Positions 1 through 64,000 of a DNA stretch of 64,000 nt are shown here, piece after piece. The notes below the pieces were generated by a model, which saw nothing but the letters and a program-made list of their open reading frames with translations, was not told the origin of the DNA and did not search any database. Source of the stretch: a virus. Lineage: Duplodnaviria; Caudoviricetes. Positions within the stretch are counted from its first letter, which is position 1, and each line of letters opens with the position of its first letter. A program made the position numbers and the translations under genes. The stretch lies in the IMG/VR virus record IMGVR_UViG_3300037603_000132, positions 708-64,707 of that record; one strand, 5' to 3'.

Positions 1-520
1 CACCAGCGGGCAGCAGACCCGGGCGGCGTTGCTGCTTTCGGCCTACACCTTCCTGCGCTCGCGGGAGTTGCGCGGCGCGCGCTGGCCCGAGATCGACTTC
101 GACGCCGCACTCTGGACCGTGCCCCGCGACCGGATGAAGGGGAAGGTGGGGGATCACCTCGTTCCGCTGTCCCGCCAGGCGCTCGACATCTTCAAGGCGC
201 TGCACCTGACCCGGGGCGACAACGATCTCGTGTTCCCGATGCCCAGCTACCCGGATCGCTACATGAGCGAGAACACCTTGAACGCGGCGCTGCGGCGGCT
301 CGGTTACGACACGCGGAAGGATCACAGCCACCACGGATTCAGGACGACCTTCTCAACCAACATGAACGAGCAGGGCTGGAACCGGGACTGGATCGAGCGG
401 CAGCTTGCGCACACCAGCAAGGACGACGTGCGGGCCTCTTACAACAAGGCGCTCTATCTCGATGGGCGGACGGAGATGATGCAGCATTACGCGGACTGGC
501 TCGACGGCCTGGCGGCGTAA
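1..520 (+). CDS. Tyrosine integrase, P4-like (C-terminal part, 5'-truncated by the window)
   Basis: Catalytic motifs RSRE, HGFR, LAH and the SYNK tyrosine; ERQLAH typical of tRNA-targeting P4-like integrases. Confidence 0.93.
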   Translation, partial: TSGQQTRAALLLSAYTFLRSRELRGARWPEIDFDAALWTVPRDRMKGKVGDHLVPLSRQALDIFKALHLTRGDNDLVFPMPSYPDRYMSENTLNAALRRLGYDTRKDHSHHGFRTTFSTNMNEQGWNRDWIERQLAHTSKDDVRASYNKALYLDGRTEMMQHYADWLDGLAA

Positions 521-637
521 GGAAGTGCGGGGAGCCAGGTATAGGGAGGAGCGACAACAACCCGGCCCCCGCGATCCCGCATAGGACTATCTGCACCATC
601 GCACGTTTCTGCGTGTCAATCAACTTTTGGTTTGCAA

Positions 638-654
638 ATCACCTATCGGGTGAA
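638..654. promoter_or_regulatory. Operator TCACC-N5-GGTGA upstream of alpA/terS
   Basis: atcacc-tatcg-ggtgaa. Confidence 0.65.
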
Positions 655-687
655 ATATGCTGGCGGTGAGCCAAAGAGAGTCACCGC

Positions 688-927
688 ATGTCACCCCATG
701 ACCCCCAAAGCCCAGCCGGAGAGAGCCGCCCGGCTCGTCGGCTGCTCAAGATGGGCGAGGTCGAACATCGCGTGGGCCTCGATAAGCGCACGATCCACCG
801 GAAGGTGAAGGCCGAATCGTTCCCCAAGCCGGTCCCGCTGGGCGACCGCCGGATAGGCTTCTTGGAGCATGAGATCGAGGCGTGGATCGACGCGCGGATT
901 TCCGAGCGCGACGGGGGCGCTGCATGA
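688..927 (+). CDS. AlpA-family excisionase / transcriptional regulator
   Basis: LLKMGEVEHRVGLDKRTIHRKVKAESFPKPVPLGDRRIGFLEHEIEAWI matches the AlpA pattern; adjacent to the integrase. Confidence 0.88.
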   Translation: MSPHDPQSPAGESRPARRLLKMGEVEHRVGLDKRTIHRKVKAESFPKPVPLGDRRIGFLEHEIEAWIDARISERDGGAA

Positions 928-1757
928 GCGACGAATTTGACGATCTGCTCGGGCCTGCCCCGGTCGATTTCACCGAAGAGGAATACCAGAAGGCCGTCCA
1001 GGTCGTTCGCTCGAACCGGCGCGCGGCCACGTCCTTCGTGCAGCGCAAGCTGGGGATCGGCTACAACCGCGCCCACCAGATGATCGAGCGCATGGAGGCC
1101 GAGGGCGTCGTCGGCAAGCCGGACAATCGCGGCAAGCGCGAGATTCTGGGCGACGACGGGGAACCGCCCGCCGCGTCCTTCGCCAAGCCCGGCAAGCCCT
1201 CGCACGGCACCGACGCGGCAGTCGTCCAGGCGCTCCTGCGGCCCGTCTCGATCTCCTTCTTGGCCGACGTGCTGATGAAGGATCGCAAGAGCGTCACCAA
1301 GCGCCTCGCCAACCTGACCCCGATGGGCTACCACCGGGGCAACATCCCCCTCTACGACTTCCGGCAGGCGATGGGGTACCTCGTCACGCCGAAGATGGAT
1401 GCCGCCGAGGCGATCCGAAAGATGGGCGCGGACGATCTCCCGATTGGCCTCCAGAAGGATGTCTGGGACGCCCGGCTCAAGCAACAGAAGTGGATGGAGC
1501 AGGCGGGCGAACTCTGGCGGACGGAGGCCGTGCTGGAGGTCCTGGGTGAGGCGTTCCAGCGCCTCAAGACGACAACCCAGCTTTGGATCGACCAACTGTC
1601 GGAGTCCCACGCGCTGCCCGCCGATGTCCGCAAGGACCTGACCGCGATGGTTGACGGGTTGCAGCAGGACCTCCACGCCACCCTGGTCGAGATGCCGAAG
1701 GAGCGGGCGACGACGAACCAGCTTGCGGAGATCGAGGGGACGGACCTCGATGTTTAA
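924..1757 (+). CDS. Terminase small subunit (DUF1441/Nu1-like) with an N-terminal FtsK gamma domain
   Basis: N-terminus YQKAVQVVRSNRRAATSFVQRKLGIGYNRAHQMIERMEAEGVVG is FtsK-gamma-like; C-terminal GELWRTEAVLEVLGEAF segment is DUF1441-like; directly upstream of TerL. Start taken at ATG 924, overlapping the alpA stop. Confidence 0.8.
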   Translation: MSDEFDDLLGPAPVDFTEEEYQKAVQVVRSNRRAATSFVQRKLGIGYNRAHQMIERMEAEGVVGKPDNRGKREILGDDGEPPAASFAKPGKPSHGTDAAVVQALLRPVSISFLADVLMKDRKSVTKRLANLTPMGYHRGNIPLYDFRQAMGYLVTPKMDAAEAIRKMGADDLPIGLQKDVWDARLKQQKWMEQAGELWRTEAVLEVLGEAFQRLKTTTQLWIDQLSESHALPADVRKDLTAMVDGLQQDLHATLVEMPKERATTNQLAEIEGTDLDV

Positions 1758-1866
1758 GCGCCTCGTCTGCCAAGTGTTCCACTCCCGATACGCGATGTTC
1801 ATGGGGCTGTCCTCAGCGACCAAGGCCCCGATGTACCGCTGCCGAAAGTGCCGGAGGCGGTTCTGA
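1750..1866 (+). CDS. Small Cys/His-containing hypothetical protein (38 aa)
   Basis: MFKRLVCQVFHSRY...YRCRKCRRRF; overlaps the terS stop and the terL start. Confidence 0.45.
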   Translation: MFKRLVCQVFHSRYAMFMGLSSATKAPMYRCRKCRRRF

Positions 1867-3947
1867 TGGGGAAGTTCACGACCCTGGAGGAGATGATCCT
1901 GGCGACCGCCGAGGCCGTGCGCCCGCCGGAGCGCCTGACCGTGGCCCAGGCCGCCGAGAAGTACCGCTTCATCAACAACCCCGGCAGCTACGTCGGGAGG
2001 TACAAGAACAGCACCACGCCCTACCTCGTGGAGCCGATGGAGATGCTGACCTCCCTCGACTTCACGCAGATGGTGTTCGTCGGCCCCGCACAGTGCGGCA
2101 AGTCGGATATGTCGCTCAACTGGACGACCTACAGCACGATCTGCGACCCGGCGGACATGATGCACATCGACAAGAGCCAAGCGTCCGCGCGCGACTGGTA
2201 TCAGCGCCGGATCGAGAAGCTGTTCCGCGACAACCCGGAGGTGCGGAACCGGCTGCTGCCGGGTAAGCACAACCAAAGCACCTACTCCAGCCGCTTCACC
2301 TCCGGGATGCTCTACACCCTGTCTTGGCCGACCGTGAACGAACTGAGCGGTAAGCCCCTCGGGCGGCTCTGGCTCGCGGACTACGACCGGATGGACGAGG
2401 ACGTGGGCGGCGAAGGTTCGCCCTTCGACCTGGCCGTGCAGCGCATGAAAACCTTCGGGCGCTTCGGCATGTGCGCGGCGGAGTCCTCGCCCTCCAGGAT
2501 CACCGAGAACAGCCGGTGGATGCCCAAGACGCCGCACGAGGCCCCGCCCACGACCGGAATCCTCGCTCTCTACAACCGGGGCGACCGGCGGCGCTGGTAC
2601 TGGCCCTGCCTCGCCTGCGGGACCCCGTTCGAGCCGTGCTTTACCCTGTTCGAGTGGCCGGACTGCGAGGACATGCTGGAGGCTGCCGAGCAGGTCGTGA
2701 TGCCGTGCCCCCATTGCGGCCACAAGTACCGGGACGCGGCCCACGAGGAGAGCGGGACGCCCGGCAAGCGCGGCATGAACCAGCGCGGCTTCTGGCTGCG
2801 CGACGGCGAGAAGTTCGACCCCGAGACCGGCGAGATCACCGGGACCCCGATCAGGTCGCGGATGGCGTCGTTCTGGTTGAAGGGTCCGGCGGCAGCCTTC
2901 GCGGACTGGACGGACATGACGCTCAAGTACATCAAAGCGGTGGCGGAGTTCGAGGCGACCGGATCGGAAGAGGCCCTGAAAACGACGGTCAACACCGACC
3001 AGGGCCTCCCCTATCTCCCGGCGGGGCTGGAATCCGAGCGGCTGCCGGAGGAGTTGAAGGCGCGGGCACAGGGCAGCCTGGGCGAGCGCGTGGTCCCGGC
3101 GGACGTGCGGTTCCTGATCGCCACGGTGGACACGCAGAAGAGCCGGTTCGAGGTCCAAATCCACGGCGTCCGGCCCCACGGCGACATCGTTGTGATCGAC
3201 CGCTTCAAGATCAGGAAGTCCGAGCGGCTGGACGAGGACGGCGACCCGCTGCCGCTCAACCCCGGCTCCTACGTCGAGGACTGGCACCTCCTCGTGGATC
3301 GGGTGCTGATGGCCGAGTACCTGCTGGACGACGACTCCGGGCGGCACATGCAGATCAGGATGCTCGCGGTCGACTCCGGCGGCGCGGTCGGCGTGACCTC
3401 GAACGCCTACGACTTCTGGCTCTCCCTGCGCGCGGACGGACGGAACCTCCACCGCCGGGTGCTGCTGCTGAAAGGTGACGGGCGGCCCACGGCCCCGCTC
3501 GTGCAGATCGGCTACCCGAACGCGGAGCGGAAAGACCGGCGCGCCTCGGCCCGGGGCGAGGTCCCCGTGATGATGATTAACACCAACGCCGCGAAGGACA
3601 TGGTGAACAACATGCTGGGCCGGACGGACCCGGGTGGCGGCATGGTGTTCTTCCCCGAGTGGCTGCCGGACTGGTGGTACAGCGAACTCTGCGCCGAGAC
3701 CAAGACGGCGAAGGGCTGGGTGAACCCCGGCAAGCAGCGCAACGAGGCGTGGGACCTCATGGTCTACTGCATGGCCCTGTGCCACTCCAGCCGAATCAGG
3801 CTCCAGCACATCGACTGGTCGAACCCGCCCGGCTGGGCGCAGGAGTGGGACCAGAACGACCTTGTGTTCGCGGGTCCAAACAAAGGGTTTGATATTCACC
3901 CGAAAAGTGAATATGATCTATCGAAACTGGCCGAGCAGCTAGGCTAA
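1866..3947 (+). CDS. Terminase large subunit, lambda gpA family
   Basis: Walker A GPAQCGKS, LADYDRM Walker B, CPHCG zinc motif, ATVDTQ nuclease motif, RNEAWDLMVY. Confidence 0.95.
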   Translation: MGKFTTLEEMILATAEAVRPPERLTVAQAAEKYRFINNPGSYVGRYKNSTTPYLVEPMEMLTSLDFTQMVFVGPAQCGKSDMSLNWTTYSTICDPADMMHIDKSQASARDWYQRRIEKLFRDNPEVRNRLLPGKHNQSTYSSRFTSGMLYTLSWPTVNELSGKPLGRLWLADYDRMDEDVGGEGSPFDLAVQRMKTFGRFGMCAAESSPSRITENSRWMPKTPHEAPPTTGILALYNRGDRRRWYWPCLACGTPFEPCFTLFEWPDCEDMLEAAEQVVMPCPHCGHKYRDAAHEESGTPGKRGMNQRGFWLRDGEKFDPETGEITGTPIRSRMASFWLKGPAAAFADWTDMTLKYIKAVAEFEATGSEEALKTTVNTDQGLPYLPAGLESERLPEELKARAQGSLGERVVPADVRFLIATVDTQKSRFEVQIHGVRPHGDIVVIDRFKIRKSERLDEDGDPLPLNPGSYVEDWHLLVDRVLMAEYLLDDDSGRHMQIRMLAVDSGGAVGVTSNAYDFWLSLRADGRNLHRRVLLLKGDGRPTAPLVQIGYPNAERKDRRASARGEVPVMMINTNAAKDMVNNMLGRTDPGGGMVFFPEWLPDWWYSELCAETKTAKGWVNPGKQRNEAWDLMVYCMALCHSSRIRLQHIDWSNPPGWAQEWDQNDLVFAGPNKGFDIHPKSEYDLSKLAEQLG

Positions 3948-3958
3948 GGGGGCAGACT

Positions 3959-4168
3959 TTGACCGCAGAAGAGAAATTGGCAGACGCCAAGCATCAGCTT
4001 CACCTCCTGGTCACGGGCCAGCAGGCCCGCGTGTTTGTCGATCAGAACGGCGAGCGCGTCGAGTACACCTCCGCCAACCGCGCCGACCTGCGCAAGTACA
4101 TCGAATCCCTCAAGGCCGAGATCGCGGGCGCTACCGGCGTCACCGGCCCGATGCGCGTGTGGTTCTGA
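3959..4168 (+). CDS. Head-tail joining protein, gpW family
   Basis: 69 aa between terL and portal; GERVEYTSANRADLRKYI pattern. Confidence 0.85.
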   Translation: MTAEEKLADAKHQLHLLVTGQQARVFVDQNGERVEYTSANRADLRKYIESLKAEIAGATGVTGPMRVWF

Positions 4169-4169
4169 C

Positions 4170-5819
4170 ATGACTATGACCGTCAAACCCGCCAATCTCT
4201 CCGTTGACGAACTGCTGGGGCCTGCCCCGGCGGAGACCGCCATGGTGGGCGGGGCCTTCGACGCGGCCAGCCGCAACGAAAAGACCCTGAGTTCCTGGCA
4301 GCCGGTCCTCAACTCCGCCGACGTGGACCTGATCCCCGCGAAGGAAAGCCTGGACGCGCGCTCGCGGGACTCCCTGCGCAATGACGCCTACGTTCGCGGC
4401 GGCGCGCAAATCCACCAGGACAGCATTGTCGGCGGCCTCTACGCGCTCAACGCCAAGCCGCTCGTCAAGCTGCTCGGCCCCGGGTTCGATGAAACCTGGG
4501 CGGAGGAGTTCCAGGAAGAGGCCGAGGATCGGTTCACGCTCTACGCGGAAAGCCCGGACTGCTGGCTCGACGCTGGCCGCACCAAGACGCTGACCGAGAT
4601 GGTCCGCCTCGCCGTTGGCGTCCACGTCGCGGCGGGCGAGGTGCTGGCCTCCGCCGAGTGGATGCGCGGCGGCTTCGGGCGGCCCTTCAACACGGCGCTC
4701 CAGTTCATCGACACCGACCGTCTGTCCAACCCGCCCGAGAAGGCGATGGACCCCAACGTGATCGCGGGGGTCGAGAAGGACAAGTACGGCGCGCCCCTCC
4801 GCTACTACGTCCGGGTCGAGCATCCTTCCGACTTCCACAAGCCGGACAACTACCGCTGGCGCACCGTGGCGGCCCGCAAGCCGTGGGGTCGTCCGATGAT
4901 GATCCACCTGTTCGAGCAGATGCGGCCCGACCAGACGCGCGGCGTGGCCGAGATGGTCACGGCCCTCAAAGAGATGCGGATCACCAAGCAGTTCCGCGAC
5001 GTGACGCTCCAGAACGCCGTGGTCAACGCGACCTACGCGGCCTCCATCGAGTCCGACCTGCCGAGCGCCGAGGTGTTCGCGCAGCTTGGCGGATCGGACA
5101 ACATCCCGGAGGCGATGCAGCAGTACATCGCGGGATACCTCGGTCAGATCAGCCAGTATTCCGGCGGCGCGCGGAACCTGCAACTCAACGGCGTGAAGAT
5201 TCCGCACCTCTACCCGGGGACCAAGCTGAACCTGCACCCGGCAGGCAAGGGCGGCCCGCTCGGCCAGGAGTTCGAGCAGAGCCTTCTCCGCTACATCGCG
5301 GCCTCCCTCGGCGTCTCCTACGAGCAGCTTTCGCGCGACTATTCGCAGACCAACTACTCCAGCGCCCGGGCGGCCATGGCCGAGACCTGGAAGCGGATGA
5401 ACGTGGTCAAGCGCCAGGTCGCGGATCGCTTCGCCACCATCGCCTACCGGCTGTGGCTGGAGGAGGCGATCAACAAGGGTGCGATCTCGGCTCTGCCCCG
5501 CGCGGCCCGGCAACGCGGCTGGCTCTACCAGAACCAGCGCCTCGACGCGATCTCCCAATGCGACTGGATCGGCGCATCGAAGGGCCAGATTGACGAACTC
5601 AAAGAGACCCAGGCGGCAGTCCTGCGGCTCCGCTACAACCTCACGACCGAGGAGAGCGAGATCGCCCGCCTCGGCTCCGACTGGCGCGCGGTGAAGCGCC
5701 AGCGCCGCCGGGAGAAACTGATGGACGCAGAACTCGGCCTGGAAGTCGCGGAGGACACCTCCACGCCCGGCGCGGTCGAGCGGGGCGCACAGAAAGAGAG
5801 CGGAGATTCCAATGAATGA
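4170..5819 (+). CDS. Portal protein, lambda gpB family
   Basis: RSRDSLRND, RPDQTRGV, GVSYEQLSRDYSQTNYSSARA motifs. Confidence 0.95.
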   Translation: MTMTVKPANLSVDELLGPAPAETAMVGGAFDAASRNEKTLSSWQPVLNSADVDLIPAKESLDARSRDSLRNDAYVRGGAQIHQDSIVGGLYALNAKPLVKLLGPGFDETWAEEFQEEAEDRFTLYAESPDCWLDAGRTKTLTEMVRLAVGVHVAAGEVLASAEWMRGGFGRPFNTALQFIDTDRLSNPPEKAMDPNVIAGVEKDKYGAPLRYYVRVEHPSDFHKPDNYRWRTVAARKPWGRPMMIHLFEQMRPDQTRGVAEMVTALKEMRITKQFRDVTLQNAVVNATYAASIESDLPSAEVFAQLGGSDNIPEAMQQYIAGYLGQISQYSGGARNLQLNGVKIPHLYPGTKLNLHPAGKGGPLGQEFEQSLLRYIAASLGVSYEQLSRDYSQTNYSSARAAMAETWKRMNVVKRQVADRFATIAYRLWLEEAINKGAISALPRAARQRGWLYQNQRLDAISQCDWIGASKGQIDELKETQAAVLRLRYNLTTEESEIARLGSDWRAVKRQRRREKLMDAELGLEVAEDTSTPGAVERGAQKESGDSNE

Positions 5820-7086
5820 GTTTGCGATGGAGGGCGACCTGCTGATCGCCCCCGAGGCCCACGCCTGGGTCGAGAACCTGCTGACCAAGCTGGGGTCGCC
5901 TGAGTTTGTCCAGGAGTTCACCCAAAAGGTGAAAGCCATGGAGGACGCGGACGGCGAAGATGATTTCTGGGAGCCGGGATTCAGCCTGCGCCCCTACAAC
6001 GTCAAGAACGGCGTCCTGACGATCCCCGTGAAGGGGATGCTGATGGCCGGGCTGACCTACGCCCTCGGCAACTTCGCGACCGGCTACACCTACATCGCCC
6101 GGGCCGTGCTGCGCGGCGTGGACGACTCCGCCGTCAAGGAGATCGTGCTGGAGGTCAACTCGCCCGGCGGCACGGTCCCCGGCCTGTTCGACGCGGTGGA
6201 CACGATCTACGCGGCGCGCGGCAAGAAGCCGATCCGGGCCGTTGCCAACGAAGCGGCCTACTCGGCAGCCTACGCAATCGCCAGCGCGGCGGACGACATC
6301 ACCGTGGCCCGCACGGGCGGCGTCGGCTCGATTGGCGTGATGACCCGGCATGTCGATATGTCGAAGGCGCTGGAGCAGCGCGGCGTGAAGGTCACGGCGA
6401 TCTTCGCGGGCGCTCGCAAGAACGACGGTGCGCCAGACGCGCCGCTGTCGGACGCGGCCAAGGCGCGGATGCAGTCCCGCGTGGACGCTCTGCACGGTAT
6501 TTTCGTCGCCACTGTGGCGCGGAATCGGGACCTGGACGAGCAGGCGGTACGCGATACCGAAGCTGCGACCTTCATGGCCCAAGAAGCCGTCGAGAACGGG
6601 CTGGCCGATGCGGTCGGTCCCCTCGACTCCCTGTCGGCCAATGCCGATCCCTCCGATGAAAATGAGGACGAAGAAATGTCGAACAAGAACGACAACCCGG
6701 CGGTCGATCAGGCCGCACACGATGCTGCTGTCGCCAAGGCCAAGACCGAAGGCGAGAAGGCAGGCGCGTCCGCCGAGCGCGAGCGCGTCAAGGCGATCAT
6801 GGATTCCGAAGAGGCAAAGGCCCGCCCCGCAGCGGCCCGCCACATCGCCATGAACAGCGATATGTCCGTCGAGGACGCTACCGCCTTCCTCAAGGGCCTG
6901 CCCGAGGAAGCCAAGGCCCCCGAGGCCGATGAAGAGGCCAACGGCGGCGACGGCGGCAAGCAGTTCGAGAACGCCATGAACGACACCCAGAACCCGGAAC
7001 TCGGCGCGGGCAACGGCGGCGGCAACGACCAGGACGACGACGATGCGTTCATGGCCTCGTACCGCTCGATGCGCGGCCTGGGCTAA
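5812..7086 (+). CDS. S49 prohead protease with scaffold tail (gpC/Nu3-like)
   Basis: VNSPGG, AYSAAYAIAS, GGVGSIGV motifs; acidic/Ala-rich C-terminal scaffold region. Confidence 0.93.
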   Translation: MNEFAMEGDLLIAPEAHAWVENLLTKLGSPEFVQEFTQKVKAMEDADGEDDFWEPGFSLRPYNVKNGVLTIPVKGMLMAGLTYALGNFATGYTYIARAVLRGVDDSAVKEIVLEVNSPGGTVPGLFDAVDTIYAARGKKPIRAVANEAAYSAAYAIASAADDITVARTGGVGSIGVMTRHVDMSKALEQRGVKVTAIFAGARKNDGAPDAPLSDAAKARMQSRVDALHGIFVATVARNRDLDEQAVRDTEAATFMAQEAVENGLADAVGPLDSLSANADPSDENEDEEMSNKNDNPAVDQAAHDAAVAKAKTEGEKAGASAERERVKAIMDSEEAKARPAAARHIAMNSDMSVEDATAFLKGLPEEAKAPEADEEANGGDGGKQFENAMNDTQNPELGAGNGGGNDQDDDDAFMASYRSMRGLG

Positions 7087-7151
7087 CCCGCCCACGGGGT
7101 CGCGCGCCGCGCGGCCTTGATCCCTGAAACACCATCTTTGGAGAGAAAACG

Positions 7152-7571
7152 ATGGCGACTATCACCCCCCAGAACGACCGCCTGGCTGGCATTGCCGGGC
7201 AGTCTGCCGACACGATCCAGCCGGATCAGGTCGATTTTATCGGCGGCCACTGGCCCGAAGTCGGCGCGGTTGTTGAGACCGTGGCGAACGGCCAAGACCT
7301 CGCGTACCTTCAAGTCGTGGGCTTCGACGGCTCCGGCAACATCGTCGCGGCCAACAACACCACCGTCACCGCTGTCGGCGTCATGCCCTATGCCGTGGAC
7401 GCCACTGGCGGCGCGGTGAAGGCGGAGATTTACCGCTCCGGCAACTTCAAGCCCGAGGCCCTGGTTTGGGACGCAGGCTACGCGACCGACGCCGACAAGG
7501 CGAAGGCGTTTGAAGGTGCGCCCAGCCCCACGCAGATCGTCCTGACCGCCCAGCGGACCATGGTGGTCTAA
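7152..7571 (+). CDS. Head decoration protein (gpD-like)
   Basis: Position before the capsid gene; YRSGNFKPEALVW motif. Confidence 0.85.
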   Translation: MATITPQNDRLAGIAGQSADTIQPDQVDFIGGHWPEVGAVVETVANGQDLAYLQVVGFDGSGNIVAANNTTVTAVGVMPYAVDATGGAVKAEIYRSGNFKPEALVWDAGYATDADKAKAFEGAPSPTQIVLTAQRTMVV

Positions 7572-7610
7572 ACCGCAACCTGGAACCTCGGCCTCGCGGT
7601 CGGACCAACA

Positions 7611-7627
7611 TTCACCTGAAAGGTTAA
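7611..7627. promoter_or_regulatory. Operator upstream of the capsid gene
   Basis: ttcacc-tgaaa-ggttaa. Confidence 0.6.
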
Positions 7628-7629
7628 AA

Positions 7630-8703
7630 ATGACCCTCGACATTTACACCCCGCGCCGCCTGGCGCTGATCCAGCAGGAAGAGAGCCAGACGGTTCGCGC
7701 TTCCCAATGGCTGAATATGTTCTACCCGAACACGTTCAACTCGGACCAGGAACAGATCATGTTCGACAAGATCGACGCCTCGCGCGAGATCGCCCCGTTC
7801 ATGCTTCCGAACCTGCCCGGTAAGCCGATCTACCGCCGCGACGGCGAGCGGATCGAGATGTTCACCCCCGCCTACACCAAGCCCAAGGACTCTGTGGAGC
7901 CGGGCATGGGCATGAAGCGTACCGGGGCCGAACTGGTGGGCCGCACCCCCCAGATGTCGCCCCAAGCGCGGATCGCGGCAGCCGTGGGCGACATCACCCG
8001 CAAGCACATCGACGGCATCGTTCGTCTGTGGGAGTACATGGGCGCGCGCTCCGTCATCGACGGCACGTTCACCGTCCGCTACACCGACAACCCCGCGCAT
8101 GACGTGACTCTGGACTTCGGGCGCGACCCCGGCCACACCATCGTCAAAGGCGCTGGTACGAAGTGGGGCGATGCGGGCGTCAGCGCGTGGGACGACGTGC
8201 AGGAGTGGGTGGACACCGTGTCCGCCGCCGACTACGGCGCGACCCCGACGGACATCTTCATGGGTGCGACCGCCTGGAAGGCGTTCATCGCTGACGCCGA
8301 TGTCCAGAAGCGCCTGGACCGCGACGTGAAGGGCGTTGAGCAGACCATGCTCGACCAGAACCTTATCGTGAAGGACAAGATGCGCCCCTGGACGCTGATG
8401 GGCATGTTCGGCACGATCCGCGTCTGGCTGGTCTCCGGCATCGGCAACACCTTCCAGTCCGGCGGCAACCGCGTGGACATCCTCAAGTCGAACGAGGTGT
8501 TCATCGCCTCTGCGGCTGTGGACGGTGTGCGCGCCTTCGGTGCGATCCGCGACCTGGACTCCCTTGAGGCCGTCGAGATTTTCCCCTCGACCTGGACCGA
8601 GAAGGACCCGAGCCGCCGGTTCCTGATGCACCAGAGCGCGCCTCTGATGATCCCGGTCAACCTCAACGCGACCCTGCGCGCGACTCCGGTCGATCTCCCC
8701 TAA
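7630..8703 (+). CDS. Major capsid protein (gpE family)
   Basis: 357 aa; APFMLP, FTPAYTKPK, HQSAPLMIP motifs. Confidence 0.93.
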   Translation: MTLDIYTPRRLALIQQEESQTVRASQWLNMFYPNTFNSDQEQIMFDKIDASREIAPFMLPNLPGKPIYRRDGERIEMFTPAYTKPKDSVEPGMGMKRTGAELVGRTPQMSPQARIAAAVGDITRKHIDGIVRLWEYMGARSVIDGTFTVRYTDNPAHDVTLDFGRDPGHTIVKGAGTKWGDAGVSAWDDVQEWVDTVSAADYGATPTDIFMGATAWKAFIADADVQKRLDRDVKGVEQTMLDQNLIVKDKMRPWTLMGMFGTIRVWLVSGIGNTFQSGGNRVDILKSNEVFIASAAVDGVRAFGAIRDLDSLEAVEIFPSTWTEKDPSRRFLMHQSAPLMIPVNLNATLRATPVDLP

Positions 8704-8722
8704 GTCGCACTAGCGACCTGAC

Positions 8723-8750
8723 CGCCCCGGCACATCGCCGGGGCGCTTCA
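8723..8750 (+). terminator. Hairpin after the capsid gene (possible terminator)
   Basis: cgccccggc-acatc-gccggggcg stem-loop; weak U tail. Confidence 0.4.
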
Positions 8751-8784
8751 CCATCCCCCGAAACCCATAGCGAGGAGCCGAGAA

Positions 8785-9141
8785 ATGAAGGTTCAAGCAC
8801 GTCACGCCATTATCCGCAAGGAAGGCAAGAAAACGGTCTCCCACCGGCCCAACGACAAGACGAAGGGCATTTTCGAGTGCCCCGACGACGAGGCACAGGG
8901 CTACATCGACATCGGCGCAGCCGTGAAGGTCGAAGAGGCCGAGGCCGCGCCTGCCAAGCCCAAGGCCAAGGGCAAGACTGCCGCCGAGAAGAAGGCGGAG
9001 AAGGAAGCCGCTGACAAGGCTGCCGCCGAGAAGAAGGCCGCCGCCGAGAAGGAAGCCGCTGACAAGGCCGCAGCCGAGAAGGCCGCAGCCGAGAGCGGCA
9101 GCGGTGAGGGCGAAGGCGACGACGAGGAGTTGCTGGGCTAA
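8785..9141 (+). CDS. Ala/Lys/Glu-rich protein at the gpFI position
   Basis: AAEKKA repeats; ends DDEELLG; RBS upstream. Confidence 0.75.
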   Translation: MKVQARHAIIRKEGKKTVSHRPNDKTKGIFECPDDEAQGYIDIGAAVKVEEAEAAPAKPKAKGKTAAEKKAEKEAADKAAAEKKAAAEKEAADKAAAEKAAAESGSGEGEGDDEELLG

Positions 9142-9518
9142 TGTCGATCCGGGACCTCAAGAACCGCTCGCGGCGGACGCTGCACGACGCCTTGGCGGTC
9201 CCGGCGATCTACGTGGACCGGGACACGCGGGCGGAGACGCCTTGCACCGTCCGGGTCCACCATCGCCACGACAAGTTCGGGGACATGACCGGATTCGACT
9301 ACGCCCCGGCGGAGCGGATCACGACGGTCCCCGAACTTATCATCCTCAAGGACGACCTCGCGCCTACCCGGGCCGGGGTGTTCTCCATCGCTTCGGATGA
9401 AGCCTACAAGGTCGAGACCGTTATGCCGCCGGACGGCATTACCGTCACGATCCAGACGACGCGCATGTCGCAGGCCGAGATCGACGCGGAAAGCCTGCCG
9501 GTGCCGGGGGCTGCCTGA
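9141..9518 (+). CDS. Head-tail joining protein (gpFII-like)
   Basis: Synteny and size; coupled start/stop. Confidence 0.7.
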   Translation: MSIRDLKNRSRRTLHDALAVPAIYVDRDTRAETPCTVRVHHRHDKFGDMTGFDYAPAERITTVPELIILKDDLAPTRAGVFSIASDEAYKVETVMPPDGITVTIQTTRMSQAEIDAESLPVPGAA

Positions 9519-10141
9519 TGCTGGACCCCGTGTTCTCGCGATCTGGCTTGGGCTACGTCGTCGCCGTCGAGGGCCTGCGCGAACTCGCCGCTGACTTCGA
9601 CAACGTGTCCGACAAGATCAAGGCCCGGGCGGCCATGGCGATCAACTCCACGGCCCGCAAGTTCCGCACCGAGTCCAGCCGGGAGATGCGCAAGCAGGTC
9701 GCCTTCCCGGCGCGCTACCTGGACAGCCGCCAGGATGGCCGCCTCCGCGTCCGCCGCCAGGCCGCCGCGACCCGGCTGGAGGCCGCCATTGAGGGCCGGT
9801 TCGAGCCGACCAGCCTGACCCGGTTCGTCGTTGGCGCGGTGAGCCACGGGCGCAAGAACCCCAAGCTGCGCGTCTCGCCCGGGAGCCAGAGCCTCATCCC
9901 GAACTCGTTCATTATGAACCTCGCGAATCAGAACAAGGGCCTCGCGATTCGCTTGAAGCCCGGCGAGACGATCCGCAACAAGCGCAAGATGGTCTCCTTC
10001 TCCAAGAAGGACGCCAACCTCTATCTCCTCTATGGCCCCTCCGTCGATCAGGTTTTCCGCGATGTCGCGGTCGATGTATCGCCAGACGCGGCGGAGTATC
10101 TGGAGGCCGAGTTCCTACGACTGACGGAGCGACTGCTATGA
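9518..10141 (+). CDS. Minor tail / neck protein (gpZ-like)
   Basis: Basic 207 aa protein; LYGPSVDQVF motif; synteny. Confidence 0.7.
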   Translation: MLDPVFSRSGLGYVVAVEGLRELAADFDNVSDKIKARAAMAINSTARKFRTESSREMRKQVAFPARYLDSRQDGRLRVRRQAAATRLEAAIEGRFEPTSLTRFVVGAVSHGRKNPKLRVSPGSQSLIPNSFIMNLANQNKGLAIRLKPGETIRNKRKMVSFSKKDANLYLLYGPSVDQVFRDVAVDVSPDAAEYLEAEFLRLTERLL

Positions 10142-10632
10142 TCGACACCTTCCGCCTTCGGGTCATCAAGGCCCTCTGCGCCCACATCGAGACCATCTCG
10201 GTCGCGGGCGGCTACCAGCACGATCTCGCCGGAAAAGTGGTCCGGGGCCGGATCACGCTGACCGAGGAGGACGGCGCGCCGCCCATCATCGCGGTCAACG
10301 AAAAGCCGGTTTTCCCTGAAAACTTGCAGGGCCACGGCAGCGGTGCGAGCGGGACCAAGCTGGAACTGCTGATCCAGGGCTTCGCCGCCGACGACCGGAA
10401 GAACCCCACGGACCCGGCCTACCCGCTGCTGGGCGACGTGCAGAAATGTCTCGCGCTGGAGAAGCTGCGGGATGATGGATACGACCTCTTTGGCTTCAAA
10501 TCGCGCGTCATGTCGCTCGATGTGGGGCAGGGGGTCGTTCGCCCGCCGGACGGCGTTGTGGCTGACACCGCGTTCTTCTGGCTCCCCGTAACGCTGGAGA
10601 TCGGAGAGAAGTTCAACGATCCGATTGCGTGA
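10138..10632 (+). CDS. Tail terminator-like protein
   Basis: Synteny before the tail tube gene; coupled start. Confidence 0.65.
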   Translation: MIDTFRLRVIKALCAHIETISVAGGYQHDLAGKVVRGRITLTEEDGAPPIIAVNEKPVFPENLQGHGSGASGTKLELLIQGFAADDRKNPTDPAYPLLGDVQKCLALEKLRDDGYDLFGFKSRVMSLDVGQGVVRPPDGVVADTAFFWLPVTLEIGEKFNDPIA

Positions 10633-10639
10633 AAAGAAA

Positions 10640-10656
10640 ATCACCTGTAAGGTGAT
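10640..10656. promoter_or_regulatory. Operator upstream of the tail tube gene
   Basis: atcacc-tgtaa-ggtgat. Confidence 0.65.
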
Positions 10657-10716
10657 CTTTAACCCCAAGAGGAGTTTGCCCGCGAGGTCAAATTCACCCA
10701 AAAGTGGAGACTTACA

Positions 10717-11490
10717 ATGTCTAACAATCTCGTTCTGGGTCGCGGCAAGGTCTACTTCGACCGCTTCCTGCCCAACACCAACACCAAGACCGGCGAACGC
10801 TACCTCGGGTCCACCGCCGCCTTCGGCGTGACCGCCGAGACGCAGGAACTCGATCACTTCTCTTCGGAGGAGGGCCTGCGCAACAAGGATGAGTCGGTGA
10901 CGCTGCAAATCGACTACTCGGGGTCCCTGACCATCGAGAATATGTCGCCGGAGAACATCGCCCTGTTCTTCCTGGGTGACTCCGAGAGCGCCACCATCGC
11001 CGCCGCCCCCGGCGAGACCGAGACCCTGACGGTCCTGCATAACCGCTTCTACCAGCTTGGCATGACCAACGCGAAGCCGGAGGGCGTGGAGAACGTCTCG
11101 AACGTGGTCATCACCGATGTCGGCGCTGCCACCACCTTCGTCGCAGGCACCGACTACGTGGTGGAAGAGGCCGAGGGCTTCATCGAGATTCTGGCCTCCG
11201 GCAGCATCCCGGACAACTCGGACATCGTTGTGACCTACGACGTGGCCGCGCAGACCCAGGAGCGCGTGATCTCCGGCTCCAACCTGGTCCAGGGCGCTAT
11301 GCGCTTCCGCTCGCGCAACGGCGTCGGCGGCCAGCGTAACTTCTACCTGCCCAAGGTGACGCTCCGCCCGAACGGCGAGTACGCCCTGAAAGGTGAAGAG
11401 TGGCAGAACATCGCCTTCAACCTGGAAATCCTCCAGGCCGGTGACGCTATCGCCAACCTGCTCGCCACTGGTCGCGGCGCGACGACCTAA
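10717..11490 (+). CDS. Major tail tube protein
   Basis: LGRGKVYF...RYLG N-terminus typical of siphovirus tube proteins; RBS upstream. Confidence 0.85.
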   Translation: MSNNLVLGRGKVYFDRFLPNTNTKTGERYLGSTAAFGVTAETQELDHFSSEEGLRNKDESVTLQIDYSGSLTIENMSPENIALFFLGDSESATIAAAPGETETLTVLHNRFYQLGMTNAKPEGVENVSNVVITDVGAATTFVAGTDYVVEEAEGFIEILASGSIPDNSDIVVTYDVAAQTQERVISGSNLVQGAMRFRSRNGVGGQRNFYLPKVTLRPNGEYALKGEEWQNIAFNLEILQAGDAIANLLATGRGATT

Positions 11491-11508
11491 GCCCGGTAGG
11501 AGGAGCAA

Positions 11509-11967
11509 ATGACCGGACTTAGTGCCTTCACCCCCAAGACCCAAACGATTGAGATTCCGGGCGGCCAAGCCGTCGTCCGGGGTCTCGCGCTGGAGGACTT
11601 CGCGGTCCTCATGCGCGACCACCACGCGCCCATGGCCGCCCTCTTCGACCGCTACGTCGGGGAAGCCAGCCTTGAGCGTCTGGACGCGGAGAGCGGCGCG
11701 GGCCTCGGCCTGGCCGACATGGGCAGCGTCATCCTGGAGGCGTTCGAGTACGCCCCCGCGCTCATTGGCGACGTGATCGCCCGGGCGACGGGGGAGACCG
11801 AGAACCCCCACATGGCCCGGCTGCTGCCCGTGGGCGTCCAGATCAACGCGGTGGGTGAAATCGTGCGGCTGACCTTGGAGGCCGAGGGCGGCTTGGAAAA
11901 GCTGGTGGGAACGATCTCGATGCTGGCGGCCAGCCTGAAAACGGCGGTCGGGGATCGTTCTCGCTAG
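11509..11967 (+). CDS. Tail assembly chaperone (gpG-like)
   Basis: Between tube and tape-measure genes. Confidence 0.75.
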   Translation: MTGLSAFTPKTQTIEIPGGQAVVRGLALEDFAVLMRDHHAPMAALFDRYVGEASLERLDAESGAGLGLADMGSVILEAFEYAPALIGDVIARATGETENPHMARLLPVGVQINAVGEIVRLTLEAEGGLEKLVGTISMLAASLKTAVGDRSR

Positions 11968-11993
11968 ACGAATGGGTCGCGGGCCTGCGGGAG

Positions 11994-12203
11994 ATGGTCA
12001 GTCTCCTACAGGCCCACGGCCACCCAGAAGCCCGGTACTATCCAGTGCCGTACCTATGGGCTGAAACGCGGATCGTGAGGCGGCGAGTGAACCGAGATTT
12101 AGCCAATAACGCAATTCTCACCCAAATGGCCGTTGGCTCAATCCTGTCTGAGAAGGCCGGAAAGGCTTTCCAGAAGCGCATCAAAGAACTGACCGGAGAC
12201 TGA
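11994..12203 (+). CDS. Tail chaperone extension (gpT-like), probably reached by a -1 frameshift
   Basis: Open in the -1 frame from 11859; no clear RBS before ATG 11994. Confidence 0.6.
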   Translation: MVSLLQAHGHPEARYYPVPYLWAETRIVRRRVNRDLANNAILTQMAVGSILSEKAGKAFQKRIKELTGD

Positions 12204-12207
12204 GTCC

Positions 12208-15200
12208 ATGGCGAACCGCAACGTCGATCTTCTGATCCGCGCCCGGGACGACGCCTCCCGGGCCTTCAAATCGGTTTCGGAGGCCCTGGGCGACCTGGGC
12301 GCGATCCAGGAAGGCGTGGCGGCCAAGGCGTCGAAGGTTGACGCGGCTCTGGGCAAATCTCAGTCCTCGGCCCGCGATGTTGCCAAGGCAATCGGCGGCG
12401 ATCTGGCGGCGGACGGCGAGAGGGCCGCCAAGGTATTCGAGCGGATCGAGCGCACGGTCTCCGAGGCGTCCGCGCAGTTCGAGAAGCAGAAGGCCGATCT
12501 GCGGGAGAGCGGGCAGGCTTACGCCGCGCTCAAGGGGCAGGCCGAGGCAGCCGCCGCCGCGATCCGCAACGCCGAGAACAAGATCGGCCCGCAGACTCCC
12601 GAACAGGTCGAACGCCTCAAGGCGATGCAGGCCGCCTACCGGGACCTGACGCGGGAGGTTTCCCGGACGGCCCCCAAGCTGTCCAAGCAGGAAGCCCAGC
12701 TTGAGCAAAGCGCCGCAGAACTCGACCGTATCCGCAACGCCGCAATTGCCGCCTCCTCGGCCCTCCGAGAAGTGGCCCGCAGCAGCAGCACGGCGCGCGG
12801 CGTAGGGGAGTCCGCGCAGCAGCAGGAAGCCGCCAACGCCGCCGCCCGGCGCGGCCTGTCCCAGCTTGCCAAGGCCGAGCGCGAGGTCCAGATCGAGATC
12901 GCCGCGCGGGAGGAAGCCGCACGGGAAGCCGCCCGCGCCGCCGAGGCCGAGAACGACCGGCTGGTCAACTCCGTCCGGGAGGTGATCCAAGCCGAAGAGC
13001 GCCTGGCCGCCATTGAAGCGCGGCGGGCCAGCATCGCGGCCAACCGGGCCGTGAACCGCCAGGCATCCGCCGGTCTCGCGGGGATCACCGCCGGGCTGAT
13101 GTCGCAGGAGCGCGCCGAGGTTGCCGCGACCAAGGCCGCCGAGGCCCACCGCCGCGCCATGGACACCCTGTCGGCCAGCTACGCCAAGCAGCGCGCCCAG
13201 GCCCGCCCCAGCGTCCAGTCGCAGCGCGATCTGGCTCAGTCCTTCCGCACCAGCTTCGCGGCGGCCCAGAACGCGCGCCGCCCCATCGAGCAGTTGGTCG
13301 CGGAGATCGTCCGCCTTGGCCCCGCGACGGACAGCGCGGCCCGGGGCGTCCAGCGCCTTTCGGCCCAGACCCTCAACGGTCGCCGGGCCTTCGCCGCGTT
13401 CTACGGGGACTCCCGCCGCGCCCTGTCGCTGATGCAGCGCCTCCGGGGCGAGGTGCTGTCTCTGACGGCCTCGTTCGTCGGCTTCTACGGCGTGTTCAAC
13501 GTCGGTCGGGGAATCTTTGAGGCGTTCACCAAGTTGGAGGCGGCCCAGAACCGCCTCGGCGCGGCCTTCGACCAGGATTACGCCAAGGTGAACGCCGAGA
13601 TGGCGGCCCTCCAAGACGAGGCAGGCCGCCTCGGCATCTCCTTCGACGTGCTGGCCGACAACTACTCCAAATTCCTGATCTCCGGCCAGCAGGCGGGCCT
13701 TGAGACGGCGCAGCTTCGGGAGGTGTTCCGCCAGGTCTCCGAGGCGGGCCGCGTCCTCAAGCTGTCGAACGACCAGATCGCCGGGACGTTCAACGCGCTG
13801 ACCCAGATCGCCGGTAAAGGCACCCTCCAGATGGAGGAATTGCGGCAGCAGTTGGGCGACCGCCTTCCCGGGGCTGTCGGCCTTCTGGCGAACGCGCTGG
13901 GCTACGGCGAGGACGAACTGGCTCAGTTCTACAAGGACGTGGAGAACGGCGCGATCTCTGCCGAGCAGGCGCTTGTCGGCCTCGGCAAGGGGCTGGAGGA
14001 CACCTACGGCGGCCAGCTTGAGGACGCTCTGGACTCCACCATCACCAAGGTCGGGGAACTCCAGAACCTCTTCTTCCAGCGCCAGGCCACCGCCGCAAAC
14101 GCGGGCTTCATCGACGGCCTCGATACGGCGCTCGACGCGCTCAACGAGTTCTTGGCCTCCGAGGAGGGGATCGAGTTCTTTGAGGCTCTTGGCGCGGCCT
14201 TCGGGCGGCTCTTTGAACTGCTCCCGGCGGTGATCGACAACCTCGACCTGCTGACCAGCGCCGCCCAAGTGTTCGTCGCGATCAAGTTGGGGCAAGTGGT
14301 CTCCGGCCTCGCCGGGAACCTCGGCAACCTGACCCGCATGACCTTCTCGCAGGCGCGCGTCCAAGTCGCGCTGAACCGGACGGTCGCGGCCTTCTCGCCC
14401 TCGGCGGCGGCAGCCCTGCGCTCCTCCACGGCGCTCGGCGCGGGCCTGCGCGGTCTCCGGTCCATCGTGGCGAGCCTGATGGTGACGATGCGGGCGGCCT
14501 TCCTGTCCATCGGCGGGATCGTCGGGATCGCGGCTGCGGCGCTGTCCTTCTTCGCGCTGGAGGCGGTGGTCGGGGTGGACGACTCGATGTCCGACCTTGA
14601 GGACACGATGCGGGACGCCGAGGACGTGATCGGGGACGTGGCGAAAGCGTTTCGGGACGCGGGCGGCGATGCTGACAAGTTCGCCAAGAACCTCAAGGAC
14701 GTGGACACCCTCGCCAAGCGGATCGAACTGCGGAAGTTGCAGAACCAGATCACCGACACGCGCGCCAAGCGGTCGCAGACCTTCGGCGTGAACGACCTGT
14801 CCATCGGCCTCGGCGCGGGCTTCGCGGAACTCGACCCCGGCGCATCGGCCCTGCGGAACTTCAACGCCTACATCGCCCGGTTCAACACCGGCAAGATGTC
14901 GGCCAAGGACATGCAGGAAGCCCTCGGGGACCTCTCCGACGAGTTCGACGGGTTCGAGGACATCGCCGGGCTGTCCGAGTTCAAGGACTACGTGGACCAG
15001 ATGGCCGAGGCGGAGGAGCAGATCGCCCGCCTTGAGGCCGAGTTGGCCGTGATCGACGGAACCGCGACCGACGCCCAGCGGGCGCTGCTCGGGCTGGACG
15101 AACAGCTTGACGAGTCCGCCGCTGCCGCCAAGCGGAGCCGGGAGCAGTTCGAGGGCTTCCAGGCCGCCATGCGGACGCTCGGAGAGAACATCCCCGAACT

Positions 15201-17034
15201 CAACGAGAAGCTGGAGCAGTTCGACGCGATCCGCCAGATCGAGGAGGATTTCCAGGCGGCCCTGGCGGCTGCCGACGGCTTCGCGGACGCCGCCGAGCGC
15301 GCGGCGCGGATTGGCGAGGCCGTGGAACTGCGCGGTCGGGCCTACGACGCCCTCTACGACGGCCAGGTCCGGGACTACGACGGGACGGACGGGACTCAGG
15401 TGGCCGCGCAGTTCCTGCGCGATCTGGAGGGCTTCCGGGCCACTCCCTATTGGGACGTGAACGCCAACCGCGTCGGCTTCGGCTCGGACACCGTTACCCT
15501 CGCGGACGGGACGATCAAGAAGGTGACGGAGGGGATGCGTATCTCCGTCGCGGACGCCAACCGCGACCTGATGCGCCGGATCACCACCGAGTTCATGCCC
15601 GCCGCCCGGCGCGGTGCTGGCGCGGCCCGGTTCGACTCTTTCAACGCCCAGCAGCAGGCCGCGCTAACCTCCATTGCCTACAACTACGGCTCGCTACCCG
15701 ACCGCATCATCGCAGCGGTGCGCAACGGGACCGACCAGGAGATCGCCGCCGCGATCAAGGGCCTCGCGAACGACAACGAAGGGATCAACCGCCAGCGCCG
15801 CCTGAAAGAGGCCGCCCTGTTCACCACCGACGCCGGGGTCCAGCCCGCGCTCGATGCGGCGATTGACGCCGAGGAGGACCGGGCCGAGGCCGCCAAGAAG
15901 CTGAAAGAGGATCAGGACGACTTCCGCGCGGGCCTCGTCGCCCAGATCGAGCAGACGCGGTTCCTCAACTCGCTGGAAAACGAGCGCATGATCGACGCGG
16001 AGGTCGCCAAGGCGATCCGCGAGGCGGAGATCGAGGCCCAAGAGGTCGGCCTGCAACTGACCAAGGAGCAGCGCGCCGAGATCGAGGCCGTCACCCGGGC
16101 CAAGTTCGCCACGGCGCAGGCTGAGGAGGACCGCAACGACCAGCTTGAGCGGGCGAAGGCGCTGGAGGAACAGGCTGCCCTCCTCGCGGAGCGTCGGCGC
16201 TTCCTGCTTGAGCAGATCACGCAGATGGAAGGCCAGGGCGACATGGTGGGTGTTGCCCGGACCCAGGAAGAACTGGAGGCCGTGGAAGCGCAGCTTGAGA
16301 GCGCGCTGGAGAAGGCTATCGCGTTCTGGGAGGCCCTGGGCGGCGAGGGGTCCGAGAAGGCGATCCTGGCGCTCCAGACGACCCAGCAAGAACTGCGGCA
16401 GGTCGAGTCCACCGCCGTGACCACCGGGCGGCAGATCAACGACATGATCGCGGATCGCGCGGCCTCGGCCTTCGACTCTTTCTCCCGGCGCGTGGCCGAG
16501 GGTGAGAACGCCCTGGATGTGTTCAAGCAAGAGTTCATGCGGATGGCCGCCGACATCCTGATCCAGATCGGGCAGATGATTATCCGCCAGTCGATCTTCA
16601 ACGCGATCTCCGGGATGATGGGCGGCGGCGCGCGCGGCAGCGGCGGCCTCGGCGGCCTGATCGCGGGCGGCGTCAACGGCATCTTCCACAACGGCGGCGT
16701 GGCGACGGGCAACAACCTGCGCTCGGCGCGCACCTTCGACCCGGCGATCTTCGCCAACGCCCGGCGCTATCACACGGGCGGAATCGCTGGCCTGGCCCCC
16801 GACGAGATGGGCGCGATCCTCAAAAAGAACGAGGAAATCCTGACCGAACAGGACCCGCGCCACCGCTTCAACGGCGGCCTGTCCTCGGGCGGCGGGGACG
16901 AAGGGCCTACGATCATCAACGCCTTCGACGCGGAGGAGATGCTGGAGCGCGCTCTGGCGACCCCGCGCGGCAAGAAGGTCATGCTCAACCATGTGCGGGC
17001 CACCCGCACCGAGACCAAGGCAGCCCTCGGATGA
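12208..17034 (+). CDS. Tape measure protein with an internal GH24 lysozyme-like domain
   Basis: 1608 aa Ala-rich; tape-measure motif GTLQMEELRQQLGDRLPGA; lysozyme-like LEGFRATPYWD...AALTSIAYNYG...RRLKEAALF at about 15400-15825. Confidence 0.95.
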   Translation: MANRNVDLLIRARDDASRAFKSVSEALGDLGAIQEGVAAKASKVDAALGKSQSSARDVAKAIGGDLAADGERAAKVFERIERTVSEASAQFEKQKADLRESGQAYAALKGQAEAAAAAIRNAENKIGPQTPEQVERLKAMQAAYRDLTREVSRTAPKLSKQEAQLEQSAAELDRIRNAAIAASSALREVARSSSTARGVGESAQQQEAANAAARRGLSQLAKAEREVQIEIAAREEAAREAARAAEAENDRLVNSVREVIQAEERLAAIEARRASIAANRAVNRQASAGLAGITAGLMSQERAEVAATKAAEAHRRAMDTLSASYAKQRAQARPSVQSQRDLAQSFRTSFAAAQNARRPIEQLVAEIVRLGPATDSAARGVQRLSAQTLNGRRAFAAFYGDSRRALSLMQRLRGEVLSLTASFVGFYGVFNVGRGIFEAFTKLEAAQNRLGAAFDQDYAKVNAEMAALQDEAGRLGISFDVLADNYSKFLISGQQAGLETAQLREVFRQVSEAGRVLKLSNDQIAGTFNALTQIAGKGTLQMEELRQQLGDRLPGAVGLLANALGYGEDELAQFYKDVENGAISAEQALVGLGKGLEDTYGGQLEDALDSTITKVGELQNLFFQRQATAANAGFIDGLDTALDALNEFLASEEGIEFFEALGAAFGRLFELLPAVIDNLDLLTSAAQVFVAIKLGQVVSGLAGNLGNLTRMTFSQARVQVALNRTVAAFSPSAAAALRSSTALGAGLRGLRSIVASLMVTMRAAFLSIGGIVGIAAAALSFFALEAVVGVDDSMSDLEDTMRDAEDVIGDVAKAFRDAGGDADKFAKNLKDVDTLAKRIELRKLQNQITDTRAKRSQTFGVNDLSIGLGAGFAELDPGASALRNFNAYIARFNTGKMSAKDMQEALGDLSDEFDGFEDIAGLSEFKDYVDQMAEAEEQIARLEAELAVIDGTATDAQRALLGLDEQLDESAAAAKRSREQFEGFQAAMRTLGENIPELNEKLEQFDAIRQIEEDFQAALAAADGFADAAERAARIGEAVELRGRAYDALYDGQVRDYDGTDGTQVAAQFLRDLEGFRATPYWDVNANRVGFGSDTVTLADGTIKKVTEGMRISVADANRDLMRRITTEFMPAARRGAGAARFDSFNAQQQAALTSIAYNYGSLPDRIIAAVRNGTDQEIAAAIKGLANDNEGINRQRRLKEAALFTTDAGVQPALDAAIDAEEDRAEAAKKLKEDQDDFRAGLVAQIEQTRFLNSLENERMIDAEVAKAIREAEIEAQEVGLQLTKEQRAEIEAVTRAKFATAQAEEDRNDQLERAKALEEQAALLAERRRFLLEQITQMEGQGDMVGVARTQEELEAVEAQLESALEKAIAFWEALGGEGSEKAILALQTTQQELRQVESTAVTTGRQINDMIADRAASAFDSFSRRVAEGENALDVFKQEFMRMAADILIQIGQMIIRQSIFNAISGMMGGGARGSGGLGGLIAGGVNGIFHNGGVATGNNLRSARTFDPAIFANARRYHTGGIAGLAPDEMGAILKKNEEILTEQDPRHRFNGGLSSGGGDEGPTIINAFDAEEMLERALATPRGKKVMLNHVRATRTETKAALG

Positions 17035-18221
17035 TGACGCTCCAGCGCAACTCCCGCATCTTCCCGGGCCGGGCGAACTGGTCTCGGCAGGTCAGCGCGG
17101 ACTACCAGTTCAAGACCAGCATTTTCACCGCCCGCGACGGCACGGAGTCCCGCGAGGCGCTGCGGCAGAAAGCCCGCGTCGAGTTGGAGTTCCAGTCGAT
17201 GTTCACCCGGCGCGGCGTCGAGCGGCTGGTGGGCGATCTGCGGGAGGGACTCGCCGTGCCGTTCCGCGTCCGCGCGCCCTGGCTCCCGACCAAAGTGGCG
17301 GCGACCGTGGCGGCAGGGGCTACCACGATCCCCGTGGCCTCGACGCCCGGCTGGCTGGTCGCGGGTTGCCAGATCATCGTCACGACCGAGACCCACGAGG
17401 ACTGGTTCGAGGTCAGCGCGGTCGGCGGCGGCGTGGTTACGATCTTGGGGGCCACCTCGGCAGAGTATCCGCCGGGCAGCCGGGTCCACCTCGCCTATAC
17501 CGCCCGTATGCCCGACAAGGCCCCGGTCTCCGCCGAGACGGCAAGCGTCTGGACGGGGCGGTTCCGGTTCGAGGTGCTGCCCGGGACTCCGGCGGAGACC
17601 TACCCGGCGGCCAGCGGCGACACGTTCGAGGGCCGCGAGGTTTTCCTGCGCCGCCCGAACTGGTCCGACACGCCCCGGCTCGACTTCGGCCAGGAGCGCG
17701 AGACCTTCGACCCGGGCATCGGCAGCAACGTCGTGGCGGCCCCGCAGTTGGACGACCACCTCACCGTGCGCTACGGCCACACCGGCCTCAACGCGGCCTC
17801 CTCCGAGGACCTGATCGGCTTCTTCCTGCGCCAGCGGGGCCGCCGGAACCCCTTCTGGACTCCGCTCTGGACGCGCGACATCGCCCCCTCGGCCACCGAC
17901 ACGGGCGCGGCCACTTCCTTCCAGATCGACGGCAGCGAGTTCCGCGCGGCCTACGACGGCCACCAGGTCTATCGCGCCATGATCGCCTTCTGGGGCGACG
18001 GCTCCCACCAGATCAACCGGGTCTCCGCGATCACCGGGGCTGCCGACTCCGTGGTGGAGTTCGCCGCGCCCTGGGACCAGCCGATCCTGCCGACGACGCG
18101 CGTTCACTGGCTGCTCCGTTCACGGCTGGAGAGCGACACGCTCGATGTTCGTTGGCGCACCGACACCGTTTGCGAGGTCGCCCTGCCGATCCGCTCTCTC
18201 TACGCACCGCCGGAGGTCTGA
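17031..18221 (+). CDS. Distal tail / tail-tip protein
   Basis: Follows TMP; GRRNPFWTPLW motif; coupled start. Confidence 0.75.
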   Translation: MMTLQRNSRIFPGRANWSRQVSADYQFKTSIFTARDGTESREALRQKARVELEFQSMFTRRGVERLVGDLREGLAVPFRVRAPWLPTKVAATVAAGATTIPVASTPGWLVAGCQIIVTTETHEDWFEVSAVGGGVVTILGATSAEYPPGSRVHLAYTARMPDKAPVSAETASVWTGRFRFEVLPGTPAETYPAASGDTFEGREVFLRRPNWSDTPRLDFGQERETFDPGIGSNVVAAPQLDDHLTVRYGHTGLNAASSEDLIGFFLRQRGRRNPFWTPLWTRDIAPSATDTGAATSFQIDGSEFRAAYDGHQVYRAMIAFWGDGSHQINRVSAITGAADSVVEFAAPWDQPILPTTRVHWLLRSRLESDTLDVRWRTDTVCEVALPIRSLYAPPEV

Positions 18222-18223
18222 CA

Positions 18224-19078
18224 ATGGCGATCCAAGACTACGAGGGGAACCCCTTTCGCGGCCAGCCGGTCGAACTGTACGAGTTCGTCTACGGGACCGA
18301 GCCGGGTCAGGTTTACCGCTACACCAACGCCGACGAGGAGATCGTCTGGAACGGTGAACTCTACGCGACCACGCCCATCGACCGCGACAAGATCGAGACG
18401 AAGGGCCGGGGCGAAAGCGAAGAGGTCACGGTCCAGGTTCCTCTCTACGCCGAGATCGCGGAACTCTTCCGCGTGTTCCCGCCGGGCCGCGTCGTCCATG
18501 TGACGATCCGCCAGGGCCACCTCCCAAACCCGGATGACCCGGCGGAGTTCCTGACCGGGCTCAATTTTCCCGTCGTGTGGGTTGGCCGTGTCCTGGAGAG
18601 CCGCCGCGACGGGGCCAACGCCGACCTGACGTGCGACAACAGCCACGCCGGGATGAAGCGGACGGGCCTGCGCCTCCACTTCCAGTACCCGTGCCCGCTT
18701 GCCCTCTACTCCGCCCGCTGCGGCGCGGACAAGGAGGCCGCCCGGCGCGCCACCACGGCCACCGTCTCAGGCGTCCAGATGACTTTCGCGGACGGATGGA
18801 ACGGCGCAGCGGACCCGAGCAGCTATATCGGCGGCCTGGTCGAGTGGGACGGCCCCGAGGGCCGGGAGTACCGGGCGATCTACCGGGTCGTGGACCCCAC
18901 CACCGTCGTCGTGAACGCTGCTCCGCGCAACTTCATCGACGGCAGCGCGGTCGATGTGTACCTCGGCTGCCCCCATACGCTCGGCGGCTGTCAAGTCCTC
19001 CACAACAACGCCGTCAACTACGGCGGTTTCCACCGCATCCCGACGCTGAATCCCGTCGGGAAAAACAACCACTCGTAG
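18224..19078 (+). CDS. Tail-tip protein, BR0599/DUF2163 family
   Basis: PVELYEF N-terminus; CPLALYSARCG; GCPHTLGGC...NYGGF Cys motifs. Confidence 0.85.
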   Translation: MAIQDYEGNPFRGQPVELYEFVYGTEPGQVYRYTNADEEIVWNGELYATTPIDRDKIETKGRGESEEVTVQVPLYAEIAELFRVFPPGRVVHVTIRQGHLPNPDDPAEFLTGLNFPVVWVGRVLESRRDGANADLTCDNSHAGMKRTGLRLHFQYPCPLALYSARCGADKEAARRATTATVSGVQMTFADGWNGAADPSSYIGGLVEWDGPEGREYRAIYRVVDPTTVVVNAAPRNFIDGSAVDVYLGCPHTLGGCQVLHNNAVNYGGFHRIPTLNPVGKNNHS

Positions 19079-19087
19079 GGGGCGAAT

Positions 19088-19330
19088 ATGGCGATCAACT
19101 TCCTCGCTCAAATCGCAATCGGGGCGGTCATGCAGATCGCCGGCTACCTCATGTACCCGAAGCCGAAGCGGCCCAAGCCGGAGGCGGCGCGGGAGATGGA
19201 CAAGCAGACGGCGGAGAGCGGAAAGCCGATCCCGGTGATCTTCGGCTCGATGACGATCTCCTCGGCCAACCTCCTCGACGCCGCCGACAAGGAGATCATC
19301 ACCCGCGAAACCACGGTGAGCAAGAAATGA
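19088..19330 (+). CDS. Small tail assembly protein
   Basis: ESGKPIPVIFG motif typical of tail-tip accessory proteins. Confidence 0.75.
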   Translation: MAINFLAQIAIGAVMQIAGYLMYPKPKRPKPEAAREMDKQTAESGKPIPVIFGSMTISSANLLDAADKEIITRETTVSKK

Positions 19331-19533
19331 GCGGGCGGCTGACCATCCAAGACTGCCGGGATGCGGGGTTCTGCATCAACCCGGGCGTGAAAGCGGCCTG
19401 CAAGCTGCACGGCATCGACTTCCGGCAACTCGTGAAAGAGGGCGTCCCGCTGGAGCAGGTCGAAAACCTCAACGACATCAACGTCCAACGCGCGGTTGGC
19501 ATTGCGAAAAACAGGATCGAGAAGAATGGGTAA
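19327..19533 (+). CDS. Small tail-associated protein
   Basis: MSGRLTIQDCRDAGFCINPGVK...; coupled to both neighbours. Confidence 0.7.
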   Translation: MSGRLTIQDCRDAGFCINPGVKAACKLHGIDFRQLVKEGVPLEQVENLNDINVQRAVGIAKNRIEKNG

Positions 19534-22500
19534 GAAGAACCAACAGGTCCCCGTCTACGACTACCACTACAGCCTCGACTACGGGCTGTGCCACGGGCCG
19601 ATTGACCACCTCAACGCCGTCTGGGTCAAGGATAAGCAAATCCTCTGCGACGTGATCGACCGGCGGACGGACTACGAGATTTACCTGCCCGAACTGTTCG
19701 GTGGGGACGACGCGGAGGGCGGCGTGGTGGGGACCCTGGAGGTCTACACGGGCGCGCCAGATCAGTACGCCTCGGCGGAACTGGCTTCCCGCTCCGGCAG
19801 GACCGTCGGCCAGACGCCCGGATACCGCAACGTGGCGCACCTCTTTTTCCGGGGCCTTCGGGACTCCGCGTCCGAGCAGGCGACCATTGCGGCCCTGGGC
19901 GACGGGATTCCCCAGACGATCTTCCGCAAGCGGCTGAAACAGCCGCCCCCGGGCGGCTACCCGTCCGCACAGATCGGTTGGCGGTGGACGACGAACAACC
20001 CCTACATGCCCGATATGAAGGCCAACATGACCCGGCTGCCCGGGGCCGCCGATGACCCCTACCGGGCGATCTGGCCGCTCGGCGCGACCTTCGGCTCTTC
20101 CTCGGAGGAGGTGACGAACACCGACCCGCAGCCGATCAGCTACTTCCGCGATGACAACGGGGTCGGGGTCGATCCCTTCGCGCCGGGCACGGTGGTTGAT
20201 TTGTTCGACCAAGGGGCAGACCAGGGGCAGATCGACGCGGGCGAGGTCCTGCTGCGGGTAGACTGGACTCTGATCCTGCGCTCGTGGAACCGTCAGGCGG
20301 GCGGCACGGTACGCACCAGCGTCAAGTTCTACAGCCAGAAGCCGACGATCTGGGATCAAGACGAGCATGTCATCGCTCCGCTCGGCGGGGAGAACGGCCT
20401 GCGCACTGAGCCGGTCAGCCTGACCTACGACACGCGGGACGGCTGGGAAGGCACGATGCGGACGGAGATCGACCAGTTGACCGTCCCGCCGGGCGCGCGG
20501 TTCGCCCAGATCGCGACCAGCTACGACTCGCCTGACGCCTACCGGGTTACGGCGGTCGGCTCGTACACCGTGGCGGTGGGCGTACCGCTGCCCGAACCGG
20601 GCGAAGAGCCGCCGCAGTACCTCGTGCCGACCGGCGACCTTCGCGTCATCGCGGCGGGCGAAGTGCCGGTTAGCGCCATCCCGCCTTGGAGCGTTTCGCG
20701 GATGGCCTTTGTCGATCTCTACAGCCTCGGGGTTACGCAGGCTGAGATCGACGCGGGCCTGATCCAGGTCGGACAGGTCCAGGTCGTCCGGTTGAACCAA
20801 GGCATCCCGGTTATGCAAAATGTCGGGGAGGACAATTTTATTACCGCCGTCTCCAACGACTTTAGGGAAATGCCCGAACACTGGGCTGCCGGTTGGGTGG
20901 GCGCGCCGGACGATTGGCCCCCGGGAAGCACTATCAAGTGGGATACCACCGTCGGGGAGATTTTCGTGCCGCTGCGCCGCGTCGCTCCGACCGCCCGAAT
21001 TGTCGGCTTCCGGGCAGGCTACGTCCCGGCGGTGGGTCTTTCCGTCGATGTCGATATGAGCGCATACCAGGTCGTCCGCGAGGCATACGCGGCGCACTGG
21101 TGCTTGCCGGACCAGACCCTCGGGCCGCTGCCGGACGCCAACCCCGCCCACATCATCTATGAGTGCATGACCAACGCCGAGTGGGGCAAGGGAACCCCGG
21201 AGGCCCTGATGAACGCCGCATCGTACAACGCGGTCGCGGAGCGCCTTTACAACGAGCGCATGGGCATGAGCATTGGCTGGTTCCAGCAGTCGGACATCGA
21301 GTCCTTCATCGGGGATGTGCTGGACCACGTTCAAGCCGTGCATTACTTCGACCCGGGCACCGGGCAGTACAACCTCAAGCTGCTGCGGGACGACTACGAC
21401 GTGGCCTCCCTCAAGACGCTCGACCCCTCGAATTGCGTGGCGACGAACCGCAAGCGGCGGCTCTGGGGCGAGACGATCAATGAGATCGTGGTCAGCTACA
21501 CCGACCCGCAGACCGAGAAAGAGGCGACGGTCTCCGCGCAAAACCTCGCCAACATCGCGATCCAAGGCGGCGTGATCTCCGAGACGAGGGACTACCACGG
21601 ATTCCGCAACCCGAACATCGCGCAGCTTGTGGCGGAGCGCGATGTGGCCGAGGCTGGCTACCCGCTCTTCTCTTGCGAGATCGAGGTGGACCGCTCGGAG
21701 TGGGACGCGCGGCCCGGGGACTGCCGGAAGTTCACCTGGCCGGAGGACGGGATCGAGGAGATCGTTATCCGGGTCATGGACGTGGACTACGGCAAGCCGA
21801 CCGATCGCACTATCAAGCTGGCCGTGACGGAGGACATTTTCAGCATCGACCGCGCTCAGTATGGCGAGCCGCAGCGGTCGGAGTGGTCCAACGCGGTCGA
21901 AGCGCCGACGCCGCTGGAGGCCCAGGCCGCGATCACGGTCCCGCTGCCGACGATCCTGCGCGCCGGGGAAACTGTCGAGGATTGGGACGAGAACTATCCG
22001 TCCGTCGCGGTCGCACTCTTGGCCGACGACGACGGCCTGCGGCCCAGCAGCATCGTCGTTACCGGCCCCGTGCAGCGGCCCAACGGATCTTCTGGCCGGG
22101 AGCAGATCGGTTCCATCGGCGTCACCTTGTCCGGGCGGATCGGCTCGCCGCTGGTGGCCGAGGCAGAGACCCGCCTGCCGCGCAATGTGATCGACGGGAT
22201 CACCCGGACGGGCGCGCAGGCGGGCGACTTCTTCATGCTTGGCGTCACCAACGCGGATTCCGAACTGGTCATGCTGGACAGCTTGGACGTTGAGTCGGGC
22301 GAGTGGGTGGTCGCGCGCGGCATGTGGGACACGACGCCCCGGGCTTGGCCCTCGGGGACCCGGCTCTGGCGGTTCCGGCCCACCCTGTCGAACCTCGACC
22401 CCGGGTCACGCGCGGCGGGGGAGACCGTGGAATACCTCCTCCAGCCGGTGACGCAGCTTGGGACGCTTCCACAGTTGGAGGCCGTGCCGCTGGAGGTCAC

Positions 22501-22936
22501 GTTCAACGACCGGCCCTATGCGCCTTTCCGGCCCGCCAACTGCCAACTCGACGGCACGGGCTTCGCCGGGGCGATCTACCGCGAGGAGCCTTTCCCCACC
22601 GAGTTCGAGGCGACCTGGGTGACGCGGAACCGCACGACCGAGGACACCGTGGCGCTCCGCTGGACGGAAGCGGACGCGGCCCCGGAGGTCGGGCAGACGA
22701 CCGTGCTGCGCATCCTCGATAGCGAGGGCGCGGTCCACTCCGAGATCACCGGACTGACCGGAAATTCGCGGACGATCCTGGTCTCCGAGTTGCCGCCGGG
22801 CCGGATTGGCTGGATCGAGTTTCTGTCCGAGCGCGACGGTATCCGGTCGGTCTACGGCGCGCGGCTGCCCTTCGACATCCGGCCCCCGGTTGGCTACGGC
22901 CTCGCCTACGGCCTGGGCTACGGCGGGGACTCTTAG
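19526..22936 (+). CDS. Central tail / host-specificity protein (gpJ-like) with inserted domains
   Basis: CHGPID N-terminus, DANPAHIIYECMTN, phage-tail domain, C-terminal GYGLAYGLGYGG. Confidence 0.88.
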   Translation: MGKKNQQVPVYDYHYSLDYGLCHGPIDHLNAVWVKDKQILCDVIDRRTDYEIYLPELFGGDDAEGGVVGTLEVYTGAPDQYASAELASRSGRTVGQTPGYRNVAHLFFRGLRDSASEQATIAALGDGIPQTIFRKRLKQPPPGGYPSAQIGWRWTTNNPYMPDMKANMTRLPGAADDPYRAIWPLGATFGSSSEEVTNTDPQPISYFRDDNGVGVDPFAPGTVVDLFDQGADQGQIDAGEVLLRVDWTLILRSWNRQAGGTVRTSVKFYSQKPTIWDQDEHVIAPLGGENGLRTEPVSLTYDTRDGWEGTMRTEIDQLTVPPGARFAQIATSYDSPDAYRVTAVGSYTVAVGVPLPEPGEEPPQYLVPTGDLRVIAAGEVPVSAIPPWSVSRMAFVDLYSLGVTQAEIDAGLIQVGQVQVVRLNQGIPVMQNVGEDNFITAVSNDFREMPEHWAAGWVGAPDDWPPGSTIKWDTTVGEIFVPLRRVAPTARIVGFRAGYVPAVGLSVDVDMSAYQVVREAYAAHWCLPDQTLGPLPDANPAHIIYECMTNAEWGKGTPEALMNAASYNAVAERLYNERMGMSIGWFQQSDIESFIGDVLDHVQAVHYFDPGTGQYNLKLLRDDYDVASLKTLDPSNCVATNRKRRLWGETINEIVVSYTDPQTEKEATVSAQNLANIAIQGGVISETRDYHGFRNPNIAQLVAERDVAEAGYPLFSCEIEVDRSEWDARPGDCRKFTWPEDGIEEIVIRVMDVDYGKPTDRTIKLAVTEDIFSIDRAQYGEPQRSEWSNAVEAPTPLEAQAAITVPLPTILRAGETVEDWDENYPSVAVALLADDDGLRPSSIVVTGPVQRPNGSSGREQIGSIGVTLSGRIGSPLVAEAETRLPRNVIDGITRTGAQAGDFFMLGVTNADSELVMLDSLDVESGEWVVARGMWDTTPRAWPSGTRLWRFRPTLSNLDPGSRAAGETVEYLLQPVTQLGTLPQLEAVPLEVTFNDRPYAPFRPANCQLDGTGFAGAIYREEPFPTEFEATWVTRNRTTEDTVALRWTEADAAPEVGQTTVLRILDSEGAVHSEITGLTGNSRTILVSELPPGRIGWIEFLSERDGIRSVYGARLPFDIRPPVGYGLAYGLGYGGDS

Positions 22937-22992
22937 ACGTTCCCAAATTCACCTGAAAACGATACAATTAGCAGAAAGTGGAGAATCAGCAC

Positions 22993-23289
22993 ATGAGTTT
23001 TACGCGCAAGCACACGGTCAACCAGGGGGCGTACCTCCTGGTGGCCTCTGGCGAAGGGGACGCCTTCGTACAGTTGCAGGACGAGGGGCCGGTCGATGTC
23101 TGGTTCGGAACGGTCGATCCCAACGGCCTCGACCCTGTGCCCGACGGGGTTCTGCTCGATGACGGCCACGGCCTGATGGAGATGTCGTTCACCGGCATGG
23201 TGGCGGCAGATCGGGTCTACGCCCGTTCCCGGCTGGACGAGGACAACGAGATCGTGGTCCTCGGCTCCGGCACGGACCCGCAAGCCTGA
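22993..23289 (+). CDS. Hypothetical protein (tail region)
   Basis: ORF with phage-like codon use; start uncertain (22978 or 22993). Confidence 0.6.
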   Translation: MSFTRKHTVNQGAYLLVASGEGDAFVQLQDEGPVDVWFGTVDPNGLDPVPDGVLLDDGHGLMEMSFTGMVAADRVYARSRLDEDNEIVVLGSGTDPQA

Positions 23290-23399
23290 TGTTCCGGGCG
23301 ATCCGCAGGCATCGACGCCGGGGCGTTCTCGCCCGGGCAGCAGCCGCCCCCGCCGCCACCGGCTACGGGCTTAACTACGGTCGCGGCTACGGCGGCTAA
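23289..23399 (+). CDS. 36-aa mini-protein ending GYGLNYGRGYGG
   Basis: Hand translation; ATG overlaps the upstream stop; C-terminus copies the J-like protein tail motif. Confidence 0.55.
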   Translation: MFRAIRRHRRRGVLARAAAAPAATGYGLNYGRGYGG

Positions 23400-23416
23400 T
23401 CGAAAAGGAATTTCAC

Positions 23417-24064
23417 ATGGCAGGCGAACGCACTCTGCCCGGCTTGGGGCTTACCGGCTTCTGGGACCTGGGCGACAACACTTGGAAAACCGGAAACGAC
23501 GCCAACCTCCGGCTCCTCTCCGTCCTCGTGCAGGGGTCGGTCCTTTCGGTCCAGGCGACCGAGCCGGGCACTCCGGCGGACGGGGAAATCTATATCTCCT
23601 CGGGGACCTGGGGCGGCAGTACGGCCAACGACATCGTGGTCCGGGATGACGCAGCTTGGGTTCCGATCACGCCCCAAGAGGGATGGGAGGTGTTCAACAA
23701 AGCGACGGGCAAGAAGCTGCGCTTCAACGGCACGGCCTGGATCACCCCGGGCAGCATGGACTTGGTGACGGACGGCGCGGCGGATCGGGTCGTTTCAAAT
23801 GCCGACCTCGCCGGGAACCGGATCATCGAGCGCAGCAACGCCTCCGCCCAGACCGTCACGGTCAACGCCGGGCTGACCGGGACGGAGCCGGTCACGTTCA
23901 TCAAGACGGGCGCGGGCGATCTTACGTTCGTCGCGGGCGGCGGAGTCACCATCAACAGCGCGGGCGGGGTTCTCGCCGTCGGCACGACCTACGCCTCGGT
24001 AACGCTGATTCCGAAAGGCGGGGATGTCTACCACCTGATCGGCGGTCTGGACGCACCGGCATGA
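23417..24064 (+). CDS. DUF2793-like tail fiber adaptor protein
   Basis: ANLRLLSVLVQGSVLS...ITPQEGWEVF pattern; strong RBS aaggaa. Confidence 0.8.
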   Translation: MAGERTLPGLGLTGFWDLGDNTWKTGNDANLRLLSVLVQGSVLSVQATEPGTPADGEIYISSGTWGGSTANDIVVRDDAAWVPITPQEGWEVFNKATGKKLRFNGTAWITPGSMDLVTDGAADRVVSNADLAGNRIIERSNASAQTVTVNAGLTGTEPVTFIKTGAGDLTFVAGGGVTINSAGGVLAVGTTYASVTLIPKGGDVYHLIGGLDAPA

Positions 24065-24831
24065 TGAGTCCCTGGTTCCAGCCGCTCCTCGGGAGCGTGT
24101 CCCGCTTCGCTATCGCGGCCTCCGGTGGCGGGGGCGGCGAGCCGGGGGAGGCTTCTTGGTCCGCAGCCTATGCCGACGGCCCGGTTTTTCCCGACACGAT
24201 CCCGCGTCCCGTGGTGTGGCTCACTCCGCGCGATGTGGTTCTCAATGGGTCAAACAAGATCACCCAGATCAACAACCGGGGGTCCTCCGGCGCGACCAAC
24301 CACGCGGCGGCCCTGAGTACAGCGGCAGCCGTGATTGCCCAGCCCTCGGGTTGGGGCGGGCGCGATGCAATCCAGAACATGAACGCCACTTTCGACTTCG
24401 GCTCGGCAGACGTGCGGACGATCATCTCCCTGGCAACGTACAAGACCGGCGTTGAGGCCACCTTTGACAACTACGACGGCTTCGTGTCCGGCCCCCTCAA
24501 CGGCTCGATCCACGAGGCGGAGATCGTGGGCTTCTCGGGCACGAACCGGCTCTTCGGTAAGATGACCAATGTATACATTGACGGCGTGGCACTGGCCGAC
24601 CCGGATGGTGATGCTGTCCTGCCCATGAACCGGAAAGGTCTCGCTGGGGTGCAGACCGTCGCGGCGGAACCCAGCGTCAAGCAGTCGGGCGCTCTCTTCC
24701 GGGACAACTTCAACACGTCTCGGACCTGGGACGGTCTGACGGGCGACATCCTCCTCTTCACGGAGGAACTTACGCCTGCGCAGATTGCCGATGTCCACGC
24801 TGCGCTGGACGCCTACTACAGTGCGGCCTAA
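24061..24831 (+). CDS. Putative receptor-binding / LamG-like tail protein
   Basis: Gly linker, VVWL...NRG start, GDILLFTEELTPAQIADVHAAL C-terminus typical of LamG-like folds. Confidence 0.6.
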   Translation: MMSPWFQPLLGSVSRFAIAASGGGGGEPGEASWSAAYADGPVFPDTIPRPVVWLTPRDVVLNGSNKITQINNRGSSGATNHAAALSTAAAVIAQPSGWGGRDAIQNMNATFDFGSADVRTIISLATYKTGVEATFDNYDGFVSGPLNGSIHEAEIVGFSGTNRLFGKMTNVYIDGVALADPDGDAVLPMNRKGLAGVQTVAAEPSVKQSGALFRDNFNTSRTWDGLTGDILLFTEELTPAQIADVHAALDAYYSAA

Positions 24832-24854
24832 TCCCGGACCCCTCCTAGACCGGA

Positions 24855-24890
24855 ATCACCTATTGGGTTAAAGTTGATCCAATAGGTGAT
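24855..24890. promoter_or_regulatory. Tandem operators upstream of the endolysin
   Basis: atcacc-tattg-ggttaa and ttgatc-caata-ggtgat. Confidence 0.65.
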
Positions 24891-24910
24891 TCCCCTTTGG
24901 AGGCCCCGGA

Positions 24911-25765
24911 ATGTTGAAGCTGAACCGCAAGGTGTTCTACGCCGAAGTCCGCCGGGGTCCCTTCCCCGGCAGGCTCACTAGCAGCCAGGTCGAGGGGATG
25001 AACGATCTCCTCGACGCCTGGGAAAAGATCGGGACCGACGATCCGCGACATCTCGCCTACACTTTCGCCACCAACTTCCACGAGACCGGCGCGAAGATGC
25101 AGCCGGTGCGCGAGGGCTTCAAGTCCTCCGACAAGGCCGCCCGGGCCTACGTCCAGCGCAACTACGGGCACAAGGGCGCAAGTTGGTACTGCTGGCCGCA
25201 AGGCCCCTACCAGCACGTCTATTATGGCCGGGGCGATGTCCAACTGACCTGGTACAACAACTACGTCCGCCTGGGTCGCATCCTCGGCCTGCCGCTGGAC
25301 GAGAAGCCCGACATGATGCTCGACTCCAAGGTCTCCAAGCTGGTGATGATCGAGGGCATGTTGAACGGCGCGTCCAAGGACGGCGATTTCACCGGCAAGG
25401 CGCTAGAGGACTATTTCAACGACACGACCGACGACCCGACCGGGGCGCGCCGGATCATCAACGGCACGGACAAGGCGTTCCTGATCGCGGGCTACCACGA
25501 CGAGTTCCTGGACGCGATTGAGGCGGCCCTAGAGGCGGCCCCCGTGGAGGTCCCGGAGGTCGAGACTCCGACCCTGCCCAAGGCCAACGACCAGACCTCT
25601 TGGGGCGGCGTCGTGGCGGTCGTGACGGGCCTGCTGGGGGCCGTCGGCGGCGCTCTGGAGGGCCAACCCCCCGCATTGGTCGGCGCGGTCGTCTCGGGCG
25701 TCCTGCTCGGCGGCTTCCTGATCTACCGGGGCCGCCGGAACCTCGTCAAAAACACCGGAGAGTGA
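24911..25765 (+). CDS. Endolysin, GH19 chitinase-like, with a hydrophobic C-terminus
   Basis: LAYTFATNFHETG, YYGRGDVQLTWYNNY, ARRIING motifs. Confidence 0.88.
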   Translation: MLKLNRKVFYAEVRRGPFPGRLTSSQVEGMNDLLDAWEKIGTDDPRHLAYTFATNFHETGAKMQPVREGFKSSDKAARAYVQRNYGHKGASWYCWPQGPYQHVYYGRGDVQLTWYNNYVRLGRILGLPLDEKPDMMLDSKVSKLVMIEGMLNGASKDGDFTGKALEDYFNDTTDDPTGARRIINGTDKAFLIAGYHDEFLDAIEAALEAAPVEVPEVETPTLPKANDQTSWGGVVAVVTGLLGAVGGALEGQPPALVGAVVSGVLLGGFLIYRGRRNLVKNTGE

Positions 25766-25766
25766 C

Positions 25767-26000
25767 ATGAAGAAGATCGGCCCCTACGCCCCGACCCTGG
25801 CCCGCTACGCGCTGCTGGTGGTCGGGACCAAACTTGCATCTGGCGGCTGGCTGCCGCCGTCCGTCTCGAACGCGATGGTCAATGACCCGGCGGTGATCGA
25901 GATGGCGACCGGCCTGATCGTCGGCGCGTCCGCCCTGGTCTGGTTCGCCTACAGCAAGGCAAAGACCGCGATCAAGATGATCTCGGATTTCGAGTTCTGA
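25767..26000 (+). CDS. Putative holin
   Basis: 77 aa with two hydrophobic segments, right after the endolysin. Confidence 0.6.
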   Translation: MKKIGPYAPTLARYALLVVGTKLASGGWLPPSVSNAMVNDPAVIEMATGLIVGASALVWFAYSKAKTAIKMISDFEF

Positions 26001-26001
26001 G

Positions 26002-26412
26002 GTGGGGTTCGGCACGGTCATCAGTCTGGTCTGGACGGTCCTCGGTCGAGGGCTGTCCGGCGGCGGCCTCGCTGACACAGCGGAGCGGATCGCGGAGCGC
26101 CTGGCCGCCCTGCGGGACGCGGAGTCCGAGGTGGAGAAAGCGGAGATCGAGCGCGAGATCGTCCAGCTAAAGGCGATCCGCGATCTCCAGGCCCCCTCTT
26201 CCTCGCGGCTCTTCTCGCCTATGATGATCGGGCAATACCTGATCGTGATCCCCTTCGGCCTATGGTGGGCCGCCGTGTTCGCGGTCTCGATCCTCAACAA
26301 GAACATCGGCACGGCTTTCGTGATCGACAACATCCCGCCCCATCTGTTCGAGATGGCCGAGTGGCTGATCCCTGTGATCGTGGTTGGCACGATCCTGGAG
26401 CGCCGTAAGTGA
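26002..26412 (+). CDS. Membrane protein of the lysis cassette
   Basis: Hydrophobic segments flanking a coiled region; GTG start. Confidence 0.6.
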   Translation: MGFGTVISLVWTVLGRGLSGGGLADTAERIAERLAALRDAESEVEKAEIEREIVQLKAIRDLQAPSSSRLFSPMMIGQYLIVIPFGLWWAAVFAVSILNKNIGTAFVIDNIPPHLFEMAEWLIPVIVVGTILERRK

Positions 26413-27104
26413 CGGACGGGCAGACCTTCACCCAATGGCTGAATGAGCACAAGGGCCTCGCCGCGCTGGCGGGGGGCTTCGCCTCTATCACGGCGGGCGC
26501 GATCTGGTGGCTCGCCAAGGGCGGCCTGGTGGCCCTGACCGTCTCCATGACGGCCCTCAACGACCCGGAGGTCGCCCGCGCCCTCGACGGGCTGCCAGAG
26601 TACCACGACCGGATAGAGGCCGAGTTGTCCGAGGTCCGCGCCGGGCAGGCCCTCACGCTGCGCCAGCTTAACCAGATCACCGACGCGCTGGAGACCATGC
26701 GAGTCGAGAACGCGGAGATCGTGGAGTGGGCACCGCTGCACAGCCAGAGGCTCACCGACGCGGTGGGCGGCTGCTACCCCGGCCAGAAACGGTGCAGCGC
26801 CTTCTTCCGGGGCCGCCGGACTCAGCTTGGCGCGGGCTGCGTCCTGGACATCGCGCGGCCTCGTCTGATCCTGGCCGACGGACGGGAGTTCCCCATCCAG
26901 TTCGCGGACGACACGCCGCTGATCCAGCTTACTACGGAGTTCGAGACCATCGAGACCGTGGTGGCGATCCCGAACTTCATCCCGGTCGGCCCGGTGGGCC
27001 TGATCGTTCTGACGATCTACGCGGAGTGCCCGTTCGCGGGAGAGGGTAAGACCGTCACCCGCGAAACCTTCCAACTCAAGATCGACATCAAGAAGCGGGC
27101 CTGA
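26409..27104 (+). CDS. Membrane-anchored hypothetical protein with a Cys-containing C-terminal domain
   Basis: N-terminal TM segment, coiled region, four Cys. Confidence 0.65.
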   Translation: MTDGQTFTQWLNEHKGLAALAGGFASITAGAIWWLAKGGLVALTVSMTALNDPEVARALDGLPEYHDRIEAELSEVRAGQALTLRQLNQITDALETMRVENAEIVEWAPLHSQRLTDAVGGCYPGQKRCSAFFRGRRTQLGAGCVLDIARPRLILADGREFPIQFADDTPLIQLTTEFETIETVVAIPNFIPVGPVGLIVLTIYAECPFAGEGKTVTRETFQLKIDIKKRA

Positions 27105-27108
27105 TCGC

Positions 27109-27789
27109 TCACGCGGCGGCCCGGCTCGCGCGCTTGCTCGCGACGTAGAGTTCCCGCACGGCGCGCTGATGGACTGTAGCGGCCTCGGAGCAGGACATGG
27201 CGATCTCCGCGATGGCCGTCATAAACCCGATCTCGTAGGGGCCGGAAACTCGCTCGGGGTCCCGGCTGGCGACCATCACGGCGACGATGCTGGGGTGGCC
27301 CGTGTCGCGGAGCATCTTGCAGAAGAGCGACCCGTGGAACCGGCCCCGGCTCTGCACATTCTCGTAGACCCCCGCGCGGCTGCCAGCGCCGAAGTCCAGG
27401 GAGCCGTCCGCGCGCTCGACAACGAACGGCAGCCGCAGCGCCGCCTCCCGCAGATCGCCCGAGAAGGTGTACCCGACCGTCAGGCGCAGCAGAGGGTGGC
27501 CGCAGTTGCAATGCTGGAGGATGTCCCCGAGTTCAAAGGCGGTCCCGGCCAGCACGTCCTCGTGCCCGGGCCGCGCCTCCGCCCGGCGCACGGCCTCGCA
27601 GAAGTGGAACAGCATGTGGGCCGCGTCGTACTCCCGCATCAAGTGCAGCATCCAGGCTGTGAACATGCGGCCCTGCTCGATGTCGCGAGCGCGGTTGCCG
27701 GTCGGCGTCACGTCCCAGAGGTTCAATGTGCCGTCGGCCTTCTCGGACACGAAGGGCAGGCGAAGAAGTGCGGTTCTCAGGTCGGGCAT
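27109..27789 (-). CDS. Hypothetical protein made of two tandem homologous domains
   Basis: DLRTALLRLPFVSEKADGTL versus DLREAALRLPFVVERADGSL. Confidence 0.65.
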   Translation of the reverse strand: MPDLRTALLRLPFVSEKADGTLNLWDVTPTGNRARDIEQGRMFTAWMLHLMREYDAAHMLFHFCEAVRRAEARPGHEDVLAGTAFELGDILQHCNCGHPLLRLTVGYTFSGDLREAALRLPFVVERADGSLDFGAGSRAGVYENVQSRGRFHGSLFCKMLRDTGHPSIVAVMVASRDPERVSGPYEIGFMTAIAEIAMSCSEAATVHQRAVRELYVASKRASRAAA

Positions 27790-27910
27790 TATTCGGTTCT
27801 CCGGGTATATCGCAGCCTTGACGCGGGAATGAATCGCGCTAGGGCCGCCTCAATGCTGGTGTTCTAGGGGGTTGTAAAGGCGCACTGGTTACAAACTGGC
27901 GCGAGAACGC

Positions 27911-28477
27911 TCAGAGCAGCAGGGACTCGATCCTGCGGCGAAGTTCCGCTTCAACCTCAAGCGGAGTGGCGGCCATTTGGCGCGCCGTGATCCGGCGGGG
28001 CATCGGAAGGTTCGGCCACTCACCGGCCTCGGGCGCGATAAGCTGGGCCTTCTCGCTCGCGGCGGCGGTCATGTCGTAGAACTTGACCACGCCGGGCAGC
28101 GTCTCGGGCAGCCCGAACTTCTGGGCCACGGCGCGCCACCAGACCTTTTCCAGAGCCTTGTACTCGGGGAGGTGGCGTTTCATCGGCGCGATCATGTCGC
28201 GCATCATGTACTCCGGGGCGTCGTGCAGCAGGATCATCAGGCGGATTTCCCGCGAGGTCACGCCGTCCGTTTCCGCCGTGTCGTCCATGAAAAGGGTGTG
28301 CTGGCCCACCGTCCAGGGGATCAGCGTGGCGGCCCCGCCGTAGCGCGGCTCGCGCGAAAGGCCGACCGTGATGTCCCGGAGAATGATGTCCTCGGGATCG
28401 GGATTCAGCACGTCGATCATGCGGCTGCCGGTCCAGGCCCGCTCGGGCCGCAAGGCGAGGTTGGTGTTCGTCTGCAT
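27911..28477 (-). CDS. HD-domain phosphohydrolase (YfbR-like)
   Basis: DITVGLSREPRYGG, TVGQHT, LLHDAPE motifs. Confidence 0.85.
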   Translation of the reverse strand: MQTNTNLALRPERAWTGSRMIDVLNPDPEDIILRDITVGLSREPRYGGAATLIPWTVGQHTLFMDDTAETDGVTSREIRLMILLHDAPEYMMRDMIAPMKRHLPEYKALEKVWWRAVAQKFGLPETLPGVVKFYDMTAAASEKAQLIAPEAGEWPNLPMPRRITARQMAATPLEVEAELRRRIESLLL

Positions 28478-28508
28478 GTGTCGCTCCTGTATTCAGTCTG
28501 CCGCCCGG

Positions 28509-29417
28509 TCAGGCCAGCAGCGCCTCAATGTCGTCGCTCGGGCACGGCCCCAGCAGGTCCGCCAGGCTGGCGTCCTCCGCGCTGGCGTCCTCCGCGCTGG
28601 GCTGCTCTGCCGTCTCCAAGGTGGTTCCGATGCGCCGGGCGGCGCACTCGGCGTAGTTCGCGGCCAACTCGATCCCGATGAAGCCGCGCCCGGACTCCCG
28701 GGCCGCCACGCCGGTCGCGCCCGTCCCCATGAAGGGGTCCAGGACGATCTCGCCGGGCTGCGTCGAGTTCTCGATGTAGGTCAGCATGAGATTGACCGGC
28801 TTCTCGGTCGGGTGGCTCTTGGGACTGCTCACGTTGTCCCAATCGAGCGGCCAGCCGAACTCTTCCGCGAGCGGCGTGGCGTGGTAGCCCATCGAGTCGT
28901 CGTCCAGCCAGAGCGCCGGATCGTCCAGTGGGTGCGGCTCTACGCTGATCGTGGAGCGTGTGCCCCGGTTGTTGATCGAGAAGGCCCGCCCCTTCCGGGC
29001 GAAGAGCGTCAACTCGGTATCCTTCATGTACCAGCGGTTCGGGGTCGCGTTGTTCTTCCGCCAGAAAAGCAGGTTATGGACGCGGAACCCGGCGCGGGCG
29101 AGATCGCCCAGGATGTCCTTCTCGACCAGATTCAGCACGTTGGTCATCAGGTAGACATGGGCGTCGTCGCGGAGGACGCGGTGGACCTCCGGCAGGTAGG
29201 CGGCGGGCCGGATCGAGTTATGCTCGAAAATCTTGCCGTCGTTCTTTGTGAGGATTCCGCGCGGGCGCTGGTGCGGCCCTTTCCGGTCGGCGTTCGAGCC
29301 GCCGGAGATCGTGGGGTAGGGGGGATCGAATACCGCTGCGTCAACCGACCCGGCGGGCAGGGATTGAAGGGCGGCGATGGCGTCTCCGCAGATCAGACGT
29401 GAACTTTTTTCATCCAT
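28509..29417 (-). CDS. DNA N6-adenine/N4-cytosine methyltransferase, beta class
   Basis: DPPY motif IV near the N-terminus, HPTEKP, LDPFMGTGATG motif I. Confidence 0.92.
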   Translation of the reverse strand: MDEKSSRLICGDAIAALQSLPAGSVDAAVFDPPYPTISGGSNADRKGPHQRPRGILTKNDGKIFEHNSIRPAAYLPEVHRVLRDDAHVYLMTNVLNLVEKDILGDLARAGFRVHNLLFWRKNNATPNRWYMKDTELTLFARKGRAFSINNRGTRSTISVEPHPLDDPALWLDDDSMGYHATPLAEEFGWPLDWDNVSSPKSHPTEKPVNLMLTYIENSTQPGEIVLDPFMGTGATGVAARESGRGFIGIELAANYAECAARRIGTTLETAEQPSAEDASAEDASLADLLGPCPSDDIEALLA

Positions 29418-29535
29418 CTGTGAAACTTTCCCCCGCTCCGCTTCGTTGGCTCTACCCGTTAATTTCACCTTCTGGATTCAAATTCAACCAAAAATTCCTA
29501 CAACCTCGGATTATTTTCGATTGACTTGAATCGGA

Positions 29536-30807
29536 TCAGATCAACGTCTCCACCGTAGCCCCTTTCCAACCGTTCTCCGCGCTGTACGTCTCCACCGAAA
29601 GGCTGCGCCCGGAGCGGTAAGCCTTCTGCTGGTGGTAGTCGTCGCGGGGAACCGGAGTCTCGTGGGTCTGCCAACGAGCGCCGCCCTCTTCCCCGGCGGA
29701 CTTGGTGAGGTGGTGGATGTGAAACCCATGGGCGTACCGAACCTTGGTACGTCCCCACATCTCGGCCCGGTCGGCAGCCATGACGCCGGGCATGTCGTTG
29801 ATCTTCGTCTCGTGGCCGTGGGTCGCGGCGAGCATGGTGACGCCAAATTCGTAGAACCAGAATACCGACGGGTCAATGTCAACCGTCACGCGAGGCTCAT
29901 TTCGGAACCAGGCCCGCAGGAAATGGGCAATCGCGATGGCGCTGTCCGGGTCGTGATTCCCCTCCAGGATGCGGACGACGACCCGCTTGTACTTCTGGAG
30001 CGCCAGTTCGACGTGGTAGACCATGAGCAGTTCCGCCTCGGCCAGCACCGTCGAGTAGTCCTCCGCGCCGTCGAGGCTGTGGCCGTGGCCGCGCGTCTTT
30101 TTCATCGAGTCGTCAAAGTGGAGGAGATCGCCGCCGCCCAGGATCACGCCGGTCTCGGCCCGGGGCGACCGCTCGACCAGGGACCGGAAGAGGCGCTTGT
30201 AGGTGCTGACCGCCGCCCCAAGGCTCCAGTCCAACTCGGCGCGGACCTTGCTCGTGTGGAGGCCGATGTGGAGGTCGGGAAGGAGATGGAGGTTGAGCAG
30301 GGAGGGGTCTAGGGCGCTGGCTCCGCCCACCGGGGGGTAGAGGGGCGCGGCGGGGCCTGCGTAGGTCTCAGCGGCCCTCTGAGCGGCCTCGTGGATCACC
30401 TCGTCGGATCGCTCGCCCTCCGCCGTCTTGACCCACTTCTGGAGTACGTTGCCGTCGGCATCGACAAGCGCGGATTCCCCTTTGACCCGGTGGCCGTCGG
30501 GGACCTCGAACGGATCGTCGGAAGTGGCGCGGCCCGTCTTGACGCTGGTGGCCTTGAGCCTACCGTGTTGATCGTACTGCCGCGTCAGGGCCTTGAGTTC
30601 CTGCCCGTGGGGGACGCCGCCCGGGAGGATGGACCCGAGATCGCGGAGGAAGTATTTGAGGAGCCGGTTCGTCATCGTCCGCCGGTTGATCCCCAGCAGC
30701 TTCGCGGCCTTCGCCTCGTCGTAGGCCCCGACCGCTTGGTAGGTCTGGTAAGCCTGGATGCACTGACGGTCGAACTCGGTCAGTACGCGGGCGGAATCTT
30801 CGCTCAT
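29536..30807 (-). CDS. Metallophosphoesterase-like protein with an N-terminal HTH
   Basis: PDLHIG, GGDLLHFD, EGNHD, HGH, GFHIHH motifs; AAKLLGINRRTM HTH. Confidence 0.8.
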   Translation of the reverse strand: MSEDSARVLTEFDRQCIQAYQTYQAVGAYDEAKAAKLLGINRRTMTNRLLKYFLRDLGSILPGGVPHGQELKALTRQYDQHGRLKATSVKTGRATSDDPFEVPDGHRVKGESALVDADGNVLQKWVKTAEGERSDEVIHEAAQRAAETYAGPAAPLYPPVGGASALDPSLLNLHLLPDLHIGLHTSKVRAELDWSLGAAVSTYKRLFRSLVERSPRAETGVILGGGDLLHFDDSMKKTRGHGHSLDGAEDYSTVLAEAELLMVYHVELALQKYKRVVVRILEGNHDPDSAIAIAHFLRAWFRNEPRVTVDIDPSVFWFYEFGVTMLAATHGHETKINDMPGVMAADRAEMWGRTKVRYAHGFHIHHLTKSAGEEGGARWQTHETPVPRDDYHQQKAYRSGRSLSVETYSAENGWKGATVETLI

Positions 30808-30864
30808 GTATGCGCTCCTCGCAGAACGCTCCTCACGGCAATCATACACCAAAAGGTGAATAGT

Positions 30865-31104
30865 TTAATCTCGGTTGAACCTTTTGTCATGCCCCTTCAT
30901 GCGGCCCTCTTTCAGGCCGCGTATTGTCCGCCGCAGGTTGGCATCACTCCGGCGGTTCTGCTTGCCGCCCAGGGACAGGGCGAACACGCAGTCGCGCCCG
31001 AGCATGAAGTGGACATGCTTCTTGTTGAACTCGACCTTCACCGGCAGCCCGGCGGCCTCGAACTGTTTCACGGCCTCGCGGTGGGCCTGGCTGAGTTTCC
31101 CCAT
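30865..31104 (-). CDS. Hypothetical basic protein
   Basis: 79-aa ORF with RBS in the leftward operon. Confidence 0.6.
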   Translation of the reverse strand: MGKLSQAHREAVKQFEAAGLPVKVEFNKKHVHFMLGRDCVFALSLGGKQNRRSDANLRRTIRGLKEGRMKGHDKRFNRD

Positions 31105-31136
31105 GGTCAATCTCCCAATTCTCGATCTGTTCGCGG

Positions 31137-31529
31137 TCAAGCATCTTCGATGCTCCCCATCTCATTGCGCAGCCTCTCCCTGGCCGCGCGGACTTGTTCC
31201 GGTGTGATCGCCTCCATCTCCTCCTGGAACTTGGCGATTGCGACGGCCTGGTCGTAATCCGGGACGCCCATGATCTTGCCGCCTGACTCAAGATCGGTGA
31301 ACGACCACTCCAGCTTGCGGCGGAACACCCCCACCGGCAGCGTCGAGCCGTCGGCAATGGTGGCCTCGATGACCCGCGCCCGGACAGGCAGCGGCCCGGC
31401 GTTGGTGATGATCTTGATGTCCTCGAACCGCCAAGGCACGGTCAGTACCCCGACCGGGGCCGCCCCTCGGCCTCCCACTTCGCCCGGGCGGCCTGCATCT
31501 GGTGGAAGAACTCCGCGTCGGCGCGGCAC
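31137..31529 (-). CDS. Hypothetical protein (start uncertain)
   Basis: In operon; real start probably the GTG near 31440. Confidence 0.5.
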   Translation of the reverse strand: MPRRRGVLPPDAGRPGEVGGRGAAPVGVLTVPWRFEDIKIITNAGPLPVRARVIEATIADGSTLPVGVFRRKLEWSFTDLESGGKIMGVPDYDQAVAIAKFQEEMEAITPEQVRAARERLRNEMGSIEDA

Positions 31530-31569
31530 GGCTCGTTGAAGAGGACCACGCGGCCCTTGAATACGATGG

Positions 31570-31920
31570 TCACGACAGAAGGTCCTCCAGGTCTAGGTCA
31601 GCTTCGGGGCCGCGCGGGCGGTCCCGCCGGATCGCCTGCTCCTCGGCGGTGATCTCGGCTTGGCTCGGGCCGCCGCTCGGGCGGAAGAAGGACTCGATGG
31701 CGGCTTGGATCGCGGCGACCGGGTTGGCGCGGACGCCCACGCCCCAGAGTTTCGTCCGGTCCTGGCCGCGCACGATGGCTTGGAAGGAGGCTGGGGTTTT
31801 GAGGTCGTCCTTGTACCGGCTGACCCGGATCACGATCTCGTCGGCTCCGTCCTCGAACGGCCAGGCGTCGGCGTCTCCGAGGTTCTTAGTGGGCAAGGGT
31901 GAGTGGGGCATCATCGGCAT
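31570..31920 (-). CDS. Hypothetical protein ending LEDLLS
   Basis: In operon; phage-like codon use. Confidence 0.6.
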   Translation of the reverse strand: MPMMPHSPLPTKNLGDADAWPFEDGADEIVIRVSRYKDDLKTPASFQAIVRGQDRTKLWGVGVRANPVAAIQAAIESFFRPSGGPSQAEITAEEQAIRRDRPRGPEADLDLEDLLS

Positions 31921-32089
31921 CCTCTTGGATGGGCCAGCGCCGCGCCGCGCAGATCGCGCGAACGTCGTCAGCGTCTAGCTTGGTGGCGGCGGAAAGTTCC
32001 TCGGCGGTACACTCCCAGGCGACCGAACGGCCCTCCCTCCAGATCGTGAACGCTTCGGCGTGGCGGCGGATTTCCTCCGGGGTCTGCAT
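31886..32089 (-). CDS. Small hypothetical protein (possible HTH)
   Basis: MQTPEEIRR...TAEELSAATKLDADDVRAIC. Confidence 0.55.
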   Translation of the reverse strand: MQTPEEIRRHAEAFTIWREGRSVAWECTAEELSAATKLDADDVRAICAARRWPIQEDADDAPLTLAH

Positions 32090-32340
32090 CAGTTCTGTTC
32101 TCCCTGCTGGCGCTCCTTGGCGCGCCGGGCGACCTTCTCCACGAGGGCAAACACGCTCTGAAAGCGGTCGTGGTATCGGATCGCGAATTTGGAATGGAAC
32201 GGCTTTTCGAGGCCGTAGAAGGGGGCCTCTGTCTCGACGGCCTCCACCTCGTAGCTGCCCTCGCCGCTGCATGTGCGGCCCGGCTTGACCTTCGCCCCGG
32301 CAATGAGGCGTCCGTCCATTCTGATCTCAATCGTCAGCAT
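32089..32340 (-). CDS. Hypothetical protein
   Basis: MLTIEIRMDG...; RBS upstream. Confidence 0.6.
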   Translation of the reverse strand: MLTIEIRMDGRLIAGAKVKPGRTCSGEGSYEVEAVETEAPFYGLEKPFHSKFAIRYHDRFQSVFALVEKVARRAKERQQGEQN

Positions 32341-32454
32341 GGATTCCTTTCTGCCCAAAGAGGGCGCGTCGGATTGTGGGGGATTGGCTGGTGATGGGGG
32401 CCAGGCAGGCCCCCATCCAGATCGCCGCGTAAAGCTGTGCAAAGGCGAGCGGGT

Positions 32455-32790
32455 TCACTCCCCTGCCTCCCGGGCATCGGCTGGCAGCATCTCCAGCTTG
32501 CTCTCAACCCATGCGTCGATGTCGTCATAGCCTGCGAGGTGGACCCCCAGAGAGGCGCACCGCCGGACTTGGAGGTCGATGCGACGGAATTGGGTGCGCA
32601 GGGCTAGGCGGCGCAGAGCGGCGCGGTCCTCCACGGTCATCTGCTCGTGGTAGTACCGCCCGCTCATGGTCGCGCCGAACCCGTCACGGCAAACCGTGTC
32701 GCGGGCATCCCGCTCCATCTCCTCAATCGAGGCAAGGGCGCGCGAGATGTCGGGCAGATCGACAGGCTGAACTGCGGTATCCGCCATCAC
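32455..32790 (-). CDS. Hypothetical protein
   Basis: Coupled to the GapR-like gene. Confidence 0.55.
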   Translation of the reverse strand: MMADTAVQPVDLPDISRALASIEEMERDARDTVCRDGFGATMSGRYYHEQMTVEDRAALRRLALRTQFRRIDLQVRRCASLGVHLAGYDDIDAWVESKLEMLPADAREAGE

Positions 32791-33083
32791 ATGCCCAACG
32801 CTTCGCGGTACATCTGCAACACGGCTTCCTCTTCGGAGAGGTCGTCCTTGTCGCGCTTGCGCTCGGCAATGATCTTGCGCATGGCCTTGACCTCGTACCC
32901 ACGCGCCTTGGCCTCTGCGAACACCTCTTTGGTCTGTTCCGCGATGTCCTTCTTCTCTGCCTCCAGGCGCTCGATGCGCTCGATGAACTGGCGGAGTTCG
33001 TTGGCCGTCACCCGGTAGGTTGCATCGCCGGAGTTGTGGCCGGGGCCGGGGGCTTCGCCCAGCAGGTCCTCAGAGTCGCTCAT
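32787..33083 (-). CDS. gapR: GapR/DUF2312 (UPF0335) nucleoid-associated protein homolog
   Basis: ELRQFIERIERLEAEKKDIAEQTKEVFAEAKARGYEVKAMRKII...YREALGM is the DUF2312 signature. Confidence 0.9.
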   Translation of the reverse strand: MSDSEDLLGEAPGPGHNSGDATYRVTANELRQFIERIERLEAEKKDIAEQTKEVFAEAKARGYEVKAMRKIIAERKRDKDDLSEEEAVLQMYREALGM

Positions 33084-33337
33084 GCCGACGCCCCCGCTTC
33101 CTGCATCGCGCCCTCGAACTTCTGCATCGCCTGCTCGAAAGTGTAGACCTCGACGCCTGCCGGGATTCCGGTGCTATGCACGTCGGGGTGGCTGGTCAGG
33201 TGGAGCGTGTCGTCGTAGATCGTTCGGAGCGGGTGCCAGTCGTCCTCGATGAAGGTGCATCCGAAAGTCTTGCGGAGGACTTCGGCGTTGCGGGTCTTAC
33301 CGCAGCCTTGGGGTCCGTGGACGATTACCTCGGTCAT
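33080..33337 (-). CDS. Small P-loop-containing protein
   Basis: HGPQGCGKT Walker A in an 85-aa ORF. Confidence 0.7.
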   Translation of the reverse strand: MTEVIVHGPQGCGKTRNAEVLRKTFGCTFIEDDWHPLRTIYDDTLHLTSHPDVHSTGIPAGVEVYTFEQAMQKFEGAMQEAGASA

Positions 33338-33666
33338 GCGAACGCCCTCTTGGTCAGGGCCTCGACGCGGGTGGCGGGGCGTTTGCGGTGGAACTCGGGG
33401 TTCTTGCGGCTGGTGGGCGCGATGCGGAAGCCCCGGGGGTGGCCGAGGTGATTCACGCCTGCCGCCTGCTGCATCGCCATGTGGTGCAGGGCGCGCTGGA
33501 GGGCGGCCTGCTGGCTGCCGTCGTCCTTGCCGAGCCGCAGCGGCAGCTTGATCGCCCCGACCCCGACCTGGGCTTTGCGGGTCGGCTTGAAGAGCCGCTT
33601 GAGGCGTTTGCCGACAGCGCCTTTCGGCAGCGACAGCATCGGCTCGTTCTCCGTGATCTTTTCCAT
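33334..33666 (-). CDS. Basic hypothetical protein
   Basis: Coupled ORF with RBS. Confidence 0.55.
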   Translation of the reverse strand: MEKITENEPMLSLPKGAVGKRLKRLFKPTRKAQVGVGAIKLPLRLGKDDGSQQAALQRALHHMAMQQAAGVNHLGHPRGFRIAPTSRKNPEFHRKRPATRVEALTKRAFA

Positions 33667-33691
33667 GTGTTCTTCCTCTTTTGGGTGAAAC

Positions 33692-34072
33692 TCAGTCCGC
33701 AGAAACGCGGTCCTGCTCGTCCTCGAAGGCGTCGTAGGCAATCGAGACGAGGAAATCGGAGACGGATACGCCCTCCGGCTTGCTGGACCCGATCCACTCT
33801 TGGAACTCTTTGCTCTGCGCCCGAAGGGCCTCCCTCATGCTGCCGATTGGCCCGATCTTCGGGACGCCCTTCGCGAGGGAAACCCACAGCTTGCGGAGTT
33901 CGGGATTCGCCCGGATCATCTCCCGGACACGTCGGTTGCGCAGGCCGACTTCATCCGCGATGTCCTGGATTTTGTGCCGTGCAGACAGCCGGGCCGCGAT
34001 CACCTCCTCGATCTGGGTGCGCTCCTCGGGAGAGAGGATTCGACGGGAAGGGATCGTTGTTGGCTTGGTCAT
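33692..34072 (-). CDS. Putative HTH protein, first gene of the leftward arm
   Basis: KIQDIADEVGLRNRRVREMI HTH-like segment. Confidence 0.6.
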   Translation of the reverse strand: MTKPTTIPSRRILSPEERTQIEEVIAARLSARHKIQDIADEVGLRNRRVREMIRANPELRKLWVSLAKGVPKIGPIGSMREALRAQSKEFQEWIGSSKPEGVSVSDFLVSIAYDAFEDEQDRVSAD

Positions 34073-34202
34073 TCTTGGTTCCTCCGGCTGTCTGCTCTGG
34101 GCTGCCCCGTGGTCCTCTTCCTAGACGACCGATTCACCGACTGTCAACCGAAAGAGGAATATCCAACCTTAAAAGTTATTTCACCCGAAACGAGAAAAAG
34201 TG

Positions 34203-34231
34203 TTGACCATTGGGGCAAATGCCCCTAAGTG
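34203..34231 (+). promoter_or_regulatory. Early-type promoter with a palindromic operator
   Basis: TTGACC, then GGGGCAAATGCCCC in the spacer, then TAAGTG. Confidence 0.7.
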
Positions 34232-34268
34232 TCACCCTAAGACACGGGACGACAAGAGGCGACATGCT

Positions 34269-34526
34269 ATGACAAACGAGGAACTGAGGGAGGCCCGCGA
34301 GACGCTGCGCCTTTCGCCAGCCGAGGCTGCCGACCTCTTGGAGGTGGACGTGTCGAGCGTATACCGCTGGGAGCGAGACCCTGCAAAGAAAACCTACCGC
34401 GCCGCGCCCGCCCGGGTGGCCCGTCTCTACGCGGCCTACCTCGCGGGCTACCGGCCCGACGACTGGCCCGAGCGCCTGGAAGGGATCGAGGATCGGATCG
34501 CGGAGATCAACGAGGTGAGGACATGA
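34269..34526 (+). CDS. XRE-family HTH regulator
   Basis: ELREARETLRLSPAEAADLLEVDVSSVYRWE. Confidence 0.85.
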   Translation: MTNEELREARETLRLSPAEAADLLEVDVSSVYRWERDPAKKTYRAAPARVARLYAAYLAGYRPDDWPERLEGIEDRIAEINEVRT

Positions 34527-34873
34527 GAGACATGCGGACCATCAAGGTCGAGTTGGGCGAGGACTCCGTCCTGACCCTCGGCCTCTATTACGAGGGCGAC
34601 GAGGAGATCGTGGAGTTCGGATACGCCCGATCCGCGCCCGGCAGCGACCACCCGGGGGACGACTACCGCGCCGAGCGGCAGCCGGGCGAGGAGCCGGATT
34701 GGCGGCTGCGCTTCTGGGTCTACCCCCAGACGCAGGGCAGGCTGTCCAAGGCGCGCCACACGACGCCGGGGGCGGTGATCGCCGGAAAGATCGGCGCGGC
34801 GCGCAAGGCCAAGGTCGATAAGATCAACGAGGCGATCTACGCCGAGTGGCCGCACCTCCGACCCACCGGCTGA
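34523..34873 (+). CDS. Hypothetical protein
   Basis: Coupled to the HTH gene. Confidence 0.6.
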   Translation: MRDMRTIKVELGEDSVLTLGLYYEGDEEIVEFGYARSAPGSDHPGDDYRAERQPGEEPDWRLRFWVYPQTQGRLSKARHTTPGAVIAGKIGAARKAKVDKINEAIYAEWPHLRPTG

Positions 34874-34955
34874 GAATCAACCCGGGCGGCGGGACTATCT
34901 GCTCGCCCGCAATGTCAACCAAAAAGTTAAAACGATCAGAAAAGAGGAAAACGAG

Positions 34956-35690
34956 ATGTCCGAGCCTGACCAAGAGCGCAAGTTCTACGAATTGCCCAGG
35001 GTGGAGGAGCGCCGCCCCTACGAGCAGCCCGCGCGGCACGACCTGGAGGAGCGCCGCCCCTACGAGGCCCCCGACAAAGATGACCGAACTTGCGAAGTAT
35101 GTGACGGCGGCCCGGGCAACGACGGGCCTTGCCTCTGCGGAATGGAGGCTTACCCGGCCAACGAGGACGCCGCGCCGAGCGAAGCCGCGCCCATGCCGCG
35201 CCTCGTGCCGGGTGAGTACGGCGGGATCGCGGAGTTCGACGCGGAGGCCCGGCAATGGGGCTTTGACCCGGTGGTGACTGGCCCGGCCTGCTGCGATGAC
35301 CAGTTCCAGATGACCGAAAAGATGCACCTCGGACTCCAGATGGCCGTCCTCGCCAGCCACTCGGCCAGCTACTACAAGGGCTGGTGGCACGACAAGGAAA
35401 CCGGGGAGGTCCTGTCCCAGGCGTACCACGTCCCGATCAAGCTGATGCTCACGGTCTCGGAGATCGTGGAGGCCATGGAGGGCGACCGGAAGGGCCTCAT
35501 GGACGACAAGCTGCCGCATCGTCCGGCAATCGAGGTGGAACTAGCCGACGCGCTGATCCGCATTTGCGATCTCGCGGGGGCGCTCAACGTCGATCTGCCC
35601 GGGGCGGTGGTCGAGAAGATGGCCTACAACCGCGACCGTCCCGACCATAAGGCCGAGAACCGGGCCGCAGCGGGCGGGAAGGCGTACTGA
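34956..35690 (+). CDS. MazG/dUTPase-like NTP pyrophosphohydrolase with an N-terminal extension
   Basis: KLMLTVSEIVEAMEGDRK...EVELADALIRICDLAG motif. Confidence 0.8.
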   Translation: MSEPDQERKFYELPRVEERRPYEQPARHDLEERRPYEAPDKDDRTCEVCDGGPGNDGPCLCGMEAYPANEDAAPSEAAPMPRLVPGEYGGIAEFDAEARQWGFDPVVTGPACCDDQFQMTEKMHLGLQMAVLASHSASYYKGWWHDKETGEVLSQAYHVPIKLMLTVSEIVEAMEGDRKGLMDDKLPHRPAIEVELADALIRICDLAGALNVDLPGAVVEKMAYNRDRPDHKAENRAAAGGKAY

Positions 35691-35872
35691 TGTCCGCCTA
35701 CCTGGACGACCTCTCACCGGCCCCCGGGTCGCTTGTCCGCTGCAAGGCCGACATCACGGGGACCGGATTCACCCCCGGCCAGACCTACGAAGTTCTGCCG
35801 GGATTCCAACTGACCAATGACCGAGGGCAGATCGTGATCCCCTCGGCCCGTTTTGAGGAGATCGCGCCATGA
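35690..35872 (+). CDS. Small hypothetical protein
   Basis: Coupled ORF. Confidence 0.55.
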   Translation: MSAYLDDLSPAPGSLVRCKADITGTGFTPGQTYEVLPGFQLTNDRGQIVIPSARFEEIAP

Positions 35873-36489
35873 AGCGGATCGAACTTCAAACGATGCTGGA
35901 CGGCTCAACCCCGGAGCGCCCCTTCTTCCTGCTGCCGTTCTACGCGGATCGGCTGGTGCTGCGGGTGGCCGATCCCGACGATTGGTGCGTCATCGCGCCA
36001 AGCCGCCGCCTGGTCAACCTGATGGCACATCCCGACCGGAACCCCTCGGGTCTGCCGGTCAGCACCAACCACTATGCGGTGAAGAACGGGCTGCCGCGCC
36101 CGAACGTGGTGGTCCTCGGGATCGAGGGGATCGGCAGCTTTGGCAGCAAGGCGCACCGCATGATCCGGGGGACGCAATGGCCCCGGAACGCGCGCCGGGC
36201 GATTGTCGTCTACGACCAGGTTCCGCCGCCTCTCAAGCTGTTCCCGACGGCCTCGGCGCTGGGCCAGGCCCGGCGGGTCTATGGCGACTACGAGCGGTTC
36301 TTGATCGACCACTTCCACGTCTTGAACAAGCCGGGCTTCGGCGTCATCCCCAAGACCCCGAAACCGGGAAAGGCGGCGGCGGCGAAGATCCACTTTTTCA
36401 GGATGTGCGACCGGCGCTTTGATGACTACCAGCCCGAGTTCGCCAGGCGGCCCGCTGGGCGGTACAACATGGAGGCTTACCCCAAATGA
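35869..36489 (+). CDS. Hypothetical protein
   Basis: Coupled ORF. Confidence 0.6.
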   Translation: MKRIELQTMLDGSTPERPFFLLPFYADRLVLRVADPDDWCVIAPSRRLVNLMAHPDRNPSGLPVSTNHYAVKNGLPRPNVVVLGIEGIGSFGSKAHRMIRGTQWPRNARRAIVVYDQVPPPLKLFPTASALGQARRVYGDYERFLIDHFHVLNKPGFGVIPKTPKPGKAAAAKIHFFRMCDRRFDDYQPEFARRPAGRYNMEAYPK

Positions 36490-36758
36490 ACCGCAACAAG
36501 CAGATCGTCTTGCTCCAGGCGGACTACGAAGAGCAGCGAGAGGTCATTCGGCTTCGCAGGCAGCGGGCCGAGGTGCTGCTGCCGGACGCCTTCATTCCGG
36601 GCAAGGGCGGGCGGCAGGGCTGGCTTTGGGTGTTCGCCCGCCGGGTCCGAGCCATGTACGCGGTCTGGCGCTGCTGGACGGCCAAGGCCGAGGCGGCGCG
36701 GCGGTTCCGCTTGATCGAGGCGGCCAAGCGCGCGGCCTGGGACGAGAGGGCGGGCTGA
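36486..36758 (+). CDS. Hypothetical protein
   Basis: Coupled ORF. Confidence 0.55.
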   Translation: MNRNKQIVLLQADYEEQREVIRLRRQRAEVLLPDAFIPGKGGRQGWLWVFARRVRAMYAVWRCWTAKAEAARRFRLIEAAKRAAWDERAG

Positions 36759-37012
36759 TGTGCGATGACCAAGAGACCTGGGACGCGGTGATCGACGGCC
36801 TGCGGGGGACCTGCAACTCCCTCGACAGCGAGTGTGAGACGCACGGCGCGCCCGACCTGGTGGACCATATGCCGTTCCTGGAACACCTCGACCAAGAGAT
36901 TTTTGCCTGCACCGCCTGCGGCTGGTGGTGCGGCATTGACGAAGAGGTCAGCGAGGAGATCGGCCACGACGAACTGATCTGCCGCGACTGCGCACAAGAG
37001 GAGCATGACTGA
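36758..37012 (+). CDS. Small zinc-finger-like protein
   Basis: CTACGWWC...CRDC. Confidence 0.6.
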   Translation: MCDDQETWDAVIDGLRGTCNSLDSECETHGAPDLVDHMPFLEHLDQEIFACTACGWWCGIDEEVSEEIGHDELICRDCAQEEHD

Positions 37013-37227
37013 TGGCTATCGAGAAGTACCCCACGCCCCTAGAGGCCCTGCGACGGCTCAAGTACGACGCCCGCGAGGAGGCGATCCAGGCCGCCACTAA
37101 GGCCGCCATAGCCGGGATGCAGGTGATGCCCTCGCCCCACCTCAAGGGCAACGCCTCGGCGCTCCTCGTGAGCGAGGAGGTCTACCAGGAACTCCGCCGC
37201 CGCGCACAGAAGGAGCAGCCCGCATGA
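37012..37227 (+). CDS. Hypothetical protein
   Basis: Coupled ORF. Confidence 0.55.
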   Translation: MAIEKYPTPLEALRRLKYDAREEAIQAATKAAIAGMQVMPSPHLKGNASALLVSEEVYQELRRRAQKEQPA

Positions 37228-37544
37228 CGACGCATGTGTCAATCTTCAAGCGCCCCGGGCCGATCTCGTGGGACTCCTGCACGATGGACCGCTACGAGAC
37301 CAACAACGGCATTGTGCTGCGCTACGATCCGCACAGGGACCACCGGAACGGCGAGGTGCTGTTCTTCCTGGACGGGCTGGACCTGGGCCTCGCGACGACC
37401 GACGGGCCGGAGATCGCCCTGCCGCGAGCGGAGCCGATTTTCCGCGCCCTGCTCGAAACCCACAACAAGGCGCTGACCTGGGGTCAGGAGATGGGGCGCG
37501 CTCACGCCCAGCAAGAGATGCAGGCGGCCCTCGGGCTGCGCTGA
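37224..37544 (+). CDS. Hypothetical protein
   Basis: Coupled ORF. Confidence 0.55.
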   Translation: MTTHVSIFKRPGPISWDSCTMDRYETNNGIVLRYDPHRDHRNGEVLFFLDGLDLGLATTDGPEIALPRAEPIFRALLETHNKALTWGQEMGRAHAQQEMQAALGLR

Positions 37545-37564
37545 GAAACGAGAAGGAAAAGACG

Positions 37565-38110
37565 ATGAGCCTATCGACCGAGTACCGGGGCTACACCATC
37601 AGCTACGGCGAGAATACCGACCAATGGGGCTGCTTCGATTGCGGCGTGACTGCGCCGACCTTGAGCGCGGCAAAGGCGAAGATCGACGCGCTGCACCTCA
37701 AGCTGCGGAAGGAGTCCGCGTTCGAGGGGTACGAGATCATGGCAGACGAGGGGCGCGAGGCGATGAAGGTCCGCGCCGTCCCGACCAAGCTGATCGAGTA
37801 CCTTGGCCGCAAAGAGCAGCGCCATTGGTCCAGCGGCAAGATCGCTTTCCTCGGCCACCGGGTCGCCTCGATGGCGAAGCGCAGCGCCAACGGCAGGGCG
37901 TCCCGGCGGGAGACGATGCTGGACTACATCGCGCCCATCACGCCCGAGGTACACGCCGCCATTGCCGAGGCGAACCGGCTGGGGGCTATTGCGTTCGCGG
38001 CAAAGCAAGAGTTCCACCAGGCGGTCGATGCGATCCCGCGCGCTCAGATCGAGGACATCGCCGGGCTTGTAGAGGCCAGCGATCACAAGTTCGAGGAGGG
38101 CGAGGCGTGA
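37565..38110 (+). CDS. Hypothetical protein
   Basis: RBS aaggaa; MSLSTEYRGYTI start. Confidence 0.6.
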   Translation: MSLSTEYRGYTISYGENTDQWGCFDCGVTAPTLSAAKAKIDALHLKLRKESAFEGYEIMADEGREAMKVRAVPTKLIEYLGRKEQRHWSSGKIAFLGHRVASMAKRSANGRASRRETMLDYIAPITPEVHAAIAEANRLGAIAFAAKQEFHQAVDAIPRAQIEDIAGLVEASDHKFEEGEA

Positions 38111-38313
38111 GCGCGGAATCGAAGCAGCCCGAGGTCGCCGTGATCGGCGCGGAGTTCCGCCCTTCGGACACCTGGCGTTGCCAGTGCGGCAAGGAGCATG
38201 GTTTCTCCTTCTACGCGGCGGTCCACTGGTCGGACGAACTGACCCACACTTGCGGGTGTGGGCGTTCTCGGACCTTCCTGGACGGCGAAGTGGTCGAGGA
38301 CGGGCAGCCGTGA
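38107..38313 (+). CDS. Small Cys-rich protein
   Basis: CQCG...CGCG; GTG start overlaps the upstream stop. Confidence 0.55.
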   Translation: MSAESKQPEVAVIGAEFRPSDTWRCQCGKEHGFSFYAAVHWSDELTHTCGCGRSRTFLDGEVVEDGQP

Positions 38314-38377
38314 GGACCGGCCAGCGCCACAAAGTTGCCCAGAAATCCAAATACAGAATCGACGGAGGAAAATCGAA

Positions 38378-38593
38378 ATGAGCCGATGGAGCAGCAGCGG
38401 ATCGAAAAGTCATCACGTCGCGCGTCTTGGGTGGGATTGGTATCGCCTCTCTTGGACGGTGGACCGCTACACGAAGAACGGGCGGATTCGCCTGCCGACC
38501 CGGTACAGCCGGGACACCGACGAGAAGGGGGCCGCGAGGTTCTGCAAGAAATGGGGCTGCCGGATGCCGCCCGAGCCGGAGAGGAAAAGCTGA
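38378..38593 (+). CDS. Hypothetical protein
   Basis: RBS ggagg upstream. Confidence 0.55.
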   Translation: MSRWSSSGSKSHHVARLGWDWYRLSWTVDRYTKNGRIRLPTRYSRDTDEKGAARFCKKWGCRMPPEPERKS

Positions 38594-38594
38594 C

Positions 38595-38843
38595 ATGCAC
38601 CCAATCACGCAAACGATCCTGGCCGCCGGGGTTCTCGCCCTGGTCGGCATGGGCGGCTACGCAATGGTCTACGGCGTCCCGGAATACGAGGAGCCGCCGA
38701 CCGCGCTGGACGAGTTGAAGGCGGCTAACAAGAGCGCCGACAAGACCCTTTGCGAGTTCACGTTGTCGAGGCCGCTGTCCGCTTACAACGACAAGGGCAA
38801 GGCGGATTGGTTCGAGTGCCGCCGCAAGTACCCTGATCTCTAG
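38595..38843 (+). CDS. Small exported or membrane protein
   Basis: N-terminal hydrophobic helix; Cys pair. Confidence 0.55.
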   Translation: MHPITQTILAAGVLALVGMGGYAMVYGVPEYEEPPTALDELKAANKSADKTLCEFTLSRPLSAYNDKGKADWFECRRKYPDL

Positions 38844-39061
38844 TCCGCGGACTCCCCGATCCCCCACCGGCTCGGCTCTTTCGGCAGCCTCGTGATCTGC
38901 GGCCAGGTCGCCCCGCAATCGCTGCATCGAGCGCGGCGGGAGAACTCCGGCTCTGTGATCTGCGGCGGCAACTCCTCGGGCCGCACAACCGACCGGCGAG
39001 GGCAGCGCCAGCACTGGACTTCGATGTGAGTGGTGGACGGGTAGAAGAGCGGATCGGCCAT
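38840..39061 (-). CDS. Small Zn-ribbon protein
   Basis: CWRC...CSDCG. Confidence 0.5.
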   Translation of the reverse strand: MADPLFYPSTTHIEVQCWRCPRRSVVRPEELPPQITEPEFSRRARCSDCGATWPQITRLPKEPSRWGIGESAD

Positions 39062-39099
39062 GCACCTTGCTACCGCCGCGCCGGGCGGCCACGCAAGAC

Positions 39100-39189
39100 G
39101 AGGACCGGGCAGGGGTCCAAAGTTGTCGAGACGAGGACCGGCCAGATGTGCAAAGTTGCACACGAGGACCGGCTAGACCTGCAAAGTTG
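39100..39189 (+). repeat. Three copies of GAGGACCGGCYAG-N-CAAAGTTG
   Basis: Copies at 39100, 39133 and 39164; related copies at 38312, 45400 and 45425. Confidence 0.85.
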
Positions 39190-39197
39190 CACATAAG

Positions 39198-39227
39198 AAA
39201 AGGGGTCGGCCTGGCGGTCGGCCCCTT
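39198..39227 (-). terminator. Possible intrinsic terminator
   Basis: aaggggtcg...cggcccctt stem with an adjacent A tract. Confidence 0.35.
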
Positions 39228-39375
39228 CGTCGTCTGGCGGTCTCCCACGCGCGCACATGCCTGCCTGCGCCCCTACGCGCGCGCCTGCCTGCGCCTGCGC
39301 ACCCGCGCCCCCGCGCACCTGGACGCCGCCCGGGCGCGGGTTCCACAACTGGCGCAAAATTCACCCAGAAAATAA

Positions 39376-39418
39376 ATTCCACAAAAGGTTGACCCGTTGG
39401 GGCAATTGCTCCAAATGT
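39376..39418 (+). promoter_or_regulatory. Early-type promoter with operator
   Basis: ATTCCACAAAAGG-TTGACC-...GGGGCAATTGCTCC. Confidence 0.75.
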
Positions 39419-39452
39419 TGCCCCAGATGAAACGCCAACGGAGATTCGCCAA

Positions 39453-39914
39453 ATGAGCATGACCAAGAAAACAGCCCGCGCCTTCGAGCGCCTGGCGGAG
39501 TCCCTGATTGTTCCCGTCTTGGGGCCGGGGGCGGAGTACCTGGACACCGGACTCGCGTGGTCCTTCCCCTACGCCGACCGGGGCAACGTGTCCTTGCACC
39601 TGTTCCGCGATAGCTTCGACAAGGGGCGCGTCTACCGTTCAAGCTGGCTGGCCTGCCGCTGGAATTGGGACGGCAAAGTCGGCCCCGACCGCTACACCCT
39701 GCCGCGCGCCGACGTGCCCGGCGGCTGGCCCGGCGTGTTCACCTACCCAAGCGGAAAGGCGAATTATCACCCCTTTGACGAACTGGACCCCGAGGCATGG
39801 CGGCGGGAATTGGCGCTGCACCTCTATTCAATCGCCGCGCCTGACTCGAAAGAGCGCGAGGGCTTCGGGGCGATCCAGTTTGAACCCAAGGCCCCGGCGG
39901 TTTGCCACGCCTAA
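39453..39914 (+). CDS. Early hypothetical protein
   Basis: First ORF after the promoter. Confidence 0.65.
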   Translation: MSMTKKTARAFERLAESLIVPVLGPGAEYLDTGLAWSFPYADRGNVSLHLFRDSFDKGRVYRSSWLACRWNWDGKVGPDRYTLPRADVPGGWPGVFTYPSGKANYHPFDELDPEAWRRELALHLYSIAAPDSKEREGFGAIQFEPKAPAVCHA

Positions 39915-39941
39915 CCTTCAACCGAAAAGGAAGATTTCCCC

Positions 39942-40904
39942 ATGGTACAGATTGACCGCTTCGACATCTCGCCCGACGACCCGGCCACCTTCGGCCCCTT
40001 CACCGTCACCCTTGCCCACGACCTAAGCCCGGAAAACCCGTGGGAGGCGTGGCACGCCCAAACCCCCGTAATTTACACCGGGGGCAGCGACGGGCTGACC
40101 GTCCACGACTCCGGGGATGACCTGTTGTCGTTCTTCTCGCACGTCTCGCCCGCGTGGGTTTCCCGCCACTGGCGCAAGCTGGCCGCGATCCTGGACGAGA
40201 CAGAAGAGGACGCCGACCGCATGGCCCGGGAATACGCCGCCGACGTGTCAACCGACATGGGCGACGCCCGGCTGGAGGTCTACCGGGAAAGCTGGGACTC
40301 CTATGTCCGTTACTCCGGTTACACCGTGCGAGTCCTCGAAAAGCTGGAGTCGCTCTACAAGCTGGCCGGTTGGCCGGTCCTTCGCAAAACCGTTTGCGGC
40401 TATTCCCAAAGCGATTGGGCCGACGTGCTGCTAGTCGCCACGCCCGCCCATGCCGCGCGGTGCGGCTATGACTTCGCCGCGCCCGGCTTCGACATGGCCG
40501 AAAGCCTCAAGGGTGACGCGGAGTTGTTGCGCTCGTGGATGTTTGGCGACGTGTACGGCTACACGGTCGAAGGCCCGGACGGCGAGACCGTGGACTCCTG
40601 TTGGGGCTTCTATGGCTGCTATTTTGACGGCGACCCGGCGGGCGGCGGCTACGTCCTAGAGCAGGCGGCGGAGGCCGTCGAGCAAGGCGCGAAGGACTGG
40701 CACGAGAAGGCCGCCGCCCAAGAGGCCGAGGCCCGGGCCGCCTTCCTGCAAACCCGCGCCGAGTGGAAAGAGGCCCGGCGGCACGTCACCGCCGCGCCCG
40801 GGGCCTTGTGCGCCGCCCTTGGCCGTGAATTGCGCCGCATGGCGCGCGAGTGGAAAGAGGCCCGCAAGCTGCGCCGCGACTGCGCCGCGATCCTGGCCGC
40901 CTGA
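39942..40904 (+). CDS. Early hypothetical protein
   Basis: Leader ccttcaaccgaaaagga; long ORF. Confidence 0.7.
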   Translation: MVQIDRFDISPDDPATFGPFTVTLAHDLSPENPWEAWHAQTPVIYTGGSDGLTVHDSGDDLLSFFSHVSPAWVSRHWRKLAAILDETEEDADRMAREYAADVSTDMGDARLEVYRESWDSYVRYSGYTVRVLEKLESLYKLAGWPVLRKTVCGYSQSDWADVLLVATPAHAARCGYDFAAPGFDMAESLKGDAELLRSWMFGDVYGYTVEGPDGETVDSCWGFYGCYFDGDPAGGGYVLEQAAEAVEQGAKDWHEKAAAQEAEARAAFLQTRAEWKEARRHVTAAPGALCAALGRELRRMAREWKEARKLRRDCAAILAA

Positions 40905-40943
40905 CCTATCCCCAAACCTTCAACCGAAAAGGAATATTTCACC

Positions 40944-41807
40944 ATGACAACCGAGACCGAAAGCACCGAACGCCGCGCCCGGCTGGCGCTGCATGACCTG
41001 GCCGACGTGCTGGCCGAACACCTGACAAAGGAGTCCGGCGAAGAGTGGACCGCCGGGCGGGTGGACTACCTGCGCGAGGACTGCCGCGACAAGGACCGCC
41101 AAGGCCGGGCCGCGGTCACCGGGGCCAACTTCACCCGGGCGCGCGACGGCTTCACCCTGCGCCTTTGGCCCTCGAACTATTACAACGAAAAGGACAAGGG
41201 CGGCGCGGGCATTGAGTGGCCGCAAGACCTGGCCCCGGGCCACGCGGCGCGCACCGTCTACCGGCAGGCCCCCGGCGTGGATTATCACGCGGCAGAGCCG
41301 GGAATCGCCTTCACCGTTGAGAAGGCCAAGCCCGCGACCCTCGCCCGCCGGATGCTTAGGGAGTTGACCGGGCCGGAGTATGACCGGGCCTTTGCCGCGC
41401 TCGTGGAGAAATTCGACGCGGAAGAGGCCGCCCGCGAGAAGGGCGAGGAATGGGCCGCGAAGGTCCGGGAGGCCGCCGGGGTCAAGTCGGTTGGCCTCGC
41501 CTCTGAAAGGTATTGGGGCCGCCCCCTCAACGGCGCACGGGTGGCCGTGGGCCGGGAGTCGCAGCATGGCCCCGGCGGCGTGTTGGCGATCCAGCTTCCC
41601 GACGACCCCGACGCGGCGGCCCTCATGGCGGCAGCCCTGCGGGCCGTGGGGGAGGAAGGATACAAGCGCGGAATTGGCGTGGCCGTCCTGGACTTCGACG
41701 GGGCCGACGACGTGGCCGCCCGGCTGGATGCAATGGCCGTACATGCCGCCGAAAACTTGGGCGCGCACGATTGGACTCTGTTCGCGGGGGGCCTTGACGA
41801 TGCTTGA
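40944..41807 (+). CDS. Early hypothetical protein
   Basis: Same leader motif. Confidence 0.7.
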   Translation: MTTETESTERRARLALHDLADVLAEHLTKESGEEWTAGRVDYLREDCRDKDRQGRAAVTGANFTRARDGFTLRLWPSNYYNEKDKGGAGIEWPQDLAPGHAARTVYRQAPGVDYHAAEPGIAFTVEKAKPATLARRMLRELTGPEYDRAFAALVEKFDAEEAAREKGEEWAAKVREAAGVKSVGLASERYWGRPLNGARVAVGRESQHGPGGVLAIQLPDDPDAAALMAAALRAVGEEGYKRGIGVAVLDFDGADDVAARLDAMAVHAAENLGAHDWTLFAGGLDDA

Positions 41808-42537
41808 TGATGTGAGAGTCACCGAACTGGACGGAGGCCGGGCAGAGGTCCGACTCCGGGATACCGTGGCGACGGTTCAACCGAACCCGCACAAGCTGGA
41901 GGCCGAAAGGGCGCTAGAGCGCGCCTTGCGGGTGGAGGCCATGGCCCGCCCGGGTCCCGACCTGGAGCGCGCCAAAGAGGCCCGATATAGGGCGCAGCAA
42001 TGGGCGCGCAGCCATGATGCGTGGACCTACACGACCGGCCACGGGGAGACCTTCTCGCACCCCGACCGGCGCGGCGCGCTGCACATGGCCCGCAAGTGGT
42101 TTGTAGAGGCCGGAATCGTGCTCGTGCCCTTCGACCACTCGCACATGAACCCGGGCGACCGGCTGCGCGCCGTCAAGCTGCAAGAGGCCCGCGACCTGAT
42201 AGCCGGGCCGCGTTGGGGCGATTATGTCCAGTTGCCCGGGCACGTCCGCGCCGTGTCGCGTATCTGCGGCATTTCCCACGACGACGCGCGTTTCGGCCTG
42301 ACCGGCGGCGGGTCCTTCAGCCTGCCGGGGGACGCGGCGCAACTGACGCCCCATTGGGAGTCCTACTCCGGCGCGCTCGATTGGGACTCGGCCTACCGGC
42401 TGGACGACCTGGAGGACGCCGGGCGGCATGAAATGGGCCGTTTCTGGTTCTTCTCGGGCGGCGTCATGGCGGCACACGGCGGCGTTGACGTGGCTTTGCC
42501 CTGCCGGGTGTACCTGCTGAAAGGGGGCCGGGCGTGA
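41800..42537 (+). CDS. Early protein with a C-terminal DUF4121-like domain
   Basis: PRWGDYV...GGGSF...YSGAL...FWFF...AHGGV...PCRVY. Confidence 0.7.
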   Translation: MLDDVRVTELDGGRAEVRLRDTVATVQPNPHKLEAERALERALRVEAMARPGPDLERAKEARYRAQQWARSHDAWTYTTGHGETFSHPDRRGALHMARKWFVEAGIVLVPFDHSHMNPGDRLRAVKLQEARDLIAGPRWGDYVQLPGHVRAVSRICGISHDDARFGLTGGGSFSLPGDAAQLTPHWESYSGALDWDSAYRLDDLEDAGRHEMGRFWFFSGGVMAAHGGVDVALPCRVYLLKGGRA

Positions 42538-42770
42538 GGGCGGCGGAGAAGCCCGCCACGGCCCCGCCCTTGTCCGTCCGGGTCTACCTGGCCGCCCTGG
42601 CCTCTAGGCCGCCCCCACGGCCCCCACAACGGCCCGGGGCAGGGGGCGCGCCATGGTAGCTTGGACTCTCATTATGGCGGGCCTGGGGGCCGCCACGGGC
42701 GACCCGGCGGGCGCGCTTATCGCCTTCGGGGCGTGGTCCTTGGGGGCGGCCTTCCTGGACTAGGGGGATA

Positions 42771-42812
42771 ATTCCACAAAAGGTTGACAGATTGGGGCAT
42801 ATGCCCTAATTC
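42771..42812 (+). promoter_or_regulatory. Early-type promoter with operator
   Basis: ATTCCACAAAAGG-TTGACA-...GGGGCATATGCCCT-AATTC. Confidence 0.8.
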
Positions 42813-42848
42813 AGGAATCAGCGACAACGAAACCCGAGAGGATGACCC

Positions 42849-43160
42849 ATGGACAACCTGAACGAAGCCCGCGCCCGCGCTTATGCCGAAGTTATGCGCG
42901 AGAAAGGCCCTTGCTGCTTTGTGGCCGTGATGCACGACCACGAGGCGCACGACGGGCAAACCCGCTCTTGCTTGGGCGTGGCCGTGGCGAACGAACCGGG
43001 TTACTACCCCGTTCCGCAATTCTACTTCTACGCCGACCGGCACGAGGACGCGGAGACCAAGGCCGACGCGCTCAACCTCGAACTGCTGGAGGTTGACCCG
43101 GCTTTGGCCTTCGCGATTCAGGCGTCCACCATGGGCGGGCGGCCCTGCGTCGCGGCCTGA
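42849..43160 (+). CDS. Early hypothetical protein
   Basis: First ORF after the promoter. Confidence 0.65.
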   Translation: MDNLNEARARAYAEVMREKGPCCFVAVMHDHEAHDGQTRSCLGVAVANEPGYYPVPQFYFYADRHEDAETKADALNLELLEVDPALAFAIQASTMGGRPCVAA

Positions 43161-43225
43161 CCGGGGCCGGGCAGCCCCCGGCCTTCCCCCTTTCCTGACC
43201 TTCACCCAATAGAGGAAAAATCACC

Positions 43226-43720
43226 ATGAAAACGGTTGCTTTCACCCTGACAATCTTTAGCGGCGATGCGGCCTTGTCCGATGATCCCGCGCACGAGTTG
43301 GCCCGCATCCTGCGCGACACGGCGGAGGCGGTCGCGGCCAACGGCGGCGAGTCCTTCACGCGCGATCTTCGCGACTACAACGGACGCAAGGTTGGCGCGT
43401 TCACACTTGAGATTGAGACCCCGGAACCCGAGCCGGTTTTTGTTGTCCGGGACGCGGACGGCGACACCGCCGCCGGGCCGTTCGAGACCGTCGAAGATGC
43501 GCGGGAGTCGGCTTACGAACTGCGCAAGGAACAGCTTGACGAACTGTACGAGGGCGACCCGGCGGGCCGCGAATTGGCCGCGTTCAACGACTCGCCGTTC
43601 ACGGTCACAGCCGCGCCGCGCAACCTCTGCCCCTACTGCGAGAACGAGCGGCCCGGCGAGAACCCGGCGGGGGAAAATGTTTGTTGCAATGTGGCATGGT
43701 CGAAAGGGGGTGACGCATGA
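43226..43720 (+). CDS. Early hypothetical protein
   Basis: RBS gagga. Confidence 0.65.
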   Translation: MKTVAFTLTIFSGDAALSDDPAHELARILRDTAEAVAANGGESFTRDLRDYNGRKVGAFTLEIETPEPEPVFVVRDADGDTAAGPFETVEDARESAYELRKEQLDELYEGDPAGRELAAFNDSPFTVTAAPRNLCPYCENERPGENPAGENVCCNVAWSKGGDA

Positions 43721-44346
43721 CCCGGGCCGCCTTTGTCACCGTCAACACATGCGGCGAGCCGGAGGGCCACGAGACTCCCGAGTCCGCCGTTGCAAAGCAC
43801 CTGCACAACATCGGCGGCGCGTGGAACCTTTTCGGGCATGAACAGCCCCGGACGGAGGCCGACTTGGCCGGGAAGCGCATGGCCCTTTTTGAGTACGTCC
43901 GCCCGGATTGTAGCCCCCTGTTTGCCGCGATCTTCGACAACCGGGCAGACGGGCAGAGCCTCGACAACTACCGCAACCGCCACTTGTGGGGCCGGGCCAA
44001 TTCGGAGTCCTACGTCCAGAAGGCCGAGTCCGCATGGAAAGAGCGCACCGGGCCGCGCGTGGGGGACTACGTGCGCCACCCTGACGGCAAGTTGACCCGC
44101 TTTACATATGATTGGGGCGACGGGCTACAGGCGGGCGGCGGGCGCGGGTCCTACCACCTGACCCGGTGCGGCTTCGCCAGCTACTCCGGCGGCCTGTCCG
44201 CCGGTATCCCGCGCGACCGGCTGACCCGCACGGGCGAGACCATGCCCGGGGAATTTTGGTTCTTTCTCGACGGCTGGACGGGGGCGCACCGGGGGGTCTC
44301 GATCTCGATTCCCTGCCGGGTCTATCAGGAAGGGGGTGCAGCATGA
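43717..44346 (+). CDS. Early protein with a C-terminal DUF4121-like domain
   Basis: GPRVGDYVRHPDGKLTRFTYDWGDGLQ...YSGGL...FWFF...AHRGV...PCRVY. Confidence 0.75.
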   Translation: MTRAAFVTVNTCGEPEGHETPESAVAKHLHNIGGAWNLFGHEQPRTEADLAGKRMALFEYVRPDCSPLFAAIFDNRADGQSLDNYRNRHLWGRANSESYVQKAESAWKERTGPRVGDYVRHPDGKLTRFTYDWGDGLQAGGGRGSYHLTRCGFASYSGGLSAGIPRDRLTRTGETMPGEFWFFLDGWTGAHRGVSISIPCRVYQEGGAA

Positions 44347-44585
44347 CGACGGAGCGAGTCCCGGTCGCGGCGATTGAACCCGGCGACACGGTTTTGATTG
44401 ACGGGGTGGCCCGGACGGTTTGCCGCCGCGATCTCGCCCGCGACTCCTTTTTCCCGGCGCGCGTTTTCGGCCAGCACTTCCACGAGGCGGGCCGCACGGT
44501 TGAGCGGGTACTTTTCCCGGTTTGGTTCCGGGGGAAACTCATAAGACACGCGGCCCAAATTGGGGCCGGAACAGCAAGCGAATAG
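44343..44585 (+). CDS. Early hypothetical protein
   Basis: Coupled ATG. Confidence 0.55.
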   Translation: MTTERVPVAAIEPGDTVLIDGVARTVCRRDLARDSFFPARVFGQHFHEAGRTVERVLFPVWFRGKLIRHAAQIGAGTASE

Positions 44586-44594
44586 GAATCGAAA

Positions 44595-45392
44595 ATGCAA
44601 AATCTTGAATCGAAAACCGGAATCGAAAAACCGGAATCGGTGGACCCCTACCGCCTGTTGTCCGACCGCTGGCTAGAGCCGCTGGACGACGTGACAGGCC
44701 CCGACCGGGGACGGGTCCGCACCGCCGCCGAGTGGTGCAACCTGCTGGCCCCTGCCGACAAGTGGCACCACGCCGGAGAGTTGGTTTTTCTGGTCCGTGG
44801 CCCCGGCGGCTTTGGCTACCTGCTGGAGGTTGAACTTGACGACGACACGCCCGCCAAGTCTGCCGAGGGCGTGGAGACCGTCCGCCGGGCGGTCGCGGCG
44901 GTCGCGCCGGGCGGCGTCTTTTCCTACGTGGCCCCGGGGACTGACTACATTTACGACGGGCGGGCCGCCTATCGGGTTTTCTTCGCCGGTATCAAGCCCG
45001 CGCCCGAGATAGAGGCCGCCGCAAGCGCGATCTTTGACCTTGTGTACCCGGTCGCGGATAGCCCGGAGGCCGCGCCCGCCGCGATCCCCGACGACCTGGC
45101 CGCCGCGCTCGACGGGATAACGGACACCTACACCGCCCTTGTTGTCGAAGAGAGCAGCCCGCGCCCGCCGGTTTCCCGTGACCCGCTCTTGTACGTTGTG
45201 GAGGCGGCAAGCCCGAACGACGAGTCCGCGATCCTGGAGCAAGCGGCGGCGCAGCGTTGCGAGGAATTGGGCCTTGATCTGGACGACGACGGCGCGCCGG
45301 ATCGGGCGGCGGTCGAAGAGGTCAAAGCGGGACTCCGGCTTATCTTGGTCCTGCCGGGCGACGTGTCCCCGGTTTGGGGCGGGCGGCAATAG
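44595..45392 (+). CDS. Early hypothetical protein
   Basis: 265-aa ORF with RBS. Confidence 0.65.
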   Translation: MQNLESKTGIEKPESVDPYRLLSDRWLEPLDDVTGPDRGRVRTAAEWCNLLAPADKWHHAGELVFLVRGPGGFGYLLEVELDDDTPAKSAEGVETVRRAVAAVAPGGVFSYVAPGTDYIYDGRAAYRVFFAGIKPAPEIEAAASAIFDLVYPVADSPEAAPAAIPDDLAAALDGITDTYTALVVEESSPRPPVSRDPLLYVVEAASPNDESAILEQAAAQRCEELGLDLDDDGAPDRAAVEEVKAGLRLILVLPGDVSPVWGGRQ

Positions 45393-45610
45393 CCGGGGCC
45401 AGGACCGTCTAGGGGCACAAAGTAGAGGACCGGCTAGGGGTCCAAAGTAAGGCCCGCGCGTACACCCCCGCGCGGGCCTATGCACGTCCGGGCGCGGGCG
45501 CACACGGGCACACGCGCGCACCTGGGCGCACACATACGCGCGCAGGCGGGCGGGCGCGGGCACACGGGCGCGCGCGGGCGCGGGCTGGCAGGGGCGCGGA
45601 TAGGGAAAGC

Positions 45611-45800
45611 CCGGCAGGGGCCAGCCCGGCGATCTCGTGCCCGGCAGGGGCCAGCCCGGCGATCTCGTGCCCGGCAGGGGCCAGCCCGGCGATCTCGTGC
45701 CCGGCAGGGGCCAGCCCGGCGATCTCGTGCCCGGCAGGGGCCAGCCCGGCGATCTCGTGCCCGGCAGGGGCCAGCCGGGCGATCTCGTGCCCGGCAGGGG
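45611..45800 (+). repeat. Tandem array of about 6.3 x 30 bp (ccggcaggggccagcccggcgatctcgtgc)
   Basis: Directly visible; one substitution in the sixth unit. Confidence 0.97.
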
Positions 45801-45845
45801 ATTATTCCACGAACGGTTGACGGATTGGGGCATTTGCCCTAAATC
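45801..45845 (+). promoter_or_regulatory. Early-type promoter with operator
   Basis: ATTCCACGAACGG-TTGACG-...GGGGCATTTGCCCT-AAATC. Confidence 0.8.
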
Positions 45846-45916
45846 TGATTCCACGGGCCGCCGCTGGCCCGCGACCGGGCCGCCCGCTGGCCCTTCACCT
45901 GAAAGGGGAAAATTGA

Positions 45917-46042
45917 ATGAAAACTATCCTTGCACAACCCGGACTCGCGGAAAGCCTTGAACTCTGGATTCAGGGGAACCCCGGGGCCGCCATTTTCGCC
46001 GGGGCCGCCGCAATCGGTGCCTTTTTTCATTTCTACGGATAA
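45917..46042 (+). CDS. 41-aa hydrophobic peptide
   Basis: Hand translation MKTILAQPGL...GAFFHFYG; RBS aagggga. Confidence 0.5.
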   Translation: MKTILAQPGLAESLELWIQGNPGAAIFAGAAAIGAFFHFYG

Positions 46043-46053
46043 GGGGAAACGGA

Positions 46054-46410
46054 ATGTTTGACGCCATGGAAATTCAGGAAGAAATAAACTTTGCGATTGA
46101 ATCCGCTGACTCCGCCATGCCGGAAAACTTGCGCCGGTTGCGCCGCTTGGCCCTTTCCGATCTCGACGGCGGCCCGGTCTATCTGGACGCGGACGGCGAC
46201 CCGGTTTCTCGCTTTGATGAAGGGGCGCGCCGGTTTGATTTTGAGGGGGCCTGTAATTCGCTTTCCGATTGGGCCGACTCCCACATTAACGATGTTTCGA
46301 TTGAAACGGACTATTGCGAGGAAACGGACGAGTCGACGTTTGAAACGATTGACGGGTCCGGCGACACAATCCGCCGCGCGGTTTTCGGGCCGCTCGTGAA
46401 TTACATCTGA
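46054..46410 (+). CDS. Early acidic hypothetical protein
   Basis: RBS aagggga. Confidence 0.65.
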   Translation: MFDAMEIQEEINFAIESADSAMPENLRRLRRLALSDLDGGPVYLDADGDPVSRFDEGARRFDFEGACNSLSDWADSHINDVSIETDYCEETDESTFETIDGSGDTIRRAVFGPLVNYI

Positions 46411-46417
46411 AAGGGGA

Positions 46418-46633
46418 ATGGGAATGGACATTGGCGATATTGAACCGCGCGCTTGCTATCTGGACGGAATGTACGGACGCAAGGAAGCCCTTTGCTACAT
46501 GGCCCCGGCAAGCGTCACGGCGGCCCCGGGTTGCATCAAGGAAGAGGGGGGCGGAATCTCCATAATGGTGAACCGCGCCACGATTGAATCCCGTTTCGCA
46601 TGGGATGAAAAGCCAACCTTCTATTACAGCTAA
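46418..46633 (+). CDS. Early hypothetical protein
   Basis: RBS upstream. Confidence 0.55.
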   Translation: MGMDIGDIEPRACYLDGMYGRKEALCYMAPASVTAAPGCIKEEGGGISIMVNRATIESRFAWDEKPTFYYS

Positions 46634-46644
46634 GGACTCGAACG

Positions 46645-46926
46645 ATGGAAAAGAAAACAGCATATTTGCACTATGGCGGCCCGGGCACGGTTGACGGCCC
46701 TAACGGCCCGCGCCGGACGGTTGAGACGGAATTGCGCGAAACGGAATTGCCGCAATCGGGCCGGACGGTTTCCGGCTATGGGGCGAAACTGCCGACTCCC
46801 TACATGGTCAAGCGGTTCGGGAAATGGCGGCGGGTTTATGCGGCCTGCTATGGCAACGCCGCGAGTCACTATATCGGAAAGCCCGGCGCATGGCTGGCAA
46901 CCGTTCAAATTGTGGAGTCGAACTGA
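46645..46926 (+). CDS. Early hypothetical protein
   Basis: RBS aagga. Confidence 0.65.
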   Translation: MEKKTAYLHYGGPGTVDGPNGPRRTVETELRETELPQSGRTVSGYGAKLPTPYMVKRFGKWRRVYAACYGNAASHYIGKPGAWLATVQIVESN

Positions 46927-47192
46927 TGCAAATTGAAACCTACACATTGCCGGAACATTGGCTTTCCGCGCTATTCAATGGCGACGACTCCGGGCTGGAC
47001 GAATCCGATTGCGAGGCGTTGGAGGCTTTCACCGACTCCGTGGTGGCGGACTATGGGCAGGCTTGGCCGGTTGATTATGACGAGTCCGGGGCCGGTTTCA
47101 TGCGCTACCATGATGCGCAACCGTTCGGAGTCCTTGCTTGCGATTGCGTGGAGGTATCTTTCGACGTGACACAAAGGGGGGCCGCAGCATGA
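46926..47192 (+). CDS. Early acidic hypothetical protein
   Basis: MQIETYTLPEHWLSALFNGDDSGLD...; coupled start. Confidence 0.65.
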   Translation: MQIETYTLPEHWLSALFNGDDSGLDESDCEALEAFTDSVVADYGQAWPVDYDESGAGFMRYHDAQPFGVLACDCVEVSFDVTQRGAAA

Positions 47193-47575
47193 CCACGAAA
47201 CCGCTCTACGCTCGCCTTGCCGCGCAACTGGACATAATCCGCCGCAATGCCGACTCGCTTGATCCTTTCGCGGATATGGCCCGCGACCGGGTGGAGTCCA
47301 TGGTCCGGGACTACCTGCCGTCCGGGGCCGGTTTCGACTCCGGTTGTTATGTCGAGATTGAGGAGTCGCGCCGGGATAAAATTGTTATCCGTTGTGACTT
47401 TCACCATATGGCCGAGTCCGGCATGTATTCCGGTTGGACGACTCACCGGGCCATTGTGACGCCGGACCTTGCGGACGGTTTCGCCCTGCGCATCACCGGC
47501 AAGGATCGAAACGGAATAAAAGAATATATCGCGGACGTGATGGACTCCGCCCTGAATATGGAGATTGAACAATGA
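47189..47575 (+). CDS. Early hypothetical protein
   Basis: LPSGAGFDSG...FHHM...GWT...ITGKDRN; coupled start. Confidence 0.7.
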   Translation: MTTKPLYARLAAQLDIIRRNADSLDPFADMARDRVESMVRDYLPSGAGFDSGCYVEIEESRRDKIVIRCDFHHMAESGMYSGWTTHRAIVTPDLADGFALRITGKDRNGIKEYIADVMDSALNMEIEQ

Positions 47576-48615
47576 CTCGCGCAACCGTGTTTCCCTATTT
47601 TGAGAACGCCGGACTCTTTGACGCAATCGCGGCCCGGCTGGCCCCTTTCGGTTTCCGGGATGTATCTTTCTCCGGCCTGCCGTGCCCGGCGTTGGAGTAT
47701 ATCACGCCAGACGGAGTCCCGGTTTCGGTCGCGGTTGACGGTATCACGGCCCGGGGCTTTCCGGCCCTTGACCCGTCGCGGCCCGTGCTGATCCAGTTGG
47801 ACGGAGTCGACGTGGGCCAGTTTGCGGACGTGGAGTCGTCCGTCGCGGCGGCCCTTGTGACTCTCCATTCGATCCGGGCTGATGCTTTCGGCATGGGCTT
47901 TGATTTCCCAATCTTGCGCGACCCGTCCTTTGCCCGGGCCGCCGAAACAATCCGCGATCTGAATAACGCCGGACTCCTTTGGCATATGGACGAGTCGCCG
48001 GACTCCATCGTTACCAGTATCGGCGGCGCGCGGCTCTTCACGCGGCAGCAATGCGAAACCTTGGAACGGGTCCGGGATTCATTGTGGGCCGTCAATTGGG
48101 GGGAAACCTTTGAAGATATTCACGGCTATTGCCTTCACGCGCAAGGGCACTGGCCCCTGCTAGGGGCGGAGTCCGGCGATCTCGACTCTTTCCTTGCGGC
48201 CCATTGCGCGCGGCGCGGTTTCCCACTGGACGGGTTGGACGCGGCCCGGGTTGATATGGGGGCCTTTCTGGCCCATGCCTTTTCCGGTCGCCGGGGCGAG
48301 ATAAGCCCTTTTGACGCGGCATACGTCGCGGACGAAACACTGGCGGATTGCATGGGCGGAAACCTCAATCTGCCGGGCTTCACATATCACGCGGCGGGGG
48401 GCGATTGCCGGGCATTGCGGGCCGTTCGGAATGGGATTGAATGGCTGATCTGCACTAGCGGCGACGGGGGCCAGATACCCGTTGCCGGGGCCGCCGGGAC
48501 TCTTTCCGCTTTCGACGTGGAGTCCGGCAACGAAAGGGGGGAATGGCATTTACCGCCGGGGGGCGTGACTCCGGGAGTCGTCCAGTACCTTATGGCGCGC
48601 CACGGCAGCCGATAG
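47572..48615 (+). CDS. Early hypothetical protein (last gene before the cos region)
   Basis: 347-aa ORF; coupled start. Confidence 0.65.
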   Translation: MTRATVFPYFENAGLFDAIAARLAPFGFRDVSFSGLPCPALEYITPDGVPVSVAVDGITARGFPALDPSRPVLIQLDGVDVGQFADVESSVAAALVTLHSIRADAFGMGFDFPILRDPSFARAAETIRDLNNAGLLWHMDESPDSIVTSIGGARLFTRQQCETLERVRDSLWAVNWGETFEDIHGYCLHAQGHWPLLGAESGDLDSFLAAHCARRGFPLDGLDAARVDMGAFLAHAFSGRRGEISPFDAAYVADETLADCMGGNLNLPGFTYHAAGGDCRALRAVRNGIEWLICTSGDGGQIPVAGAAGTLSAFDVESGNERGEWHLPPGGVTPGVVQYLMARHGSR

Positions 48616-48708
48616 AGCGCGCCACACAAGCCGATTGAACGCAAGCCGGGCCGTTGTGCCCGGCTTTCGCTTGTCCGGCCCATGGGCGGCCCTGCGGCGG
48701 CCCCTGCG

Positions 48709-49141
48709 GCGATCTCGTGGCCCGTGGTGGCCCATGCCCTAGCGGCGGCCCGTGGTGGCGATCTCGTGGCCCCTGCGGCGGCCCTGCGGCCCGTGGTGGC
48801 CCTTTCCCCTATCCCCTGACCTATGGCGGCCCCTGCGGCCCGGCTGGCCCCTGCCGTGCGATCTCGTGCCCGGCTGGCCCGTGGTGGCGACCTCGTGCCC
48901 GGCTGGCCCGTGGTGGCGATCTCGTGCCGGGGCGGGGCCAGGTAAAGCCGGGGCCAGGTGAAGCCGGGGCCAGGCACGGGGGGCGGACGTGGTGGCGCGA
49001 CTCCGTCCGGCGATCTCGTGCCGGGCTGGCCCCTGCCGTGCGATCTCGTGCCCGGCGATCTCGTGCCCGGGTGGAATGGGCAGGGGGCGGTTGACGGGTG
49101 GACGGGTGGACGTGGTGGACGGGTGGCCCGGCGATCTCGTG
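48709..49141 (+). repeat. Dispersed co-oriented GCGATCTCGTG repeats (8 exact, 1 variant)
   Basis: Copies at 48709, 48758, 48858, 48887 (variant), 48916, 49010, 49040, 49055 and 49131. Confidence 0.9.
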
Positions 49142-49301
49142 CCCGGGTGGACGGGTGGCCCGGCATTGAGGGGGGCGAGGGGCCGCCGGTCTAGCGCGCG
49201 TGGGATTGTCCCTGAATCCGGGAATAACTGTTCATTGGGTGATTCGTGGGCTTGTCAAGCCTTGACATTGGGTCCCATCCAGGCGAATCGGGCTGACGCG
49301 G

Positions 49302-49313
49302 GGTGCGCAGAGC
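49302..49313 (+). other. Putative cos site (GGTGCGCAGAGC)
   Basis: Exact 12-mer I recall as the cohesive end of phage chi and relatives; lies in the long non-coding gap between the early genes and the primase, as in chi-like genomes. Confidence 0.75.
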
Positions 49314-49640
49314 GCGATGTTAGACGATTCCGCACAGAACCCATAGGGCATCCGCCGATATGATGCGGTTCCCTTCATGTTGTGAGCCGATAATGTGAGC
49401 AAACCTAATGATTTAGGTGCAAATGCCCCAATAGTCCGTGCATCTATGCACAGGGGGTCCCTTGGTCTCGCGAGTGGCCGGGTGGCTGCTCCAGAACACA
49501 GGTCGGGTCAAGCGAAATCCAGCGGGCCGGTGCATTTTGTTCGGGGCGATCCGGCTGGCGATCTCGGGCCGTGGCTCCCGGATTCCGTTCTACCAAAAAT
49601 GGTTTTCCAGTCTGCCTAGAAGGACACCCGCCGGGCTAGG

Positions 49641-49908
49641 TGTTCCATTGTTCCGAGGTGTTCCATTGACCCGGAAATTTAATGGAACACCCTCAGACCC
49701 CTTATTTATATGGGGAAAACGGGTCCCTGTTCCATTGTTCTATTAGAATCTACAGAATTAGAAAATGAGATAGAGGGAGGGACCACTGGTTGTTTACCGA
49801 TTAAACTACAATGACTCGCCCCTCCCTTTCACTGGCCTCTATAGGGGAATCTAATGGAACACGAGAACACCCCCCGGTAAGCGGTTCCCAAACCCCTTAT
49901 TTATATGG
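49641..49908. repeat. Five TGTTCCATT copies in both orientations plus a duplicated ACCCCTTATTTATATGG
   Basis: Copies at 49641, 49659, 49681 (rc), 49728 and 49853 (rc); 17-mer at about 49697 and 49892. Confidence 0.8.
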
Positions 49909-50057
49909 CGATTTCGAGGGGTCGAGGTGTTCTAACAAATTTCGGCCCTCCAAGAGAACACCCCGGAATCCGGGCGCAAAAGCGCGGCAAGCGCGCCGGG
50001 CTACCCGGATTCCACCCAAATTCGGGACACAACAAAAACCGGATTGCGGAAAAAACG

Positions 50058-50082
50058 AAAAACCCGGCCTTTCAGCCGGGTT
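50058..50082 (-). terminator. Intrinsic terminator downstream of the primase
   Basis: aacccggc-ctttca-gccgggtt stem with a U tract on the minus strand. Confidence 0.7.
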
Positions 50083-50117
50083 CTACGAAAGCAGGAATTG
50101 CTCGGATTCGGAGTCTG

Positions 50118-52901
50118 TCAGCCCAGCAGATCGTCAATCTCGGCGGCCTCGTCGGCCTCGTTTTCCGCCGGAGCCTCGATCCAACGCGGCCCATCGCTGT
50201 TGCGGAAGAACCACACGGCGTTCTGCCCGTGGCGGCGCTTCTTCGGCATTTCCGTCCAGCCCGCGATCAGCTTGAGAGCCTTTCCGTAGGTCCGGGCGTC
50301 CGCGTTGCGATAGGGCTGGAGGATGGGGTCCAGACGCACGGCCTCATAGGCTTCGCGAGCCGTCACCATGTTCCGGTACACCAGGCGCTCGTCGTCGTCG
50401 TCCGCCGCGAAGCCGTCCGCGTCCACGATCACGTCGGTGGCCTTGTAGGGCGTGTCCAGCCACTCCTGGATCACCTCTGCGATGGTCTCGGTCGCCGTGT
50501 GGCGGCGGTTGCGCTCTGCGATCTGGCGCTGCTCGATGATCGCCTCGCGATCCTTGAGGCCGAGGTGCAGCGGCTTGGTTCCGGCGGCCTCGCGGGCGTC
50601 CAGGTAGGCTTGATACGCCTCGCCCCAGATCATCGCCCGGTTCGAGATCAGGAGGTCCTGGTCGATCTGGTCATACTCGTCGCCTTTGGCCTCCCAGACC
50701 CAGAAGCGGCGGACGGAGGTGGGATCGCTCAGAAAGTCGTCGTCGTTCGAGGTGGCCGCCATGACGGACTGGCGCGGGAAAGACATCTCCCGCCGCCCGT
50801 AGGCCAGGCGGATCGTGTCCTGCTGGGCGGAGAGGAAGTCCTTGACGACGTTGTTGTCGCCCCGGGCCTTCGACATCTCCGCGACCTCCATGAGCCAGTT
50901 GCCCCGCATCTGTTCGACGGCGCGGTCGATCTTCTCCATGTCCACGCGGAACTCGGAGAAGAACGCATCGGTCACGAGGTTGCGCAGGAAGGTCGATTTA
51001 CCGGCCCCTGTGAGGCCGCGCACGATCAACATCTGGTCGAATTTGCAGCCCGGCTCGTAGATGCGCGCCACCATGCCCATGAGGAAGAGCCGCGAGGACT
51101 CCCGGTGAAAGATCGTGTCGAGGCAGCCGAGGTAGGTCTGCGGCAGGCTGTTGATGTAGCCCGTCGGGGAGCCTGCGGCTTTCCACTCCTCCCAATGCCC
51201 CTCGATCATGTCCTTGACCGGGTGGATGGTGTTCTGCCGCCCAGCGGCCAGCACGGCGTCCTGGACGTTCTGGGTGGAGAAGTCGGTCTCGAACCCGGCC
51301 CGCCCCATGTTCGCGGAGCAGATCAGCTTGATCGACGTGTCGTCCGCGTCGGTCCAGCGCCGCCCGATCTTCTGCTCGATCTTGTTGAGCGGCGGCGAGG
51401 GCAGCTTGATCTTGGAGGACCTGATCTGCTTGAGGCAAACCGGGTCCATGGTGAACTCGTTGTAGCCGATTGCGTCACGCAACCGGGAATCGTTCTCGCA
51501 GATCAGGGTGACGTTGTTCAGGACCGGCTCCAGGTCGCCGTTGGCCTTCTTGCGAAGGTGGATCGACCAGCCCGTGCCCTTCTCCTTTTTCTTCTTCTTC
51601 TTGGGCTTCTCCTCCTCGTCCTCGTCGTCATCATCGAACTCGTCAGCGATGTCGCGCGGCCCGTCGCTCGCGCCGTCGTCATCGCCCGGCGCGGGGCCGA
51701 GGAGGTCGTCCAGATCGGAGTCCGCGGACTCGGATTTCCGGGGCTTGTCGCCCGGCCCATCGTCGTCGGGATCGTCGTCGTCCTCGTCCTCGTCGTCATC
51801 GAACTCGTCGCGCAGGTAGGAGAACAACTCGGCGGCAACCGCCTGATCCTCGTTCGCGAACTTGCTCATGGCCTTGAAGGACGGCAGGTTGGCGGGTGAG
51901 GTGTTGGCGGGGGACTTCTCGTCCAGGTGGCCGAACTTGTGGAGCCGCACGAGGTCGAAGGCGTTATGCAGGCCCTCCGCCGGGTCGGTCCCGTGGTTGG
52001 AGTGGAGGAACAGCCCGTCGTCATAGACCACGGCCCCGTTCGACCCCGAGCCTCCGGTGTAGGTGTAACGCGTCTCCGTTGCGCTCGTGCCCGGCGCGTA
52101 GATGTCGTCCAGGAACTCCGCAATCGCCTCCTCGACATCGTAGGCGCGGCAGAAGGCCCCGATCACCCCCGGCTTCTCGTGGGGATGCTCCATCTTGCGG
52201 TTGGGATCGACAACCCCGCGCTCGCGCTCGTCCTCCTGGTAAGGCAGGTAGGTGTAGTCCTCCCAGCCGTCATGCTGGGCCAGGTACTCGTCCACGTCGA
52301 GGATCGCGCCGCCCGGGTTGTCCTCCATCCAGTATTCCTGGCCCTTGGAGATCGAGGGCTTGAACATGACTTGGTTGAAGCGGAAGGAGACGAGATCGGG
52401 AATCTCGATAGCCTCGTCGGGATCGTCGGCCAGTTCGAGGGCCACCAGGCGGGTCAGCGCGTGGGTCTCGGTCGCGTCCATCGGTCGGCTGACCGGGATG
52501 ATGATGCGGACGCGCGGCTTCTCCGGGCAATGCGCCCGGGTCGTGTGCATGATCCAGTACCATTGGCTGATCTCGGCCAGCCCGAGGCGGATATGGTCAA
52601 GCTGGTCGATGGACACATAGTCCAGATCGAACGCGAGCATCGTCCGGTACTTCTGGTGGTCCAGCTTGCGCTTCCCGTCGCGGAAGTGCGCGGCCATCCA
52701 GTAGCCCGGGTATCGCTTCTTCTCCAGCTTGGCGTCCTGGTCCAGCGCCATGTACTGCGCGAAGGTGACGGACGTATCCACCATCGGCTCGGCCAGCAGG
52801 CGCTTGAAGCGCGCAAGGGTGGATTCCCGGTTCTTCACGCGCCCGAGGCCGGAGCCGGTGTTCACGCAATACTTGACCAGGTGGTTTTCGATGTCGCTCA
52901 T
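50118..52901 (-). CDS. Primase / VapE-like helicase (virulence-associated E domain)
   Basis: AFDLD, HTTRAH...RVRIIIP primase motifs; PGCKFDQMLIVRGLTGAGKST; RRFWV. Confidence 0.9.
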   Translation of the reverse strand: MSDIENHLVKYCVNTGSGLGRVKNRESTLARFKRLLAEPMVDTSVTFAQYMALDQDAKLEKKRYPGYWMAAHFRDGKRKLDHQKYRTMLAFDLDYVSIDQLDHIRLGLAEISQWYWIMHTTRAHCPEKPRVRIIIPVSRPMDATETHALTRLVALELADDPDEAIEIPDLVSFRFNQVMFKPSISKGQEYWMEDNPGGAILDVDEYLAQHDGWEDYTYLPYQEDERERGVVDPNRKMEHPHEKPGVIGAFCRAYDVEEAIAEFLDDIYAPGTSATETRYTYTGGSGSNGAVVYDDGLFLHSNHGTDPAEGLHNAFDLVRLHKFGHLDEKSPANTSPANLPSFKAMSKFANEDQAVAAELFSYLRDEFDDDEDEDDDDPDDDGPGDKPRKSESADSDLDDLLGPAPGDDDGASDGPRDIADEFDDDDEDEEEKPKKKKKKEKGTGWSIHLRKKANGDLEPVLNNVTLICENDSRLRDAIGYNEFTMDPVCLKQIRSSKIKLPSPPLNKIEQKIGRRWTDADDTSIKLICSANMGRAGFETDFSTQNVQDAVLAAGRQNTIHPVKDMIEGHWEEWKAAGSPTGYINSLPQTYLGCLDTIFHRESSRLFLMGMVARIYEPGCKFDQMLIVRGLTGAGKSTFLRNLVTDAFFSEFRVDMEKIDRAVEQMRGNWLMEVAEMSKARGDNNVVKDFLSAQQDTIRLAYGRREMSFPRQSVMAATSNDDDFLSDPTSVRRFWVWEAKGDEYDQIDQDLLISNRAMIWGEAYQAYLDAREAAGTKPLHLGLKDREAIIEQRQIAERNRRHTATETIAEVIQEWLDTPYKATDVIVDADGFAADDDDERLVYRNMVTAREAYEAVRLDPILQPYRNADARTYGKALKLIAGWTEMPKKRRHGQNAVWFFRNSDGPRWIEAPAENEADEAAEIDDLLG

Positions 52902-52947
52902 GTGGCGGTCTCCGGGCGTAGGAAAAAGGGCGGCTCAGTCGAGGCCC

Positions 52948-53298
52948 TTAGCCCAGCAGATCGTCCAGGTTCTCCTCCGGCGTCTCGGCCTCTTCGGGGG
53001 CCGCGTAGAGCGCGTAGTCGGGCAGGATGAACTCCACGAGATCGCACCAGTAGATCGGCTTTGCGCCTTTGGTCTCGCGGGAGGCCAGGATGATTCGACG
53101 CGCGACCCGAGTGCCGAGCGGTCCCTGCTCGCGGAGGGCCTTGTAGACGGTCTCGTTTGCGAAGCCGATGATCTTGGCGAACGCCTGCACGTCAAAGGCA
53201 TTACGGTCGGTTTTCAGGTGGGGGAACCGGGCAAAAAGCAGATCGTAGAGATCACCGAAAGCGTGGTCCCGGCGGGGCGTGGCGTTGGGTCGGAACAT
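52948..53298 (-). CDS. Cro-like HTH protein
   Basis: DVQAFAKIIGFANETVYKAL; divergent from the replication operon. Confidence 0.65.
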   Translation of the reverse strand: MFRPNATPRRDHAFGDLYDLLFARFPHLKTDRNAFDVQAFAKIIGFANETVYKALREQGPLGTRVARRIILASRETKGAKPIYWCDLVEFILPDYALYAAPEEAETPEENLDDLLG

Positions 53299-53463
53299 GC
53301 CTGTCTGTCCTCTGTGTGGGGGAAACGTCTTTCAGTCATAGCAGATTGGACCCTAAAAAGGAAAGATCACTTTTCAGTTGAATATGAAGCAGGCCCGAGG
53401 CTATGTTGGGGTCACTGGCAGATTCGCCACTGAGCAAAAACCACCCCTTGAGGAGCGACCCCC

Positions 53464-54048
53464 ATGAGCCTTGAAGAAGCACTGCGCGAGAACACCGCCG
53501 CGCTGAAAGAGAACACCGCCGCCCACGCCAAGCTGGCCGAAGTGGCTATGGCCGCAGCAGGCGGCAAGCCCGCCGCCGAGACCAAGACCACCAAAGCGAC
53601 CGAGAACAAGGCCGCCGAGGAGTCCTCCGACGACGAAGAAAAGACCGAGACCGCCGCCGAGAAGAAGAAGCGCCTGGCCGCCGAGAAGAAGGCCGCCGCC
53701 GAGAAGAAGGCAGCAGCCGAGAAGAAGGCCGCCGACAAGAAGAAGGCCGCCGACAAGCCTGATCCGGTCGCTGAGATCGACGCCGCCGGGCTGCACAAGA
53801 TCGCTGCCGCCTTCCTCAAGGGCGACGACGAAGAGGCCCGGGACGCCAACAAGGCGAACTTCGTGGGCGCTCTGTCGCACATCGGCGCGGCCAAGCTGGG
53901 CGAGATCGAGACGGACGCAGATCGCGGTCGCCTTGCCACCTACATCGCCTACTGGACCGCCGGTCTCGATGTGGACTTTGAAGAGATCGACGCCCTCGTT
54001 GAAGCTGCCGGTTCTGGCGGCTCCGAGGACGACGACCTGCTGGGCTAA
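53464..54048 (+). CDS. Ala/Lys-rich low-complexity protein
   Basis: AAEKKAAAEKK repeats; ends DDDLLG. Confidence 0.75.
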   Translation: MSLEEALRENTAALKENTAAHAKLAEVAMAAAGGKPAAETKTTKATENKAAEESSDDEEKTETAAEKKKRLAAEKKAAAEKKAAAEKKAADKKKAADKPDPVAEIDAAGLHKIAAAFLKGDDEEARDANKANFVGALSHIGAAKLGEIETDADRGRLATYIAYWTAGLDVDFEEIDALVEAAGSGGSEDDDLLG

Positions 54049-54125
54049 CCACGCCCAGCATCGCGGCTGCCCCGGTCTACTGCTCGGGGCCGGGGCAGCC
54101 CCCACCACCCAAGAGAAGGTCCGCC

Positions 54126-54272
54126 ATGACCGCATACGATGCCGGTTTTGACGCATACCGCGCCGGGAAGCCGGAGAGCGAGAACCCCTACTGCCCGATG
54201 GGGCAGGAGACCGAATTTCTGGAGTGGGGAGACGGCTGGAAAGACGCCTCCGAGTCCCCCGAGATGACCTGA
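54126..54272 (+). CDS. Small Rmf/CrpP-like protein
   Basis: Hand translation AYDAGFDAY...NPY...EWGDGWKDA; RBS agaagg. Confidence 0.55.
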   Translation: MTAYDAGFDAYRAGKPESENPYCPMGQETEFLEWGDGWKDASESPEMT

Positions 54273-54281
54273 GAGGCAGCC

Positions 54282-55034
54282 ATGACCCGACCCGACACCA
54301 ACCCCAAATCCGTTTTCGGCGCGGCCAAGCCGGGTATCTCCGCGATCCCGCCGGTCGCGCTTCTGCATTGTGGGCGCGGCATGGAGGACGGCGAGCGCAA
54401 ATACGGCCTGACCAACTGGCGCGAGAACAGCGTGGCCGCCTCGGTCTACTACAACGCGGCCTTCCGGCACCTCGCGTCCTGGTGGGACGGCGAGCAGAAG
54501 GCGCAGGACTCCGGGGTTCACCACCTCGGGCACGTCATGGCCTGCTGCGCGATCCTGCTGGACGCCGAGGTCCAGGGGGTCCTCATTGACGACCGCCCGC
54601 CGGTCCCCGGCCAGTTCTCCCGCATGGTCGCGGAGATGACGCGGAAGATCGAGGAGGCCGCCAAAAGCGACCTTTGCGAGGACGAAGGCTGCCCCCACCA
54701 CGGGACGCCGCATATCTGCGTCAACTCCATCTTGCCGGAGGGGTTCGAGGACCGGCTGATGGCCGCCATGGGGGTCCCCGGGCGTCTGTTGGCTGCTGAC
54801 AACTCCGACGAGGCCCCCGCCGCCGTTGCCGTGGGCCGGGAGTTCAAGTCCGAGGAAGAGTTCAAGAGTTTCGTGAGGGACTTTCTGGCGTACACCATGC
54901 CGGGCTTCTCCGCGCGCCGGATGTACGTGTTCAAGTGGCTGGACGCCAACAACTACGACCGGGTGGCCGAGGTCGCCAAAGGCCAATGGCGCGAGTTGGC
55001 GAACCACCTCAACCAGTACGAGGCCGCCGACTGA
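54282..55034 (+). CDS. dATP/dGTP diphosphohydrolase-domain protein (DUF5664-like) with a C-terminal extension
   Basis: NPK...KPG...G..KYG..NWR...AAFRHL..W..GE..DSGVHHLGHVMAC. Confidence 0.85.
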   Translation: MTRPDTNPKSVFGAAKPGISAIPPVALLHCGRGMEDGERKYGLTNWRENSVAASVYYNAAFRHLASWWDGEQKAQDSGVHHLGHVMACCAILLDAEVQGVLIDDRPPVPGQFSRMVAEMTRKIEEAAKSDLCEDEGCPHHGTPHICVNSILPEGFEDRLMAAMGVPGRLLAADNSDEAPAAVAVGREFKSEEEFKSFVRDFLAYTMPGFSARRMYVFKWLDANNYDRVAEVAKGQWRELANHLNQYEAAD

Positions 55035-55035
55035 C

Positions 55036-56400
55036 ATGGCCCACCGGCCCCTCACCAGCGAAGAGTGGCAGGCCGAGGTCTCCGAGTGGTTGAAGGATCA
55101 CAAGGGGGTCGAGGACAAGCCGGGCCGGGCCGCCAAGCCCGCCCACTCTTGGATGTCGCCCTCCAGCATCAGCCGGGGGATCGCGTGTCCGGGGTCCATG
55201 GCGCTCTGCGCGGAGATCAGCGAGCGGGAGGCCACGGTCTACTCCGCCGAGGGGACGGTCGCCCACTACGTCCGGGAGATGTGCCTGGAGTTCGACATGG
55301 AGCCGGACGACTTCGTGGGCATGTCGATGAAAGCCGACGGATTCTCTTTCGAGATCACCGAGGAGATGGCGGACAACCTGCGCCCGGGGATCGAGCGGAT
55401 CAGGGAGCGGCCCGGAAAGCTGTTCATCGAGTACCAGGTCAACCTCGACCGCTGGATGCCCGGGCAGTACGGCAAGCTGGACGTGGGGATCGTTTCCCCC
55501 TCGCTGATCGAGGTCAATGACCTGAAATACGGGGCCGGGATGCCGGTCTCCGCCGAGCGCAACGAGCAGCTTATGGCCTATGCGCTGGGCTTCTGGGAGA
55601 ACGTGGCCCGCCACATCTCCGAGGCTACCGAGTTCCTTCTGGTGGTGGATCAACCGCGCGCTAGAGGACGGCCAGACCAAGAAGAGGAGGACTTTGACGA
55701 TGAAGAAGATTTAGAGGCCGACGAGGCAGATCAGACTCCGGGGTGGGGAGGGGAGTGGCGCGTGTCGCTGCCGGAACTCCTCACTTTCGGGGACAAGATG
55801 AAAGACGCCTATGACGCGGCGATCTCTCCCGACGCCTGGCTGCGCGCTGGCCCCCATTGCCAGTTCTGCCCCCGCAAGGGGTCGTGCGACGAGCAGGCCC
55901 GGTACGCCCTGTCCCTGCTGCAAATCGAACTGCACGACCTGGACCCCGATGTCATCACGCTTCGGGATCACGGCGAGTTCACCGCGCAGCAGAAGGTCAA
56001 CCTGGCGCTCAACATCGACCGCGTGACCGCGTGGATGAAGGCGGTCTACGCCTCGATCCTCGGGGAAGCCCGGGCTGGCGGCCACGCCCCCGGCGCGAAA
56101 GTGGTGGAGGGCAGCCAAGGCCCGCGCAAGTGGCGCGACGAGAAAGCCGCGCTGGCCTTCATGCAAGATTATCTTCCGAAACCCGAGGACGCCTTTGCCC
56201 CGGCAAAGCCGCTGTCTCCGGCCAAGTTCGAGAAGATCAAAGGGATTCCCAAGGAGGCCAAAGCGGCGGTGAACGATCACGTCGTCAGGTCGCCCGGGAA
56301 GCCTGCCCTGGTCAGGGCAGGAGACTCAAGGAGGGCAATCGACATCGCGGACGAGTTCGATGACGACGACGAGGACGATGTTGACGATCTGCTGTCCTAA
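55036..56400 (+). CDS. DUF2800 Cas4-like PD-(D/E)xK nuclease
   Basis: SPSS...CPGS, EGTVAH, GKLDVG, VNDLKYG, HCQFCP. Confidence 0.88.
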   Translation: MAHRPLTSEEWQAEVSEWLKDHKGVEDKPGRAAKPAHSWMSPSSISRGIACPGSMALCAEISEREATVYSAEGTVAHYVREMCLEFDMEPDDFVGMSMKADGFSFEITEEMADNLRPGIERIRERPGKLFIEYQVNLDRWMPGQYGKLDVGIVSPSLIEVNDLKYGAGMPVSAERNEQLMAYALGFWENVARHISEATEFLLVVDQPRARGRPDQEEEDFDDEEDLEADEADQTPGWGGEWRVSLPELLTFGDKMKDAYDAAISPDAWLRAGPHCQFCPRKGSCDEQARYALSLLQIELHDLDPDVITLRDHGEFTAQQKVNLALNIDRVTAWMKAVYASILGEARAGGHAPGAKVVEGSQGPRKWRDEKAALAFMQDYLPKPEDAFAPAKPLSPAKFEKIKGIPKEAKAAVNDHVVRSPGKPALVRAGDSRRAIDIADEFDDDDEDDVDDLLS

Positions 56401-56402
56401 AA

Positions 56403-56419
56403 TTCACCCAAAAGGTGAA
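56403..56419. promoter_or_regulatory. Operator upstream of SSB
   Basis: ttcacc-caaaa-ggtgaa (perfect palindromic arms). Confidence 0.7.
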
Positions 56420-56455
56420 AAAGACGGAAAAACGTGAAAACGAAAGGACGAAAAA

Positions 56456-57031
56456 ATGACCAAGGACCCCCGCCGCGTTTACCTCAAGAATGTGCGGCTT
56501 TCTTACCCCCACCTCCACGAGCGCCAGAAGGCGAACGAGGATGCGGAGCCGAAGTTCTCGGCCTCCTTCCTGATCGACCCCTCCACGAAGTCGGGCAAGG
56601 AGAACATCAAGAAGATCGAGGCGGCAATCGAGGCGGCCAAAGAGGCTGCCGGATTCTCCGACAAGATCAAGTTCAAGGATGGCCGCATGTGCTTCTTCGA
56701 CGGTGAAGAGAACACCGACGACGAGGGCAACGTGAAGGACGGCTACGAGGGCATGATGGTCATCAAGGCGTCCAACAAGGACCCGGTGCGGCTGCTGACC
56801 CGGAAGAAGAAGGAGGTGGATCGAGACAACTCCCCCTTCTACGGCGGCTGCTACGTCGAGTGCATGTTGGGCCTCTTCGGGACCAAGAAGGGCGGTTCGC
56901 CTGGTATCTTCGCGAGCCTGGACGGCGTTCGCTTCTGGGAGGACGGCGAGTCCTTCGGCAAAGCCCAGATTGGCGACGACGAGTGGGACGACGACGAGGA
57001 TGACGAGGACGACGACGACCTTTTGGGCTGA
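56456..57031 (+). CDS. DUF2815 single-stranded DNA-binding protein
   Basis: NVRLSYPHL, KFSASFLI, FYGGCY, acidic tail. Confidence 0.88.
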   Translation: MTKDPRRVYLKNVRLSYPHLHERQKANEDAEPKFSASFLIDPSTKSGKENIKKIEAAIEAAKEAAGFSDKIKFKDGRMCFFDGEENTDDEGNVKDGYEGMMVIKASNKDPVRLLTRKKKEVDRDNSPFYGGCYVECMLGLFGTKKGGSPGIFASLDGVRFWEDGESFGKAQIGDDEWDDDEDDEDDDDLLG

Positions 57032-57038
57032 CTCGACC

Positions 57039-57055
57039 TTCACCCAAAAGGTGAA
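57039..57055. promoter_or_regulatory. Operator upstream of the MTase/polymerase genes
   Basis: ttcacc-caaaa-ggtgaa. Confidence 0.7.
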
Positions 57056-57111
57056 AACTACCGGCTCCCGCGCAGGCGGGGGCCGGACCCCTCAGTCCCC
57101 CGGAGATTGTC

Positions 57112-57915
57112 GTGAGCCTGTCGCCTTCCAGCATCAAAATCCTTGTCGGCTACGAGTGCAGCGGAGCCGTTCGCCGGGCGTTGCGCGCGCACGGGTTCGA
57201 CGCTTGGTCGTGCGACATTCAAGCGGCCCGGGACGGATCGCCCTATCACCTGACGGGGGACATCTGGGATTTTGTCGGCCCCGAGCATGGCTGGCACTTT
57301 GCGATCTTCCACCCGCCTTGCACCTACCTGACCAATAGCGCCTCGTGGGCCTTCCACGACCCGGACTACGAGAAATACCCGGGCGTCGGCTACCACCAGC
57401 GCGTCAAGCCCGAGACCCTGACCGGGGCCGCCCGCCGCGCCGCGCGTGACGCTGCGCTGGCCGATGTCGAGCGCCTGATCGCGCTCCCGTACCCCAAGGT
57501 GATCGAGAACCCCCGGGGCTTCATCGGGACCATGCTGACCCCGGCGACCCAGACGATCCAGCCCCACGAGTACGGCAGCGATGCGAGCAAGGCGACGTGC
57601 CTCTGGTGCCGCCCCGGAGAGGACGGGCGGACGCCGCCCAAGCTGGTCCCGACCTACCACGTCAAGCCCCGGATCGTCGGCGGCAAGAAGCGTTGGGGCA
57701 ACCAAACTGATTCCGGCCAGAACCGTCTGTCGCCGGGCGAGTCCCGGGCCGACGACCGGAGCGAGACCTATCCCGGCGTGGCCTCGGCGTTGGCCGCCCA
57801 ATACGGCGGCTGGCTTCTCGGCAAGACCCTACCCGACCTGCACCTGGCGATGCTCCGCGACATCGACCTCCTGCTGGCCGACCCCGAACCGAGCATTGAG
57901 GAACTTTTGGCATGA
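57112..57915 (+). CDS. Putative DNA cytosine methyltransferase-like protein
   Basis: ILVGYECSGAVR...AWSCDI (motif I-like) and FHPPCTYL (PC motif IV). Confidence 0.7.
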   Translation: MSLSPSSIKILVGYECSGAVRRALRAHGFDAWSCDIQAARDGSPYHLTGDIWDFVGPEHGWHFAIFHPPCTYLTNSASWAFHDPDYEKYPGVGYHQRVKPETLTGAARRAARDAALADVERLIALPYPKVIENPRGFIGTMLTPATQTIQPHEYGSDASKATCLWCRPGEDGRTPPKLVPTYHVKPRIVGGKKRWGNQTDSGQNRLSPGESRADDRSETYPGVASALAAQYGGWLLGKTLPDLHLAMLRDIDLLLADPEPSIEELLA

Positions 57916-60272
57916 GCGCACCCTTCGGCAGCAACCACTTCCAGCCCGACGGACCCGCGATCAGCCCCACCCTCGCGGGCTACCTCGGAAAGATCGCGCT
58001 CGCTGGACGGCAGGTCCCGCACCGCAAGATTCTGAGCCTCGACTACGAGACCTTCTCCGAAGCCGAACTGCCTAAGACCGGCGCGAGCGTCTATGCCCGC
58101 CACCCCACCACCGAAGTCCTGATGCTGGCCTACGGCTTCCAGGGCGAGCCGGTGAAACAGTACGTCCCGCCGCCCCATGCGCGGCGCGGCAGGGCGTTCT
58201 GGGACCACGCCCCCGCCGATCTCCGGCTCGCCGTGCGGGACCCGAGCGTCACGCTGTCGGCCTGGAACTCCCCGTTCGAGTGGAACGTGACCACCCACAC
58301 CACCGACCTCCACATCCCGCTGGAGCGGTGGATGGACGTGATGGCGCTGGCCTTCTCGCTGTCGCTGCCCGGGAAGCTGTCGAAGTGCGGCGAGGTCATC
58401 GGCCTGCCCGAGGACAAGAAGAAGATGACCCGGGGGACCAGCCTGGTCCGCAAGTTCTGTATGCCCCGGAAGCCCACCAAGAATAAGCCGCATACCCGCT
58501 GCACGGCGGAGACGGACCCCGAGGACTGGCAGGAGTTCCTGGACTACAACGTCCGAGACGTGGAGTCCGAGCAGGCGATCTACCGCCGTCTCCGCAAGTT
58601 CCAGATGCCGGATCACGAGTGGAAGCTGTGGCACCTGGACCAGAAGATCAACAACGCCGGGATTCCGATCAACCTCAAGGCCGTGCGCGCGGCGGTGCGC
58701 CTGTCGCAGGCGACGATCACCAAGGACCTCGCCAAGCTGAAAGAGTTGACGGGCCTCGCGAACCCGAACTCCAACGTGCAAATCCTGCCTTGGCTCCGCG
58801 ACCACGGCTACAATTTCGAGGACCTGAAAAAGGGCCACATTGAGCGGGCGGCCAAGGCTGCCGACGAGCGCCTGGAGCAGGCGGAGGCCGCCTGTGCCGC
58901 CATGGGGGAGCCGCTGGCCTCCTACTTCCGGGCCACCCTGATCGCGCCCGACAAGCTGCTCCGGGACGTGCTGTATCTGCGCCTGCGGGTCTCCAAGGCC
59001 AGCGTGAAGAAGTACCCCGCGCTGCTCATGGCGACCGATCTGGACGGGATGCTCCGGGGCTGCCACCAGTTCGCCGGGGCAGGGCGGACGTGGCGCTGGT
59101 CGGGCCGCCGGTTCCAGCCGCAAAACCTCCCCAAGCCGTCGAAGGGGATGGAGAAGTTCGTCCTGGCGATGGCCCCGACGCACGGGGAGGACGGCGAGAA
59201 GCTGGACGAGACCGAGCGCGCCAAGATCGGGTTCGGAATCCTCTGCGACGACATCGAGAACCTGACGATCCCCGAGTTCTGGGCGAAGTACGAGCATCCC
59301 GACGATCCGGGCGTCAACACGATGGAGGCGCTGACCGCCGCCGTGCGCCCGATGGTGCAGGCGGGCCACGGCAAGCTGCTGGTGGACGCCGACCTGTCGG
59401 CAATCGAGAACGTGGTCCTTGGCTGGCTGGCGAAGGACGACAAGATTCTCCGCGTTTTCCGCGAGGGCCTGGACCCGTACATCGACTTCGCGACCGATAT
59501 GTTCGGCCTGCCCTACGACGAGATCGCGCGCCGCGTGGCCGCCGGGGACAAGACCATGCGGACCACCGCGAAGCCGGGCGTTCTGGGCTGCGGCTACATG
59601 CTGGGCGCGGGCGACGAGCGGGAGAACCGCACGACCGGCGAGATCGAGGCAACCGGCCTGCTGGGCTACGCCTGGGCGATGCACGTCCCCTTGACCAAGG
59701 AGATGTCGAAGCTGTCGGTTGACACCTTCCGGGCAAAGTTCGCGGACGTTGTGCAGTTCTGGGACGACATGGACAAGGCTGTCCGCCGCGTGATCGAGAC
59801 CGGACGGCCCGAGCGCGTCGGCTACCTGACCATCGACCTCAAGAAGCCCTTCCTGCGGATCGGCCTGCCGAGCGGGCGGTTCCTCCACTACATGCGGCCC
59901 CGGATCGAGTCCCGGAAGATGCCCTGGAAGGACCGCAACGGGAAGCCGGTCTATCGGCCCTCGATCACCTACGAAAACATGGAGAACGGCCAGTGGCGGC
60001 GCGTCACGACGCACCCCGGCAAGCTGACCGAGAACGTGACCCAGGCCGTTGCGCGCGATCTGCTCGCCCACGGCATGACGCTGGCCGACGCGCAGGGGAT
60101 CGACCTGCGGCTCCACGTCCACGACCAACTTGTCGGCCTGTCCGAGTCTTGGGCCGCCGTTGAACTGCTCAAGATTCTGATCGGCTGCATGACCACGCGG
60201 CCCGCCTGGGCCGACGACAAGCTGCCGCTCAAGGCCGCTGGCCTCCACTCCCCCATCTTCCTCAAGGACTAA
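57912..60272 (+). CDS. DNA polymerase, family A (phage type)
   Basis: LDYET exonuclease motif, DADLSAIE motif A, AKPGVLGCGY motif B, ENVTQAVARD, VHDQ motif C. Confidence 0.93.
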   Translation: MSAPFGSNHFQPDGPAISPTLAGYLGKIALAGRQVPHRKILSLDYETFSEAELPKTGASVYARHPTTEVLMLAYGFQGEPVKQYVPPPHARRGRAFWDHAPADLRLAVRDPSVTLSAWNSPFEWNVTTHTTDLHIPLERWMDVMALAFSLSLPGKLSKCGEVIGLPEDKKKMTRGTSLVRKFCMPRKPTKNKPHTRCTAETDPEDWQEFLDYNVRDVESEQAIYRRLRKFQMPDHEWKLWHLDQKINNAGIPINLKAVRAAVRLSQATITKDLAKLKELTGLANPNSNVQILPWLRDHGYNFEDLKKGHIERAAKAADERLEQAEAACAAMGEPLASYFRATLIAPDKLLRDVLYLRLRVSKASVKKYPALLMATDLDGMLRGCHQFAGAGRTWRWSGRRFQPQNLPKPSKGMEKFVLAMAPTHGEDGEKLDETERAKIGFGILCDDIENLTIPEFWAKYEHPDDPGVNTMEALTAAVRPMVQAGHGKLLVDADLSAIENVVLGWLAKDDKILRVFREGLDPYIDFATDMFGLPYDEIARRVAAGDKTMRTTAKPGVLGCGYMLGAGDERENRTTGEIEATGLLGYAWAMHVPLTKEMSKLSVDTFRAKFADVVQFWDDMDKAVRRVIETGRPERVGYLTIDLKKPFLRIGLPSGRFLHYMRPRIESRKMPWKDRNGKPVYRPSITYENMENGQWRRVTTHPGKLTENVTQAVARDLLAHGMTLADAQGIDLRLHVHDQLVGLSESWAAVELLKILIGCMTTRPAWADDKLPLKAAGLHSPIFLKD

Positions 60273-60282
60273 GGAGAAAACC

Positions 60283-60486
60283 ATGCACGTCCGACATAAG
60301 AAAACCGGCAACATCTACGCCGTATTTGCGCTCCAGGTCCGGGAGTCCGACCTCGCGCCGCTGGTCGCCTATCAGAGCGTTCAGGGCGGCCCGATCTGGA
60401 CCCGCCCGGCGAAAGAGTTCTTCGACGGTCGGTTCGAGGTCTACATCGCGGCCCAGGGCGAGATGGCCGGGGAGCCGGTCCATTGA
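60283..60486 (+). CDS. DUF1653-like protein
   Basis: HKKTGNIY...LVAY...WTRP..EF.DGRF. Confidence 0.7.
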   Translation: MHVRHKKTGNIYAVFALQVRESDLAPLVAYQSVQGGPIWTRPAKEFFDGRFEVYIAAQGEMAGEPVH

Positions 60487-60767
60487 CCCGGCCCCCCGAA
60501 GATCAGCCCGCCCTCTGGCTCCTCCAGCGCCCGAAGGTGAAGAGCGACAAGCCCGCGATCTGGTCGCAAGCCCTGATCGACAACCACGTCGCAATCGCCC
60601 GCAGCGCCGAGCGTCCGAGCAGCACCGTAGACGGCCCGACGTTCACCCAGCTACTCGCGGCCCTCGACGCCCTGACCCCGCAGCAGGTCAGCGCCGACCC
60701 CGATCTCGTGCGCGTCTACCACGCCTACCGGGCGCTCCGGGACCGCCAGATTTTCGGGGATCGCTGA
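60483..60767 (+). CDS. Hypothetical protein
   Basis: Coupled ORF. Confidence 0.5.
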   Translation: MTRPPEDQPALWLLQRPKVKSDKPAIWSQALIDNHVAIARSAERPSSTVDGPTFTQLLAALDALTPQQVSADPDLVRVYHAYRALRDRQIFGDR

Positions 60768-61081
60768 TGCCCTGCGACATGCACCGCCGCGAGGCGTACA
60801 TCGAGAAGGAAGTCTGCAAGTACGCCAAGACCCTCGGCTGGCGGCCCCGCAAGGTCCAGTACGTCGGCAGGCGCGGCGCGCCGGATCGCTGGTTCACGGC
60901 CTCTGGCGGCAGGCTGGTCATCATCGAGTTCAAGGACCCGAACGGCAAGCTGTCGGTCGCCCAGAAGCGCGAGATCGCATACCTGCGCGCGAACGACTTC
61001 TCGGTCTACGTCGTGGACTCCATCGAAGAGGGCCGGGCGATTTTCGATGAATGGCCGGAGCGCGAGAGTGCTGACTCCTGA
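60767..61081 (+). CDS. VRR-NUC nuclease
   Basis: GAPDR...IEFKDPNGKLSVAQ. Confidence 0.88.
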   Translation: MPCDMHRREAYIEKEVCKYAKTLGWRPRKVQYVGRRGAPDRWFTASGGRLVIIEFKDPNGKLSVAQKREIAYLRANDFSVYVVDSIEEGRAIFDEWPERESADS

Positions 61082-62691
61082 TGGACCTCGTTGGCCTGTA
61101 CCGCGCGGCTTTCCTCCCGACACCCGAGACCAAGGACTCGGGGGCGGCGGACCTCGCGCTGGAGATGTTTTACCGCGCCTTCGTGGCGTCGATCTCCGCG
61201 CCTGTGGCGGCCCCGGAGGCCGCGCAGCCGGTCGCCGTGCGGATACGGCCCGGCGGCCTCACCCTGGACGATCTGCGGGACTACCAGCGCCCGTTGGCCG
61301 AACGGCTCTTCGCTGACTTCGGCGTCAAGCCCGGCGCGCTGCTGTCGGTCGAGATGGGGATGGGCAAGACCGTCACCACGGCCACGGCGGTGCGCTGGCT
61401 GCTCGACTGCTGCATGGTGCGCCGCGTCCTGATCGTCGCGCCGCTGCGGGTCGCCCAAAAGACCTGGCCCGACGAGTTCGAGGAGTGGTCGCACCTCCGG
61501 GTGCTGCACTGGAAATCGCTGGTCGGCTCGATTGGGCAAAAGCTGTCGCCCGCCAAGCGGAAGGCCCTGCTGCTGGAGTTCTTGAACGACCCCCGGTCGG
61601 AGATCGCGATCATCAACCGCGAGAACGTGGTCTGGCTCTACAAGACCCTCCAGGAACTCCGGGTCCCGTGGCCCTTCGACATGCTGGTCTATGACGAGTC
61701 CTCGCGCCTGAAAGAGGGGAAGAAGCGGACGGGCAACAAGAACCTGTCCGAGTTCGGCGTCTACGCCAAGGTCCGCAAACACATGGACTATGTGATCGAG
61801 TTGACCGGGACGCCCACGCCGAAGGGCCTTATCGACCTCTGGGGGCAGATCGTCGTGATCGACCAGGGCGACCGCCTCGGCACGTCCAAGACGGCCTTCT
61901 TGAGCCGCTGGTTCGAGGCCGACTACATGGGGTGGAACTACACGCCCTATCCCCACTCCGAGGAGGAGATCATGGGGCGGATCAAGGACATCATGGTCTC
62001 GATGAAGGCGCGCGACTACATCAAGCTGCCGCCGGTCATCCCGAACCCGATCTACGTGGACCTGACCCCCAAGGAGATGCGCGACTACAAGCGGTTCCAG
62101 AAGGAACTGGCGCTGGAGGAGCATGACATCGAGGCGGTCAACAAGGGCGTCCTCACCGGCAAGCTGCTCCAGTACGCGAACGGCTCCGTCTACCGCACCG
62201 ACGAGGACGTAGAGCCGCCGGTTCGTGAGATCGTCCACATCCACGATCACAAGCTGGCCGCCCTCGATTCCATCGTTGCCGAGACCAACGGCGCGAACCT
62301 GCTGGTGGCCTACAGCTTCCAGTTCGATCTGGAGCGGATCAAGAAGAAGTACCCCAAGGCCCGCGAGGCGACGGAGCCGGGCGCACTGGACGCTTGGAAC
62401 CGGGGCGAGGTGCAGATGCTCCTGGCGCACCCGGCCAGCATCGGCCACGGCATGAACCTCCAGTTCGGCGGCCACCACCTCGTTTGGTACGGCCTCAACC
62501 CGAGCCTCGAACTCTTCCAGCAGTTTAACGCGCGTCTGCCGCGCCCCGGCCAGAAGTCGGACTATGTGATGTGCCACATGATCTTGACGCGAGGTACATT
62601 TGACGAGCGGTTGGTGGATGTCCTAGAGGACCGCGACGCCACGCAGGACCGAATCACTGATGCCGTAAAATACCACCTCAAAGCGGCGTAG
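61081..62691 (+). CDS. SNF2-like helicase
   Basis: MGMGKT, YDES, LTGTP, HPASIGHGMNLQ, RLPRPGQ. Confidence 0.92.
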   Translation: MDLVGLYRAAFLPTPETKDSGAADLALEMFYRAFVASISAPVAAPEAAQPVAVRIRPGGLTLDDLRDYQRPLAERLFADFGVKPGALLSVEMGMGKTVTTATAVRWLLDCCMVRRVLIVAPLRVAQKTWPDEFEEWSHLRVLHWKSLVGSIGQKLSPAKRKALLLEFLNDPRSEIAIINRENVVWLYKTLQELRVPWPFDMLVYDESSRLKEGKKRTGNKNLSEFGVYAKVRKHMDYVIELTGTPTPKGLIDLWGQIVVIDQGDRLGTSKTAFLSRWFEADYMGWNYTPYPHSEEEIMGRIKDIMVSMKARDYIKLPPVIPNPIYVDLTPKEMRDYKRFQKELALEEHDIEAVNKGVLTGKLLQYANGSVYRTDEDVEPPVREIVHIHDHKLAALDSIVAETNGANLLVAYSFQFDLERIKKKYPKAREATEPGALDAWNRGEVQMLLAHPASIGHGMNLQFGGHHLVWYGLNPSLELFQQFNARLPRPGQKSDYVMCHMILTRGTFDERLVDVLEDRDATQDRITDAVKYHLKAA

Positions 62692-62871
62692 TTTCCGCTT
62701 CGGATGAAGTTTCCCCCAAAAAGTCAAGATTGATCTCAGCGAGTTTTTGTTGATTTTCAGCCACTACCGCGCAACGGTTGGTAAGTAATCGTGACAGGGG
62801 GGCCAAATCTGGTGGTACACAGATCACCCATTTCATATTCAAAATATTACCATCTTGATAAAAGTGGAATA

Positions 62872-62888
62872 TTCACCAATATGTTGAA
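62872..62888. promoter_or_regulatory. Operator upstream of the repressor
   Basis: ttcacc-aatat-gttgaa. Confidence 0.6.
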
Positions 62889-62939
62889 TAAGACAGAAAT
62901 GAGGCCCAATTGACGGGCCGTGTTGGGAGCAAGAGACAA

Positions 62940-63626
62940 ATGGCAGAGACAACAGAAGAGTTTGCGCACCGCTTCACGCGCGCAGTAGAGGGCCACCCCC
63001 TCGCACCGCCCACCCCGCACGGTCGGCAGTCCTGGGTGAAGGAGAAGCTGGAGAAAGAGGCCGGAGTGAAGGTCTCGCACAACACAATGTCTAAGTGGTT
63101 CCACGGCCACGCAAGACCGCGCCAGGACAGCATCCGGGCGCTGGCGAAAGTCCTGTCGGTCGATGAAGTGTGGCTGGCGATGGGCCAGAAGCCGAACAAG
63201 CACACGCCCACGATGCCGGACGCCTCCACGGCGCGCGGCGCGGCTCTGGCCTTCGCCGGTCTGGTCGAGATGGCGGGCGGCAAGGTGGCCTTCTCCGCGA
63301 AGCCGCCAGTGGACATGCACATCAACATCGGCTCCCAGCAGTTCGGCGCAATCGTCGTCTCGCCGTCGATGAAGGACAAGCAGGTCAGCATGGTCATCCC
63401 CGAGCCGGTCGAGGATGCCCGGGTGTTCGCCCTGGTGCGCGACAAGAGCGGCGGCATGTCGGCCTGCATCACGGTCTACGATGTCACCGACATCGAGCGC
63501 GAATCGCTCGGCGGGTTCTCAGTCCTGCGGCTGGAGAAGCGCCCGAACGGCAAGCTGAAAATCCCCGGCGTCACGGCTCTGCTGGCCCCGCTGGAGAGCA
63601 TCGAGAAGATCGCAGACCCCGCATAG
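62940..63626 (+). CDS. Putative immunity repressor (XRE HTH N-terminus)
   Basis: VSHNTMSKWFHGHARPRQDSIRALAKVLSVDEVWL; adjacent to att; operators on both sides. Confidence 0.75.
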   Translation: MAETTEEFAHRFTRAVEGHPLAPPTPHGRQSWVKEKLEKEAGVKVSHNTMSKWFHGHARPRQDSIRALAKVLSVDEVWLAMGQKPNKHTPTMPDASTARGAALAFAGLVEMAGGKVAFSAKPPVDMHINIGSQQFGAIVVSPSMKDKQVSMVIPEPVEDARVFALVRDKSGGMSACITVYDVTDIERESLGGFSVLRLEKRPNGKLKIPGVTALLAPLESIEKIADPA

Positions 63627-63752
63627 GGGGTCTGTGGCGATACTCCACCCTAAAGGTTAATCGTGAGCCGAAAGGTGAATATGGAGTATAACTGGAGTAT
63701 AGCCCGATAGTTTGTTGCTAAGTACCCGATTTATAGTGGAAATTTCTGATGT

Positions 63753-63772
63753 GACTCCGCCCCCGGGCACCA
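63753..63772 (+). other. attR: duplicated tRNA 3' end (probably tRNA-Phe)
   Basis: GACTCCGCCCCCGGGCACCA is a T-arm plus acceptor stem ending CCA; host gene follows; consistent with a P4-like integrase. Confidence 0.75.
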
Positions 63773-63847
63773 TTTCTTCAGTAGAGACAGAACTCAGAAA
63801 CTCCGCCATATATGGGCGCGATAAGCGCCCGCCATGCCCATAACCCC

Positions 63848-64000
63848 CTATCCGTTTAACGCCCAGTCCACCGCATCCTCCAGCCGGTCGTCGCCCCAGA
63901 AGAGCTCGCCCTCCACGTCGAAGGTGGGGGAGCCGAAGATGCCCTTCTTGCGGGCCTCTTCGGTCTCGGCGCGGAGCCTGCGTTTCACCTCTTCGGTTTC
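63848..64000 (-). CDS. Host DsbA-family / 2-hydroxychromene-2-carboxylate isomerase (3' end)
   Basis: Hand translation EEARKKGIFGSPTFDVEGELFWGDDRLEDAVDWALNG*. Confidence 0.85.
   Translation of the reverse strand, partial: ETEEVKRRLRAETEEARKKGIFGSPTFDVEGELFWGDDRLEDAVDWALNG

Follow-up and report, generated by a model that had tools for sequence, protein, structure and literature searches.

Twelve proteins of a Chi-like marine phage carry, in 14 copies, a short acidic tag; one of them is the phage's T7-gp2.5-type SSB, where the tag forms the tip. We judge it on balance probable, by analogy with phage T7, that this tag is an SSB-tail docking motif whose use has been extended to terminase, portal, methylases, and a GapR homolog. 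A six-frame scan of the window (i.e., the whole 64,000-nucleotide stretch analyzed here) recovered all 14 copies where an earlier note on this DNA had placed them (Table 1), and a comparison of the carriers found no similarity among them outside the tags and low-complexity linkers. It is confirmed that unrelated proteins, serving in packaging, replication, modification, and the nucleoid, carry a non-random tag.

The tag is built as an acidic run, often a hydrophobic residue, and then [DE]-[DE]-L-L-[G/S/A], i.e., an acidic LxxLL-like turn; the first hydrophobic residue is absent from some tags in the window. In the shuffled-control scan that the earlier note had proposed, a C-terminus matching [DE][DE]LL[GSA] was found on 8 of the 69 called proteins versus ~0.005 expected (control means of 0.002 for whole-protein and 0.005 for last-30-residue shuffles, with a maximum of 1), and N-terminal or linker copies of LLG[PE][AC]P number five among the called proteins of the window versus 0.002 expected. 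Five of the 14 copies are N-terminal or internal and continue into G-P-A-P-type residues. Leucine codons within the tag differ (CTG, CTC, CTT, and TTG) and a DNA-level repeat search found no recurrent DNA word beneath it, so the constraint acts on the peptide rather than on the DNA; nor does base composition explain the tag, since a lineage of 42% GC carries C-terminal IDDLLS twice. The tags lie in low-confidence, polar segments, which bears out their proposed placement in disordered termini or linkers: in AlphaFold2 models, pLDDT is about 50 in the SSB tail (residues 164-191) and below 50 at both primase tags (linker 362-443 and residues 912-927).

Table 1. Tag copies in the window, with the forms at orthologous sites in related genomes.
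Carrier	Tag	Tag position	Strand	Gene	Orthologs
TerS (small terminase)	DEFDDLLGPAP, residues 3-13	930..962	+	924-1757	DSS3-P1 IDDLLGGAP; L004/L009 FEDLLGPAP; G001 DDDDLIG; G002 FDDLIG; G004 DDDDLIG
Portal	VDELLGPAP, near N-terminus	4203..4229	+	probable start 4167, ORF to 5819	DSS3-P1 LDLLG; G003 LEDLIG; G002 YDPLIG; G004 LDPLIG; G001 YDPIIG
118-aa protein	DDEELLG, C-terminal	9118..9138	+	8785-9141	DSS3-P1 gp55 EDLLG
N6/N4 DNA methylase	LADLLGPCP (core 28548-28559) then DDIEALLA, both C-terminal	28512..28562	-	28509-29468	DSS3-P1 end ...DIAALLA; G005 LADLLAGPP
116-aa protein	(L)EDLLS, C-terminal	31573..31584	-	31570-31920	DSS3-P1 gp30 VDDLLS
GapR homolog	SEDLLGEAP, N-terminal, residues 4-12	core 33057..33068	-	32787-33083	DSS3-P1 LDDLFG
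VapE-type primase-helicase	EIDDLLG, C-terminal	50121..50132	-	50118-52901	L009 IDDLLG; L004 LDDLLS; L106 VDDLLG; DSS3-P1 IEDLLG
VapE-type primase-helicase	LDDLLGPAP, internal, residue 399	core 51696..51707	-	50118-52901	DSS3-P1 SIDDLLGGG twice; G001/G002/G004 DDLIG
116-aa protein	NLDDLLG, C-terminal	52951..52962	-	52948-53298	L004 VDDLLG; L009 IDDLLG; DSS3-P1 SDLLA
194-aa protein	DDDLLG, C-terminal	54034..54045	+	53464-54048	DDDPLG; DDDILG; DDMLG; DDDMLD
DUF2800 PD-(D/E)XK exonuclease	VDDLLS, C-terminal	56386..56397	+	55036-56400	DSS3-P1 VDDLLG; G001 LDDLI; G002/G004 FDDLI
Enc34/T7-gp2.5-type SSB	DDDDLLG, C-terminal tip	57017..57028	+	56456-57031	
Putative DNA methyltransferase (PHROG 757)	IEELLA, C-terminal	57901..57912	+	57112-57915	

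Among the packaging carriers, the start codon of TerS and the probable one of portal each form an ATGA overlap with the upstream gene, and these starts put the tag at residues 3-10 of TerS—directly before its FtsK-gamma winged helix—and at residues 13-18 of the portal. The 118-aa protein is encoded between the major capsid and head-tail attachment genes, which is the position of lambda FI. In the GapR homolog the DNA-binding domain (residues 27-97) lies downstream of the tag. Acidic-aromatic motifs accompany some replication copies: ADEFDDD-type motifs flank the internal primase tag, and ADEFDDDDEDD stands upstream of the exonuclease tag. As to the last gene in Table 1, the sole basis for the earlier label of a C5-MTase-like protein is the PHROG annotation "DNA methyltransferase," with no match in Pfam.

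Orthologous sites in Ruegeria phage DSS3-P1 and in L004, L009, and L106 retain the tag while their flanks drift, and distant Chi-like genomes have a version of their own lineage at the N-termini of TerS and portal, in the primase linker, and on the exonuclease, the SSB, and a 230-250-aa protein (DDLI, DDLV, or DDMI at C-termini; DDLIG internally). Further lineages show C-terminal DLAG, NLDDY, or EDLI, three times each. Across 44 SSB lineages, 30 other ORFs end in the tip of their own SSB versus 6.4±2.9 when tips are permuted, a count reached in 0 of 2000 permutations. In several SSB lineages (e.g., the DFLS group) no sharing of tips was observed, so the habit does not extend to the whole family. 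No tag was found on TerS or portal of L012, and the exonucleases of L004 and L009 lack it, ending in DEFDDD. Specificity is also loose within a genome: the L009 SSB ends in DDPMG alongside IDDLLG on other proteins, and G001 and G003 have internal DDLLG alongside terminal DDLI. The contrast between LL and LI could be largely one ancestral switch between two clades.

In three bacterial genomes (12.2 Mb in total, two of them bearing related prophage-like elements), the tag pattern has 3 matches outside the phage-like contig C39 of G006, which holds three more; none of the 3 is tag-like, two not being credible gene ends and one being ribosomal protein L4. The tag is kept in orthologs and rare at host protein ends, the opposite of what the earlier note had said would count against it. 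Two host SSBs have the canonical D[DE]IPF end, DLDDEIPF (Shimia MAG) and FDDDIPF (S. stutzeri), although the resident phage elements carry different tips. Mimicry of the bacterial SSB C-terminus (tip D-D-D-I-P-F) was rejected as a candidate, the DDLLG of the window being unlike both host tips. Some related phage lineages have a host-like DVPF on the primase or EIPF on the SSB.

The likeness to the DDDIPF tail drawn in the earlier note proved closer than proposed, since it is the tip of the phage's own SSB that is shared. As in bacterial SSBs, an acidic tail with a hydrophobic tip on a disordered linker would serve as a recruitment handle, but the arrangement is turned around: a bacterial SSB offers its one tag to many readers, whereas here many proteins carry the one tag. 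In T7, similar acidic tails of gp2.5 (SSB) and gp4 (helicase-primase) dock on the gp5 polymerase; the gp2.5 tail anchors on a basic patch at the polymerase front, and in PDB 6P7E gp5 bears a DTDF peptide that stands in for the gp4 tail (PMC12339929). The T7 tail is both a competitor of ssDNA and an anchor to a partner (PMC5686142; PMC12339929). The SSB of the window matches PF10991 (Pfam, E 4e-30), whose members have a gp2.5-like fold and an acidic tail (PMC5686142), and it shares with gp2.5 a disordered acidic tail and a hydrophobic tip; the helicase-primase likewise copies the SSB tail (EIDDLLG versus DDDDLLG), and this is kept in relatives. Unlike in T7, the tip is aliphatic LL(G) (other lineages have I, V, AG, or Y) rather than a terminal Phe, with an aromatic residue only upstream, in DEF/DEW-DDD; there are at least 12 carriers versus 2, with terminase, portal, methylases, and a nucleoid protein among them; and some copies are N-terminal or lie in a linker, so the tag needs no free carboxylate.

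On the SSB-tail docking reading, the archetype of the tag would be the SSB tip, copies of which at least 11 further carriers would have gained on disordered tethers (at C-termini, at N-termini, and in one interdomain linker): the primase-helicase, the DUF2800 exonuclease, two methylases, the GapR homolog, TerS, portal, the FI-position protein, and three small proteins. The putative reader of the SSB tail would also read the other copies, and may thereby draw the tagged proteins to one or more common sites on replicating and packaged DNA, or make them competitors there. This reader is probably phage-encoded. Judging from gene content, it is probably not the DNA polymerase: lineages with DDLI tags have PolA in some cases (G001 and G003) and an unrelated family B polymerase in others (G002, G004, and L107), and such replacement makes a polymerase unlikely as the universal reader.

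Other accounts of the tag differ mainly in who, if anyone, reads it. An acidic tail might gate the DNA-binding surface of its own protein by mimicking nucleic acid in cis, with no common reader; every carrier binds or processes DNA, and such gating is shown for T7 gp2.5, T4 gp32, and Hfq (autoregulated by its acidic CTD). Acidic tails and ssDNA also compete on T7-type SSBs, and in the Enc34 SSB crystal the tail occupies the beta-sheet groove of a neighbor (PMC5686142). Yet unrelated DNA-binding surfaces need no identical hydrophobic tip, nothing in such gating calls for a concerted tip change at six or more orthologous sites, and—a weaker point—AlphaFold2 monomer models of the SSB and primase dock no tag back onto its own protein, all of which leaves this account unlikely. 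The same defined tip and concerted change between lineages suggest a pocket over bulk charge, and we therefore find it quite improbable that the tags act as multivalent "stickers" that join lysine-rich tracts of the same linkers in a many-to-many network or condensate, forming a replication-packaging compartment, even though the primase linker has two ADEFDDD motifs and a K-rich tract besides its one to two LL tags, AEK-rich spacers occur in W9 and W68, and a hexameric helicase would present 12-18 tags.

A host protein (e.g., sliding clamp, chaperone, or protease adaptor) is a rather unlikely reader. Tips sort roughly by host, with LL/ML plus G/D in Rhodobacteraceae-associated elements and L/M plus I/V in a Pseudomonas phage relative (G003) and a Stutzerimonas prophage, and G005 combines a GapR homolog with LL[GSA] tags, yet has replication proteins no nearer to those of the window than are those of LI lineages. 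However, its LL state may equally well be ancestral, the host SSB tip IPF is identical in both hosts examined, and host gene ends are all but free of the tag, so that no host client set is visible. The shared proteolysis signal suggested in the earlier note lost ground and now appears very unlikely, whether it is taken as a cleavage site of the phage's S49 head protease or as a C-terminal degron that a host AAA+ protease would recognize. The non-polar C-terminal tripeptides LLA, LLG, and LLS resemble ClpX C-motif 1, and an S49 protease is part of a head module of lambda type; in lambda, the N-terminal 20 residues of the portal are removed. But replication proteins are not expected within proheads, the tip varies by phage lineage whereas host proteases are conserved, and there is no evident gain in marking twelve essential proteins for destruction. 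A ClpX-type degron (ssrA-like LAA-COOH), which has to be strictly C-terminal and end in a free carboxylate, was rejected on the five N-terminal or internal copies.

The earlier note had further proposed a common docking tag for one hub; concerted tip change between lineages favors docking over chance, and the single hub is putative. T4 and RB69 offer the model for such a hub: the C-termini of gp43, gp33, and gp55 bind the gp45 clamp, so that functionally different proteins share a short C-terminal peptide read by one hub on DNA, coupling replication to another late process. The motif itself differs (SLDFLFG in T4 versus the DDLLG type here), and no sliding clamp was matched in the 64.7-kb genome by PF00712 or PF09116 at E <= 0.1, a search that a profile-diverged clamp could escape. 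How such a peptide might be read is illustrated by a MAML1 peptide (...SDLDDLLGS) bound by papillomavirus E6 (PMC5760104), whose L-D-D-L-L-G core is identical and shows that such a sequence can adopt a short amphipathic helix and fit a basic-rimmed hydrophobic pocket; MAML1/E6 is eukaryotic, with no evolutionary or functional link, and the analogy is one of shape. That a single reader (a non-polymerase phage protein or a host factor) serves one evolving docking code, borne by the small terminase, portal, and FI-like protein as well as by the SSB, primase-helicase, exonuclease, nucleoid protein, and DNA methylases, and so physically couples replication, modification, and packaging in Chi-like phages while tag and pocket co-evolve between lineages, is a tentative and rather unlikely extension.

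The earlier note knew of no description of this network, and our literature search found no publication on such tag sharing in Chi-like phages, but the principle is familiar from T7 tails: sharing of a tail by two replisome proteins is already known there, and the novel part is its extension to packaging and modification. For annotation, an uncharacterized small ORF in these phages is probably a DNA-transaction factor when its last residues match the SSB tip. If the docking code is true, it would predict a missing hub protein, retrievable with a seven-residue peptide, would supply natural orthogonal tag/reader pairs (LLG, LI, EV, LAG, and DDY) for tethering proteins in bacteria, and would give a handle on how a siphophage without nucleus or clamp co-locates replication, DNA modification, and packaging.

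The acidic peptide found on 12 proteins of this phage—[DE][DE]LL[GSA] at C-termini, [DE]LLG[PE][AC]P at N-termini and in linkers, hereafter the tag—is real, strongly non-random and conserved. An earlier note had reported 14 copies on these 12 carriers, and a six-frame scan of the window, with 34 matches to [DE]LL[GSA], recovered every one in its place. Eight of the 69 called proteins end in [DE][DE]LL[GSA], whereas the shuffled controls that the note had proposed gave an expectation of 0.002 (whole-protein shuffle) or 0.005 (last-30-residue shuffle) and a maximum of one. Five further copies match [DE]LLG[PE][AC]P against 0.002 expected; three of these are N-terminal (TerS, portal, GapR homologue), one is close to the C-terminal end of the N6-methylase and one is in the linker of the primase. 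In most copies a hydrophobic residue stands three positions ahead of the leucines (I/V/L/F-D-D-L-L), giving an acidic LxxLL-like pattern. Alongside the tag, another motif, both acidic and aromatic (ADEFDDD(D/E) or DEWDDD), recurs in TerS, in the tails of the SSB and the exonuclease, and at two places in the linker of the primase (residues 365-440).

The 12 carriers have no relation to one another beyond the tags and their low-complexity spacers, and when they are aligned locally in pairs the best matches coincide with the tags. The constraint is on the peptide, because the leucine codons differ between copies (CTG, CTC, CTT, TTG). A DNA-level explanation was rejected on these codon differences and on the finding that the sole shared DNA word, a 16-mer present in both the TerS tag and the portal tag, is no more than chance would give in the window. 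This near-identical 16-nt stretch (CTSGGGCCTGCCCCGG) contains the uncommon codons GGG and CCT, and its sharing could be chance or gene conversion between both tags. Separately, the start of the S49 head protease (MNEFAMEGDLLIAPE) is a weak tag-like N-terminus that is not conserved in four distant relatives (G001-G004).

The window represents nearly the whole of a 64.7-kb phage or provirus genome (65% GC). Among public genomes, the Chi-like Ruegeria phages DSS3-P1 and vB_RpoS-V16 (Casjensviridae) are nearest to it, with ~78% nucleotide identity across terminase and portal. Genes were called by third-position GC, and Pfam and PHROGs annotation covered the tag carriers and their neighbors (~35 window proteins). 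The genome has a lambda-like head module (a Nu1/DUF1441-type TerS with an FtsK-gamma domain, TerL, a gpW-like adaptor, portal, S49 protease, gpD-like decoration protein, capsid protein, a small protein at the FI position and an FII-like protein) and a replication module (VapE primase-helicase, DUF2800 exonuclease, Enc34/T7-gp2.5-type SSB, PolA and SNF2 helicase). The tagged 118-aa protein, encoded where lambda has FI and flanked by the capsid and FII-like genes, has an AEK-rich spacer and may be a packaging accessory factor; a Protein Atlas search with the 194-aa carrier returned no usable match. Two untagged proteins, one with a MazZ-like dATP/dGTP diphosphohydrolase N-domain (PF18909) and one HD phosphohydrolase-like, hint at nucleotide-pool editing or a modified base, and no PurZ-like gene was seen among the window proteins scanned.

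Coordinates of tag carriers and associated features (window positions unless a relative or locus is named)
Feature	Location	Remark
TerS	924-1757	carrier
Portal	4167 (probable start)-5819	carrier
118-aa protein	8785-9141	carrier
N6-methylase	28509-29468	carrier
Small protein	31570-31920	carrier
GapR homologue	32787-33083	carrier
Primase-helicase	50118-52901	carrier
Small protein	52948-53298	carrier
194-aa protein	53464-54048	carrier
DUF2800 exonuclease	55036-56400	carrier
SSB	56456-57031	carrier
Putative methyltransferase	57112-57915	carrier
Shared 16-nt stretch	948-963; 4215-4230	TerS tag; portal tag
TerL C-terminus	3920-3947	amphipathic tail
S49 protease start	5812-5850	weak tag-like
PF18909 and HD phosphohydrolase-like proteins	54282-55034; 27911-28477	untagged
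Family B polymerase	L092:1688-3688	G002
Family B polymerase	G004 29604-31604	
Family B polymerase	L107:10633-12633	S. stutzeri prophage
Long PolA	L009:7707-10739	
Primase of DFLS lineages	L079:5763-8048; L067:6239-8503	

The earlier note had proposed testing orthologues for conservation of the tag, and it is kept there: DSS3-P1 carries it on orthologues whose flanks have diverged. Specifically, it is present on TerS (IDDLLGGAP), the portal (LDLLG), gp55 (ending EDLLG), the SSB (ending DDDLLG), the exonuclease (ending VDDLLG) and the primase (SIDDLLGGG twice and a terminal IEDLLG), and at the ends of gp30 (VDDLLS) and gp80 (SDLLA). Five distant relatives were fetched whole; TerL is 54-58% identical to the window's in four, and no TerL was identified in the other, G005. 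G001-G004 bear tags on the SSB, on the exonuclease, in the primase linker and at the N-termini of TerS and the portal; the C-terminal versions read DDLI, DDLV or DDMI and the internal ones D[DP]LIG. The SNF2 helicase is also tagged in G003 and G005. Internal tags are nearly always followed by glycine (alanine in two exonuclease copies), often with proline 2-4 residues further on, so that the tag does not require a free carboxylate.

The last residues of the tag, its tip, take many forms among 120 SSB homologues (LLG, PMG, ILG, LLD, MLD, GLV, DLI, DMI, LAG, FLS, DDY and a host-like EIPF), and in 80 IMG/VR loci around SSB homologues other ORFs end in the tip of their own locus's SSB (e.g., DDLI four to five times in L015 and L017; three times each, DLAG in L030, NLDDY in L068 and EDLI in L059). 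When SSBs were clustered at 70% identity, each of the 44 resulting lineages was represented once and the tip was taken as two residues after an acidic residue, the own-SSB tip occurred on 30 other ORFs, compared with 6.4±2.9 when tips were permuted, and none of 2000 permutations reached 30. This conservation, together with the concerted change of tip, is the strongest evidence obtained.

Judged from the same loci, tip sharing is widespread, not family-wide. It was not seen within ±10 kb in several SSB lineages (e.g., the DFLS group), no tag was seen on the TerS and portal of locus L012, and a comparison of gene content between sharing and non-sharing lineages revealed no gene specific to the sharers. 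Nor are tips uniform within a genome: L009 combines an SSB ending in DDPMG with terminal IDDLLG on other proteins, and G001 and G003 carry internal DDLLG alongside terminal DDLI. The exonucleases of L004 and L009 end in the acidic-aromatic element (DEFDDD), without an LL tip. Among the Chi-like genomes, the LL-versus-LI contrast may reflect a single ancestral switch. In DFLS lineages it is the primase that copies the tip of bacterial SSBs, ending in WDDEDVPF or WEDDDVPF, and the phage SSB ends in DDFLS.

GC-driven amino-acid bias does not account for the tag, because a 42%-GC lineage carries a terminal IDDLLS twice, and a composition artefact was rejected accordingly. A habit of host proteomes, which the earlier note had raised against its own reading, was rejected by searching three bacterial genomes, two of them with related prophage-like elements, for a DNA pattern encoding [DE][DE][L/F][L/F][G/A]-stop. 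The pattern has six matches in the 64 kb of the phage and is near-absent from these genomes outside a phage-like contig: a Shimia MAG (4.7 Mb) gave five matches, three on that contig and the others in a 27-codon frame and an unlikely ORF; the S. stutzeri genome gave one, within ribosomal protein L4; and a 2.9-Mb Rhodobacteraceae MAG gave zero. That the tag copies the host SSB tail was likewise rejected, because the SSBs of the Shimia MAG and S. stutzeri end in the same canonical tip (DLDDEIPF and FDDDIPF) while the phage elements resident in these two hosts differ from each other in theirs.

AlphaFold2 monomer models of the SSB and primase-helicase, run to look for docking back in cis, placed the tags at low confidence (pLDDT ~50 for SSB residues 164-191; <50 for primase linker 362-443 and C-terminus 912-927). 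All tags are surrounded by sequence rich in D, E, G, P, S and A, and in TerS, the N6-methylase and the GapR homologue the tag lies outside the Pfam domain. Taken together, the tags are therefore add-ons on flexible tethers. A complex prediction for PolA and the SSB core (residues 1-165), with exonuclease tail 415-454 as partner, was a single job without controls; its ipSAE values, 0.23 and 0.26, were below the 0.32 mark and do not weigh on binding in either direction.

As to a protein that reads the tag, the polymerase is the first that comes into question. PolA is present in the window, DSS3-P1, G001 and G003, and is replaced in G002, G004 and the S. stutzeri prophage by a 666-aa family B polymerase that matches Sulfolobus Pol B1 and E. 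coli Pol II, has no similarity to the window's PolA, and itself ends in the tag-like KLDHLI. These three keep the same DDLI-type tags as G001 despite the swap, and replacement of PolA while tags are kept speaks against a polymerase that co-evolves with the tag and reads it universally. (The PolA of L009 has 1010 aa, where close relatives have 748-786 aa, which points to a large insertion such as an intein or homing element.) The clamp-family profiles PF00712 and PF09116 gave no match in the 64.7-kb genome at E <= 0.1. Candidates that remain are TerL, the groove of the SSB, the primase-helicase and a factor of the host. TerL is universal among the Chi-like genomes except G005, where none was found; its C-terminus, in the window and in G001-G004, is a conserved amphipathic tail (ending KLAEQLG, LEELAALLA or IGALLS) that does not vary with the lineage-specific tag and, like the portal-binding end of lambda gpA, may bind the portal. 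Tips group roughly by host clade, and G005, GapR-encoding and otherwise distant, has LL tags, which makes a host reader possible. As a lead, the CheY-binding peptides of FliM (EIDALL) and CheZ (VDDLLD) resemble the tag; no receiver-domain match occurred among the ~35 window proteins scanned (Pfam/PHROGs).

Structurally, the window SSB is of the T7 gp2.5 type. Its acidic tail is disordered; in the Enc34 crystal this tail lies in a neighbor's DNA-binding sheet (PMC5686142). The T7 polymerase has a front basic patch on which the tail of gp2.5 anchors, and a DTDF peptide mimicking the similar gp4 helicase-primase tail lies on gp5 (PDB 6P7E; PMC12339929). As in T7, the SSB and primase-helicase of the window phage share a tail arrangement; unlike in T7, the tag extends to the exonuclease, two methylases, the GapR homologue, TerS, portal, the FI-position protein and three small proteins. 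On this basis we read the tag as a probable SSB-tail docking motif. The LDDLLG core is also found in MAML1, in the acidic LxxLL peptide to which papillomavirus E6 binds (PMC5760104), an analogy of shape only. Literature searches found no published description of the tag in Chi-like or other phages.

That one partner can read a short terminal peptide on several proteins is already established, in T7 and among the T4 clamp clients. The window phage differs in how many carriers it has and of what kind (packaging, modification, nucleoid), in the aliphatic tip, in the N-terminal and internal copies, and in the lineage-wise change. A single hub is plausible as a hypothesis. Most likely the tag is a docking motif that derives from the tail of the SSB and is common to the phage's DNA-handling proteins.

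Follow-up and report, generated by a model that had tools for sequence, protein, structure and literature searches.

Small terminases choose the DNA that enters the phage head, and beyond a few model phages little is understood of how they find their sites. The locus described here raises the question of why such a protein should carry the DNA-reading domain of the bacterial translocase FtsK. We analyzed a stretch of 64,000 nucleotides (referred to as the window; positions 708 to 64,707 of the IMG/VR record IMGVR_UViG_3300037603_000132), in which one open reading frame (924-1757) had been interpreted as an FtsK gamma winged helix fused to a DUF1441/Nu1-like small terminase (TerS). The original prediction offered two roles for this gamma domain: an additional sequence-reading module for locating a cos site that is remote from the terminase genes, or a mimic that competes with host FtsK at its KOPS motifs. 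The features considered are collected in Table 1.

Table 1. Coordinates of the terminase genes, the domains of TerS and the cos region in the window.
Feature	Position	Strand	Basis and remarks
alpA-like small HTH gene, translationally coupled to terS	688..927	+	Pfam Phage_AlpA, E 2e-12
terS, small terminase with inserted FtsK-gamma domain	924..1757	+	277 aa; P0001
N-terminal acidic peptide MSDEFDDLLGPAP, residues 1-13	924..962	+	Alignment A1 and motif count; shared by relatives that have gamma and relatives that lack it
FtsK_gamma winged helix, residues 18-75	975..1148	+	Pfam, phmmer, AlphaFold2 model; recognition helix N48-E58
Disordered linker, residues 78-93	1155..1202	+	AlphaFold2 pLDDT <50
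Terminase core's own winged helix-turn-helix, residues 96-153	1209..1382	+	Predicted models
Long helices of the terminase core, residues 174-254	1443..1685	+	Models and PHROG_141; presumed oligomerisation/TerL-binding part
Large terminase, gpA type (GpA_ATPase and GpA_nuclease)	1848..3947	+	Pfam; likely start ATG 1866 (comparison with the TerL of L012)
30-bp tandem array, 6.4 copies	45609..45800	+	Units with GCGATCTCGTG and CGGCAGGG, towards cos; candidate site
Polar short-repeat block left of cos	48620..49160	+	GCGATCTCGTG x8, GGCCCGTGGTGG x5, others, none inverted; candidate terminase-binding sites
cosN, exact 12-nt chi cohesive end GGTGCGCAGAGC	49302..49313	+	One exact copy in the window, non-coding

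A search of the TerS sequence with Pfam matched FtsK_gamma (PF09397) to residues 18-75 with an E-value of 3.5e-21 and a score of 75.1 bits, the gathering cut-off being 30.6; the match covered positions 4-61 of the 63 in the profile. Searches of solved structures with phmmer returned the gamma domains of P. aeruginosa FtsK (E 3.4e-12) and E. coli FtsK (E 6.2e-12). The AlphaFold2 model of TerS, in which the gamma winged helix spans residues 18-74, showed pLDDT values >90 across the gamma domain, and Foldseek superposed this part of the model on 2VE8 and 2VE9 with a TM-score of 0.82-0.92, an rmsd of 1.1-1.8 A and 49-51% identity; the ranges over 2VE8, 2VE9 and 2J5P together were 0.75-0.92 and 1.1-2.8 A. 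The gamma winged helix was therefore correctly recognized in this reading frame, and at the right position. No Pfam match to the FtsK/SpoIIIE motor domain (PF01580) or to an N-terminal membrane anchor was found in the 277-residue protein.

We then compared the residues through which gamma contacts its partners. Residues R41, G46-Y47-N48-R49, E55 and E58 of TerS correspond to R1289, GYNR 1294-1297, E1303 and E1306 of E. coli FtsK. Recognition of KOPS by E. coli FtsK depends on R1300, E1303 and E1306 (PMC2680272), and two of these three are kept in TerS, the equivalent of R1300 being Q52, with an unusual H51 beside it in the recognition helix. Sampled alphaproteobacterial FtsK proteins likewise have both glutamates and differ among themselves where E. 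coli has R1300; the recognition helix ends in ERME in TerS as in all FtsK proteins sampled. In E. coli FtsK, the nine-residue peptide RQFRIGYNR (1289-1297) is sufficient to activate XerD and also contacts DNA (PMC5052618). The corresponding TerS loop, RKLGIGYNR (R41-R49), is identical at six of the nine positions, including that of the critical R1289, but since the same residues contact both partners, conservation of the loop cannot separate a role in DNA binding from one in XerD binding. Eleven sister fusions, described below, have kept the fold-forming residues and vary at the specificity positions, with T, N, A, E, R, Q or S at the position of R1300 and E, D, A, G or K at that of E1303, where the glutamate is lost in nine of them. 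Such variation would be expected if each phage reads a site of its own and not one host motif.

The N-terminus of TerS places the gamma domain within the protein and not at its end. The terS ATG at 924 overlaps the stop codon of the alpA-like gene (ATGA), with a G-run 6 nt upstream, and all aligned relatives, with or without gamma, keep an MSDxxDDLLG N-terminus. This conservation supports the start at 924 and contradicts a translation start downstream of gamma. Reading through the terS frame, we found no in-frame ATG, GTG or TTG between gamma and the terminase core, so a TerS isoform lacking gamma is unlikely. In alignment A1 (24 relatives) the MSDxxDDLLG peptide and the core are common to proteins with and without gamma, which lies between them; where gamma is missing, its place is taken by a short, basic, low-complexity linker. 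Judged from this alignment, gamma was inserted after a conserved N-terminal peptide and not simply fused to the N-terminus, so that the original prediction was right about the two parts, though not about their arrangement. The architecture is not an assembly artefact, as another 11 protein clusters, drawn from NCBI, ENA and Logan assemblies, show it too, and the exact TerS protein was seen on eight contigs. The sequencing runs with a match were pond and biofilm metagenomes and one coded organism, with no RNA run among them.

The motif [DE][DE]LL[GS] contained in the N-terminal peptide occurred 10 times in the 57 predicted proteins of the window against 0.32 expected from shuffles, and eight of the copies were terminal. 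It was found in the products or segments at 924-962, 4179-, 8785-9141, 50118-52901(-), 52948-53298(-), 53464-54048, 55036-56400 and 56456-57031. It is N-terminal in TerS and in the portal protein (D[DE]LLGPAP), and lies at the extreme C-terminus of the primase/helicase, the exonuclease, the 56456-57031 product and three small proteins. By its distribution, the motif looks like a shared docking peptide.

The remainder of TerS matched PHROG_141 ('terminase small subunit') over residues 97-273 (E 2.9e-41, profile positions 5-180 of 183). Pfam DUF1441 spanned positions 1-145 of its 147 on residues 108-254, but its score of 24.6 bits fell below the cut-off of 35.1, and comparison with lambda gpNu1 gave no significant match in sequence or fold; PHROG_141 settled the assignment as a small terminase. 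The second HTH-like segment that had been proposed for the terminase part was recovered as a predicted winged helix, modeled as helix-helix-helix-hairpin over residues 96-153, whose Foldseek matches to MerR, Xis and TerS DNA-binding domains were weak (E >0.1). Foldseek gave no convincing solved relative for the fold of the core, the wide search being dominated by coiled-coil matches. As modeled, the product of 924-1757 is a protein with two DNA-binding-type domains. Its profile match and gene order make it a chi-like small terminase, with the gene for a gpA-type large terminase (TerL) immediately downstream, and the presumed role of its family is to bind the cos region and to form a ring that recruits TerL.

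A small HTH gene overlaps or abuts the start of terS in the window (688-927) and in the related loci L012 (7840-8064), L219 (1-151) and L216 (1-51). In L012, where TerS lacks gamma, the alpA-like gene is coupled to terS in the same way, and the lytic Ruegeria phage DSS3-P1 and the Rhizobium phage RHph_X2_30 carry a small gene before terS that is annotated 'transcriptional regulator'. Beyond any role as an excisionase, this small gene may have been conserved as a partner of the packaging operon, or as its regulator.

To which phage does this terminase belong? PHROG assignments gave the order primase/helicase (50118-52901, minus strand), exonuclease, DNA polymerase, helicase and a repressor-like gene, followed by integrase, the alpA-like gene, terS, terL, portal, major head protein, tape measure and tail genes. 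The order of the portal, major head, tape measure, primase/helicase, polymerase and helicase genes is that of chi-like phages. The window is an integrated, temperate, chi-like (Casjensviridae) cos siphophage of a high-GC, probably alphaproteobacterial, host.

The cohesive end of phages chi, Siskin and Utah is a 12-nt 5' extension, GGTGCGCAGAGC (PMC4342425, PMC6498227), and the 23 bases to the left of its single copy in the window (region 49279-49313) are similar to the corresponding bases in Siskin and in the Achromobacter phage AchV4. The cos core and its left flank are common to enterobacterial chi phages and this high-GC prophage. Occurrence of the chi cohesive end in such a prophage indicates that the cos core is conserved across very distant hosts. 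One-mismatch copies of the 12-mer in V16, DSS3-P1, RcCWillis and RHph_X2_30 lie inside long open frames and were discarded as chance matches; among the chi-cos matches in relatives, only the AchV4 site is non-coding with a homologous flank. A 14-mer cos scan of viral contigs likewise gave scattered single matches attributable to chance. Joining the two ends of the prophage puts cos ~16 kb upstream of terS. The original prediction was right that cos is distant, but the distance does not explain gamma, since a separation of 10-16 kb is a family trait: in Siskin, where the record has been cut open at cos, about 10.8 kb separate cos from terS, and in AchV4 the homologous site lies about 15.3 kb upstream of terS. 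Both phages lack gamma.

We next asked how widely the fusion is distributed. PF09397 was present in 12 of the 80 terminase-family clusters recovered by homologue search (the query included), all of metagenomic or genomic origin. One of them is a 287-residue fusion of Sulfitobacter pontiacus (P0002, MFU1607308.1), whose NCBI name, 'DNA translocase FtsK', is misleading because the gamma domain is present and the motor absent. The gamma part was covered by none of the 349 isolated-phage records with a match. A gamma HMM run over six-frame ORFs within 8 kb of related terS genes at 53 IMG/VR loci found only the window's own record, and no gamma domain was detected anywhere in five complete Casjensviridae genomes (RcCWillis, RHph_X2_30, BcepNazgul, AchV4 and DSS3-P1). 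A scan of genome contigs returned only one unrelated Clostridiaceae gamma-domain match, and a search for longer homologues with the gamma region returned one FtsK and was uninformative. The survey of the fusion that had been suggested at the outset thus showed a patchy distribution, with no isolated phage among the carriers. Terminase cores 75-83% identical to that of TerS occur without gamma, and the sister prophage L012 has the same succession of integrase, alpA-like gene, terS (its start overlapping alpA) and terL, with a TerS that lacks gamma; P0009 and P0013 are further sisters without it.

Phylogenetic analysis pointed in the same direction. A maximum-likelihood tree built from the terminase core needs at least four gains or losses to account for the 12 fusions, and an AU test rejected their grouping as one clade (p 0.021). 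In the tree of the gamma domains, the other 11 fusions formed one clade with support of 100/99, and the gamma of our TerS fell outside it, with alphaproteobacterial FtsK gammas and a gamma-GapR fusion. Only 1% of bootstrap trees joined it to the other 11, its branch being long, and an AU test did not reject a single origin of all fusion gammas (p 0.356). Its identity averaged 43% to the other fusion gammas and 55%, with a maximum of 59%, to alphaproteobacterial FtsK gammas. Taken together, the gamma tree and these identities suggest that this TerS may have captured gamma independently, a second time. In two more distant members of the family, P0071 and P0080, the linker position (A1 columns about 30-100) is occupied by inserts of other kinds; that of P0071 aligns to gamma, lacks the GYNR loop and gives a faint MarR-like signal. 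From its pattern of occurrence, gamma in TerS is an evolutionarily labile accessory and would be dispensable for packaging as such, given the near-identical cores and L012 without it and the at least four gains or losses.

Gamma has also been joined to other proteins. The metagenomic protein P0231 consists of an N-terminal FtsK gamma and a C-terminal GapR, an architecture shared by P0111 and P0263, and a GapR-like gene in the window (32790-33110, minus strand) encodes a product that matches the C-terminal part of P0231 with 60% identity across 115 residues. Such proteins indicate that gamma is passed among DNA-binding proteins of several kinds, which probably belong to related phages. Among P0122-P0271 are many small proteins (about 150-450 aa) with two or three tandem FtsK-gamma domains, and P0270 combines gamma with an inorganic pyrophosphatase-like domain; non-FtsK uses of gamma are numerous, with 7954 representatives at E-values up to 1e-3. 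Its fusion to GapR and its tandem copies mark gamma as a portable DNA-binding module.

If gamma reads DNA in this phage, its sites should be sought in the genome. The canonical KOPS motif GGGNAGGG was not enriched in the window, with 12 copies against 19.4 expected. Together with the replacement of R1300 by Q52, this gives no positive support to the proposal that TerS mimics KOPS binding and competes with FtsK. Within 3.7 kb to the left of cosN, a set of short words shares one orientation. The word CGGCAGGG, which agrees with KOPS at seven of eight bases, occurs seven times in the 30-bp array and points to cos each time. The array units are 99% identical, suggesting recent expansion. Between 45629 and 49131 there are 14 copies of GCGATCTCGTG on the plus strand, six of them in the array, and a single copy lies on the minus strand elsewhere. 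Other co-oriented words are GGCCCGTGGTGG (five copies), CCCTGCGG (five) and GGTGGACG (four); several of the words in the block 48620-49301 never occur inverted, and an exact KOPS-like octamer, GGGCAGGG, points to cos at 49078.

The array word CCCGGCGATC is the element left of cos in phage Siskin, and CGGCAGGG also lies ~40 bp left of cos in AchV4, which has no gamma, so CGGCAGGG is not specific to gamma carriers. No other IMG/VR contig had the array word more than once, and a 16-mer repeat scan gave scattered single matches that we attribute to chance. Candidate repeat classes for gamma would be, for example, CGGCAGGG/GGGGCCAG or GCGATCTCGTG. The repeats left of cos sit at early promoters, and they could be targets of gamma, of the core domain, of a regulator or of a replication initiator alike.

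What, then, might gamma do on a small terminase? TerS proteins normally function as ring oligomers. In FtsK, three gamma domains of the hexamer clamp one 8-bp KOPS and fix the direction of the motor. In the protein described here, the gamma winged helix interrupts a flexible linker near the N-terminus, in front of the winged helix that belongs to the terminase itself, and since TerS normally forms a ring, several copies would be displayed around it on tethers of ~15-30 residues. We infer from this arrangement that gamma most likely provides the terminase ring with accessory, multivalent recognition of phage DNA at or near cos, a reading to which we assign a probability of about one half. It would provide a second reader, for a short motif, with a geometry as in FtsK, and may add affinity, specificity or polarity to the loading of the terminase or to termination; the strictly co-oriented repeats left of cosN are its candidate targets. 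We counted in favor of an accessory reader the intact fold, the kept contact loop and helix, the placement in the linker and the polar repeats near cos, and against it the near-identical cores that lack gamma, the promoter location of the repeats and the presence of CGGCAGGG in AchV4. A more specific proposal, that the gammas of the ring read the 30-bp array and the candidate 48.6-49.2 kb block for FtsK-like, KOPS-guided loading, appears to us improbable; under it, the repeats would set the direction of loading, or would make an arriving motor halt and cleave at the following cos. The repeated gain and loss of gamma at one linker position and the altered specificity residues also raise the idea that gamma may be a swappable 'address reader' that keeps the packaging signals of related phages apart.

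An accessory reader of phage DNA has to be weighed against a gamma that still reads a KOPS-type motif of the host and recruits the terminase, or this protein by itself, to the host chromosome, where it could compete with FtsK, place packaging at the nucleoid or favor mispackaging of host DNA. The closer relationship of the TerS gamma to alphaproteobacterial FtsK gammas than to fusion gammas (means of 55% and 43%) and the kept ERME end would fit such a role, and binding of host DNA was raised as a possibility by the authors who described the Bacillus phages Sam46 and Sam112 (PMC8190038). We nevertheless consider it unlikely, as Q52 with its unusual H51 neighbor replaces R1300, the E1303 equivalent is gone from nine of the 11 sister fusions, and GGGNAGGG is not enriched in the window. 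A cos terminase of the gpA (lambda) type needs cos cleavage to start and to finish, and binding to KOPS alone would therefore not package host DNA.

The patchy distribution, with its four or more changes on the terminase tree, the other inserts of P0071 and P0080 at the same spot, and the faster evolution of gamma than of the core (among the fusions, gammas share about 60% identity and cores about 70-80%) could also be read as signs of a nearly neutral passenger, captured by recombination into a tolerant, disordered linker and now being lost. This we hold to be quite improbable, because gamma is intact in 12 of 12 clusters, with its fold residues and GYN[KR] loop conserved at 38-60% overall identity, which argues for purifying selection; moreover, 11 of the 12 belong to one well supported gamma clade (100/99), indicating that the insert persisted through much divergence. 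Finally, gamma might contact a tyrosine recombinase, either host XerD or the adjacent phage integrase, and couple packaging to excision or to the resolution of dimers or concatemers. The resemblance of residues 41-49 to the XerD-activating peptide (six of nine positions) and the location of terS two genes from an integrase prompted this thought, to which we give very little weight: the loop residues contact DNA as well and do not discriminate, the neighboring integrase pairs with an AlpA-type gene and need not be XerD-like, the int-alpA-terS layout exists without gamma, and a benefit for a late packaging protein is not evident.

The family offers a natural comparison, in which near-identical cores in the same layout have or lack a well-understood reader of ~60 residues whose specificity residues vary. 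Such pairs make it practical to ask whether an added reader alters the specificity, direction or fidelity of packaging. The locus is also a second, independent instance in which a protein for phage packaging has taken over the direction-finder of the host chromosome pump. As a practical matter, public annotation gives such gamma-terminase genes the wrong name, 'DNA translocase FtsK'.

Comparison with known systems sets these observations in context. The gamma domains of E. coli and P. aeruginosa FtsK (2J5P, 2VE8, 2VE9, 5DCF) have the same fold as that of TerS, with ~50% identity and the GYNR loop kept, but in TerS no FtsK motor is attached, R1300 is replaced by Q, and the domain is internal, whereas it is C-terminal in FtsK. 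Lambda gpNu1 is similar in outline, with an N-terminal winged HTH and helical parts for oligomerisation and TerL binding, encoded upstream of a cos-cutting, gpA-type TerL; however, cos adjoins Nu1 in lambda and gpNu1 has a single DNA-binding domain, whereas here cos is ~16 kb away and two domains of DNA-binding type are predicted. The chi-like small terminases of DSS3-P1, vB_RpoS-V16, chi, Siskin and BcepNazgul belong to the same core family and share the order of terS followed by a gpA-type terL. Those of the Ruegeria phages DSS3-P1 and vB_RpoS-V16 are 73-74% identical to TerS over residues 77-277, the close chi-like relatives in A1 also have the MSDxxDDLLG peptide, and chi and Siskin have the same 12-nt cohesive end; the small terminases of these phages differ in having no gamma.

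[quoted passage not shown] The two cases are alike in having a small terminase with a gamma domain of putative function. Sam46 and Sam112 are headful (pac) myophages of Firmicutes with a Terminase_2 core, whereas the TerS described here has a PHROG_141/DUF1441 core and a gpA-type TerL, and belongs to a temperate siphophage with a cos site. Since Pfam found no match to Terminase_2 in this protein, the Sam46-type and chi-like gamma fusions are independent. What is new here is the occurrence of gamma in another terminase family, in a cos phage whose host belongs to another phylum, as an internal insertion with repeated gain and loss.

Follow-up and report, generated by a model that had tools for sequence, protein, structure and literature searches.

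Dense G/C-centred GANTC sites in a putative early-gene arm beside the predicted cos end of a Chi-like Rhodobacterales prophage

Why would a phage of bacteria whose genomes avoid the CcrM methylation word GANTC concentrate this word in the genes beside its own genome end? The question is raised by positions 45841–48600 of a 64-kb viral sequence (the whole stretch of DNA analysed here, hereafter the window), in which we counted 41 GANTC sites (14.9/kb), compared to ~2.7/kb in the bulk of the phage. The window in total holds 234 sites (3.66/kb), with 1–4 in most 1-kb bins. The first-pass annotation, which had described the region as hyper-enriched in GANTC with density rising towards cos, had arrived at exactly the same 41 sites and at about 8 in positions 1–3060, where our recount also gave 8 (2.6/kb); its figure of about 29 for 39.4–44.6 kb became 32 in 39400–44600 (6.2/kb), so that the elevated density there stands but the exact number does not. 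Below, GASTC denotes GAGTC/GACTC, the G/C-centred half of GANTC, and GAWTC denotes GAATC/GATTC.

On the basis of its sequence, we assign the window to a temperate Chi-like (Casjensviridae) prophage of a marine Rhodobacterales bacterium. The large terminase, of the lambda gpA type (1848–3947, plus strand), matches the Pfam families GpA_ATPase and GpA_nuclease and is 79.5% identical to its counterparts in the Ruegeria Casjensviridae phages DSS3-P1 and V16, and 45–55% identical to those of other Casjensviridae. The gene order of the family is also kept, running through primase, replication, terminase and structural, and lysis genes to a small-gene arm that extends up to cos, with a VapE-type primase/helicase gene (50118–52901, minus strand) beyond cos as an anchor for synteny. 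RcPacific and FSL SP-030 are colinear with the window, and V16 and DSS3-P1 are colinear with it in reverse orientation. A primase-based search for further relatives gave only distant loci in IMG/VR and, in a genome scan, one Ruegeria aquimaris element that has no GASTC arm and is probably a different type of element. A Z-base (2-aminoadenine) genome, considered on account of a MazZ-like domain, was ruled out, as no PurZ/adenylosuccinate-synthetase homologue was found.

The enriched domain proved wider than the coordinates first given (45841–48600), extending from ~39.4 to 48.65 kb, and between 39.4 kb and the predicted cos (~48.8–49.3 kb) its density climbs in steps, one transcription unit after another, bearing out the rise that had been claimed. 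Two upstream transcription units form a shoulder (39400–45840) with ~5–6.5 GANTC/kb, and the putative final early transcription unit ahead of cos forms a GASTC-dense core module (45841–48650), in which 34 of the 41 GANTC sites are GASTC. Six plus-strand ORFs occupy the core: 46054–46410 (118 aa, acidic; 60% identity to V16 gp03, no family match), 46418–46633 (71 aa, no family match), 46645–46926 (93 aa; phrog_3436, of unknown function, and 77% identity to RcPacific gp92), 46947–47192 (start uncertain, with an alternative ATG at 46824; 56% identity to V16 gp02), 47189–47575 (128 aa; 57% identity to V16 gp01) and 47572–48615 (347 aa, the final gene ahead of cos, with neither a family match nor an informative atlas match). 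Apart from phrog_3436, proteins of the arm genes gave no Pfam, NCBIfam or PHROGs match, and atlas scores were low. The label of early genes, already given to them by the first-pass annotation, agrees with the relative JS26, in which the positional counterpart of the arm, a terminal cluster of short genes, is expressed early (PMC8754663); the arm itself may be early and/or first to enter the cell.

Several elements accompany these units. The palindrome GGGGCAWWTGCCCY stands at the head of the densest unit (45827–45840), and further copies at 34212, 39399, 42794 and 49416 bring it to 5 places compared to 0.26 expected; judged from sequence, these copies are probably operators of early promoters, and among the relatives the palindrome is not conserved, with the exception of one copy in V16. 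Two plus-strand iteron arrays with the core GGCGATCTCGTGCC, array A (45609–45800; 6.4 near-perfect 30-bp copies) and array B (48700–49150; ~9 degenerate, co-oriented copies), sit on the arm side of cos, and by analogy with lambda cosB, the arm end could be packaged first and enter the cell last. The cos region is predicted at 48770–49300 from the ends of V16 and DSS3-P1 mapped onto the window, and a low-GC non-coding region (49200–50115), containing 10 GAATC/GATTC sites in 0.9 kb, leads from there to the primase gene.

The excess in the core persisted after control for amino-acid and codon composition. Markov models of order 1–2 trained on the composition of the region predicted 12.9–13.8 GANTC and 3.4–6.4 GASTC sites, and none of 1000 runs reached the observed 41 and 34. 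An order-3 model swallows the signal and is uninformative. Codon-aware controls were applied to the six core ORFs across 46054–48615 (2532 nt), which contain 37 GANTC sites; synonymous shuffling yielded 24.0 ± 2.2 sites (maximum of 32 in 2000 shuffles), codon-order shuffling 11.0 ± 3.0, and recoding with the codon usage of the phage bulk 18.8 ± 2.6. The shoulder genes carry 20 GASTC sites, compared to 12.5 after synonymous and 6.6 after codon-order shuffling, a count reached in at most 8 of 1000 synonymous shuffles. While the high density was thus upheld, the word itself had to be narrowed from GANTC overall to GASTC: GACTC/GAGTC is the top enriched 5-mer of the core (7x) and ranks first among 60 words of equal base composition, and GAATC/GATTC reaches 1.8x only, at mid-rank. 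In arm genes, GAATC/GATTC counts are 6, 15 and 5 versus 7.1, 19.7 and 6.3 in synonymous shuffles. All 41 core sites match GANTC and so fit the CcrM target word, with GASTC as the enriched subset and GAWTC not enriched. The phage bulk shows no avoidance of GASTC (28 sites versus 25–32 expected).

The excess is built partly by synonymous codon choice. At each of the 23 Asp/Glu-Ser dipeptides, serine is encoded by TCN, and the Asp/Glu codons that precede TCN stand at GAC/GAG 19:4, compared to 52:52 elsewhere; as had been proposed for synonymous GAC-TCC and GAG-TCC choices, the excess comes largely from GAC-TCC and GAG-TCC/TCG pairs. Most core sites (37/41) are intragenic. An RNA-level or polar signal, such as Chi or KOPS-type words, was rejected because strand bias is absent, sense-strand GAGTC and GACTC occurring at 94:101 over four arms. 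A longer motif was likewise ruled out, with flanks showing codon-derived preferences only, as were a repeat family, the repeat search giving only unrelated iterons, and ribosome-binding sites (GGAGTC) as the origin of the words, a site being present at just 3 of 13 gene starts. Site spacing is Poisson-like (coefficient of variation 0.8–1.0), and no convincing 10.5-bp periodicity was found that would indicate helical phasing as in SeqA-type binding. The combined absence of strand bias, extended motif and phasing is the pattern expected from a short symmetric methylation word.

High GASTC density extends to the homologous arm of the Ruegeria phages V16 and DSS3-P1 and of the Rhodobacter phage RcPacific. 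V16 has 47 GASTC sites in its arm and RcPacific 20, compared to 17.6 and 5.0 from synonymous shuffles, and, as in the core module, no shuffle attained the observed count in either phage. Density is kept in these arms while positions are not: orthologous arm genes keep 3–8 sites each, with the same codon shared by 0–2, and in DSS3-P1 the density is carried by a different gene set. The trait is linked to host lineage, occurring again in phages from two host genera of Rhodobacterales and absent from an Achromobacter relative and three enterobacterial relatives, with a weak arm only in the Sinorhizobium relative RHph_X2_30. A weaker counterpart exists in the three enterobacterial relatives, whose homologous arm contains 2.0–2.5x GATC (the Dam site), significant against synonymous shuffles too, although this parallel is modest (2x) and drawn from phages related to one another. 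Given its partly synonymous construction and its recurrence among related phages, the excess looks like a hitherto undescribed signal at the DNA level.

Turning to the hosts, Rhodobacterales use CcrM to methylate the adenine of GANTC. One genome of Ruegeria, the host genus of the relatives, encodes a full-length CcrM-like gene (644 bits) together with GcrA, and GcrA is present in 9/9 Rhodobacterales genomes searched (this genome and eight others). The observed/expected ratio of GASTC is 0.14–0.20 in four Rhodobacterales genomes, a depletion of about six-fold, and that of GAWTC is 0.23–0.60, confirming in the sampled genomes that hosts under-represent GANTC, in line with a previous report that the depletion of individual GANTC subsets follows their methylation, and that Rhodobacteraceae methylate all four (PMC8919816). 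CcrM has no central-base preference (PMC3287173); given an excess of GASTC only, writing by CcrM alone is therefore an insufficient explanation, and since GAATC/GATTC are not enriched despite this base-neutrality, a factor specific to the G/C-centred word is needed.

A candidate writer is encoded in the window itself, a predicted beta-class N6/N4 DNA methyltransferase (28509–29468, minus strand; 319 aa, N6_N4_Mtase domain), with orthologues in DSS3-P1 and V16 (67%) and in a Loktanella phage (51%). Among solved structures, CcrM is its best relative (6PBD, 1e-23), with a match confined to the catalytic domain, and its 99.8 bits lie far below the NCBIfam equivalog cut-off of 830, so the enzyme earlier suggested as a writer of the sites remains a predicted beta-class methylase but is no orthologue of CcrM. 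GANTC methylases encoded by phages are on record (PMC5537653), as the first-pass annotation had stated for alphaproteobacterial phages. With respect to its further proposals, a decoy or promoter role involving GcrA found no support, because only 4/34 GASTC sites fit YGAKTCK, the context preferred by GcrA (PMC4647560), with G at position −1 in 20/34, and because the sites lie inside genes. The core sites do not pair a sigma-70 promoter with YGAKTCK as GcrA-activated promoters do, and no GcrA is encoded in the 64-kb window; the Sinorhizobium relative does encode one.

We tentatively favour, with somewhat less than even confidence, the reading that GASTC in the arm represents adenine-methylation sites under selection, which would label the early arm or set its timing. 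Selection at the DNA level would have made GASTC dense throughout the ~9-kb arm, whose small early genes are transcribed toward cos, with the maximum in the final 2.8 kb ahead of cos. Host CcrM, perhaps together with the phage beta-class methylase, would write adenine methylation on GASTC to give a methylation-dense tract, whose full methylation would denote parental or prophage DNA and whose hemi- or unmethylated state would denote newly replicated DNA. This state would be read, so that early-gene activity is timed or licensed, or a host factor engaged. That methylation is the operative property, and that it has a reader, we infer from the sequence patterns described above. A generalisation, possible but in our view doubtful, is that phages of hosts with a genome-wide orphan adenine methylase (CcrM in Alphaproteobacteria, Dam in Enterobacterales) use codon choice to gather its target word into an island of kilobase scale over the early operon beside the genome end, which would be a new class of epigenetic cis-element. 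If true, the island would let phage or cell separate parental or prophage DNA from new copies, or, in an alternative role, would hijack or titrate the host's readers of methylation during the first minutes of an infection.

Other explanations have to be weighed against selection for methylation sites. It is conceivable, though unlikely, that a protein independent of CcrM methylation recognises GAGTC as a sequence word, this protein being either a host GAGTC-specific nuclease or defence factor (of PleI/MlyI/N.BstNBI-type specificity) or a DNA-binding protein, with the arm acting as a decoy or sponge, or as binding or nicking sites. The specific enrichment of the G/C-centred word in four phages and the lack of GASTC avoidance in the phage bulk are consistent with such a reader, and as Rhodobacterales deplete GASTC beyond GAWTC, some cellular agent must distinguish the two words. 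However, the nuclease or reader is still hypothetical here, a high density of restriction sites would do harm if left unmodified, and both strand bias and extended context are absent; moreover, the GATC excess in Dam-host phages points to orphan-methylase words generally, and the host depletion follows methylation in a family that methylates all GANTC subsets (PMC8919816).

We consider it quite improbable that the sites are cis-signals for genome mechanics beside cos, serving packaging or termination, methylation-gated cos cleavage resembling that of P1 pac, an origin, or control of DNA entry, the last in the manner of T5 first-step transfer, with iteron array A as the boundary of the segment. 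The density does peak in the 2.8-kb stretch from iteron array A to the predicted cos, circularisation would bring the arm next to the low-GC region and the primase gene, and chromosomal origins of Alphaproteobacteria are also GANTC-rich (PMC9836097); however, the pac, cos and ori signals known so far are compact, whereas the enrichment, with its Poisson-like spacing, spans ~9 kb of coding sequence, tracks early transcription units in its extent rather than distance alone, and resides on another gene set in DSS3-P1. Least of all do we expect a passive by-product, whether of a donor with other oligonucleotide usage or of acidic, Asp/Glu-Ser-rich proteins spelling GANTC: the core does have a GC content of 0.55–0.60 versus 0.65 in the bulk, weaker codon bias, and acidic proteins with Asp/Glu-Ser dipeptides 3x over-represented, and CTAG-containing words, too, have a higher relative frequency in the arms, but protein-preserving shuffles do not reproduce the counts, the TCN serine and GAC/GAG choices are context-specific, the trait is common to non-homologous gene sets in four phages whose orthologues turn over sites at retained density, and that density, at 4–7x over random expectation, is therefore more than relaxed avoidance.

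Discussion of phage genomes usually centres on their avoidance of host methylation or restriction words. Here, a word depleted six-fold in hosts reaches up to seven-fold enrichment within a single functional arm, with codon choice and even amino-acid choice bearing the cost. Should methylation be the property used, this would be a testable case of a virus using a host cell-cycle epigenetic mark as a cis-signal; isolated phages for testing it are DSS3-P1, V16 and the RcPacific group, and Ruegeria pomeroyi DSS-3 is a tractable host. GASTC density also offers a simple sequence signature by which the early arm and genome end of an uncultured alphaproteobacterial phage can be located.

The arm resembles several known systems in part. 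Chi-like phages (Ruegeria DSS3-P1 and vB_RpoS-V16, Rhodobacter RcPacific, the Salmonella Chi group and Serratia JS26) have in common the layout, the gpA-type terminase, cos ends and the terminal small-gene arm, with early expression demonstrated in JS26; no published description of a word bias in this arm was found in the literature searched. With the CcrM/GcrA module of the Caulobacter model, the arm has in common the GANTC word, a host genus (that of the relatives) encoding CcrM and GcrA, genomes that avoid the word, and a methylation state that could convey timing; functional sites of that module, however, are single, located at promoters and of the form YGAKTCK, whereas phage arms hold 60–90 intragenic sites, mostly in other contexts and enriched only when G/C-centred. 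Local excess of an orphan-methylase word serves as a methylation sensor at oriC (11 GATC in 245 bp), at Caulobacter Cori and at P1 pac, where cleavage is methylation-gated, and the phage arm likewise lies beside a genome end or origin-like region; those clusters span ~0.15–0.25 kb, are non-coding and partly phased, whereas the arm extends over kilobases (~9 kb), is coding, unphased and codon-built, and so is not a compact pac or ori cluster of a few hundred non-coding, often phased bases. Phage GANTC methyltransferases that mimic CcrM (Sinorhizobium phiLM21, Paracoccus prophages) have been characterised as enzymes, without regional target enrichment being described. Enterobacteriophage genomes avoid GATC. 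Pelagiphages are depleted in GANTC (PMC9516812), and such counter-selection of GATC and GANTC in phages shows selection acting on the same methylation words, with a sign opposite to the strong local enrichment seen here.

Counting GANTC, the CcrM methylation site, in 45841–48600 gave 41 sites (14.9 per kb), exactly the number reported in the first-pass annotation, compared with 1–4 per kb across most of the window. Markov simulations of order 1–2 trained on the region itself (1000 runs) yielded 13–14 GANTC and never reached 41. An unbiased k-mer comparison identified GACTC/GAGTC (GASTC) as the top enriched 5-mer of the region, with 34 seen versus 4.9 expected from the remaining window, and GASTC also ranked first among 60 words of the same base composition. 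No longer motif shared by the sites was found, and their slight flanking bias (G before, C/G after) follows from TCC/TCG serine codons. The sites showed no strand bias, either in this core module (15:19) or across four phage arms of small genes (94:101), and their spacing was Poisson-like, with no convincing helical period.

Six ORFs fill 46054–48615 and contain 37 GANTC sites. Synonymous-codon shuffling with the proteins kept gave 24.0 ± 2.2 sites (maximum 32 in 2000), codon-order shuffling 11.0 ± 3.0, and recoding to match the bulk genes, which lie outside the arm, 18.8, showing that the enrichment is not explained by amino-acid or codon composition and that protein sequences and synonymous choices both favour the word. 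These ORFs encode 23 Asp/Glu-Ser dipeptides versus 7.8 expected; in every one the serine is encoded by TCN, compared with 22 TCN to 7 AGY for other serines (p = 0.013), and the Asp/Glu codon preceding TCN is GAC/GAG in 19 cases and GAT/GAA in 4, versus 52:52 elsewhere (p = 0.005). These codon choices indicate that the selected word is GASTC rather than the whole of GANTC, as first proposed; GAATC/GATTC (GAWTC) does not exceed the synonymous-shuffle level in any of the arms tested. Ribosome-binding regions are not the source of the sites, with a site in only 3 of 13 gene starts.

The window comes from a 64.7-kb IMG/VR provirus record, of which it covers almost the whole, and encodes a lambda gpA-type large terminase (1848–3947), a VapE-type primase (50118–52901, minus strand), a beta-class DNA methylase (28509–29468, minus strand), DUF2800/PD-(D/E)XK, a family-A polymerase and an SNF2 helicase. 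The terminase shares 79.5% identity with its counterpart in the Ruegeria phages DSS3-P1 and vB_RpoS-V16 (V16; Casjensviridae). The window has the same gene order as Rhodobacter phage RcPacific and Salmonella phage FSL SP-030, and V16 and DSS3-P1 carry this order in reverse. Each compared phage has a cluster of small genes, most of them lacking annotation, that is read towards one end of the genome; this end lies opposite the primase 3′ end, immediately on the other side of cos. When the ends of V16 and DSS3-P1 are mapped to the window, the predicted cos falls at ~48.8–49.3 kb, inside or just past a degenerate iteron array. The methylase is only a distant relative of CcrM, and the RcPacific methylases have no close homology to it. 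A 2-aminoadenine genome, considered for a gene at 54282–55034 with a MazZ-type dATP/dGTP diphosphohydrolase N-terminal domain (PF18909), is unlikely because the record has no PurZ/adenylosuccinate-synthetase homologue. Two ARAGORN calls, tRNA-Arg(CCT) at 3083–3175 within the terminase ORF and tRNA-Thr(GGT) at 29240–29312 opposite the methylase ORF, are probably false positives.

Five copies of the palindrome GGGGCAWWTGCCCY are present (34212, 39399, 42794, 45827 and 49416; 0.26 expected), the first four of which head successive rightward transcription units. GANTC is at background (~2.6 per kb) in 34.2–39.4 kb and climbs over the three cos-nearest units to ~5, then ~6.5, then 14.9 per kb, so the previously noted rise towards cos is a stepwise increase by transcription unit. 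Genes of the two middle units (39400–45840) contain 20 GASTC versus 12.5 and 6.6 in shuffles, and fifteen bulk genes show no excess (28 versus 25.2 and 31.8). The trait is sharper than first described, comprising GASTC in an arm of ~9 kb (~39.4–48.65 kb), graded by transcription unit. In the 15 bulk ORFs, where GASTC is as expected, GAWTC occurs at roughly double the level given by synonymous shuffles (23 versus 12.2).

The densest unit is bracketed by two co-oriented iteron arrays with the core GGCGATCTCGTGCC, which contains a GATC: 6.4 near-perfect 30-bp copies at 45609–45800 and the degenerate array at ~48700–49150. Sequences matching these arrays lie one on each side of cos in DSS3-P1; since matches to both sides of the densest unit lie near cos there, this module is missing from that phage. 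Homologues of three densest-unit genes are found at the extreme left end of V16. The non-coding, low-GC stretch from predicted cos to the primase gene (49200–50115) holds 10 GAWTC in 0.9 kb, versus ~1.2 per kb in the bulk, several within CCGGATTCC-type hairpins or repeats, and a Ruegeria aquimaris element has a similar cluster directly past its primase gene (13–14 kb of the locus). At 44586–44640, four GAATC lie 13–21 bp apart in a tandem GAATCGAAAAACCG repeat overlapping the start of the gene at 44595, which may be a methylation-sensitive regulatory element.

Dense arms are also present in related phages: the first 8 kb of V16 contains 90 GANTC (16, 16, 11, 12, 8, 8, 10 and 9 per kb) versus 2.8 per kb elsewhere, the first 6 kb of DSS3-P1 contains 60, and the last 3 kb of RcPacific contains 32. 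In these arms GACTC/GAGTC ranks 1–3 among same-composition words, at 4.7–6.5x (median word 0.64–0.75), and GASTC exceeds codon-preserving shuffles in V16 genes 01–16 (47 versus 17.6 ± 3.0) and RcPacific genes 91–98 (20 versus 5.0 ± 1.7). Gene sets of the four arms are largely different, and orthologous arm genes (48–72% amino-acid identity) keep 3–8 sites each, with just 0–2 at the same codon and phase; the conserved property is density, not site position. A Loktanella phage has a short version (11 sites in the last 0.96 kb) and the Sinorhizobium relative, Rhizobium phage RHph_X2_30 (Casjensviridae), a weak one (GASTC 3x across 7 kb). RHph_X2_30 has an annotated GcrA-like regulator (7562–8206 of the locus) and DNA methylase; no GcrA homologue was found in the window. 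CTAG-containing pentamers are 3–13x commoner in the V16, DSS3-P1 and RcPacific arms than in the remaining genome, where CTAG is rare, and these arms may be in a separate compositional regime.

GATC is the target of Dam, the enterobacterial orphan methylase. The enterobacterial relatives FSL SP-030, Enc34 and Seifer show no GANTC enrichment; in their homologous terminal arms (55.7–59.7 kb, 43334–50000 and 46073–50000, respectively), GATC is 2.0–2.5x the rest of the genome, ranks 1 or 2 among 16 same-composition words, and exceeds synonymous shuffles (47 versus 34.7, 42 versus 23.8 and 26 versus 15.2). The effect is modest and the three phages are mutually related; even so, arm location is constant while the enriched word switches with the host methylase. 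No GANTC-rich stretch is present in the Achromobacter relative AchV4, in which a run of small genes near the primase gene (38–44 kb) nearly lacks GATC (0, 0, 1, 1, 2 and 1 per kb versus ~5.5 per kb elsewhere), the opposite sign to phages of Dam hosts.

Host figures come from sampled Rhodobacterales genomes, which stand in for the prophage's own host. One Ruegeria aquimaris genome encodes a full-length CcrM-like methylase and GcrA, and 240 kb sampled contains GANTC at 1.06 per kb, GASTC at 0.33 per kb (observed/expected 0.15) and GAWTC at 0.73 per kb (0.60). With three other genomes at 0.14–0.20 for GASTC, the under-representation stated in the first-pass annotation holds in the four. Two further genomes with weaker GcrA matches have GAWTC 2–3x over-represented and GASTC depleted only mildly (0.53–0.76). 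Hiraoka et al. (PMC8919816) showed for marine Alphaproteobacteria that depletion of a GANTC subset goes with its methylation, all four subsets being methylated in Rhodobacteraceae. The density of this word, both methylated and avoided by the host, is therefore ~25–35 times higher in the arm than in the host genome.

Together, these data demonstrate positive selection at the DNA level in favour of a short, strand-symmetric word, confined to the terminal small-gene arm, graded towards cos and tied in its identity to host lineage. The arm is the positional counterpart of cluster 1 (gp01–gp13) of the Serratia relative JS26, transcribed at 5 minutes post-infection (PMC8754663), and by this synteny is probably expressed early. 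The hypothesis with most support is that the early arm signals through its methylation state; it is held tentatively and a little short of evenly balanced. Adenine methylation is favoured because the word is symmetric, is both methylated and avoided by the host, and has the Dam word as its counterpart in phages of Dam hosts, and because phages of these hosts often encode a GANTC methylase themselves (PMC5537653). A methylation-dense tract could allow fully methylated parental or prophage DNA to be told apart from newly replicated copies; this difference might time early expression or, alternatively, couple the prophage early operon to replication-fork passage. Several points weaken this reading. 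CcrM is indifferent to the central base (PMC3287173), so the restriction to G/C-centred sites implies a further reader or another agent that prefers them. The sites are intragenic and do not fit the Caulobacter GcrA context (PMC4647560), and the phage methylase is, as noted, only distantly related to CcrM. The iterons lie on the arm side of cos, which by analogy with lambda cosB could even make the arm the end that is packaged first and enters last.

We also considered the arm as a decoy or target of a GAGTC-specific protein or nuclease, which the G/C-centred specificity in phage and host alike supports, and a packaging, origin-function or DNA-entry role adjoining cos. The synonymous tests, together with the turnover of sites in orthologues, effectively rule out a third alternative, a passive result of foreign, acidic proteins.

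The GASTC-dense arm is real, statistically robust and conserved, and full-text literature searches turned up no description of an early arm rich in GANTC or GASTC. Among described systems, GANTC is depleted in some pelagiphages (PMC9516812) and enriched close to chromosomal origins (PMC9836097).
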